NCBI GenBank assembly: GCA_025963875.1
Contig: JAOPZY010000114.1
Location: 1-34,519, forward strand
Length of the DNA: 34,519 nucleotides
Reading direction: 5' to 3'
From: Actinomycetota bacterium
Lineage (GTDB): Bacteria > Actinomycetota > CADDZG01 > JAHWKV01 > JAOPZY01
The position numbers were made by a program, and so were the translations under genes. The notes under the pieces were generated by a model. It had not been told where the DNA came from. It made no database searches and saw nothing but the letters and a program-made list of their open reading frames with translations. Shown one piece after another: positions 1 through 34,519 of this stretch. Position 1 is the first letter of the stretch. Every line of letters starts with the position of its first letter.

Positions 1-2
1 AG

Positions 3-1755
<1,753 letters not shown>

Positions 1756-1950
1756 GACGGTTGCTAGCGTATCACCACCTCCGGCAGTCAAGCTGGCCCG
1801 GGCGGCCCGGACTCGTGGGGGTGGTGGCTCCCAGCTCAGGCAAGAGCGACGCCCCTCGCTTGCGCCAGCGGCTCAGGGGGGCCCTAACGCCGTCGCCGAC
1901 CGAACGGGACGTAGCCCTTGTGCCCATTTCTTCCACACCTCTTCTGTCGC

Positions 1951-2859
1951 TTAGCCCCGGGCGATGGCCTCGAGGAACAGGCGGAGGTTGGCCGGCCGCT
2001 CGGCCATGCGGCGCATGAGGTACGGGTACCACGCCTCCCCGAACGGGACGTAGACCCGGACGCCGTAGCCCTCGGCCCTCAGCTTCTCCTGGAGATCCCG
2101 CCGGACGCCGTAGAGCATCTGGAACTCGAAGCGGTCGGTGGGGATCTCCTTGCGGTGGGCGAAGCGGATGGCCTCCTGCACCATGAGCTCGTCGTGCGTG
2201 CCGACGCCCGTGTACGGGGTCTGCGCAAGGAGGGGCTGCAGGAGGCGCCGGAACGCGTCACGGGTCTTCCACGGGCCGTAGGCGATGTCCTTGGGCTCGT
2301 TGTAGGCGCCCTTGACGAGGCGGATGGCGGGCCGCAGGGGGGCGAGTGCCGCGACGTCGGCCCCGGTGCGCTTCAGGTACGCCTGGAGGGCGAGGACGGG
2401 ATGTGCGAACTCCTTGCGGACGATCCGGTAGGCCTCGATGGTCCGGTCGGTGTACTCGTGGCCCTCCATGTCGATCGCCACCCGGGTCCGGGCGGTCGTC
2501 GCCGCGGCACAGATCTCGCCGAGGCGGGCGACCGCTGCATCGAACGAAAGGTCGAGGCCGAGCTGCGTCAGCTTCACCGAGACGTGGGCGTCGGTGCGAC
2601 TCCGGCCGATCGCAGCCAGGCTGGCGAGGTATGCCCCGGCGGCCTGGTCGGCCTGCTCCCCGGTAGCCACGTTCTCGCCCAGGTAGTCGAGGATGGCGCC
2701 CATCCCGTGCTCGTTCAGCGAGGCCGCCGCCGCCATCCCGTCGGCGAGGGTCTCCCCGGCGACGAAGCGCTTGACGACGCGCCGGGTGGGCGGGGCGCTG
2801 GTGACGAGCCGCCGGATCCCGTCCTGGGCGGCGAGGCGCAGCAGCAGTCGGTTGGGCAT
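1951..2859 (-). CDS. Monofunctional proline dehydrogenase
   Basis: Motifs RFVAGE, LDYLGE, SVKLTQLG, IDME, QAYLKRT, RLVKGAY, FQMLYG, YVPFG..WYPYLMRRMAERPAN. Start placed at ATG 2859, 7 nt after TACGAT. Confidence 0.95.
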   Translation of the reverse strand: MPNRLLLRLAAQDGIRRLVTSAPPTRRVVKRFVAGETLADGMAAAASLNEHGMGAILDYLGENVATGEQADQAAGAYLASLAAIGRSRTDAHVSVKLTQLGLDLSFDAAVARLGEICAAATTARTRVAIDMEGHEYTDRTIEAYRIVRKEFAHPVLALQAYLKRTGADVAALAPLRPAIRLVKGAYNEPKDIAYGPWKTRDAFRRLLQPLLAQTPYTGVGTHDELMVQEAIRFAHRKEIPTDRFEFQMLYGVRRDLQEKLRAEGYGVRVYVPFGEAWYPYLMRRMAERPANLRLFLEAIARG

Positions 2860-2876
2860 GCGCCGAATCGTAGTGC

Positions 2877-3356
2877 CTAGATCTTCTCCACACCCTCCGG
2901 GGCGGGCTCCGCTCCAGGTCCCAGCTCGAAGCCGATGTCGCTGGCATGCAGTGCCTCCCCGCACTGGGCACAGCGCACTTCGGCGTACGTCAGCAGGCCG
3001 CACGTCCGGTGTCGCAGCAGGACCGGCGGCCCGGCCTCGCCGGCAGTCCAGCGGTCCCCCCAGGCGGTGATCGCCATCAGCACCTCGCAGAGCTCCAGAC
3101 CTTTCTCGGTGAGGACGTACTCGTCACGCGGCGGCCGCTCCGAGTACGGGCGCCGCTCCAGCACGCCCTGCGCCTGGAGCCACGCGAGGCGCTCGGCGAG
3201 GACCTTGCGCGAGATCCCCAGCCCCCGCTGGATATCGTCGAACCGGTTGGTGCCCACCCAGACGTCGCGGATGATGAGCGGCGACCACGGCTCGCCCGCG
3301 ATGTCGAGGGTGCGGGCGATCGAGCACGCCATGTCTCCGAAGCGGGTCCTCTGCAT
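2877..3356 (-). CDS. HxlR-family winged-helix regulator with C-terminal HxxC...CxxC motif
   Basis: CSIARTLDIAGEPWSPLIIRD...RFDDIQRGLGISRKVL...EYVLTEKG...WGDRW. Confidence 0.92.
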   Translation of the reverse strand: MQRTRFGDMACSIARTLDIAGEPWSPLIIRDVWVGTNRFDDIQRGLGISRKVLAERLAWLQAQGVLERRPYSERPPRDEYVLTEKGLELCEVLMAITAWGDRWTAGEAGPPVLLRHRTCGLLTYAEVRCAQCGEALHASDIGFELGPGAEPAPEGVEKI

Positions 3357-3378
3357 GGATCTATCCTAGCTCACTTGA

Positions 3379-3393
3379 GTTCCCTAAGGGAAC
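3379..3393. promoter_or_regulatory. Perfect palindrome, probable operator of the HxlR regulator
   Basis: GTTCCCT-A-AGGGAAC between the divergent regulator and DUF899 genes. Confidence 0.65.
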
Positions 3394-3442
3394 GGTCTAT
3401 CGTGGGGTGACCGAAGGAACGAACGAGACAGGAGGTCGACCG

Positions 3443-4120
3443 ATGCATCTTCCACCCGTCGTCACCCCCAACGACTGGCAGACCGTGAGGGACGAGCTGC
3501 TGGTCGAGGAGAAGGAGGCGACCCGGGCACTCGACGCCCTGGCCGCCAAGCGCCGCAGGTTGCCCATGGTCCGGATCGACAAGGAGTACGTCTTCGAGGG
3601 TCCCGACGGCCCGGCCACCCTCGTTGACCTCTTCGAGGGGCGCCGGCAGCTCATCGCCTACCACTTCATGTTCGGCCCGGGCTCGGAGCGTCCCTGCGAG
3701 GGCTGCTCGTCGTTCACCGACAACATCGGCAACCTCGCCCACCTCAATGCCCGCGACACCACGATGGCGCTGGTCTCCCGGGCCCCGCAGTCGCAGATCC
3801 AGCCCCTCAGGCAGCGCATGGGCTGGTCCCTGCCCTGGTACTCGTCCAACGAGTCCGACTTCAACTCCGACTTCGGCGTCACCACCGAGGACGGCGATGA
3901 ACGGTTCGGTCTCAGCGTCTTCCTCCGCGATGGCGACGATGTCTTCCGTACCTACTTCACGAGTTCCCGCGGCGTCGACCGGCTCCGGCTCGACTTCAAC
4001 CTCCTCGACCTGACACCGCTCGGCCGCCAGGAGGCCTGGGAGGACTCGCCCGAGGGGTGGCCGCAGACACCGCCCTACCAGTGGTGGCGTCTCCACGACG
4101 AGTACGGCGACGACAACTGA
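3443..4120 (+). CDS. DUF899 family (thioredoxin-like) protein
   Basis: RRRLPMV, LFEGRRQLIAYHFMF, CEGCS, LLDLTPLGRQE, WWRLHDEY. RBS AGGAGG before ATG 3443. Confidence 0.9.
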   Translation: MHLPPVVTPNDWQTVRDELLVEEKEATRALDALAAKRRRLPMVRIDKEYVFEGPDGPATLVDLFEGRRQLIAYHFMFGPGSERPCEGCSSFTDNIGNLAHLNARDTTMALVSRAPQSQIQPLRQRMGWSLPWYSSNESDFNSDFGVTTEDGDERFGLSVFLRDGDDVFRTYFTSSRGVDRLRLDFNLLDLTPLGRQEAWEDSPEGWPQTPPYQWWRLHDEYGDDN

Positions 4121-4141
4121 CCGGTCCCTATACTTCGGCAC

Positions 4142-4969
4142 GTGGACGAAGGTTTTGACGCCCCCCTGGCGATCCTCGGCTGCGGCAAGCTCGGCGAGAT
4201 CCTCGCCGCAGGCCTGATCGCGTCGGGGTGGCGCCGTCCCAATCAGATCATCGTCACCGCCCGCCGGTCGGAGCGGGCGGAGGAGCTTGCCACCCGGCAC
4301 GGGCTGCACGCCACGACCTCCAACGTCGAGGCCGCCCGTGAGGCACGGATCCTGGTCATCGCCGCCAAGCCGCAGGACGTCGGCGTGCTGCTGGAGGAGA
4401 TCGCCGCCGACGTGACCCCCAACCACGTGGTCCTGTCGGTGGCGGCCGCCATCTCGACCGCCTTCATCGAGAAGCGGCTGGCTGCGGGCGTCCCCGTCGT
4501 CCGGGCCATGCCCAACGCCGCCTCCCAGGTCGGCGAGGGCATCGCCGGGATCTGTGCCGGAGCCCACGCCGGGCCGGAGCACCTCAAGGTGGCCGAGGAC
4601 GTGCTGGCGCACGTGGGCAAGGTCGTCACGGTGGGCGAGGCCTACATGGACGCCGTCACCGCGGTCTCGGGCTCGGGGCCGGCCTACTTCGCCCTGCTGG
4701 CGGAGTCCATGATCGACGCCGGCATCATGCTCGGCCTGCCGCGCACCACCTCGACGGATCTCGTGGTCCAGACCATGCTCGGCACCGCCCGGCTCCTCGG
4801 GGACCTCGGCATGCATCCGGTGGAGCTGCGGGAAGCGGTGACCTCACCCGGGGGGACGACGATCATGGCGATGCGCCAGCTGGAGATGGCAGGGGTCCGG
4901 GGGGCCATGCTGAACGCCATCCAGGCCGCGATGGAACGGTCCCGGGAACTGGCGGCCGGCCACGAATAA
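4142..4969 (+). CDS. proC: Pyrroline-5-carboxylate reductase
   Basis: GCGKLG, AKPQ, VRAMPN, DAVTAVSGSGPAY, VTSPGGTT. Confidence 0.96.
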   Translation: MDEGFDAPLAILGCGKLGEILAAGLIASGWRRPNQIIVTARRSERAEELATRHGLHATTSNVEAAREARILVIAAKPQDVGVLLEEIAADVTPNHVVLSVAAAISTAFIEKRLAAGVPVVRAMPNAASQVGEGIAGICAGAHAGPEHLKVAEDVLAHVGKVVTVGEAYMDAVTAVSGSGPAYFALLAESMIDAGIMLGLPRTTSTDLVVQTMLGTARLLGDLGMHPVELREAVTSPGGTTIMAMRQLEMAGVRGAMLNAIQAAMERSRELAAGHE

Positions 4970-4972
4970 ATC

Positions 4973-5572
4973 TCAGGCCAGCGTGGCTCCCGCAGCCTCC
5001 ATCTCGGCGATGGCGCGGTCGCCGTCGCCGGGTTGCAGGTCCACCGCCCGGATGTCGTCCCTGAGCACCGCCGTCTCGTACCCCAGCGACACGGCGTCCA
5101 GGGCGGTCGCCTTCACGCAGTAGTCCGTCGCCAGGCCCGCAACGACCACCCGCTGGATGCCCGCCTGCCGCAGGAGTGTGTCCAGACCGGTCGATGCCTT
5201 CTCGCCGCTCACCGGGTCGGCCATGGTGAAGCCGGAGTAGCCGTCCTCGCCGCCGGTGCCCTTGCGGATGCGGGGCTCGGAGGGGGCGGCGTCGAGGGCC
5301 GGGTGCAGCTCCGCCCCCCACGTTCCGCCGACGCAGTGCACCGGCCAGATGCCCCCGCTCGTCACGAAGTGCGGCGTCTGGGCGGGATGCCAGTCCTGGG
5401 TGAAGACCACGAGGGCGCCGGCCGCTCGGGCTGCGGCCAGCTCGGCGTTCACGAGGGCCGGGACCTCCTCGCCGCCGCGCACGTAGAGGCTGCCGGCCGG
5501 GTCGGCGAAGTCGTTCTGGACGTCGACCACCACGAGTGCGGTCGAGGCGTCGTAAGGAGCCAGAGGGGTCAT
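4973..5572 (-). CDS. pncA: Nicotinamidase/pyrazinamidase (isochorismatase family)
   Basis: VDVQNDF, TQDWHP, WPVHCV, KG...DGYSGF, GLATDYCVKATALDA. Start ATG 5572. Confidence 0.92.
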   Translation of the reverse strand: MTPLAPYDASTALVVVDVQNDFADPAGSLYVRGGEEVPALVNAELAAARAAGALVVFTQDWHPAQTPHFVTSGGIWPVHCVGGTWGAELHPALDAAPSEPRIRKGTGGEDGYSGFTMADPVSGEKASTGLDTLLRQAGIQRVVVAGLATDYCVKATALDAVSLGYETAVLRDDIRAVDLQPGDGDRAIAEMEAAGATLA

Positions 5573-5599
5573 GGGCCAGGATAAACCGGGAGTTCTCCC

Positions 5600-5646
5600 T
5601 TCTTTGCGCACCACGATGCGGCAAGCGCAACGGGATTCGCAAAGAA
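5600..5646. repeat. 47-bp palindromic element, copy 1 (TTCTTTG-N33-CAAAGAA)
   Basis: TTCTTTG cgcaccacgatgcg gcaag cgcaacgggattcg CAAAGAA; intergenic. Confidence 0.85.
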
Positions 5647-5657
5647 CCTGCGACCCC

Positions 5658-7001
5658 TCAGTGCAGGACCTCCTCCGGCTCCTCCTGAGCGGCCCGGGCC
5701 GGCCCCGCCTCGTAGACCGGGCGGTGCGTGCGCCAACGCCGCTGGAAGTCGCGGGCACCGAGGCCGAGCAGGTCGGCCACGACCTTGCCCCGTGGGGTGC
5801 CGCCGCGGGCCAGCAGGCGGCCGGCGGCCGTGGAGGCCCGCACCGGGCTGAAGATCCGGAAGGGCCGCTGCTGGTGGAAGGCGACGGCATGGCCGGCCCG
5901 TAGCGTGCGGGGGTCGGCGGCGATGCGGCGGAACATCTCCACGACCACCGGCGACTGGACGCCGGCCCTCCCGAACTCTCTCGCCCACCAGTACATCTCG
6001 GCGGCGTCGTGGTCGCGCCAGCGCCACCACCGGGCCAGCTGGTCGCCGAGGCTGTGGGTGTCGATGCCGTAGCAGGCGTACTCGGCCAGGCGCTCGGCTT
6101 GCCGTATGGCATCGGCGATTCCCTGGCCGGGGGCGGGGTCCTTGAAGTGTCCCGCATCGCCGACGAGGGCCCACCCCGGGCCAGCGGACTCCCGGAAGAA
6201 CCCCTGCCACCGGGAGGCGAACTGAGGCGGGGCCGTCAGCGTCGCTCCCTTGAGCAACGAGGCAAAGGGAGGACAGGTGGCCAGGGCGTCCTCGAAGCCG
6301 TTGCCTTCACGGAACCGGCGGTGGTCGGCCTTGTCGTAGTAAGCCGACGCCATGAACAGGCCACTGTCGGAGGAGGAGCCGATGAAGTAGGTGGACCCGA
6401 GGATGTAGAAGTGCAGGACCCCGTGCGGCTCGACGCCCTCGTAGTACGCGAGGCCGCCCGCCCGTTCGTTCTCCGTCACGTTGTAGCGCCGTGCTCCCAC
6501 CAGGCGGGCGACCGTCGAGTTGCGCCCGTCGGCCCCGATCACGACCCTGGCCCGGATCTCCGAGGGGCGGCCTTCCGGATCCTCGATGCGGACCCCGGTC
6601 ACCCGGCGCTCGTCGTGCAGGAGCCCGACGACCCTGGTCCGAAGGGCGATGTCCGCCCCGGCGGCCTCGGCGTTGTTCAGCAGCAAGGGATCCAGCACAC
6701 GGCGGCGGATGTTGAGCATCGCCATGTCCGGGTGGTCCTGGGTGAGATCGACGTCCTCCACGCGGAGCCGGAATTCGGTCAGCGGCGGGGCGCCGGTGGC
6801 GAGGAGCTGCCCCATCACCCCCAGGCGCTCCAGGCCCTCGAGGTTCTGGAAGAGGTGCGTGGAGAGCGTGTCACTCGGGAACTCGGCCCGCTCGAGGACG
6901 CACACCCCCATGCCGCGTTTGGCCACGTTCGCCGCGAGGGTCGCCCCTGCCACCCGGCCGCCGACGACCACGACGTCGTAGAGCTCGTTCAGAGGGGGCA
7001 C
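5658..7001 (-). CDS. FAD-dependent oxidoreductase (geranylgeranyl-reductase/monooxygenase-like)
   Basis: DVVVVGGRVAG, IGADGRNS, GWALVGDAGHFKDP..GQGIADA. Confidence 0.88.
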   Translation of the reverse strand: MPPLNELYDVVVVGGRVAGATLAANVAKRGMGVCVLERAEFPSDTLSTHLFQNLEGLERLGVMGQLLATGAPPLTEFRLRVEDVDLTQDHPDMAMLNIRRRVLDPLLLNNAEAAGADIALRTRVVGLLHDERRVTGVRIEDPEGRPSEIRARVVIGADGRNSTVARLVGARRYNVTENERAGGLAYYEGVEPHGVLHFYILGSTYFIGSSSDSGLFMASAYYDKADHRRFREGNGFEDALATCPPFASLLKGATLTAPPQFASRWQGFFRESAGPGWALVGDAGHFKDPAPGQGIADAIRQAERLAEYACYGIDTHSLGDQLARWWRWRDHDAAEMYWWAREFGRAGVQSPVVVEMFRRIAADPRTLRAGHAVAFHQQRPFRIFSPVRASTAAGRLLARGGTPRGKVVADLLGLGARDFQRRWRTHRPVYEAGPARAAQEEPEEVLH

Positions 7002-7007
7002 GGGCGG

Positions 7008-7820
7008 CTAGGGGGCCGGGAGGAAGTCCACCAGCAGCCGGTTGATCTCCTCGGGAGCCTCGAGCTGGGCCCAGTGGCCGGGGCCGTCCAGCCGCTCGTA
7101 GCGCCACGATCCGGCGACGTACCGCGCAGAGCCCGTCATCTGTTCCTCGGTGAGGGCCAGGTCGCCGCTGCTCCAGATTCCCATGGTGGGGGCCAGGATC
7201 GGGGGCAGTGCGGGCGGAGGGTCGACCCAGGAGCGGGGAGGCACGTTGGCCCGGTACCAGTTGAGCGCCGGTGTGAGGGAGCCGGACGCCTCGAGTTCGG
7301 CCACGACCGCCGCTGCGTCGGGATGGCCCATCGACCGGGCCCTCGCCCAGTCGTCGGCGCTGAGCCACTCCTCCGCGATCCCCGCGAACTGGAACAGCAG
7401 CATGTACCACGACTTCTCGTACTGGCGTATGCCGGCGGTCCGGAACGACGCGGGGTGGCCCACCGACAGCGCCGCAAGGTGGTCCACGCGGTCGGGGACC
7501 AGGGCCGTCAGCACCCAGGCGAGGGCGGCGCCCCAGTCGTGCCCGACGACGTGGGCCTTCCCGACGCCGAGCGTGTCGAGGATCCCGACCACGTCCATGG
7601 CGAGCAGCGGCATCGCGTAGGCTTCCACCTCCGCCGGCTTGTCGGAGCGGCCGTAGCCCCGCAGGTCGGGGACGACCACCTGGAAGCCGGCCTCGGCCAG
7701 AGCCGGGACCTGGTTGCGCCAGAGTCTCCGACTGTCGGGGAAGCCGTGAAGGAGGACCACCGGGGTGCCGCTTCCGGTGACGTCGAACTCGGTCCCCACG
7801 CCGTTGGCAACGCTACGCAT
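7008..7820 (-). CDS. Alpha/beta hydrolase, epoxide-hydrolase-like
   Basis: LLHGFPD, DLRGYGRS, GHDWG (Asp nucleophile), WY motifs, GHW. Start ATG 7820. Confidence 0.9.
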   Translation of the reverse strand: MRSVANGVGTEFDVTGSGTPVVLLHGFPDSRRLWRNQVPALAEAGFQVVVPDLRGYGRSDKPAEVEAYAMPLLAMDVVGILDTLGVGKAHVVGHDWGAALAWVLTALVPDRVDHLAALSVGHPASFRTAGIRQYEKSWYMLLFQFAGIAEEWLSADDWARARSMGHPDAAAVVAELEASGSLTPALNWYRANVPPRSWVDPPPALPPILAPTMGIWSSGDLALTEEQMTGSARYVAGSWRYERLDGPGHWAQLEAPEEINRLLVDFLPAP

Positions 7821-7845
7821 CGTCGCCAGAGGATACTCTCCAGCG

Positions 7846-9786
7846 ATGTCCGAACTGATCTGGCGGCCCACCGCCGAGTACCTCGACGGCTCCAACCTGT
7901 CCCGCTTCATGGCGCGCTACGGCATCGGGTCCTACGAGGAGATGGTACGGCGCTCCGTCGAGGACGTGGCCTGGTACTGGTCGCAGGTGGAGCGGGACCT
8001 CGGCCTCGAGTGGGACCGGCCCTACGACCGGGTGCTCGACACCCACCAGGGCATCGAGTGGGCAACCTGGTTTGGCGGCGGCCTGATCAACATCGCCCAC
8101 AACTGTGTCGACCGCCACGCCGCTGGCGACGCGGCGGAGCGCACCGCCGTGATCGAGGAACGGGAGGATGGCTCCGTCCGCTCGCTCACCTACCGGGATC
8201 TTGCCGCCGAGGTGGGACGGCTGGCCAACGGGCTGCGGTCGATCGGCATCGCCAAGGGCGACCGGGTCGGTGTCTACCTGCCCATGTGCGTCGAGTCCGT
8301 CGTGTCGATGATGGCCATCGCCAAGATCGGCGCCGTCTACCTTCCGATCTTCTCGGGCTTCGCCCCCGCCGCCGTGGCGGCCCGCCTCGAGGATGCGGGG
8401 GCCAGGGCGCTGATCTCCGCCGACGGCTACACGCATCGTGGCAGGCTGGTTGAGATGAAGGAGGCGGCGGACGAGGCGGCCCACATGATCCATCTCCACA
8501 CGACGCTGATCCTGCGGCACGTCGGGAGGCCGGTGGAGTGGCACCGCAAACACGACGTCGTGTGGGACGAGCTGCTCGCCGAGCAGCCCGCGGAGGCCCC
8601 GACCGAGGCGACCGAGGCCGAGGACGTGTGGATGATCGCCTACACCTCCGGCACCACCGGCAAGCCCAAGGGGGCCGTCCACGTCCACGGTGGCTTCCTT
8701 GTGAAGGTGGCGGCCGAGGTCGCCTACCAGGTGGACTGCAGGCCCGGGGACGTCCTGCACTGGGTCACCGACATGGGCTGGATCATGGGCCCGTGGGAGA
8801 CCGTGGGAACGCTGGCCCTCGGCGGCACGGTGCTCCTGTACGAGGGCGCCCCGACCCACCCCGCGCCCGACCGCCTCTGGGCGCTCTGCGAGCGCCACGG
8901 CGTCACGATCCTGGGCGTGTCCCCGACCCTCATCCGCTCGCTCATGCCGTCGGGCACCGGCCCGGTCGAGGCCCACGACCTCTCGCGGCTCCGCATCCTG
9001 GCCTCCACGGGGGAGCCCTGGAACCCCGAGCCCTACCGCTGGTACTTCGAGCACGCCGGCGGGGGCCGCTGCCCGGTGATCAACCTCTCCGGCGGCACGG
9101 AGATCGGGGCCTGCCTGCTGTCGCCGTACCCCATCACCGAGCTGAAGGTCGCCACGCTGCGGGGTCCGTCGCTCGGCATGGACGTCGACGTGGTCGACGC
9201 CGGAGGCAACCCGGTGCGGGGTGGGGTGGGCGAACTGATCTGCCGGCAGCCGTGGCCCTCGATGACCCGGGGCATCTGGGGCGACCCCGACCGCTACCTG
9301 GCGACCTACTGGTCGGCAATCCCGGGCGTGTGGCGCCACGGGGACTGGGCCTCCATCGACGAGGACGGCTTCTGGTTCCTCCACGGCCGCAGCGACGACA
9401 CGATCAACGTCGCGGGCCGGCGCATCGGCCCCGCCGAGATCGAGTCGGTCCTGGTGGGCGACCCGGCCGTCGTCGAGGCCGCCGTGATCGGCATCCCCCA
9501 CGACGTGAAGGGGGAGGCGCTCTGGTGCTTCTGCGTGCTGGCGGGGGCGCCCGACGAGGGCCTGGCGACCCGTCTGGGCGACCTCGTCGACCGGGCGATC
9601 GGCAGGCCCTTCCGCCCCGAGCGGGTGGTCTTCGTGCCGGACCTGCCCCACACGAGGTCGGCCAAGATCGTGCGGCGGGCCATCCGCGCGGTGGTGCGGG
9701 GAGAAGACCCCGGCGACATCTCGTCGCTGGAGAACCCCGACTCCCTCGCCGTCATCGGAAGCGCCCTGGCATCGCAGCAGGTGTGA
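7846..9786 (+). CDS. Acetyl-/short-chain acyl-CoA synthetase (AMP-forming)
   Basis: YTSGTTGKPKG, TGEPWNP, SGGTE, HGDWA, GRSDDTI, LPHTRSAKIVRR. Start ATG 7846. Confidence 0.92.
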   Translation: MSELIWRPTAEYLDGSNLSRFMARYGIGSYEEMVRRSVEDVAWYWSQVERDLGLEWDRPYDRVLDTHQGIEWATWFGGGLINIAHNCVDRHAAGDAAERTAVIEEREDGSVRSLTYRDLAAEVGRLANGLRSIGIAKGDRVGVYLPMCVESVVSMMAIAKIGAVYLPIFSGFAPAAVAARLEDAGARALISADGYTHRGRLVEMKEAADEAAHMIHLHTTLILRHVGRPVEWHRKHDVVWDELLAEQPAEAPTEATEAEDVWMIAYTSGTTGKPKGAVHVHGGFLVKVAAEVAYQVDCRPGDVLHWVTDMGWIMGPWETVGTLALGGTVLLYEGAPTHPAPDRLWALCERHGVTILGVSPTLIRSLMPSGTGPVEAHDLSRLRILASTGEPWNPEPYRWYFEHAGGGRCPVINLSGGTEIGACLLSPYPITELKVATLRGPSLGMDVDVVDAGGNPVRGGVGELICRQPWPSMTRGIWGDPDRYLATYWSAIPGVWRHGDWASIDEDGFWFLHGRSDDTINVAGRRIGPAEIESVLVGDPAVVEAAVIGIPHDVKGEALWCFCVLAGAPDEGLATRLGDLVDRAIGRPFRPERVVFVPDLPHTRSAKIVRRAIRAVVRGEDPGDISSLENPDSLAVIGSALASQQV

Positions 9787-9816
9787 ACTGTGGTGCGTTT
9801 GAAGCTCGCAGCGATC

Positions 9817-9863
9817 TTCTTTGTATGATTAACCATCATTATCATGTTTATTCATACAAAGAA
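9817..9863. repeat. 47-bp palindromic element, copy 2
   Basis: TTCTTTG tatgattaaccatc attat catgtttattcata CAAAGAA; very AT-rich; the stem extends imperfectly to 9812/9869. Confidence 0.85.
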
Positions 9864-9948
9864 AGGTCGACGGTTCCAGCGGCGCACCAAAATCCGACTA
9901 AACGTTCCGCTCAATCGGAGCGGAGGTATGCGACAGTAACGCCACGCC

Positions 9949-10287
9949 ATGAAGGAGCCGGGAGGGCGGATCCACGGCACGCTCGCCCAGGTCGCTGCCG
10001 CGCTGCCCTCCGACGCGAAGGTGGTCTCCCGCTACGACGTCGGAACGGTACGGTCAGCCTGCCCATTGCTCGTCATCCGGTTCCGCACCGCCGCCGACGC
10101 CCGGACAGTCGTGGCGAACGCCGATGCGGCGCTCACGTCGCTCGGCTGGGCCCCCGTGCCCGACGTCCAGGACGTCGTGTGGTCGAAGAGAGCCGGTGAC
10201 GCATCCGTTGCCGGCCTGGCCCGCCTCGTCCTCGCCCCGGATCCTGCCAGGGCTTGTCGAAGCGAGGAGGAAATTACGCGTATGTGA
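9949..10287 (+). CDS. Hypothetical protein, 112 aa (possibly a remnant)
   Basis: ORF with GC-rich third positions and no recognised motif; its last codons run into the 10259-10309 palindrome. Confidence 0.4.
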   Translation: MKEPGGRIHGTLAQVAAALPSDAKVVSRYDVGTVRSACPLLVIRFRTAADARTVVANADAALTSLGWAPVPDVQDVVWSKRAGDASVAGLARLVLAPDPARACRSEEEITRM

Positions 10288-10309
10288 CGCGCAAAAAACT
10301 CCTCACTTC
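10259..10309. repeat. 51-bp symmetric palindrome with 5-nt centre (second end type)
   Basis: GAAGCGAGGAGgaaattacgcgt atgtg acgcgcaaaaaaCTCCTCACTTC; 23+5+23, no bulges. Confidence 0.7.
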
Positions 10310-10343
10310 TGCCGGCGGCGGGGGACCGGGGGCCCGGGCTGGG

Positions 10344-11048
10344 CTAGACCGCGAGCAGCTTCCGCACCGACTCGTTGGCCAGGCCCTCGGTGGCGCCCTC
10401 GGCAACCACCCGCCCCGCGTCCAGCACCACGTAGCGCTGGGCGAGCCGCAGGGCGAACTCCATGTACTGCTCCACCAGCACGATCGCCAGACCGTTCGTG
10501 GCGTTCAGGTGGGCGATGGCGTTCTCGATCTCGATGATGACCGACGGCTGGATGCCCTCGGTGGGCTCGTCGAGCAGGAGCAGCCGGGGGCGCGTCACGA
10601 GGGCCCGGGCGATGGCAAGCTGCTGCGCCTCGCCGCCGGAGAGGAACCCCGCCTGGCGGCCGAGCAGCTTGCGGAGCTTGGGGAACAGGTCGAGGGCCTC
10701 GTCGAGCGCTGCCTGCCCGGCGGCGACCCCGTGGGGCGACGTCTCGATCACCACCTGCAGGTTCTCCCGCACCGAGAGGCTCGGAAAGCTTGCCCGGCCC
10801 TGCGGGACATAGGCGAGGCCGGCCCTCACCCGCTGGTACGACCGCATGTCCGTGATGTCCCGGCCGTCGAGTGTGATGCGGCCCCGGGAGGCTTTGATCA
10901 CGCCCATCATCGTCTTGATCAGGGTGGTCTTGCCGACGCCGTTGCGCCCCATGACGCACACGAGGGCGTCGTCCGGCACCTCCATCGAGACGCCGAACAG
11001 CACGGTCGTCCGGCCGTAGCCCGACTCGACGCCCTCGACCCTCAACAT
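10344..11048 (-). CDS. urtE: Urea ABC transporter ATP-binding subunit
   Basis: GRNGVGKTT, YVPQGR, LSGGEAQQLAIARAL, LDEPTEGIQPS, LVEQY. Confidence 0.92.
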   Translation of the reverse strand: MLRVEGVESGYGRTTVLFGVSMEVPDDALVCVMGRNGVGKTTLIKTMMGVIKASRGRITLDGRDITDMRSYQRVRAGLAYVPQGRASFPSLSVRENLQVVIETSPHGVAAGQAALDEALDLFPKLRKLLGRQAGFLSGGEAQQLAIARALVTRPRLLLLDEPTEGIQPSVIIEIENAIAHLNATNGLAIVLVEQYMEFALRLAQRYVVLDAGRVVAEGATEGLANESVRKLLAV

Positions 11049-11050
11049 GC

Positions 11051-11812
11051 TCAGCTCACCTCCGAGTGGGCACTGCGGTCGGCGGCCCGGCCCAGGTAGA
11101 CCTCCTGCACGACGAGGTCCGCCTGGACCTCGGCCACGGGCCCCTCGCAGAGGACCTTGCCCTCGTGCAGCACGGTCACCCGGCTGGCGAAGCGGCGCAC
11201 GAAATCCATGTCGTGCTCGACCACCACGAGGGTGCGGGTGAGGGCGATCGCCTGGAGGAGCTCGCCGGTGCGCGTGCGTTCCTCCTTGGTCATGCCTGCC
11301 ACCGGCTCGTCGAGCAGCAGGACCTTCGGGTTCTGCACGAGCAGCATCCCGATCTCGAGCCACTGGCGCTGGCCGTGCGACAGCGTCCCCCCGGGTTTCT
11401 CGGCGAACTCGCGCAGCCCCACCTCGTCGAGCACGCCGGCGATGGCGTCGTCCATGCCCCGCCGCCGGCGCAGGAGCTTGTACACCGGACGGCGGAACGA
11501 CGCCGCAAGGTCGATGTTCTCGACGACGCTGAGCCGCTCGAAGACGGTGGGGGTCTGGAACGTGCGCCCGATGCCCTCCCGGACCACCTCGTACTCCTTC
11601 AGGCCCAGCATCTCCTTGCCCGCGAAGCGCACCGACCCGGCCGCCGCCTTGACGAGGCCGGTGACGGTGTCGATCAGGGTCGTCTTGCCCGCTCCATTGG
11701 GGCCGATGAGGAAGCGGATCTCGCCGTCGGCGATGGTCAGGTCGACGCCGTCCACCGCCCGGAACCCGTCGAAGGACGTCACCAGGCCGCGGATCTCCAG
11801 GATCGCGCTCAC
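11051..11812 (-). CDS. urtD: Urea ABC transporter ATP-binding subunit
   Basis: GPNGAGKTT, FQTPTVF, LSHGQRQWLEIGMLL, VVEHDM. Confidence 0.93.
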   Translation of the reverse strand: MSAILEIRGLVTSFDGFRAVDGVDLTIADGEIRFLIGPNGAGKTTLIDTVTGLVKAAAGSVRFAGKEMLGLKEYEVVREGIGRTFQTPTVFERLSVVENIDLAASFRRPVYKLLRRRRGMDDAIAGVLDEVGLREFAEKPGGTLSHGQRQWLEIGMLLVQNPKVLLLDEPVAGMTKEERTRTGELLQAIALTRTLVVVEHDMDFVRRFASRVTVLHEGKVLCEGPVAEVQADLVVQEVYLGRAADRSAHSEVS

Positions 11813-12936
11813 GCCGGCACCACCTCGTCCTCCAGCCGCTTTGCCTCGTCGGCGGGCGATGCGCCGGGGGAGCCCCGGAGGCGGTCAAGGGCGCTGCGGC
11901 CGTAGCCGACAAGGCCGGCGAGGCCCATCGGGGCGAACCCGATGACGACGACGAAGAGCAGGCCCTCGAGGTAGAGCCAGCCCGAGGGGAACCGGTTGCT
12001 GAGCGAGGTCTTGGCGTAGTTGACGGCAAGGGCACCGATGACGGGGCCGACGAGGCTGGATCTCCCACCGAGGGCCACCAGGATCACCATCTCGATGCTG
12101 GGCACGATGCCGAGCAGGGCGGGGGAGATAATGCCGACCACCGGCACGAAGAGCGCCCCTGCCAGTCCGGCCATGCCTGCCGAGATGCTGAAGGCGATGA
12201 CCTTGATGACCGTGGGGTTGTAGCCGAGGAACCGGACCCGTTCCTCGCCGTCGCGCACGGCAACGAGGAGGCGTCCGTATCGGCTGGCCATGAGCTGCCG
12301 GGCCAGGAGGAACATGGCACCCAGCACGCCCGCGGTGATGAAGTAGAACATCCGCTGGTTCGTGGGATCCGCGAGATCGAGGCCGAAGGCCTGGCTGAAG
12401 TTGGTCAGGCCGTTCGTGCCACCCGTGTAGCCCTGCTCACCGATGAGCAGGATCACGAACGCCGCGGCGAGGGCCTGCGTCAGGATGGCGAAGTAGGCGC
12501 CGCGGACCCGCCGGCGGAAGACCATCGCTCCCAGGCCGGCTGCGACCGCCATCGGCACGACCACGACCGCGGGCAGGGCAATCCAGGCGTACTGGAATGG
12601 CTTCCAGAGCAGCGGCAGCTTCTCGACGCCGCTCCATGACATGAAGTCGGGGACCTTGCCCGGGCCGGCTGCCTGGAGCTTGAGGTACATGCCCATGGCG
12701 TAGCCGCCCAGACCGAAGAACACGCCCTGCCCGAGGCTCAGCATGCCGCCCTGGCCCCAGGCCAGGCCGATGCCGACGGCGATGATCGCGTAGCAGAGGT
12801 ACTTCGTGAACAGGTTGAGGCCGAAGTCGGAAAGCGTCGCCGGGGCGAGCACGAGGAAGCCGAGGGCCACGAGGGCGAAGCCGATCCGTCCGTACCACGG
12901 ATTCCTGGCCCCGCCGCTGGCTCCGGGCATCTTCAT
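11809..12936 (-). CDS. urtC: Urea ABC transporter permease
   Basis: WGQGGMLSLGQGVFFGLGGY, PDFMSWSG, GGTNGLT, PSIEMVI. ATGA overlap with the urtB stop. Confidence 0.93.
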   Translation of the reverse strand: MKMPGASGGARNPWYGRIGFALVALGFLVLAPATLSDFGLNLFTKYLCYAIIAVGIGLAWGQGGMLSLGQGVFFGLGGYAMGMYLKLQAAGPGKVPDFMSWSGVEKLPLLWKPFQYAWIALPAVVVVPMAVAAGLGAMVFRRRVRGAYFAILTQALAAAFVILLIGEQGYTGGTNGLTNFSQAFGLDLADPTNQRMFYFITAGVLGAMFLLARQLMASRYGRLLVAVRDGEERVRFLGYNPTVIKVIAFSISAGMAGLAGALFVPVVGIISPALLGIVPSIEMVILVALGGRSSLVGPVIGALAVNYAKTSLSNRFPSGWLYLEGLLFVVVIGFAPMGLAGLVGYGRSALDRLRGSPGASPADEAKRLEDEVVPA

Positions 12937-13814
12937 GTGAGTGCCCTGGTCTTGAGGACGAACAGCCCCTGGGGCCTCGCCTGCAGGAAGGCGACGATGG
13001 CCACGAAGACCACCACCTTGGCGAAGCTGGCCGACGTGCCCCACTCGACGTAGGCGTCGAGCACGCCGAGGGCGATTGCGGCGATGATGGCGCCCCGGAT
13101 CTGCCCGAGGCCCCCGACGACCACCACGAGGAACGCGTCGACGATGTAGTTGGTGCCCAGGGTCGGGCCGACGGAGCCGAGCTGCGTGAGGGCCACCCCA
13201 GCGACCCCGGCGAGCCCGGACCCGATGAAGAAGGTGCGCCGGTCCACCCTGGCCGTCGGGATGCCGCTGCACGCCGCAAGCTGCCGGTTCTGCATGACGG
13301 CCCGCATCCGCCGGCCCTGGGGCAGGTAGGTCATGTAGACCCAGATGCCGGCGACCGCCGCGGCGACCAGGGCCATGATGAAAAGGCGGGCATACGGCAT
13401 GTCCACCCCGGCAACGTGCACGCCGCCGACCAGCCAGGAGGGCGTGAGCACCTGCACGTTCGCGGCGCCGAACAGGTCACGGGCGAGCTGCTGGAGCATC
13501 AGGCTGACCCCCCAGGTGACGAGCAGCGTGTCGAGCGGCCGCCCGTACATCCGGCGGATGAGGACGGTCTCGAGGGCCACCCCCAGGGCGCCGGCGATGA
13601 CGAAGGCCACCGGGAGGGAGACCAGCAGCGAGGTCTCCCTCCCGAACGAGCCCTGCAGCATGTAGGCGGTGTAGGCCCCCGCCATGATGAACTCGCCGTG
13701 GGCCATGTTGATAACGTTCATCTGGCCGAAGGTGAAGGTCAGCCCGAGCGCGATGAGCAGCAGCGTGGCGCCGATGCCCAGGCCCGTGAAGGCCTGCGTC
13801 AGCAGGCTTCCCAT
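12933..13814 (-). CDS. urtB: Urea ABC transporter permease
   Basis: FGQMNVINMAHGEFIMAGAY, YGRPLDTLLVTWG, YIVDAFLVVVVGG. Confidence 0.93.
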   Translation of the reverse strand: MGSLLTQAFTGLGIGATLLLIALGLTFTFGQMNVINMAHGEFIMAGAYTAYMLQGSFGRETSLLVSLPVAFVIAGALGVALETVLIRRMYGRPLDTLLVTWGVSLMLQQLARDLFGAANVQVLTPSWLVGGVHVAGVDMPYARLFIMALVAAAVAGIWVYMTYLPQGRRMRAVMQNRQLAACSGIPTARVDRRTFFIGSGLAGVAGVALTQLGSVGPTLGTNYIVDAFLVVVVGGLGQIRGAIIAAIALGVLDAYVEWGTSASFAKVVVFVAIVAFLQARPQGLFVLKTRALT

Positions 13815-13845
13815 TCGGCCTCCCTATCTCGGGGAGTAGCTCGTA

Positions 13846-15111
13846 CTATCCCTTCCACCACGTGTAGCTCTTGAGGTACGGGTCGGGCTTGATCGGCTGG
13901 GGCGAGCTCGAGACCTCGGTGATGAGGCCGTCGGCCCCGATCACGCCGATGCGGGCCGTCTTGTAGAGGTGCTGCGTGGGGCCGTCGATGGTCACCGTGC
14001 CCTCCGGTGCCGCAAAGGTGAGCCCGGCGGCGGCTGCCCTGACGGCCGCCACATCCGTGGATTGCGCCTTGTTGGCCGCCATCGCCCACAGGTGCACGGC
14101 GGTGTAACCGGCCTCCATGGGGTCGTCGACCGTCTGGTTGGCCCCGTACTTGGCCTTGTAGGCGGCGACGAACTTGGCGTTCTCCGGCGTGTTGGTCGTC
14201 TGGTAGTAGTTCCAGGCCGTGAGCTGACCGACGATGTTCTGGATGCCGATGCCCGCGACCTCCTGCTCGGCGATGCTGACCGACAGGACCGGCATCTGCT
14301 GGGGGGTGATCCCCGCTCCCTTGAGCTGCTTGAAGAAGGCGACGTTGCTGTCGCCGTTCAGCGTGTTGAAGACGGCGTCGGGCTTGTCGGCGGCGATCTT
14401 GTTGACGAGGGTGCCGAACTCCGTCGAACCCAGCGGCGTGTACTGCTCGTCGACGATCGTCATCCCGTTGGCCGCCGCGTAGGCCTTGATCTCCTTGTTG
14501 GCGGTACGGGGGAAGACGTAGTCGCTGCCGAGCAGGAAGAGCTTCGTCTTGCCCTGGGCCTTCAGGTACTCGAGGCCCGGGATGATCTGCTGGTTGGTCG
14601 TCGCGCCGGTGTAGTAGATGTCCGGCGAGCTCTCCAGGCCCTCGTACTGGACGGGGTACCACAGCAGGCCCTTGTACTGCTCGAACACCGGGAGCATCGC
14701 CTTGCGGCTCGCGGAGGTCCAGCCGCCGAAGACGGTGGCGACCTTGTCCACGGTGATGAGCTGCTTGGCCTTCTCGGCGAAGGTCGGCCAGTCGGAGGCC
14801 CCGTCCTGTGTCACGACCTGGAGCTGCTTGCCGAGCACGCCGCCCGCCGCGTTGACCTCGTCGATCGCCAGAAGCTCGGCATTCTTCACGGCCACCTCGC
14901 TGATGGCCATCGTGCCGCTGAGCGAGTGGAGGTCGCCGACCTTGATGATGGCGCCGACCACACCCGGCATCGCCCCCGAGCCGCCGCCCGACGCGGTGCC
15001 GGTTGGTGTGGCTCCTGTGGAAGTCGTGGCCTTCTTGCCGCACGCGGACGCAACCAGCGCCAGGACGCAGAGCAATGCCACGGGCAACAGCTCGTACCGA
15101 CGGTGCTTCAA
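13846..15111 (-). CDS. urtA: Urea ABC transporter substrate-binding lipoprotein
   Basis: [56 protein letters not shown]; lipobox ASAC. Start inferred at TTG 15111 after a G-rich RBS. Confidence 0.93.
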
Positions 15112-15256
15112 GATCCTTGCCCCCCTCAAATCCTTCCCCCCTTCTCTGTCCTGAGCAGACGCTCTGTGTACAGACTCTGTGTACAAAGATGGATACAAAC
15201 TCAGGGCCCAGCCCGGTCCCGCCCAGGTACCATGGCGCGGATGTTAACGGTGGAAT

Positions 15257-15294
15257 GTTTCGCCCAAGATTCAGATTTGTGACGTGGAAGTAAA
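15257..15294 (-). promoter_or_regulatory. GlnR-type binding site upstream of the urt operon
   Basis: Minus strand TTTAC-n6-GTCAC-n6-GAATC-n6-GAAAC, 11-bp periodic, matching the GlnR gTnAc-n6-GaAAc pattern; candidate -10 TAACAT at 15241-15246. Confidence 0.7.
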
Positions 15295-15393
15295 CAAAGG
15301 ACTGGCCGCGGTTGGGGAACCCACCAACCGGGTAGACCGCCCGAATGCCTTCTCGCCCTTGGCTGGGAGTCCTCCGGTTACATTTGAGCCTTC

Positions 15394-15891
15394 GTGAGCC
15401 GTGCCTTCTTCGACCAGATCGACGACGAGCTGCGGGGTCTGCTCGGCCCGGCTCTGCGCAACTACGAGTCCGTCCGGGCCTCCCGGCTGATCAAGCTGTG
15501 GTACGCCGACCCGGCCATCCACTTCGAGGTGCAGATGGTTGCGCAACGGTGGTCGCCGACCCGGGGGCCGGTCATCGAGGTGGGGCTTCACCTGGAGCAC
15601 CCCGACCCTGCGGTCAATGAGCGTCGCCTGGTAGCGCTCAGCTCGGGCCGGGCGTCGTGGGCAGCCTCGCTTCCCGAAGCGGGTATCGGGCCGGCCCTCG
15701 GACCGAGGGCCGGTACGTGGCGGCGAGTCTCGGAGTTCCTGGAAGAAACCGGGCCCGATGACCCCGAGCTCGCCAGCGAGGCCGCGGAGCGGCTCGCCGT
15801 CTACGTGCGAACCCTCTGGCCGCTCCTCCGCCAGCAGGCCCTCGGTAATCCCGGCGACGAGGCCGATCCCGAGATAAGGTCTGGAGCATGA
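15394..15891 (+). CDS. Hypothetical protein, 165 aa
   Basis: Coding-like ORF (HFEVQ, IEVGLHLEH); ATGA overlap with the next gene. Confidence 0.7.
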   Translation: MSRAFFDQIDDELRGLLGPALRNYESVRASRLIKLWYADPAIHFEVQMVAQRWSPTRGPVIEVGLHLEHPDPAVNERRLVALSSGRASWAASLPEAGIGPALGPRAGTWRRVSEFLEETGPDDPELASEAAERLAVYVRTLWPLLRQQALGNPGDEADPEIRSGA

Positions 15892-17777
15892 CCTTGTTGG
15901 GGAGATCGCTCCGTCGCGGGCTGGGAGGGTCGCTCGCAGCCCTTCTCGGGGTGGTGGCAGTGGCCGTGCTGTCCGTGACGGCAACGCCGGTGGCCCAGGG
16001 CGCCCACGGGACCGCTGGTGGCACCGGCCGGGTCGTGCGACAGGTCGGTACCCAGAACCCCGGTCACGTCCCGAGGGGCTACTGGCTGGCCGCCACGGAC
16101 GGTGGCGTCTTCTCCTACGGCAACGCCCAGTTCAAGGGCAGCGTCGGAGCCCTCAACAAGCCGATCGTGGGCATGGCGACCACGCCGCTCGGCAACGGCT
16201 ACTGGCTGGCGGCGTCCGACGGCGGCATCTTCTCCTTCAACGTCCCCTTCCTCGGCTCCACGGGGGGCATCAAGCTCAACCAGCCCGTCGTGGCCATCAT
16301 CGCCAGCCCCCTGGGGGCCGGGTACTGGCTGGTCGCCTCCGACGGCGGCGTGTTCAACTTCGGCGTCCCATTGCTGGGCTCGACGGCCAGCACCAAGCTC
16401 AACAAACCCATCGTCGGCGCCGCAGCCACGCCCACCGGAGAGGGCTACTGGCTCGTCGCCTCCGACGGCGGGATCTTCTCCTTCGGCGACGCGGCGTTCT
16501 TCGGCTCGACGGGCAGCACGCCGCTCAACAAGCCCATCGTCGGCATGGCCTCCACCCCCACCGGGCAGGGCTACTGGCTCGTCGCCTCCGACGGCGGGAT
16601 CTTCTCCTTCGGCGACGCCGCCTTCTACGGCAGCGTCGGCGGCAACCCCGCCGTGAAGCCGGTCGTGGGCATCGCGGCCACCCCGAGCGGGCTGGGCTAC
16701 TGGCTGGCGGGATCCGACGGCGGGATCTTCTCCTTCGGCGACGCCACGTTCTTCGGCAGCGCGGGGGGCCTGCGCCTCAAGGCGCCCGTCGTCGGCATCG
16801 CCGGCGTACCCAACACGGGCCCTGGCAAGGTGGGCATCTTCTACTACCCGTGGTACGGCACCCCCGCGTCAACCGGAGCAGGGTGGAAGCATTGGGACCA
16901 GGGCGGCCACACGCCGCCGGACGACATCGGCGCCACCTATTACCCGGCCCGCGGCCCGTACTCCAGCACCGACACCGCCGTCGTGGATTCGCAGATGGCC
17001 GAGATCGCGGCCGCAGGTGTCAACCAGGTGATCGTGTCGTGGTGGGGGCAGGGAAGCTACGAGGACAAGGCGCTGTCCGTGGTCCAGACCGCCGCAGCCG
17101 CCCACGGGGTCGATGTGGCCATCCACCTCGAGCCCTACGGGGGCAGGGGCACCACGGGCCCCGCAGATATCAGCTATCTCACTGCCAAGGGCTTCAAAGT
17201 CTTCTACGCCTACCAGGCGACGCTCCTGAACTCGTCGTTCTGGGCGGCGATCCGGGCGCAGAACCCCAACATCACCATGTTCGCCAACGGGGGTCCTTCC
17301 TACACGAAGGCGGGCCAGGGGGGCCTGATCAACTTCGCGCTGCTGGGCGGATTCGACGGCATCTACACCTACGACCCCATCAACTTCTCGGGCGCGGATT
17401 TCGGGCCGCTCTGCGCTCTTGCCCGGGCGAACCGCTTGCAGTGCGCCCCGTCGGTGGCCCCCGGCTTCGACGGGACGAGGGCGACGACCATCAGCACGAT
17501 CCGGCCGCGTCTGGGCGGCGGCACCTACGACGCGATGTGGGCGGGGGCAATTGCCGCCGCGCCCGAGATCGTGACGATCACGAGCTACAACGAGTGGCAC
17601 GAGGGTTCGCAGATCGAGCCGGCCAAGCCCTTCTGCATCCCGAACCAGGGGACCTGCTACGCCGACTACACCGGTGACTTCGGCCTCGCCGACCCCCAGG
17701 CCCAGCAGGGCTACCTTAACCGGACCGCCGTCTGGTCGAATGCCTACCGCTCCACCCGCACCCCGGGCCTGCCGTAG
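15888..17777 (+). CDS. Secreted GH99/GH71-like glycoside hydrolase with N-terminal repeat domain
   Basis: Signal peptide; six GYWLxASDGGxFxF repeats; FYYPWYG, YPARGPYSS, VSWWG, HLEPY, FDGIYTY, SVAPGFD, ITSYNEWHEGSQIEPA. Confidence 0.85.
   Translation: MTLLGRSLRRGLGGSLAALLGVVAVAVLSVTATPVAQGAHGTAGGTGRVVRQVGTQNPGHVPRGYWLAATDGGVFSYGNAQFKGSVGALNKPIVGMATTPLGNGYWLAASDGGIFSFNVPFLGSTGGIKLNQPVVAIIASPLGAGYWLVASDGGVFNFGVPLLGSTASTKLNKPIVGAAATPTGEGYWLVASDGGIFSFGDAAFFGSTGSTPLNKPIVGMASTPTGQGYWLVASDGGIFSFGDAAFYGSVGGNPAVKPVVGIAATPSGLGYWLAGSDGGIFSFGDATFFGSAGGLRLKAPVVGIAGVPNTGPGKVGIFYYPWYGTPASTGAGWKHWDQGGHTPPDDIGATYYPARGPYSSTDTAVVDSQMAEIAAAGVNQVIVSWWGQGSYEDKALSVVQTAAAAHGVDVAIHLEPYGGRGTTGPADISYLTAKGFKVFYAYQATLLNSSFWAAIRAQNPNITMFANGGPSYTKAGQGGLINFALLGGFDGIYTYDPINFSGADFGPLCALARANRLQCAPSVAPGFDGTRATTISTIRPRLGGGTYDAMWAGAIAAAPEIVTITSYNEWHEGSQIEPAKPFCIPNQGTCYADYTGDFGLADPQAQQGYLNRTAVWSNAYRSTRTPGLP
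16077..16805 (+). repeat. Six intragenic 120-126 bp repeats (GYWLVASDGGIFSFGDA type)
   Basis: Repeat starts at 16077, 16197, 16320, 16443, 16569 and 16695. Confidence 0.9.
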
Positions 17778-17820
17778 GCCGGGACCGAGGGGTGGGCGCC
17801 GCCTAGCGAGCGAATCAGGT

Positions 17821-18447
17821 ATGGACAAGGACTCCCTTCAGCTCGTAGGGGACGGCTTGCTGTCGGCCCTCGCCCAGGGCGTTGACGGGGCCAAGGAGCT
17901 CGCCACGCAATGTATCGGCGCACTCCGTGAACGAGGCTGGGTCGGGGACGACGACCTCGCCGATCATCTCGCCTCCGCGATCGGGGAGGGCCCTACGCCG
18001 ATGCTCCGCCCGCTGCCGGTTCCTCTCGACGAGCTGGCCATCCTCCTCGAGGGCGACGTCCTGTCGGGCGGCGGGCGCATCGACCTCGAGACCGGCGAGG
18101 TCTGGCACCGGGCAGCCATTGAATACGAACAAGAGATAGGCAACGAGAACCCAGAAGACGAGGATCCCGATCGCTGGCTCTACGTTGACTGCGAGGGATC
18201 CAACGACGCCTATCGCGATATGGAGTGGTTCATTGGCACGGTCAGCGACCCCGACCGGGCCGACCGTCTGTGGATCGCCATCCAGGGCCGGGGGGCGTTC
18301 CGGCGCTTCAAGGACGTCCTCAGCCGCTGGCCTAGTGAGGTCGACCGCTGGTACGCCTTCTCGGAGGACCGGCAGCGAGGACGGGCCCGCAGCTGGCTGG
18401 CGGCAATGGGTTACCGGCCGTCGCCGCCGCCGAAAACCCCCGGATAG
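17821..18447 (+). CDS. UPF0158-family protein
   Basis: IDLETGEV, AYRDMEWFI, IAIQGRGAFRRFKDVL, DRWYAF, ARSWL. Confidence 0.75.
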   Translation: MDKDSLQLVGDGLLSALAQGVDGAKELATQCIGALRERGWVGDDDLADHLASAIGEGPTPMLRPLPVPLDELAILLEGDVLSGGGRIDLETGEVWHRAAIEYEQEIGNENPEDEDPDRWLYVDCEGSNDAYRDMEWFIGTVSDPDRADRLWIAIQGRGAFRRFKDVLSRWPSEVDRWYAFSEDRQRGRARSWLAAMGYRPSPPPKTPG

Positions 18448-18462
18448 GTTCGGGCCGTCGCC

Positions 18463-19269
18463 TCAGTACGAGTGGGCCTCGTCCGGGTAGGTGCCGGCCT
18501 CGACGTCACGGCGGTAGGCCGTGGCCGCCTCGACGATCGTCTCGCCCAGGTTGGCGTAGCGCTTCACGAACTTCGGCCCCGCCTCGTGGCTCGCTCCCAT
18601 GCCCAGCAGGTCGTGGACGACGAGCACCTGGGCGTCGCACCCGGCCCCGGCGCCAATGCCGATGGTGGGGATCGCCAGCGAACGGGTGACCGTGGTCGCC
18701 ACGGCCGCCGGGACCGCCTCCAGCACGAGGCTGAACGCCCCCGCCTTCTCCAGCTCCAGGGCGTGGGCCAGCAGCAGGTGGGCGTCCTCCTCGCTGCGGG
18801 CCTGGACCCGGTAGCCGCCGAGGGCGTGCACCGACTGGGGCGTGAGGCCCAGGTGCGCCATGACCGGCACGCCGAGCTCCGTCAGGGCCTGGGTCAGCTC
18901 GAGGTGCGGCCCCTCGATCTTGACGCCGTGCATGCCACCCTCCTTGAGGAAGCGGGTGGCGTTGCGGATCCCGTCCTCGACGGAGACCTGGTAGCTGCCG
19001 AAGGGCATGTCGCCGATGAGGAGTGCGTTGCGGGCACCCCGGGCGACCGCCCGGCAGTGGTGCAGCATCTCGTCCATCGTGACCGGCAGGGTGGTGTCGT
19101 ACCCGAGCACGACCTGCGCCAGCGAATCCCCGACGAGCAGCACGGGGATCCCCGCCTCGTCCAGGAGGCGGGCCGTCGGGAAGTCGTAGGCCGTGAGCAT
19201 GGCGAACCGCCTGCCCTCCGACTTGCAACGTGCGAGATCGCGCACCGTGGTCCGTGCGGGGACGGGCAT
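18463..19269 (-). CDS. panB: 3-methyl-2-oxobutanoate hydroxymethyltransferase
   Basis: MLTAYD, LLVGDS, GDMPFGSY, VKIEG, HLGLTPQS, IGIGAG..CDAQVLV. RBS AGGAG. Confidence 0.97.
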   Translation of the reverse strand: MPVPARTTVRDLARCKSEGRRFAMLTAYDFPTARLLDEAGIPVLLVGDSLAQVVLGYDTTLPVTMDEMLHHCRAVARGARNALLIGDMPFGSYQVSVEDGIRNATRFLKEGGMHGVKIEGPHLELTQALTELGVPVMAHLGLTPQSVHALGGYRVQARSEEDAHLLLAHALELEKAGAFSLVLEAVPAAVATTVTRSLAIPTIGIGAGAGCDAQVLVVHDLLGMGASHEAGPKFVKRYANLGETIVEAATAYRRDVEAGTYPDEAHSY

Positions 19270-19284
19270 GACGCACTCCTTTCT

Positions 19285-19310
19285 GGTCCCGGGGCTCCAG
19301 CCTCCAGGCC
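19285..19310 (-). promoter_or_regulatory. pan-motif-like hairpin in the panB 5' UTR
   Basis: GGCCTGGAGGC-TGGA-GCCCCGGGACC, a stem with two bulged A residues, between -10 TAAACT and the RBS. Confidence 0.5.
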
Positions 19311-19374
19311 TTCCCAATAGTTTACGGCGAAGGAGCGCAGAGGGAGCGCAAAGGGCGTTGCCTGAGATAATCCG

Positions 19375-20217
19375 ATGGTGAGCGACACCCCCTTGGAGCT
19401 TGCTGCCATCGAACGCGGCGCCGGGCCGGCCGTCACCCTCATCCACGGAGGTGTGTTCCACTCCGGTCCAGCCTGGGCGAAGACGATCGGGCCGCTGGTG
19501 CAGGGCGGCTACCGGGTGATCGCCGTCGACCGCCGGGGCTACGGCCGCTCGCCGCCCGGCGCGACCGACGCCATCGCGGTGAGCCTCCAGGCCAGCGACG
19601 TGGCGACGACGCTGGACCTTCGGGACGTCGAGGTGTCGCACGTGGCGGGCGTCTCGTACGGGGCGCTGGTGGCGCTGGAGCTGGCGCTGGCCCAGCCGAA
19701 GCGGGTCCTGTCGCTCACCCTGATCGAGCCAACGATCTTCTCCTGGCTGAAGGGCGACCCGGACTACGCTCCCTGGATCCACCGCTTCATGGAGCTGGAG
19801 AGCCTCGGCACCGCCGGCACGCCGCACCACGTGTGGCTCGAGCCCTGGCTGAGCCTCATCGATCCCGCCATGGCGAGGGACCTGCGGCCCGGCTCGCCCG
19901 CCTGGCCGCTCGTCGAGCGGGCGCTCGCCTACCAGTGGAGGGAGGAGTGCGTCTCCTCGTACCGCCCCGACGAGGATCTGCTCGATGCGTTCGCCGTCCC
20001 CACCCTCATCCTCAACGGGGGCGACAGCGAGCCGGCGCTGCGCGAAGTGGGGGAACTGCTCGCCGAACGCCTTCCGTCAGCCCAGCACGTGGAGGTGGCA
20101 GGGGCCGGCCACCAGCTTCACGCCCACAACGCTGCAGTGTTCAACCAGTTGCTGATCAGCTTCCTGGCGCGCAATTCGTCCGATTTGGAGGCCCAGGGGC
20201 ACCGTACGGTCCGGTAG
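19375..20217 (+). CDS. Alpha/beta fold hydrolase
   Basis: LIHGG, DRRGYGRS, GVSYG (Ser nucleophile), AGH. Confidence 0.88.
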   Translation: MVSDTPLELAAIERGAGPAVTLIHGGVFHSGPAWAKTIGPLVQGGYRVIAVDRRGYGRSPPGATDAIAVSLQASDVATTLDLRDVEVSHVAGVSYGALVALELALAQPKRVLSLTLIEPTIFSWLKGDPDYAPWIHRFMELESLGTAGTPHHVWLEPWLSLIDPAMARDLRPGSPAWPLVERALAYQWREECVSSYRPDEDLLDAFAVPTLILNGGDSEPALREVGELLAERLPSAQHVEVAGAGHQLHAHNAAVFNQLLISFLARNSSDLEAQGHRTVR

Positions 20218-20325
20218 GAGACCAGTAGGGGCCCAGTAGGGGCGGGCCCCGCGATATCATCTTTACGCAGCCCAGACGCGTCGAGTCCGGCTCGTCCGCA
20301 GGCGGGCACGGAGGGTCCAGAGACC

Positions 20326-20682
20326 ATGATTTCGAAGATTGCCGTCCTGTGCTGGGAGGAGAGCCGCCCTTGGGTGAGCGCCCTCAGGCAGAACGGCTAC
20401 AGCGTGCCGTGGGTCGAGGAACCGAAGGGGGACTCGTACAAGCAGATCCCGCGCCTCGAACCGGACCTCGTTCTCATCGACCTCACCCGCCTCCCCGACC
20501 AGGGCAAGGCCATGGCCGTCGTTCTGGCGGGCAACGAGGCCCTCAGCGGGATCCCAATCGTGGTGGTGAGCGAGAAGGACTCGGCCACCCGGGGCCTCAA
20601 GGGCAAGGTGGAGAACCTGATCCTCACCAACCCGTCGGAACTCGTCACCGCCGTGAAATCTGCTCTGTCCGGAAAGGACTGA
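20326..20682 (+). CDS. Single-domain receiver (CheY-like) protein, atypical
   Basis: LRQNGYSV, PDLVLIDL, IPIVVVS pattern. Confidence 0.7.
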   Translation: MISKIAVLCWEESRPWVSALRQNGYSVPWVEEPKGDSYKQIPRLEPDLVLIDLTRLPDQGKAMAVVLAGNEALSGIPIVVVSEKDSATRGLKGKVENLILTNPSELVTAVKSALSGKD

Positions 20683-20719
20683 AGCCAGCGATCCCCCCCG
20701 ATGCAGTATCGTCCGCGGC

Positions 20720-21736
20720 ATGAACGGCAAGACGGTGCTGGTGACGGGGGGCGCTGGATTTCTAGGGAGCCATTTCGTCCGTCGTGCCCTCGCAGGCGGA
20801 GCCGCCCTGGTGGTCAATTTCGACAAGCTGTCCTATGCGGGTGACGTCCGACGCCTCGACGACGTGTCGGGGGACCCTCGCTACCGCTTCGTCCAGGGCG
20901 ACGTCGCCTCCGAGCCCGAGGTCGCCGCCGCCGTCGATGCCCACCGCCCCCAGGTCGTCGTCCACTACGCCGCCGAGACGCACGTGACCCGCAGCGAGTC
21001 CGCCCCCGAGCTGTTCCACCGGACCAACGTCGAGGGGACCCGCATCCTGCTGGAGGCCTGCGCAGCCGGCGGCGTGGAGCGCTTCGTCCACATCTCCACC
21101 GACGAGGTCTACGGACCCATCCGGCAGGGCGCGTTCGCCGAGGAGGACAAGCCGGAGGGCGAGGGCTCCGCGACGAGCCCCTACGCCCGCTCCAAGGCGC
21201 TCGCCGACGACCTTGCCCGCGCCTTCGCCGGCCGGCTGCCGGTCGTCGTCGTGCGGCCCACCAACGCCTTCGGCTCCCACCAGTTCCCCGAGAAGGCGTT
21301 CCCGCGCTGGATCGTCCGGGCGCTGCGGGGCCAGCCGCTGCCGGTGTGGGGCGACGGGATGTACGTGCGGCAGTGGCTCAACGCCGTGGACTTCGCCGAG
21401 GCGGTCGCCCTGGCAGCCGAGGCCGGCGAGCCCGGTTCGGTCTACAACGTCGGCCCCCGCCACGACCCGGAGATCACGAACATCGCCCTGGCCCGCTGGC
21501 TCGTCGCCAGCCTCGGCCTGCCGGACGACCGGATCGTGATGACGGCGTACGACCGGCCCGGCCACGACCGCCGTTACTGCGTGGACGCCACGAGGATCTT
21601 AGGCCTCGGCTGGCGGCCCGGCGACGTCTGGGAGCAGCTCGCCGCCACGGTCGCCTGGTACCGCGACAACGCATCGTGGTGGGAGCCGCACCTCGCCGTT
21701 GCCGAGTCGATCTACGTGGACGCGGCCGCGAAATGA
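20720..21736 (+). CDS. rmlB: dTDP-glucose 4,6-dehydratase
   Basis: TGGAGFLG, DKLSYAG, AAETHV, STDEVYG, YARSK, QFPEK, DRPGHDRRY. Confidence 0.9.
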   Translation: MNGKTVLVTGGAGFLGSHFVRRALAGGAALVVNFDKLSYAGDVRRLDDVSGDPRYRFVQGDVASEPEVAAAVDAHRPQVVVHYAAETHVTRSESAPELFHRTNVEGTRILLEACAAGGVERFVHISTDEVYGPIRQGAFAEEDKPEGEGSATSPYARSKALADDLARAFAGRLPVVVVRPTNAFGSHQFPEKAFPRWIVRALRGQPLPVWGDGMYVRQWLNAVDFAEAVALAAEAGEPGSVYNVGPRHDPEITNIALARWLVASLGLPDDRIVMTAYDRPGHDRRYCVDATRILGLGWRPGDVWEQLAATVAWYRDNASWWEPHLAVAESIYVDAAAK

Positions 21737-22254
21737 AGCTCGAGCCGGTCGACGGCATCCCGGGCGCGGTGCTCGGCACGCCGAAGGTCTACGGTGACAG
21801 CCGAGGCTCCTTCATGGAGATCTTCCGCGAGGACCTCCTCGGCGTGCCCTTCGTCCAGGCCAACCATTCGCGTTCGTCGAAGGGCGTGCTGCGGGGTCTG
21901 CACTACCACCGCCAGCAGGCCGATGCCTGGTATGTGATCGCCGGGGAGGCGCAGGCGATGCTGGCCGACCTCCGGACGCGCGGGGCCACACCGGTCGTCC
22001 GGTCGGTGGACCTCGCGGCGGGCCATCCCCAGGTGCTGTACATCCCCCCGGGCGTGGCCCACGGCTTCCTTGCCACGACCGACGTCGACCTCATCTACTG
22101 GGTGACCCACTACTACGACTCGACCGACGAGTTCGGCGTCGCCTGGGACGACCCCGTCCTCCAGGCGCCCTGGCGCATCGAGGACCCCATCCTGTCGGAG
22201 CGCGACGTGAAGAACCCAAGGCTCGAGTGGAGCTCCATCCCCGCCTGGTCGTGA
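21733..22254 (+). CDS. rmlC: dTDP-4-dehydrorhamnose 3,5-epimerase
   Basis: DSRGSFME, QANHSRS, GVLRGLHY, IPPGVAHGF, LSERD. ATGA overlap with rmlB. Confidence 0.92.
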   Translation: MKLEPVDGIPGAVLGTPKVYGDSRGSFMEIFREDLLGVPFVQANHSRSSKGVLRGLHYHRQQADAWYVIAGEAQAMLADLRTRGATPVVRSVDLAAGHPQVLYIPPGVAHGFLATTDVDLIYWVTHYYDSTDEFGVAWDDPVLQAPWRIEDPILSERDVKNPRLEWSSIPAWS

Positions 22255-23078
22255 CGGGCGGCCGCGGCCAGTTGGGCCGCGCCCTGGGGGCACGGGTCCC
22301 CGACGCCGTCCTCCTCGACATCGACGAGCTCGACCTGACCGACGGCGAGGCCGTGGTGGGCATGCTCTGCGACCTCCGTCCGGAGACCATCATCCACGGG
22401 GGCGCCTACACCGCGGTGGACGCCGCCGAGAGCGACCCCGAGGGCGCCCGGGCGGTCAACGCCGGCGGCACCCGAGCGGTGGCCAGGGCTGCCGCAACGC
22501 TGGGGGCCAGGCTCGTCTACATCTCGACCGACTACGTCTTCGGCGGCACGCCGGGAGAGCCCTACCCCGAGGACCACCCCACCGGACCGCTCTCCGTCTA
22601 CGGGGCGACGAAGCTGGAGGGCGAGCAGGCCACCGCCGAGGTGGAGCACCACCTGATCGTCCGTACCTCGTGGGTCTTCGGCGAGGGCAAGAACTTCATC
22701 GGCGCCATCCTGGGCGCGGCCCGCACCCGCGCGGAACTCACCGTCGTCGACGACCAGTGGGGCCGTCCGACCTACGCCGCCGACCTGGCCGGGGGCATCC
22801 TGGAGCTCCTCGATCGGGAGGCGACCGGCACCTTCCATCTCCAGGGTGGGGGGGAGCCCGCAACGTGGGCCGACGTGGCCGAGGCAGCCCTGGCGGCGGC
22901 GGGCTCGGCGACCAGGGTGGCCCGGGTGACGACTGCCGAGTACGATTCGCGCCAGACCGGGCGAACCGCTCCCCGCCCCGCCTTCAGCGTGCTGGACTGC
23001 TCGAAGGCGGCGGGCCTGGGCGTCGCGCTGCGTCCCTGGCGCGAGGCTGTGGAGGAATACGTGAAGGTGACCGCATGA
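22227..23078 (+). CDS. rmlD: dTDP-4-dehydrorhamnose reductase
   Basis: TGGRGQLG, AYTAVDAAE, STDYVF, YGATKLEGE, VDDQWGRPT, APRPAFSVLD. Confidence 0.93.
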   Translation: MELHPRLVVTGGRGQLGRALGARVPDAVLLDIDELDLTDGEAVVGMLCDLRPETIIHGGAYTAVDAAESDPEGARAVNAGGTRAVARAAATLGARLVYISTDYVFGGTPGEPYPEDHPTGPLSVYGATKLEGEQATAEVEHHLIVRTSWVFGEGKNFIGAILGAARTRAELTVVDDQWGRPTYAADLAGGILELLDREATGTFHLQGGGEPATWADVAEAALAAAGSATRVARVTTAEYDSRQTGRTAPRPAFSVLDCSKAAGLGVALRPWREAVEEYVKVTA

Positions 23079-23809
23079 AGGGCGTCGTGCTGGCGGGGGG
23101 CCTCGGCACCCGCTTCCACCCCGTGACGAAGGTCGTCAACAAGCACCTGCTCGACGTGTTCGACGAGCCGATGGTCTTCTACCCCATCCGCACCCTGGCC
23201 CAGGCCGGCATCCGGGATGTGACCCTGGTCACCGGCGAGGACATCTCGCAGTTCAAGCGGCTGCTCGGCGACGGCTCCGATCTGGGCGTGCGGCTCAGCT
23301 ACTCCTTCCAGGAGGGCGAGCGCGGCATCGCGGACGCCCTCTCCCGGGCCGAGGCCCTCGTGCACGGCCACCCGATTGTCGTGATCCTCGGGGACAACAT
23401 CTTCCAGGAGGACTTGGGCCCCTACGTCGAGGCGTTCGGAGACCAGGGCAAGGGAGCGCGCATCCTGCTGAAGCGTGTGTCGCCCGAGGACGCCCGCCGG
23501 TTCGGCGTAGCGGACGTCGCTGACGGCAAGATCCTCGGCATCGAGGAGAAGCCGCAGGCCCCCCGCTCCGACCTCGTCGTCACGGGGTGCTACATGTACG
23601 ACGACCGGGTCTTCGAGATCATCCGCACCCTGGTGCCGTCGCCGCGTGGCGAACTCGAGGTCACCGACCTGAACAACGTCTACATCCAGGAGCACACCAT
23701 GACCTACGACGCCCTCACCGGTTGGTGGACGGACGCCGGGACGCCCGCGAGCAAGCTGAAGGCCTCCATCCTGGTGGCGCTGGAGAAGGGCGTGACCTTC
23801 CACCGATGA
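23075..23809 (+). CDS. rmlA: Glucose-1-phosphate thymidylyltransferase (short form)
   Basis: LAGGLGTR, NKHLL, LGDNIF, EEKP, RGELEVTD, WTDAGT. Confidence 0.88.
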   Translation: MKGVVLAGGLGTRFHPVTKVVNKHLLDVFDEPMVFYPIRTLAQAGIRDVTLVTGEDISQFKRLLGDGSDLGVRLSYSFQEGERGIADALSRAEALVHGHPIVVILGDNIFQEDLGPYVEAFGDQGKGARILLKRVSPEDARRFGVADVADGKILGIEEKPQAPRSDLVVTGCYMYDDRVFEIIRTLVPSPRGELEVTDLNNVYIQEHTMTYDALTGWWTDAGTPASKLKASILVALEKGVTFHR

Positions 23810-23900
23810 GCCTCACCTGATCTGAAGGCTGGGCAGTCGTGCCCGGAGGCTGCGTGCGTCGCATCGACCCCCGGGCACCACTGCAAGCTGCCGGCCCGGG

Positions 23901-23978
23901 TCAGTCGTCGCCGGAGAGCAGGTCCTCGAGTAGTTCCTCCAAGCCTTCCAGCAGGCCCCCCAAGTCTCCGTGATCCAT
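23901..23978 (-). CDS. Candidate 25-aa acidic small protein
   Basis: MDHGDLGGLLEGLEELLEDLLSGDD; GGGGGA RBS-like sequence upstream; GC-rich hairpin directly after the stop (23870-23900). Confidence 0.4.
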   Translation of the reverse strand: MDHGDLGGLLEGLEELLEDLLSGDD

Positions 23979-24094
23979 GCCGTCCCCCGTCTTCTGCCCA
24001 CGATGGGCGCGTGACGTAATCAACGGTAACTAGGCTAAAACGCTTAGCCCGTTCTCTGCAAGCAAGCTGCGCGGATTTAATCTGGGCGCAACAT

Positions 24095-25711
24095 CTATAA
24101 ATACGGACGGTACCGGTTCGTGATGGGAGGGCGGCGGTCACGGCCAAAAGCGCGGCGAGTTATCTTGACGCCGGGCGGTGCCTGCCGGCGCTTGTACTCG
24201 GCTCGGTCCACCATCTCGACCACCCGCTGGACCACGTCGGCCGGGAAGCCGTCGGCGACGATCTCCTCGGGGCTCTGGTCTCCCTCGATGTAGGCCTGCA
24301 GGATGGGGTCGAGGATCTCGTAGGGCGGCAGGGAGTCCGAATCGAGCTGGTCTGCCCGCAGCTCGGCGGTCGGGGGCCGGTCGATCACCTCCTGCGGGAT
24401 CACCTCGGAGTCCCGGTTGCGCCAGCGGCTGAGGTCGTAGACCAGCGTCTTCGGGACGTCCTTCAACACTGCGAACCCGCCGGCCATGTCGCCGTAGAGG
24501 GTGGCGTAGCCGGTCGACATCTCGGATTTGTTGCCGGTCGACAGCACAAGCCGGCCGGTCTTGTTCGAGATTGCCATCAGCAGGTTGCCCCGGATCCGGG
24601 ACTGGAGGTTCTCCTCGGCGAGACCCGGCTCCGTGCCGGCGAAGACCGTGTCGAGCGTCTTCAGCATGACCTCGTAGGCGTCGTGGATCGGGAGGGTGAC
24701 GGTGGGGATCCCCAGCGCGTCCGCCAGCCGCTCCGCCCCGGTGAGGCTCTCCCGGCTGGTGTACTCGCTCGGCATGAGGACGCCGAGGATGTTGCCGGCG
24801 CCGAGGGCATCGGCGGCGACGGCTGCGGTGAGCGACGAGTCGATCCCCCCGGACAGCCCCAGGCATGCCCCGTGGAACCCGTTCTTGCTGAAGTAGTCCC
24901 GGACCCCGATCACGAGGGCCGCGTACACCTCCTCGGCCGATCCCATCTCCCGGGCGATCGGGCCGCCGGCCTGAGCACCCGCTCCAACGTCGTAGACGAG
25001 CAGGTCGTCGGCGAACTGGGGTGCCCGGGCGAGCAGCATCCCACGGGCGTCGAATGCGCAGGACTGCCCGTCGAAGACGAGCTCGTCCTGGCCGCCGACC
25101 ATGTTCACGTAGGCGAAGGCGACCCGGTTCTCCCGGGCGCGGCTGGCGATGAGGCGCTGGCGCTCCCGCCCCTTGCCCATGTGGTAGGGCGACCCGTTGA
25201 TGTTCACGATCAGCTGCGCCCCGGCCGCCGCGCACGCCACGTGGGGGCCGTCCGGGCTCCAGAGGTCCTCGCAGATCGTGACGCCGACGGGGACGCCGGC
25301 CACATCGGCGATGACGATCCCTTTCCCCGCCGTGAAGTACCGCTTCTCGTCGAAGACGCCGTAGTTCGGCAGCAGGTGCTTGTGGTAGACGGCCTCCACC
25401 CGGCCCCCGACGATGACCGCCGCGGCGTTGAAGATCCGGTCTCCGTCCCGGTCCACGAAGCCCACGACCGCCGTGATGCCGTCCGCCGCCGGGGCCAGCG
25501 CCGCCAGGGTGCGAAGGTTGTCCGTGACGAAGGAGGGCCGCAGCACCAGGTCTTCGGGCGGGTAGCCCGTGATGGCCAGCTCCGGGAGGGCGACGAGGTC
25601 GGCGCCGGCCGCCTTGGCCTCGCCGATGGCCAATTCGATCAGCCGGCGGTTCCCCTCGAGGTCGCCTACCGTGGGGTTGTTCTGGGCCAGCGCGATCCGG
25701 ACAGCCGCCAT
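24095..25711 (-). CDS. nadE: Glutamine-dependent NAD+ synthetase
   Basis: Nitrilase domain (PEL..GYPPED, YHK, ICEDLW) plus GLSGGIDS, ENLQSRIRG, TGNKSE, YATLYGD, AEYKRRQAPPG. Confidence 0.97.
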   Translation of the reverse strand: MAAVRIALAQNNPTVGDLEGNRRLIELAIGEAKAAGADLVALPELAITGYPPEDLVLRPSFVTDNLRTLAALAPAADGITAVVGFVDRDGDRIFNAAAVIVGGRVEAVYHKHLLPNYGVFDEKRYFTAGKGIVIADVAGVPVGVTICEDLWSPDGPHVACAAAGAQLIVNINGSPYHMGKGRERQRLIASRARENRVAFAYVNMVGGQDELVFDGQSCAFDARGMLLARAPQFADDLLVYDVGAGAQAGGPIAREMGSAEEVYAALVIGVRDYFSKNGFHGACLGLSGGIDSSLTAAVAADALGAGNILGVLMPSEYTSRESLTGAERLADALGIPTVTLPIHDAYEVMLKTLDTVFAGTEPGLAEENLQSRIRGNLLMAISNKTGRLVLSTGNKSEMSTGYATLYGDMAGGFAVLKDVPKTLVYDLSRWRNRDSEVIPQEVIDRPPTAELRADQLDSDSLPPYEILDPILQAYIEGDQSPEEIVADGFPADVVQRVVEMVDRAEYKRRQAPPGVKITRRAFGRDRRPPITNRYRPYL

Positions 25712-25854
25712 GCGCCCAGCGTACCCGCAGGGTGGTCGGGCCCAGCCCTGGCCCCCGATTCGGTCCTCAGAAATCGACTTTCTGTTTCACCACGAATAGC
25801 GTGGTCAGAGAATCTCGATCCGCTTACGGGTCTGGCTGGTACGCTGGCCATCAC

Positions 25855-26796
25855 ATGTCGGACAAGCTGGTCCTCGTCACGGGCGGAGCAGGATTCATCG
25901 GCTCCACCATCGCGCGCGCCCTCATCGCCGAGGGGACGCCCGTCCGGGTCTTCGACAACCTGATCGCCGGATTCCGCGAGGTGGTCCCGCCTGAGGCCGA
26001 GTTCCGGCTCGGTGACCTGCGCGACCCGGAGGCGATCGGCAAGGCCTGCGAAGGCGTCGACGTTGTCTACCACCAGGCGGCCCTGCGCAGCGTCGCGAAG
26101 TCGGTGGACGAGCCGCTCATCACCGAGGAGTGCAACGTGATGGGCACGCTCAACCTGCTGGGTGCCGCCGAGCAGGCAGGTGTCCGGAGGGTCGTCTACG
26201 CCGCCAGCTCCAGCGCCTACGGCGAGACCACCGAGGGGATCAACCGGGAGGATGCCGCCCCCAACCCGCTGTCCCCCTACGCGGTGAGCAAGCTCGCGGC
26301 CGAGTACTACTGCCGGAACTGGACCGCCCTGCACGGCCTGTCGACGGTGTGCCTGCGGTACTTCAACGTCTTCGGCCCCGGCCAGCACCCGGAGTCGAAG
26401 TACGCAGCCCTGTTCCCCGGCCTGATCTCCGCCCTGACAGCGGGCCGGGCGCCGGAGGTCCACTGGGACGGCGAGCAGACCCGGGACTTCACCTTTGTCG
26501 GCGACGTCGCCCGGGCGAACCTGCTGGCGGCCAAGGCGGACAGCCGGGTCGACGGCCAGGTCATCAACATCGGGGCAGGACGGGCCAAGAGCGTGAACGA
26601 GGTCCTGGCGACGATCAGCGGGATCATGGATCTCTGGATCGAGCCGGTCCGGACGCCCAAGCGCCAGGGCGACGTGCGCAGCACCCTCGCCGACATCACC
26701 CGGGCGAAGGAGCTCCTTGACTGGGAGCCCGAGGCCGAATGGGAAGAGGCGGTCGCTGCCACCGTCGGCTGGTTCACCACCGGCGCCAGGGGCTGA
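25855..26796 (+). CDS. NAD-dependent UDP-sugar 4-epimerase (WbpP/GalE-like SDR)
   Basis: TGGAGFIG, HQAA, SSSAYG, YAVSK, LRYFNVFGP, DGEQTRDF. Start ATG 25855. Confidence 0.9.
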   Translation: MSDKLVLVTGGAGFIGSTIARALIAEGTPVRVFDNLIAGFREVVPPEAEFRLGDLRDPEAIGKACEGVDVVYHQAALRSVAKSVDEPLITEECNVMGTLNLLGAAEQAGVRRVVYAASSSAYGETTEGINREDAAPNPLSPYAVSKLAAEYYCRNWTALHGLSTVCLRYFNVFGPGQHPESKYAALFPGLISALTAGRAPEVHWDGEQTRDFTFVGDVARANLLAAKADSRVDGQVINIGAGRAKSVNEVLATISGIMDLWIEPVRTPKRQGDVRSTLADITRAKELLDWEPEAEWEEAVAATVGWFTTGARG

Positions 26797-26838
26797 GCGC
26801 CGGAAGTTCCCACGTGCCCGCCGACCCCATATAGCTCC

Positions 26839-28731
26839 ATGTGCGGCATCGCAGGCTACGCCGGCAGCAACCCCCCCGACGCCGCCACGCTCCGGCGCAT
26901 GTGCGACGCCCTCGTCCACCGGGGGCCCGACCAGGACGGCTACCTCCTCGGCGACCATGTGGCCCTCGGCATGCGGCGCCTCTCCATCATCGGCGTCGAG
27001 AGCGGGCGCCAGCCCATCTACAACGAGGACCGAACCATCGCCGTCGTCTACAACGGCGAGGTCTACAACTTCACAGAGCTGCGGGCCGAGCTGGAAGGCA
27101 AGGGGCACCGCTTCGCGACCGCCACCGACACGGAGTGCATCGTCCACCTCTACGAGGAGCACGGGGAGCGCTGCGTGGAGCACCTCCGCGGCATGTTCGC
27201 CTTCGCCCTCTGGGACGAGCGCCGGCAGCGGCTCCTCCTGGCCCGGGACCGGGTTGGCAAGAAGCCCCTCCTGTATCGGGCGACGCCCGACGGCATCTGG
27301 TTCGCCTCGGAGCTGAAGGCCCTGCTGCTCGACGAGACGATGCCGCGGGCCGTCGACCCGCTGGCGCTGCACAGCTACCTCACCTACGGCTACGTCCCGG
27401 CCCCCCAGTGCATCGTGGCCGGGGTGCGCAAGCTGCCGGCGGCCCACACGCTCTCATGGCACAACGGCATCGCGGAGGAGCGCCGCTACTGGCGCCTGCA
27501 GTACGAGCCCAAGCAGAGGATCTCAGAGCCCGAGGCGGTGGAGGCGGTGCGGGAGCTGATCCGGGAGGCAACGCGCATCCGCCTGGTGTCGGAGCGGCCG
27601 CTGGGGGCATTCCTCTCGGGAGGCATCGACTCCTCCGTGGTGGTGGCCGCCATGGCCGAGGCGACGTCGCAGCCCGTCAAGACCTTCTCGATCGGCTTCG
27701 AGGACGCCCGCTACGACGAGCGATCCTTTGCCCGCCTCGTTGCAGACCGGTTCTCCACCGACCACGAGGAGCTGGTCGTCACCCCCGACATCGCCGAGCT
27801 GATGCCCCGGCTCACGTGGCACTACGACGAGCCGTTCGCCGACTCCTCGGCCGTCCCGAGCTTCTCCCTCGCCGAGATGGCGCGCCGCCACGTGGTCGTC
27901 GCCCTGAACGGCGACGGTGGCGACGAGTCCTTCGGCGGCTACGACCGCTACGTCGCGCAGCGCCTCGCGGCCCGCATCCACGTCGGGGATTCCGTGGCGA
28001 GGGTGGGCCGCCGGGCGGTGGCGGCGCTGCCGTCCGGCCAGCACCGCTCGTCGATGCGGCGGGTGAAGCGCTTCCTCAACTTCAGCCTCACACCGCCGGC
28101 CACCCGGTACGCCGAGGTCGTCGCCGCCTTCACGAACGCGGACAAGGAGCAGCTCTACTCCGACGAGATGTGGGAGGCGATCGGGGGCCTCGACGCCTAC
28201 GACCTCCTCACCGGCGTCTTCTCCGACTCGGCGGCCACCGACCCGGCCGACGCGGCCATGGACGTCGACGTGCAGACGTACCTGCCCGGCGACCTGCTCG
28301 TGAAGATGGACATCGCCACGATGGCGAACTCGCTGGAGGCGCGCTCGCCGCTGCTCGACCACAAGGTGATGGAGTTTGCCGCCTCCCTGCCGGCGGACAT
28401 GAAGATCCGGGGGCGCACCAGCAAGTGGCTGCTGAAGCAGGCGGGCCGGGGCTGGATCCCCGACGCGGTCCTCGACCGGCCGAAGATGGGCTTCGGGGTC
28501 CCCGTGGCCGCCTGGCTGCGCAACGAGCTGCGGGACCTCGTGCACGACGCCCTCACCGACGTCACCGCCCGAGGCCGGCCCTACTTCGAGCCGGCGACGG
28601 TCGACCGGCTCCTCGAGGAGCACGACTCCGGCGCCGACCACGGCGCCAAGTTGTGGACGCTGCTCTGCTTCGAGCTCTGGCAACGGGCGTTCGTGGACCA
28701 CCTGGCCGTCCCGCCCGTCTGGGAGCCCTGA
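26839..28731 (+). CDS. asnB: Asparagine-synthase-like glutamine amidotransferase
   Basis: MCGIAG, HRGPD, RRLSII, NGEVYN, RDRVGKKPL, LSGGIDSS, EPFADSS, SLEARSPLLD. Confidence 0.9.
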   Translation: MCGIAGYAGSNPPDAATLRRMCDALVHRGPDQDGYLLGDHVALGMRRLSIIGVESGRQPIYNEDRTIAVVYNGEVYNFTELRAELEGKGHRFATATDTECIVHLYEEHGERCVEHLRGMFAFALWDERRQRLLLARDRVGKKPLLYRATPDGIWFASELKALLLDETMPRAVDPLALHSYLTYGYVPAPQCIVAGVRKLPAAHTLSWHNGIAEERRYWRLQYEPKQRISEPEAVEAVRELIREATRIRLVSERPLGAFLSGGIDSSVVVAAMAEATSQPVKTFSIGFEDARYDERSFARLVADRFSTDHEELVVTPDIAELMPRLTWHYDEPFADSSAVPSFSLAEMARRHVVVALNGDGGDESFGGYDRYVAQRLAARIHVGDSVARVGRRAVAALPSGQHRSSMRRVKRFLNFSLTPPATRYAEVVAAFTNADKEQLYSDEMWEAIGGLDAYDLLTGVFSDSAATDPADAAMDVDVQTYLPGDLLVKMDIATMANSLEARSPLLDHKVMEFAASLPADMKIRGRTSKWLLKQAGRGWIPDAVLDRPKMGFGVPVAAWLRNELRDLVHDALTDVTARGRPYFEPATVDRLLEEHDSGADHGAKLWTLLCFELWQRAFVDHLAVPPVWEP

Positions 28732-28732
28732 G

Positions 28733-29890
28733 GTGCGAGTCCTGCGGGTCATCACGAGGCTGAACATCGGGGGCCCCGCCCGGCAGGCCCTGATGCTGCA
28801 CCGGGTGCTGCCCGAGCGCGGTTACGAGTGCGAGCTGGTGTCGGGGGCGCCGCAAACGGAGGAGGGGGCGTTCCCACCCCCGGCCGAGCGCTACACCCTG
28901 GTCGAGTCCCTGCGACGGGAGACGGACTTCCTCGCCGACGCCCGTGCGATCCACACGCTCACCCGCCTGATGCGGGCGAGCCGCCCGGACGTCGTGCACA
29001 CCCACACCACGACCGCAGGGGGCCTCGGGCGCATCGCCGCCCGCCGGGCCAAGGTCCCGGTGACGGTGCACACCTTCCACGGTCACGTCCTGTCCGGCTA
29101 CCTCTCCGGCCCGCAGACCAGGGCGCTGACGGCGGCCGAGCGTGCCCTGGCGAAACGAACCGATGCGCTGGTGTCGGTCTCCACCCGGGTGCGCGACGAG
29201 CTGCTCGCCCTCGGCATCGGCAGGCCCGAGCAGTGGCGGGTCGTCCCGCTCGGCCTCGAGCTCGGCGAGCTCCTCGGTGGGCCGGCGGAACGCTCCGCGT
29301 CGCGCGCGGCCCTCGGCCTGCCCCCGGAGGCGCCGCTCGTGGGCATCGTCGGGCGCCTGGCTGCGATCAAGGACCACGGCACGTTCCTGGCGATGGCGGC
29401 GAGGCTGGCGGCAGCCCGCACGGACGTCTCCTTCGTCGTCGCGGGCGACGGAAGCCTGCGGGGGTCCCTGGAGGCGGAGGCGAAGTCCCTGCTCGGCAAC
29501 CGGATCCGGTTCCTGGGTTGGGCGACCGATCTGCCGGTGCTCTACGGCGCCCTCGACGTGGTGGTGCTCACCTCCCGCAACGAGGGCACCCCGGTTGCGC
29601 TTATCGAGGCGGGGGCCGCGGGCCGTCCGGTGGTCGCAACCGACGTCGGCGGCGTGGCCGAGGTCGTCCGCGACGGTGCGTCGGGATTCGTCGTGCCGCC
29701 CGGCGACGCGGCGGCACTGGCGGCCCGGGTGGGCACCCTCCTGGACGACCCCGAGGCGGCCCGGGCGATGGGCCTGGCCGGGCGGGAGTGGGTGCGGGCC
29801 CGCTTCGGCTCGGAGCGCCTCGTCGATGACCTGACCGCCCTCTACGGGGAGCTGACGGACGCCCGAGGCGCCCCTCGAGGCGCCGGATGA
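28733..29890 (+). CDS. Glycosyltransferase family 4
   Basis: ITRLNIGGPA, HTFHGH, GRLAAIKDH, SRNEGTPVALIEA, TDVGG. Confidence 0.92.
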   Translation: MRVLRVITRLNIGGPARQALMLHRVLPERGYECELVSGAPQTEEGAFPPPAERYTLVESLRRETDFLADARAIHTLTRLMRASRPDVVHTHTTTAGGLGRIAARRAKVPVTVHTFHGHVLSGYLSGPQTRALTAAERALAKRTDALVSVSTRVRDELLALGIGRPEQWRVVPLGLELGELLGGPAERSASRAALGLPPEAPLVGIVGRLAAIKDHGTFLAMAARLAAARTDVSFVVAGDGSLRGSLEAEAKSLLGNRIRFLGWATDLPVLYGALDVVVLTSRNEGTPVALIEAGAAGRPVVATDVGGVAEVVRDGASGFVVPPGDAAALAARVGTLLDDPEAARAMGLAGREWVRARFGSERLVDDLTALYGELTDARGAPRGAG

Positions 29891-30097
29891 GAATCGCAAA
29901 TAGGCGCGGATTGGTTGTAAGCTTCCCAACAGAAGTGTTCTGCTCGCGGAAGGGGGTGATGTCCGCTATGAGATGAGCTTGCGTTGGAACCGTCCTCGTC
30001 CGGCACTGCCGGATCCCAGAGAACTCAGGACGGACCCCTGTTTCTCGTTTCGAATTCCTTTCAGGTCACCCTTCACATCATCTCAGAGGAGAAAAAG

Positions 30098-30295
30098 ATG
30101 GCTAACCAGTACGCATGTGCGAACGCCGGTGCCTCGACGTGTGGCTTCCGGACCACCTGGACCGACGAGGCCGACCTCCGGCGCCAGATCGCCAACCACC
30201 TGGTGACGGTCCACGAGGTCAAGACCCCGACCGCGACGATCGTGAACTACCTCGTCAAGGTCGCCAAGGACATGTCGGGCCAGGTCCAGCACTGA
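30098..30295 (+). CDS. DUF1059-like small putative metal-binding protein, 65 aa
   Basis: MANQYACANAGASTCGF...DEADL..QIANHLVTVH (C-x7-C...H-x4-H). RBS GAGGAG. Confidence 0.75.
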   Translation: MANQYACANAGASTCGFRTTWTDEADLRRQIANHLVTVHEVKTPTATIVNYLVKVAKDMSGQVQH

Positions 30296-30310
30296 GCACC
30301 GCAGCGTTAT

Positions 30311-30349
30311 GACGAGGCCGGGCCCGTGGGCCCGGCCTCGTTGCATTTC
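30311..30349 (+). terminator. Intrinsic terminator-like hairpin
   Basis: ACGAGGCCGGGCCC-GT-GGGCCCGGCCTCGT followed by TGCATTTC. Confidence 0.7.
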
Positions 30350-30366
30350 TAGAGCCCAGGTCACTT

Positions 30367-30413
30367 TTCTTTGAGTATGAAACGACGCTGTACGTCGATC
30401 TATGCTCAAAGAA
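30367..30413. repeat. 47-bp palindromic element, copy 3
   Basis: TTCTTTG agtatgaaacgacg ctgta cgtcgatctatgct CAAAGAA. Confidence 0.85.
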
Positions 30414-30433
30414 TCCATCCCTCGTTGCTTCCT

Positions 30434-30453
30434 ATGTGCTACAAATAGCATAT
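30434..30453. promoter_or_regulatory. Probable vapBC autoregulatory operator
   Basis: ATGTGCTA-CAAA-TAGCATAT, 7/8 inverted repeat overlapping the antitoxin start. Confidence 0.6.
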
Positions 30454-30727
30454 GACGAGCGTCGGGGTACGAGAACTGCGCCAGCGAGCGAGCGAGCTGC
30501 TGCGCCGGGTCGAGGCGGGCGAAGTGTTCGAGGTCACCGACCGGGGCCGCCCGGTTGCCCTCCTCGGCCCTCTTCCCGCTGGCGCGGAGCTGGACCGCCT
30601 CCGGGCCTCCGGTGAACTGGAGGAGGCAACGGTCGACTTGGACGACCTCCCGGAGCCGCTGGCCCTTCCCGCTGGGCAGGAACCGCCGTCGAGCGTCTTG
30701 GCCCGCCTTCGCCGCGATGAGCGCTGA
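30452..30727 (+). CDS. vapB: Phd/YefM-family antitoxin
   Basis: VGVRELRQRASELLRRVEAGE...VTDRGRPVA. Confidence 0.9.
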   Translation: MTSVGVRELRQRASELLRRVEAGEVFEVTDRGRPVALLGPLPAGAELDRLRASGELEEATVDLDDLPEPLALPAGQEPPSSVLARLRRDER

Positions 30728-31118
30728 GCGGGCCGTTTACGTCGATTCGTCGGCCATCGTCAAGCTCGCCGTGCGGGAGCCCGAGTCGGCGGCCCTTCGT
30801 CGCTACCTCCGTTCCCGCCGTCCGTTGATTGCCAGCGCTCTCGCGAGGACCGAGGTTCTGCGGGCTCTGCTTCCACTCGGCGACGAGGCGCTTCGCAGAG
30901 GGCGGCAGGTGCTCAAGACGATCGAGCTCGCCCGCGTGAGCGATCGTGTGCTCGACACCGCGGGAGGGTTGCCGCCGCCCGAGCTCCGCTCGCTCGACGC
31001 TATCCACCTGGCCACCGCAGCGCAGCTCCGGGCCTCGATTGCGAGGATCGTCACCTACGACGAGCGCATGGTCGCTGCAGCGGAGGCGGCCGGTTTCTCC
31101 GTGGCATCCCCCGCTTGA
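30717..31118 (+). CDS. vapC: PIN-domain toxin
   Basis: YVDSSAIVKL..EPES, ARTEV, LRSLDAIHLATA, TYDERM; overlaps the antitoxin stop. Confidence 0.92.
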   Translation: MSAERAVYVDSSAIVKLAVREPESAALRRYLRSRRPLIASALARTEVLRALLPLGDEALRRGRQVLKTIELARVSDRVLDTAGGLPPPELRSLDAIHLATAAQLRASIARIVTYDERMVAAAEAAGFSVASPA

Positions 31119-31144
31119 GGAAGACCGGAGCCACCAAGGGCGTG

Positions 31145-32068
31145 TCAGCGTCGGCGGGACGAGCTCAGGCCCGGCGGACGGCGGATTCGCATCGGCCGGT
31201 GGCCGTTCCGCCCCCAGGCGCTGGCTGCCTCGTCTTCCTTGAGAGGAGACGGGGCTGTGAGCCACTCGTCGGTCCGGTTGTCGGCGACGATCAGGTTGGC
31301 CTGATCCCCCACACGGAAGGTATGACTCTCGGGCCACTCGTCCGGGGGGTACGCAACCCCGTCTCGACCCACCACGAGGGTTTGCAGGCGCCGGCTCAGG
31401 ATCTGCCGAGTGAAGGATCGCCGGCCGCTTTCGAAGCGAAGCGCGTCCATCTTGACCAGCAGTTCGGGGACTTCGATGTCCAGCATGAGATCACGACGAA
31501 TCAAAAACGCGTTGGTCCGGATGTGCGGGTTCGGAAATGGGGGCAACTCCGCCCACCGCTTGAGGAAATCGCGGACGAGCCACCCCCTGTCCCGAGCGCC
31601 CAGTCGTCGAGCCGGGAAAGGATCCGAAGCAATCCGCCACGGAGGAAGGAGAAGGCCCCCGCGCAGAGCGACGCTCGAGCCGGACAGGTGACTCTGCCAG
31701 GACCCGCTGGCACCAACGACTCCCACGGAGGGGCCGTGATGCCGTGCCAACTTTGCCAACCAACCGTCGTCGAGAATGACGCTGAAGGAGTTGAGAAAAC
31801 AGAACGACGTGCAGGAGAGTGCCTCGGCAGCGGCCCAGTAGGAGCCGATGTCGAAGCCCGTGTCCTCAAGCGGCAACACCGTGCCACCGTGCGGTGCAAC
31901 ACGCTCCGGATATTCCGGGGGGATGTCGGGTCCCGGAAAGCCTTTCAGGGCGATGACGAGGTCATGGTCGACCCCGGCCGGGTGCAGTTCGTACGACCGC
32001 ATGAATCGCTCGAAGGGCGCCCATCCATTGACGTGTCGCGCCAGGTGGACGACGCAGAGCTCTGGCAT
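31145..32068 (-). CDS. Uncharacterised glycan-locus protein (possibly glycosyltransferase-like)
   Basis: Last gene of the GT2 operon; GFDIGSY, CFLNSFS, HIRTNAF, FESG motifs. Confidence 0.65.
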   Translation of the reverse strand: MPELCVVHLARHVNGWAPFERFMRSYELHPAGVDHDLVIALKGFPGPDIPPEYPERVAPHGGTVLPLEDTGFDIGSYWAAAEALSCTSFCFLNSFSVILDDGWLAKLARHHGPSVGVVGASGSWQSHLSGSSVALRGGLLLPPWRIASDPFPARRLGARDRGWLVRDFLKRWAELPPFPNPHIRTNAFLIRRDLMLDIEVPELLVKMDALRFESGRRSFTRQILSRRLQTLVVGRDGVAYPPDEWPESHTFRVGDQANLIVADNRTDEWLTAPSPLKEDEAASAWGRNGHRPMRIRRPPGLSSSRRR

Positions 32069-32073
32069 GCTGC

Positions 32074-33036
32074 TCAGTTCCTCAGCAGATCTTTGACGGC
32101 GCTGCCCGACCCGGCTGAGTAGCGGTGGTAGTTGCCCACGACGAACTCCCGGACGACTCGGGGAACTCTCGCCAACCGGGGGTCCGGAAGCCGGGCCCGC
32201 GCCAACATGTGCTGCTCCTTGGCGAGCAGCCGCTGAAGGTCCCCCGCGGCCGCCTGGTCGATGGAGGCTGCCCGTTCACGCGCGACGTGCCACTTCTCCG
32301 CCTCCTGTCGCAGCGCCGAGGAGGGTGCGGGCATGGCTCCGGCAAGCAGGTCTCCCAGCCCGTATCTCTTCGGGGCTCCCACCAGGTTGGCGTCGTGCTG
32401 GCGATACTGCACGAGGGGCCGATCGATGAATGCGACCTGCGAGCGCAGTGCGATCACGAGGGCAATCCATCCGTCATGGACCCAACTCTCGGGGATCGGA
32501 ACGATGTCGGCGACGAAGCTCGCCCGGAACGCCATGGTGGCGCCCGTCACGAAGTTGGTCCTGACCAGCACGTGCAGCGCCTTCCCGCCGGCCACCAACG
32601 CCTGGTCGGCACTGCCAAAACCGAGCGACCCCGCCATCCTGACCCCCAGCGGGTTGAGGTCCCGGTCGACGATCTCGGCGTCGGTACAGACCAGGCCGAC
32701 GTCGGGGTGGTCCTCGAGCACCCTGGCGCTCGCCCGGAGCTTGTCCGGGTCCCACACGTCGTCCTGGTCGGCGAGGGCCACGATCTCTGCGGTACACAGC
32801 GAGATCGCCTTCTCGAAATTCTTGACGTAGCCGAGTCTGCGTTCGTTGGTGTGGATCCGCACGGCAAACGGCGCCACCTCCGAGAATCCCTCGAGGATGG
32901 CGAGGGTGGCGTCGGTGGATCCGTCGTCACAGACGACGAGTTCGTCGGGCGCAAGCCGCTGCCTGGCGATGCTCTCCAGCTGCGCATCGAGGAAGGCCGA
33001 GCCGTTGTACGTGCACAAGGCAACGGAGATGCTCAC
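32074..33036 (-). CDS. Glycosyltransferase family 2
   Basis: SVALCTYNG, DDGSTD, ADQDDVW, VTGAT, HDGW, YRQH. Confidence 0.93.
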   Translation of the reverse strand: MSISVALCTYNGSAFLDAQLESIARQRLAPDELVVCDDGSTDATLAILEGFSEVAPFAVRIHTNERRLGYVKNFEKAISLCTAEIVALADQDDVWDPDKLRASARVLEDHPDVGLVCTDAEIVDRDLNPLGVRMAGSLGFGSADQALVAGGKALHVLVRTNFVTGATMAFRASFVADIVPIPESWVHDGWIALVIALRSQVAFIDRPLVQYRQHDANLVGAPKRYGLGDLLAGAMPAPSSALRQEAEKWHVARERAASIDQAAAGDLQRLLAKEQHMLARARLPDPRLARVPRVVREFVVGNYHRYSAGSGSAVKDLLRN

Positions 33037-34517
33037 GCCGTACCCGGCTCGCTCACCACGGGGTCGGGAAGGGGTGCCGGCAACGCCAGGTTCGGGTTCA
33101 GGTAGGGATCCTCGACCGGCTCCTCCAGCTCCAGCGGCTCCAGCTTCGAGGAGGTGACGAAGCCGGCGAACGGCCAGTGGACGTTGCGCCGGCCCCGACG
33201 GTGTGCGGCGAGCGACAGCGAGACGATGCCGAGCTGCGCCCCTCCCGCCAACAGTTCCCGTGCCAACCCGGCGGTCAGGACGGCGCAGCCCCCCACGGCC
33301 ACCAGGTTGCGCGGCCAGGCCGGCCAGCCTGCCGGCGTCCAGCGGTCGAGGCGTTCCCCCGCAAACAAGGGCAACAGGCGACCTCCTGCGGCGGCGTAGC
33401 CGATTCCGGCGCTCGCCCCGTCCGGCGTGAGCAGGGCCGGGGCCACGACGCCCACCCCCGGCTGCGATGCGACAGCACCCAGCTCCTCCAGCCAGCGGGG
33501 ATCGTCCGGTGCGCCCTCCACCTCCAGCATCACCACGATGTCGTCCGCCGGCAGCGACCGCAGCTCCTCGCCAGCACCGACGACGTGCACACCTGGGCGA
33601 TGAGGAACTTCGTACCGCAACCGGTAGGTCGTCGACTGGTGGCTCGCCGGTTCGACCGTCGCGGGGATCCCCATGCGCGCCAGGTGCTCCCGAAGGGCGC
33701 GGCGTCCGGCCTCCTCGGCGTAGGCCTTCCTGCTCGGTGCCCGGGCGGTCGAGCCCTCAGCCATCCGCCAGTGGTACGAGACGCGGGGGACGTGATGGAT
33801 CCTGGGAGCCTGCTGCAGCGCTCGGAGGACGAAGTCATAGTCCTGCGCGCCTTCATAGCCGGTTCTGATGCCGCCGACGGACCGCACCAGTGTGGTGCGG
33901 GCCACGACGAAGTGAGCAAGGTAGTTCACGGAGAGGAAGAGGTCGGGGGACCAGCCGGGCTTGAAGAACGGCCCGGAGCGACGGTCGCCACGGTCGCTCA
34001 GCTTGTCTTCGTCGCTGTAGAAGAGGTCGGTGTCCGGCGCCTGCTGGAGGACGGCTGCCACTTCGTTCAGCGCGAACGGTGCCAGGGTGTCGTCGTGGTC
34101 GAGAAAGGCCACGTACTCTCCCTTCGCCGAGTCGATCCCGGCGTTGGTGTTGCCCGCGATGCCGCGGTTCTCGCTCAGTTCGATCAGCCGAATGCGGTCG
34201 TCCCTGGACGACTCGCGCACCATCGCCCGCGAGCGGTCGGGGTCGGTCGAGGCATCCACAAGGCAGAGCTCCCAACGGGGGTAGCTCTGGCGGATCACCG
34301 AGTCCACCATCGGCGTCAGGTACCGGTCCGGCGTGTTGAACGCCGGCACGACCACGCTGATGAGCGGGCCCAGGGCCGGGTCCATCAGCGGGCTGGCCGC
34401 ATCGTCCTCGGACCGCGCGATCCAGTCCTGGTAGGAAGCGGCCTCCTCAGCCCCGCGGCGGTCGACCAACCGCGCGAGAGCGGAGCGGCGTCTGGTCCCG
34501 GGCGGCGCCAGGCGCCC
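33033..34517 (-). CDS. Glycosyltransferase family 2 (tandem-domain type), 5' end outside the window
   Basis: SVVVPAFN, VDAS, FLDHDD, YSDEDK, FKPGWSPD, GAQDYD, YHWR. The frame is open to the window edge. Confidence 0.9.
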   Translation of the reverse strand, partial: GRLAPPGTRRRSALARLVDRRGAEEAASYQDWIARSEDDAASPLMDPALGPLISVVVPAFNTPDRYLTPMVDSVIRQSYPRWELCLVDASTDPDRSRAMVRESSRDDRIRLIELSENRGIAGNTNAGIDSAKGEYVAFLDHDDTLAPFALNEVAAVLQQAPDTDLFYSDEDKLSDRGDRRSGPFFKPGWSPDLFLSVNYLAHFVVARTTLVRSVGGIRTGYEGAQDYDFVLRALQQAPRIHHVPRVSYHWRMAEGSTARAPSRKAYAEEAGRRALREHLARMGIPATVEPASHQSTTYRLRYEVPHRPGVHVVGAGEELRSLPADDIVVMLEVEGAPDDPRWLEELGAVASQPGVGVVAPALLTPDGASAGIGYAAAGGRLLPLFAGERLDRWTPAGWPAWPRNLVAVGGCAVLTAGLARELLAGGAQLGIVSLSLAAHRRGRRNVHWPFAGFVTSSKLEPLELEEPVEDPYLNPNLALPAPLPDPVVSEPGTA

Positions 34518-34519
34518 GA

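Follow-up and report, generated by a model that had tools for sequence, protein, structure and literature searches.

A dispersed family of 47-bp palindromes in a soil actinobacterium and its association with genes for AbiEi-like/Vsr-like nuclease proteins

The motif at the stem base of REP sequences is GTAG, and the boxes of integron attC sites follow the consensus RYYYAAC/GTTRRRY; the palindromes described here have TTCTTTG at the stem base, and their boxes do not fit the attC consensus. REP sequences and REPINs, the repeats paired with RAYT proteins, are described in the available portions of two reports as short imperfect palindromes, mostly extragenic, that occur in tens of copies and in several subfamilies per genome (PMC3116915, PMC3337134). 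A different kind of palindrome is the operator of AbiEi. According to the accessible part of the report, AbiEi monomers use an N-terminal winged helix to bind, as duplex DNA, two inverted 23-bp repeats lying 3 bp apart (49 bp in total) at their own promoter (PMC7319586).

The window (the whole stretch of DNA analysed, 34,519 nucleotides) belongs to the genome of a soil actinobacterium, labelled G000; other G numbers denote compared genomes. It contains three sequences of the form TTCTTTG-N33-CAAAGAA, exactly where a sequence-only reading had placed them (Table 1), against an expectation of 0.00 from 100 dinucleotide shuffles. In order of position, the first lies 11 nt past the stop codon of the FAD-monooxygenase gene and 26 nt ahead of the start of a 200-aa ORF, both genes being on the minus strand. 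The second lies 30 nt past the acetyl-CoA synthetase stop codon and 85 nt ahead of an orphan 112-aa ORF, and the third 38 nt ahead of the start of the Phd/YefM-PIN toxin-antitoxin pair. The third copy had been said to follow closely on a separate terminator; the GC-rich hairpin in question is real, but the T-run rule of the terminator scan was not satisfied there. As the same reading had noted, no cognate enzyme is visible in the window; a nuclease-like candidate was found elsewhere in the genome.

Table 1. Palindromic elements and neighbouring features in the window
Feature	Position	Strand
47-bp element, subfamily 3 (inner TTGCGG..CCGCAA type)	5600..5646	none
47-bp element, subfamily 1 (AT-rich interior, 21% GC)	9817..9863	none
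47-bp element, subfamily 2 (inner CGACG-N5-CGTCG)	30367..30413	none
GC-rich hairpin, 13-bp stem, after DUF1059-like ORF, outside the 47-bp family	30312..30341	+
FAD-dependent monooxygenase, flanking gene, context only	5658..7001	-
Acetyl-CoA synthetase-like AMP-binding enzyme, flanking gene, context only	7765..9786	+
Phd/YefM antitoxin and PIN toxin pair, flanking, context only	30452..31118	+

The 47-base palindromes are a real dispersed family with ∼80 copies in the genome. A genome-wide scan found 59 exact copies at N = 33, while among all other spacings from 0 to 200 only N = 32, 126, 180 and 185 gave a match (one each), which confirms the enrichment at N = 33 that had been anticipated. Allowing 0, 1 or 2 mismatches in the 14 fixed bases gave 59, 15 and 6 copies, respectively; with up to 2 mismatches, the neighbouring spacings (30–37) gave 0–8 copies. 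An apparent signal at N29 was an artefact that arose because the elements overlap themselves. The reversed pattern had 0 matches in all 113 genomes of the class. The G000 copies are spread over more than 50 contigs, the sole clusters being those of C208 (3 copies in 550 bp) and C79 (2 copies). Rfam models produced no match at gathering score in the window (only weak generic hairpin matches, at two elements) and nothing at E ≤ 0.01 in 10 other loci, and a tRNA/tmRNA scan of repeat-rich loci found none. No description of the 47-bp element, or of DUF559/AbiEi_4 proteins together with dispersed palindromes, was found in the published literature.

With respect to genes, 49 of the 71 classified element sides face a gene 3′ end, and 11 of the 59 elements lie between convergent genes. 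Certain copies overlap start codons and others sit in promoter regions, as does the one ahead of the Phd-PIN pair; the neighbouring genes have no theme in common. The elements are not ordinary intrinsic terminators, as had been argued, because they have no U-tract; a T-rich run sits 5′ of the stem.

The element interiors sort into four subfamilies. Those of the three window copies had been described as unrelated. No shared sequence is evident among them, but they look unrelated because they come from three different subfamilies, each with relatives in other parts of the genome. The elements are laid out as 21-5-21, or as 23-1-23 if flanking pairs are counted. Watson-Crick pairs form at 10, 11 and 10 of the 14 inner positions in the first, second and third window copies (the third also has two G.T pairs), and folding as single-stranded DNA gave −15.0, −10.1 and −14.4 kcal/mol (z-scores of −4.2, −5.1 and −6.5). 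The bulge-free 21+5+21 hairpin proposed for these copies stands as a register only, since the predicted folds have internal loops at about stem positions 12–15. Across the family, Watson-Crick pairing of the interiors was 65.9%, compared with 35.4% (sd 1.4) when the partner arm was taken from another element and 23–31% in shifted registers. Together with the N = 33 enrichment and the subfamilies, these values bear out the claim that length, ends and symmetry are conserved while the interiors turn over. Orthologous copies have perfect ends and interiors only ∼60% identical (own count on the alignments), and those of G000 and G001 include compensatory changes.

How the two arms vary bears on whether an element is read as a duplex or as a folded strand. 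Interiors covary across subfamilies. Within tight subfamilies (cl4, cl3 and those of G116 and G004) the arms vary independently, and four of five sets showed no within-subfamily covariation. The outer arm types of G116 combine as XX, XY and YY (judged by eye), the XY hybrids pairing only at positions 1–8 and 16–21. Mismatches of the G.T and A.C types were about equally frequent (57 versus 55) and there was no sense-strand excess (14 G.T versus 24 A.C, n = 27). The lack of mismatch bias, the independent arms, the XX/XY/YY combinations and an AbiEi-like partner (see below), the relative of a duplex-binding protein, lean towards recognition of duplex half-sites over a folded single strand, in contrast to the analogy that had been drawn with elements recognised by structure as single-stranded hairpins. 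The covariation across subfamilies is explained equally well by a hairpin model.

Copy number among relatives ranges from 0 to 64. There are sister genera with 0 copies, single copies persist in many genera, and in G004 near-identical copies occur in a burst. No neighbour gene was common to the single-copy elements of other genera (two of these loci are from the unpublished genomes G027 and G030). The length stays at exactly 47 bp in many subfamilies and in genomes that carry labels of different orders or phyla; a scan of genomes of all species returned at least 121 stretches, mostly chance matches in AT-rich taxa, which serve as examples and not as a census. Comparison of orthologous loci, which had been put forward as a way to find empty sites, showed individual copies to be present or absent both between strains and between species. 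The first window element is missing from contigs ∼99% identical to its flanks (3 runs from 3 studies), in which positions 5573–5664 are replaced by a 35–38-nt spacer. The first and second are both absent at the orthologous G001 loci, and the second is kept in one X2 contig, while one X5 contig skips positions 9792–9880. The similarity of other copies to the second element ends mainly at 9816/9863 (a few left ends fall at 9810–9814), and at one paralogous empty site the unit was 47 + ∼2 nt. A between-species empty site was also observed; at ∼85% identity, divergence of the intergenic DNA made it impossible to define clean ones. Similarity between flanks was inverted, not direct, and no consistent target duplication was seen in them. 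Synteny breaks at one G001 element, a single case.

One gene family is associated with the elements. Its products combine an AbiEi-like winged helix with a Vsr-like endonuclease domain (DUF559/MTES_1575), and 3–24 copies were detected in most genomes searched; a census with PF04480 was discarded, this Pfam model being too weak on the family for usable counts. In G000, a TTCTTTG element lies at or overlaps the 5′ end in 7 of the 24 family loci; the same is true of 26 of 3022 crude gene calls (odds ratio 47 and p = 2.7e-9 by Fisher's test, with paralogs that are not independent). A family member directly adjoins one or more elements in six of the eight genomes checked, among them G001 (three full genes and one fragment), G004 (one) and G046 (one). 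Flanking on both sides occurs in two, G114 and G116 (reached via other contigs), where a single family gene has a 47-mer on either side, all within ∼1.07 kb. The genes flanked by element pairs, among which it had been suggested to look for an associated nuclease, include these [47]-gene-[47] units of a nuclease-like family. The G116 gene has neighbours that we take, from our own reading of the translated ORFs, to be pth and mfd; the neighbours in G114, which has 8 elements and 8 family genes in total, are unrelated ORFs. Palindromes of 31–53 bp (score ≥10) were found between −80 and +40 of the start in 10 of 20 family loci of G000 versus 15 of 287 random genes, and in 9 of 23 family loci from five genomes without dispersed elements. 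Many of these start palindromes share the layout of the 47-mers, and the operator class follows the protein clade, S1, S2 or S3 (support of 95–100% each). An AF2 model of a family protein (pLDDT 86.4) matched AbiEi (6y8q; E = 7e-7, 201 columns) and Rv2827c (1zel; 5e-5), and further I-Bth0305I (3r3p; 8.5e-3), Vsr and 3hrl.

The explanation we prefer, with a confidence slightly better than even, is that the 47-mers are multiplied copies of the double-stranded binding site of this AbiEi-like/nuclease protein family. Each element would consist of two inverted half-sites of ∼21–23 bp around a 1–5 bp centre, with constraint on the outer TTCTTTG and on an inner GC-rich segment and with positions 12–15 free; by analogy with AbiEi, one monomer may occupy each half-site. 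The cognate proteins are probably the ∼310-aa paralogs that carry an AbiEi-like module (winged helix plus AbiEi C-domain) and a Vsr/homing-endonuclease-like nuclease domain (Pfam AbiEi_4 + DUF559/MTES_1575), many of which have a start palindrome of their own, presumably an autoregulatory operator. In some lineages the TTCTTTG class of operator would have been copied, as a discrete unit of ∼47–49 bp, into tolerant intergenic DNA, landing mostly just after stop codons and reaching 30–80 copies per genome. We infer that the protein binds the site and that the copying is driven either by cleavage by its nuclease domain or by recombination between copies. The earlier suggestion that the palindromes are substrates or footprints of a trans-acting recombinase or nuclease survives in part: there is a nuclease-like candidate outside the window, but neither an HUH/RAYT protein nor an integron integrase was found in the carriers searched. 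Several observations fit the preferred explanation poorly. Most family genes in each genome do not adjoin a TTCTTTG element (1 of 7 does in G116, 1 of 8 in G114 and 0 of 10 in G040). G113 has 17 elements and no family match at E ≤ 1e-8 in its assembled sequence, and genomes without dispersed elements carry 3–13 family genes, which means that dispersal cannot be predicted from the gene alone. Among proteins beside TTCTTTG sites, the recognition helices showed no obvious likeness (alignment read by eye), in subfamily S1 of G000 the E-x-D-G nuclease motif is replaced by EPRG, and one element pair of G116 brackets an aldo/keto reductase gene instead of a family member. A bolder version, which we hold to be doubtful, is that the elements represent a new kind of mobile DNA, an operator palindrome cut and copied by its own AbiEi-like winged-helix/Vsr-fold nuclease. 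In that case the large DUF559 family would act as a transposase or homing enzyme, and solo 47-mers would be miniature offspring of an autonomous [47]-gene-[47] unit, the whole being a counterpart of REP-RAYT from a different enzyme class.

The elements might instead be REP- or attC-like single-stranded hairpins, cut at the conserved stem base and moved by a putative structure-specific recombinase or transposase. The excess of interior pairing over both controls, the compensatory changes in orthologous copies, the fold z-scores, the attC-style combination of a conserved stem base with a poorly paired middle section and the predominance of sides facing 3′ ends all agree with this. It is nevertheless unlikely, given the absence of a G.T bias, the lack of within-subfamily covariation in four of five sets, the limited pairing of the XY hybrids and the distribution of the enzymes. 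A profile search with PF01797 (Y1/RAYT) was positive in 5 of 41 relatives, all of family f2, which is without elements, and gave 0 matches in the carriers G000, G001, G002 and G004. The integron integrase model TIGR02249 exceeded its cut-off in 7 of 41 genomes, which all belong to f2 or f3 and are free of elements (the unpublished G007 included), and in none of f1 or f4. For the analogies with HUH/RAYT substrates and integrons raised in the sequence-only reading, no enzyme was found in the carriers searched. A miniature inverted-repeat element of the ordinary kind, made up of two terminal repeats with hardly any sequence in the middle and mobilised in trans by a DDE transposase, with the family genes carrying or having donated a look-alike operator, would suit the discrete unit with ∼2 extra nt at the single clean empty site, the burst in G004 and the patchy copy number among relatives. 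This we regard as improbable: neither G000 nor G004 yielded a long element bearing these arms, no consistent target duplication was seen in the flanks, and an exact 47-bp length across subfamilies and across orders or phyla is atypical of such elements. Solo arms in G000 were chance matches or decayed copies, and those of G004 nearly all belonged to 47-mer pairs, a few being unpaired at contig ends or having a partner arm with more than 2 mismatches. The sole multicopy IS seen, a TnpB-only IS with 3 copies, was rejected as a source, its ends being unrelated to the elements.

It is equally improbable that the elements are immobile and that selection keeps them because they serve the host, whether in a large regulon or as sites of a chromosome-organising protein. 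The perfect ends of orthologous copies with diverged interiors, the single copies persisting in many genera and the copies in promoter regions would be accounted for, but the majority of copies face the 3′ ends of genes, their presence varies between near-identical strains, sister genera have none, and the neighbouring genes lack a common theme. Least probable of all, and very unlikely, is that the elements work in RNA, whether by stabilising 3′ ends as hairpins, as sites of processing or as terminators of an unusual kind; a search for RNA runs containing the stretch returned none. Stable hairpins just past stop codons, often between convergent genes, would be expected of it; the missing U-tract, the T-rich run on the 5′ side, the lack of sense-strand G.U tolerance, the absence of an Rfam family and the overlap of certain copies with start codons speak against it.

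If the preferred explanation is right, the 47-mers would be the first concrete DNA target for AbiEi_4-DUF559/MTES_1575 proteins, for which no described DNA site or dispersed repeat was found in the literature. They would also bring a second enzyme class into the small set of systems that pair a host-resident protein with a population of short palindromes, REP-RAYT being the known example. Because the 47-bp spacing is exact and the 7-mers do not vary, the idea can be put to a direct test with oligonucleotides and a single purified protein. On a more cautious view, the elements still provide useful markers for variation between strains of uncultured soil Actinomycetota.

Among known systems, integron attC sites resemble the elements in having conserved 7-nt stem-base boxes, an unpaired middle and a variable but paired inner stem, shape prevailing over sequence, but the copies described here are dispersed instead of forming cassette arrays, and are symmetric and of fixed length. 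As far as the available portions of the REP/REPIN reports go, the likeness there lies in copy number, the presence of a stem-base motif and a cognate gene that is sometimes flanked by repeats (PMC3116915, PMC3337134). The differences are the lack of a Y1/HUH gene in the carriers searched, a strict 47-bp length, a winged-helix and Vsr-like nuclease candidate, and half-sites more probably recognised as duplex. The C-terminal domain of the associated protein, as modelled, matches the catalytic domain of I-Bth0305I (PDB 3r3p), and here too, judging from the accessible part of that report, a selfish-looking gene is lodged in housekeeping intergenic DNA; the family gene differs in having no intron or intein context and in being bracketed by whole sites instead of splitting a single one (PMC3239194). 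Compared by layout with the part of the AbiEi report available, the AbiEi and Rv2827c operators, which belong to type IV toxin-antitoxin systems, share inverted repeats of ∼23 bp with a short gap, 23-3-23 in place of 21-5-21 or 23-1-23 (PMC7319586). The likeness extends to the predicted AbiEi-like fold of the associated protein and to the site at the start of an AbiEi-family gene, found in G001, G004, G114 and G116 as well as at the G000 loci counted above, most of the ∼80 copies lying elsewhere. Unlike AbiEi, the module is here fused to a nuclease domain, and no AbiEii-type (DUF1814 nucleotidyltransferase) toxin gene adjoins the family gene among the immediate neighbours inspected at two loci, L219 in G116 and L221 in G114. 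The putative site also differs from the AbiEi operator in having spread, in dozens of copies, to places other than its gene.

The TTCTTTG-N33-CAAAGAA palindromes that the sequence-only reading had placed at three sites of the window were all confirmed (see the table below), and matches arose in 0/100 shuffles. The window is the whole of contig C165 of the source genome (G000; 3.84 Mb, 69% GC, 273 contigs), and pairing at N=33 is enriched across that genome: G000 contains 108 TTCTTTG and 105 CAAAGAA motifs, which are paired at N=33 in 59 cases, once each at N=32, 126, 180 and 185, and never at the remaining spacings between 0 and 200. When up to two mismatches were allowed, N33 copies with 0, 1 or 2 mismatches numbered 59, 15 and 6, the spacings of 30–37 yielding 0–8; an N29 peak was rejected as an artefact of 47-mers overlapping themselves. 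The 76 remaining TTCTTTG sites (both strands) were mostly apparent chance matches, with ∼6 decayed copies among them. The 47-mers form a repeat family that is real, strongly non-random, widespread and polymorphic, and no description of it was found in the literature searched.

Dispersed 47-mers and other features with coordinates in the source genome
Feature	Sequence	Position	Cluster	Context
Element 1	window	5600–5646	3	between FAD monooxygenase and a 200-aa ORF of unknown function
Element 2	window	9817–9863	1	between acetyl-CoA synthetase and an orphan ORF
Element 3	window	30367–30413	2	between DUF1059-like ORF and Phd-PIN pair
GC-rich hairpin (13 bp)	window	30312–30341		3′ of DUF1059-like ORF; weak T-tail, fails terminator scan
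Second dispersed repeat (∼28-nt unit)	window	29861–29888		3′ end of glycosyltransferase gene 28733–29890; GC-rich, unrelated to the 47-mers
47-mer	C174	1180–1226		clade S1 ORF starts inside
47-mer	C96	13847–13893		clade S1 ORF starts inside
47-mer	C97	3049–3095		clade S1 ORF starts inside
M1/M2 array	C208	4336–4745		locus L030; interleaved with 47-mers
TnpB-only IS	C117	835–2390		
TnpB-only IS	C240	1495–3051		
TnpB-only IS	C26	8591–10145		

Among 41 relatives compared, G001, G002 and G004 carried 35, 34 and 34 exact copies (59 in G000), two sister genera carried none, and four genomes of another family had 1–4. Across the whole class there were 24 carriers in 113 genomes (family f1, 3/5 plus G000; f2, 0/20; f3, 0/1; f4, 20/86), these tallies taking in the unpublished genomes G027, G030, G074, G080, G081 and G093, and a reversed-pattern control returned 0 in all 113. 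A scan of all species genomes gave at least 121 stretches; among the matches listed, most were chance occurrences in AT-rich taxa, and the palindromic high-GC ones came from MAGs labelled Actinomycetota, Acidimicrobiales, Actinomycetes and Candidatus Aeolococcus, the genomes behind them holding 64, 17, 8, 53 and 1 copies.

The interiors divided the 59 exact G000 copies into four clusters of 36, 12, 8 and 3 members. Over the 59 × 21 stem cells, 983 were Watson–Crick, 57 G.T, 55 A.C and 144 other, mismatches being concentrated at stem positions 12–14 (position 13 in 42/59 copies, position 14 in 41/59). The symmetry of cluster 1 extends 4 nt past the 47-mer (RAnC on one side, GnTY on the other), and cluster 4 is flanked by approximately gaATA and TATtc. 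The self-complementarity of the interiors was borne out in a pool of 114 different elements, drawn from G000 plus its published relatives and excluding two loci from unpublished genomes: the 14 inner pairs were 65.9% Watson–Crick, against 35.4% when the partner arm was taken from a different element (sd 1.4, maximum 39.6%, 500 trials) and 23–31% in shifted registers. Pairing in this set was good at positions 8–11 and 16–21 and poor at 12–15. The single-stranded DNA folds of the three window copies contained internal loops and had z-scores between −4.2 and −6.5.

Where a callable gene flanked the element (n = 71 sides), 49 sides faced its 3′ end and 22 its 5′ end; 11/59 copies lie between convergent genes and, by crude gene calls in G000, an element occurs near the stop of 43/3022 genes and near the start of 26/3022. 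Three elements, each from a different cluster, fall within 550 bp on contig C208, and certain 47-mers are embedded in larger noncoding repeats, M1 (∼280 nt, six copies) and M2 (∼130 nt, four copies), further copies of which lie on C20, C73, C79, C129, C140, C113, C240 and C202. These modules matched no Rfam family and no tRNA; T-loop-like GGTTCGAA motifs were seen inside M1. The second dispersed repeat of the window gave 85 short-blast matches in G000 and ∼50 in G001, frequently as tandem pairs ∼33 nt apart, and a similar GGCGCC hairpin occupies the G001 site matching window element 1.

Elements 1 and 2 of the window are both missing from their orthologous loci in G001. In soil metagenome contigs from three studies, with flanks ∼99% identical, a 35–38-nt spacer stands in place of window positions 5573–5664, while element 2 is kept in one metagenome contig and skipped in another; the similarity of other copies to element 2 stops mainly at 9816/9863. 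Five M1 copies have the element and the one on C73 lacks it, the empty and filled forms differing by 47 + ∼2 nt within an AT-rich near-palindrome. Two orthologous G000/G001 sites are filled in both genomes, with perfect ends and compensatory changes, and interior identity of such same-locus pairs is only ∼60% (counted by eye on alignments); two further sites are empty in G000. In a single case, gene order in G001 breaks relative to G000 exactly at a G001 element (locus L047 versus C208:1749 and C150:22096).

Clustering of the ORFs lying up to 2.5 kb from an element yielded a single recurrent neighbour, a ∼310-aa protein assigned by Pfam to AbiEi_4 plus MTES_1575/DUF559; MTES_1575 is described as a restriction-endonuclease domain of the Vsr fold (PMC3710099). 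A 12-member family profile matched 3hrl (E = 3e-4) and 3r3p (E = 0.07) in the PDB. An AlphaFold2 model of the copy from genome G116 (pLDDT 86.4) matched AbiEi 6y8q (E = 7e-7, 201 columns), Rv2827c 1zel (E = 5e-5) and the I-Bth0305I catalytic domain (E = 8.5e-3), and additionally AbaSI/PvuRts1I, Vsr and 3hrl. In G000, 7 of the 24 family loci have a TTCTTTG element at their 5′ end, an excess over the full set of crude gene calls (Fisher test, p = 2.7e-9, the seven loci being partly mutual duplicates). In the three clade S1 loci where the ORF starts inside the 47-mer, CAAAGAA-GCT-CAG translates as K-E-A-Q; the C97 copy is broken across two frames. G116 and G114 each have one family gene bracketed by two 47-mers; that of G116 sits between pth and mfd (names from translated ORFs), and the G114 copy is its best match in that genome (37% identity). 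The nuclease motif D..ExDG..H is intact in both bracketed copies and in that of G000 contig C263, clade S1 having EPRG instead of E-x-D-G. A second close element pair in G116 brackets an aldo/keto reductase. Profile searches placed family genes beside elements in G001 (three full, one fragment), G004 (one) and G046 (one), found none adjacent in G040 (10 family genes, 4 elements), and found no family gene in G113 (17 elements).

The majority of family genes have no TTCTTTG site next to them, and genomes without dispersed 47-mers still carry the family. A palindrome of 31–53 bp (score ≥10, at −80 to +40 of the start) was present at 10/20 G000 family loci versus 15/287 random genes, and at 9/23 family genes in five genomes without dispersed elements. 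Many of these paralog palindromes share a layout (outer arm, T-rich stretch, GC-rich inner stem, 3–5-nt centre) with differing end motifs. A tree resolved the G000 proteins into three clades with support: S1 with cluster-1 operators, S2 with TTCT[T/G]TG operators and S3 with other ends.

AbiEi is described as binding its own promoter as two monomers, one per 23-bp inverted repeat, the repeats lying 3 bp apart (PMC7319586), a geometry that is the same as that of the 47-mer. If the 47-mer were instead recognised as a hairpin, the covariation between subfamilies would be accounted for as well as by paired half-sites. G.T and A.C counts are equal in the 59 G000 copies, with no sense-strand wobble excess; the arms vary independently of each other in cluster 3, cluster 4 and the subsets of G116 and G004, all of them tight subfamilies, and covary in the mixed cluster 1; and the two outer arm types of G116, X and Y, occur as XX ∼14, XY ∼30 and YY 5–9 times in 52–53 copies (counted by eye). 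Two duplex half-sites read independently fit these patterns better than a folded strand. Taken with the AbiEi-like geometry, the half-site observations suggest that the 47-mer is probably the operator class of some AbiEi-like/Vsr-like proteins and has probably been duplicated in one piece into intergenic regions that tolerate it. What is new above all is that the 47-mer is tied to nuclease-like proteins of a large, uncharacterised family, a tie that is directly testable.

As to known systems, no Rfam family matched the 47-mers, no Y1/RAYT gene was found in the four high-copy genomes (G000, G001, G002, G004) and no Y1 TnpA gene in G000. Integrons are rare in Actinomycetota; an integron integrase was found only in genomes without 47-mers, scoring above the curated cut-off in 7/41 relatives (G007, unpublished, G008, G014, G015, G017, G018 and G022). 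No long element bearing 47-mer arms was found in G000 or G004. The sole multicopy IS seen, a TnpB-only element in three copies 88–90% identical, was rejected as the source since its ends differ; these are of the CTAGTGC..GCACTAG type. The 47-mer family belongs to neither REP–RAYT nor attC, yet in the outline of its working it resembles REP–RAYT.
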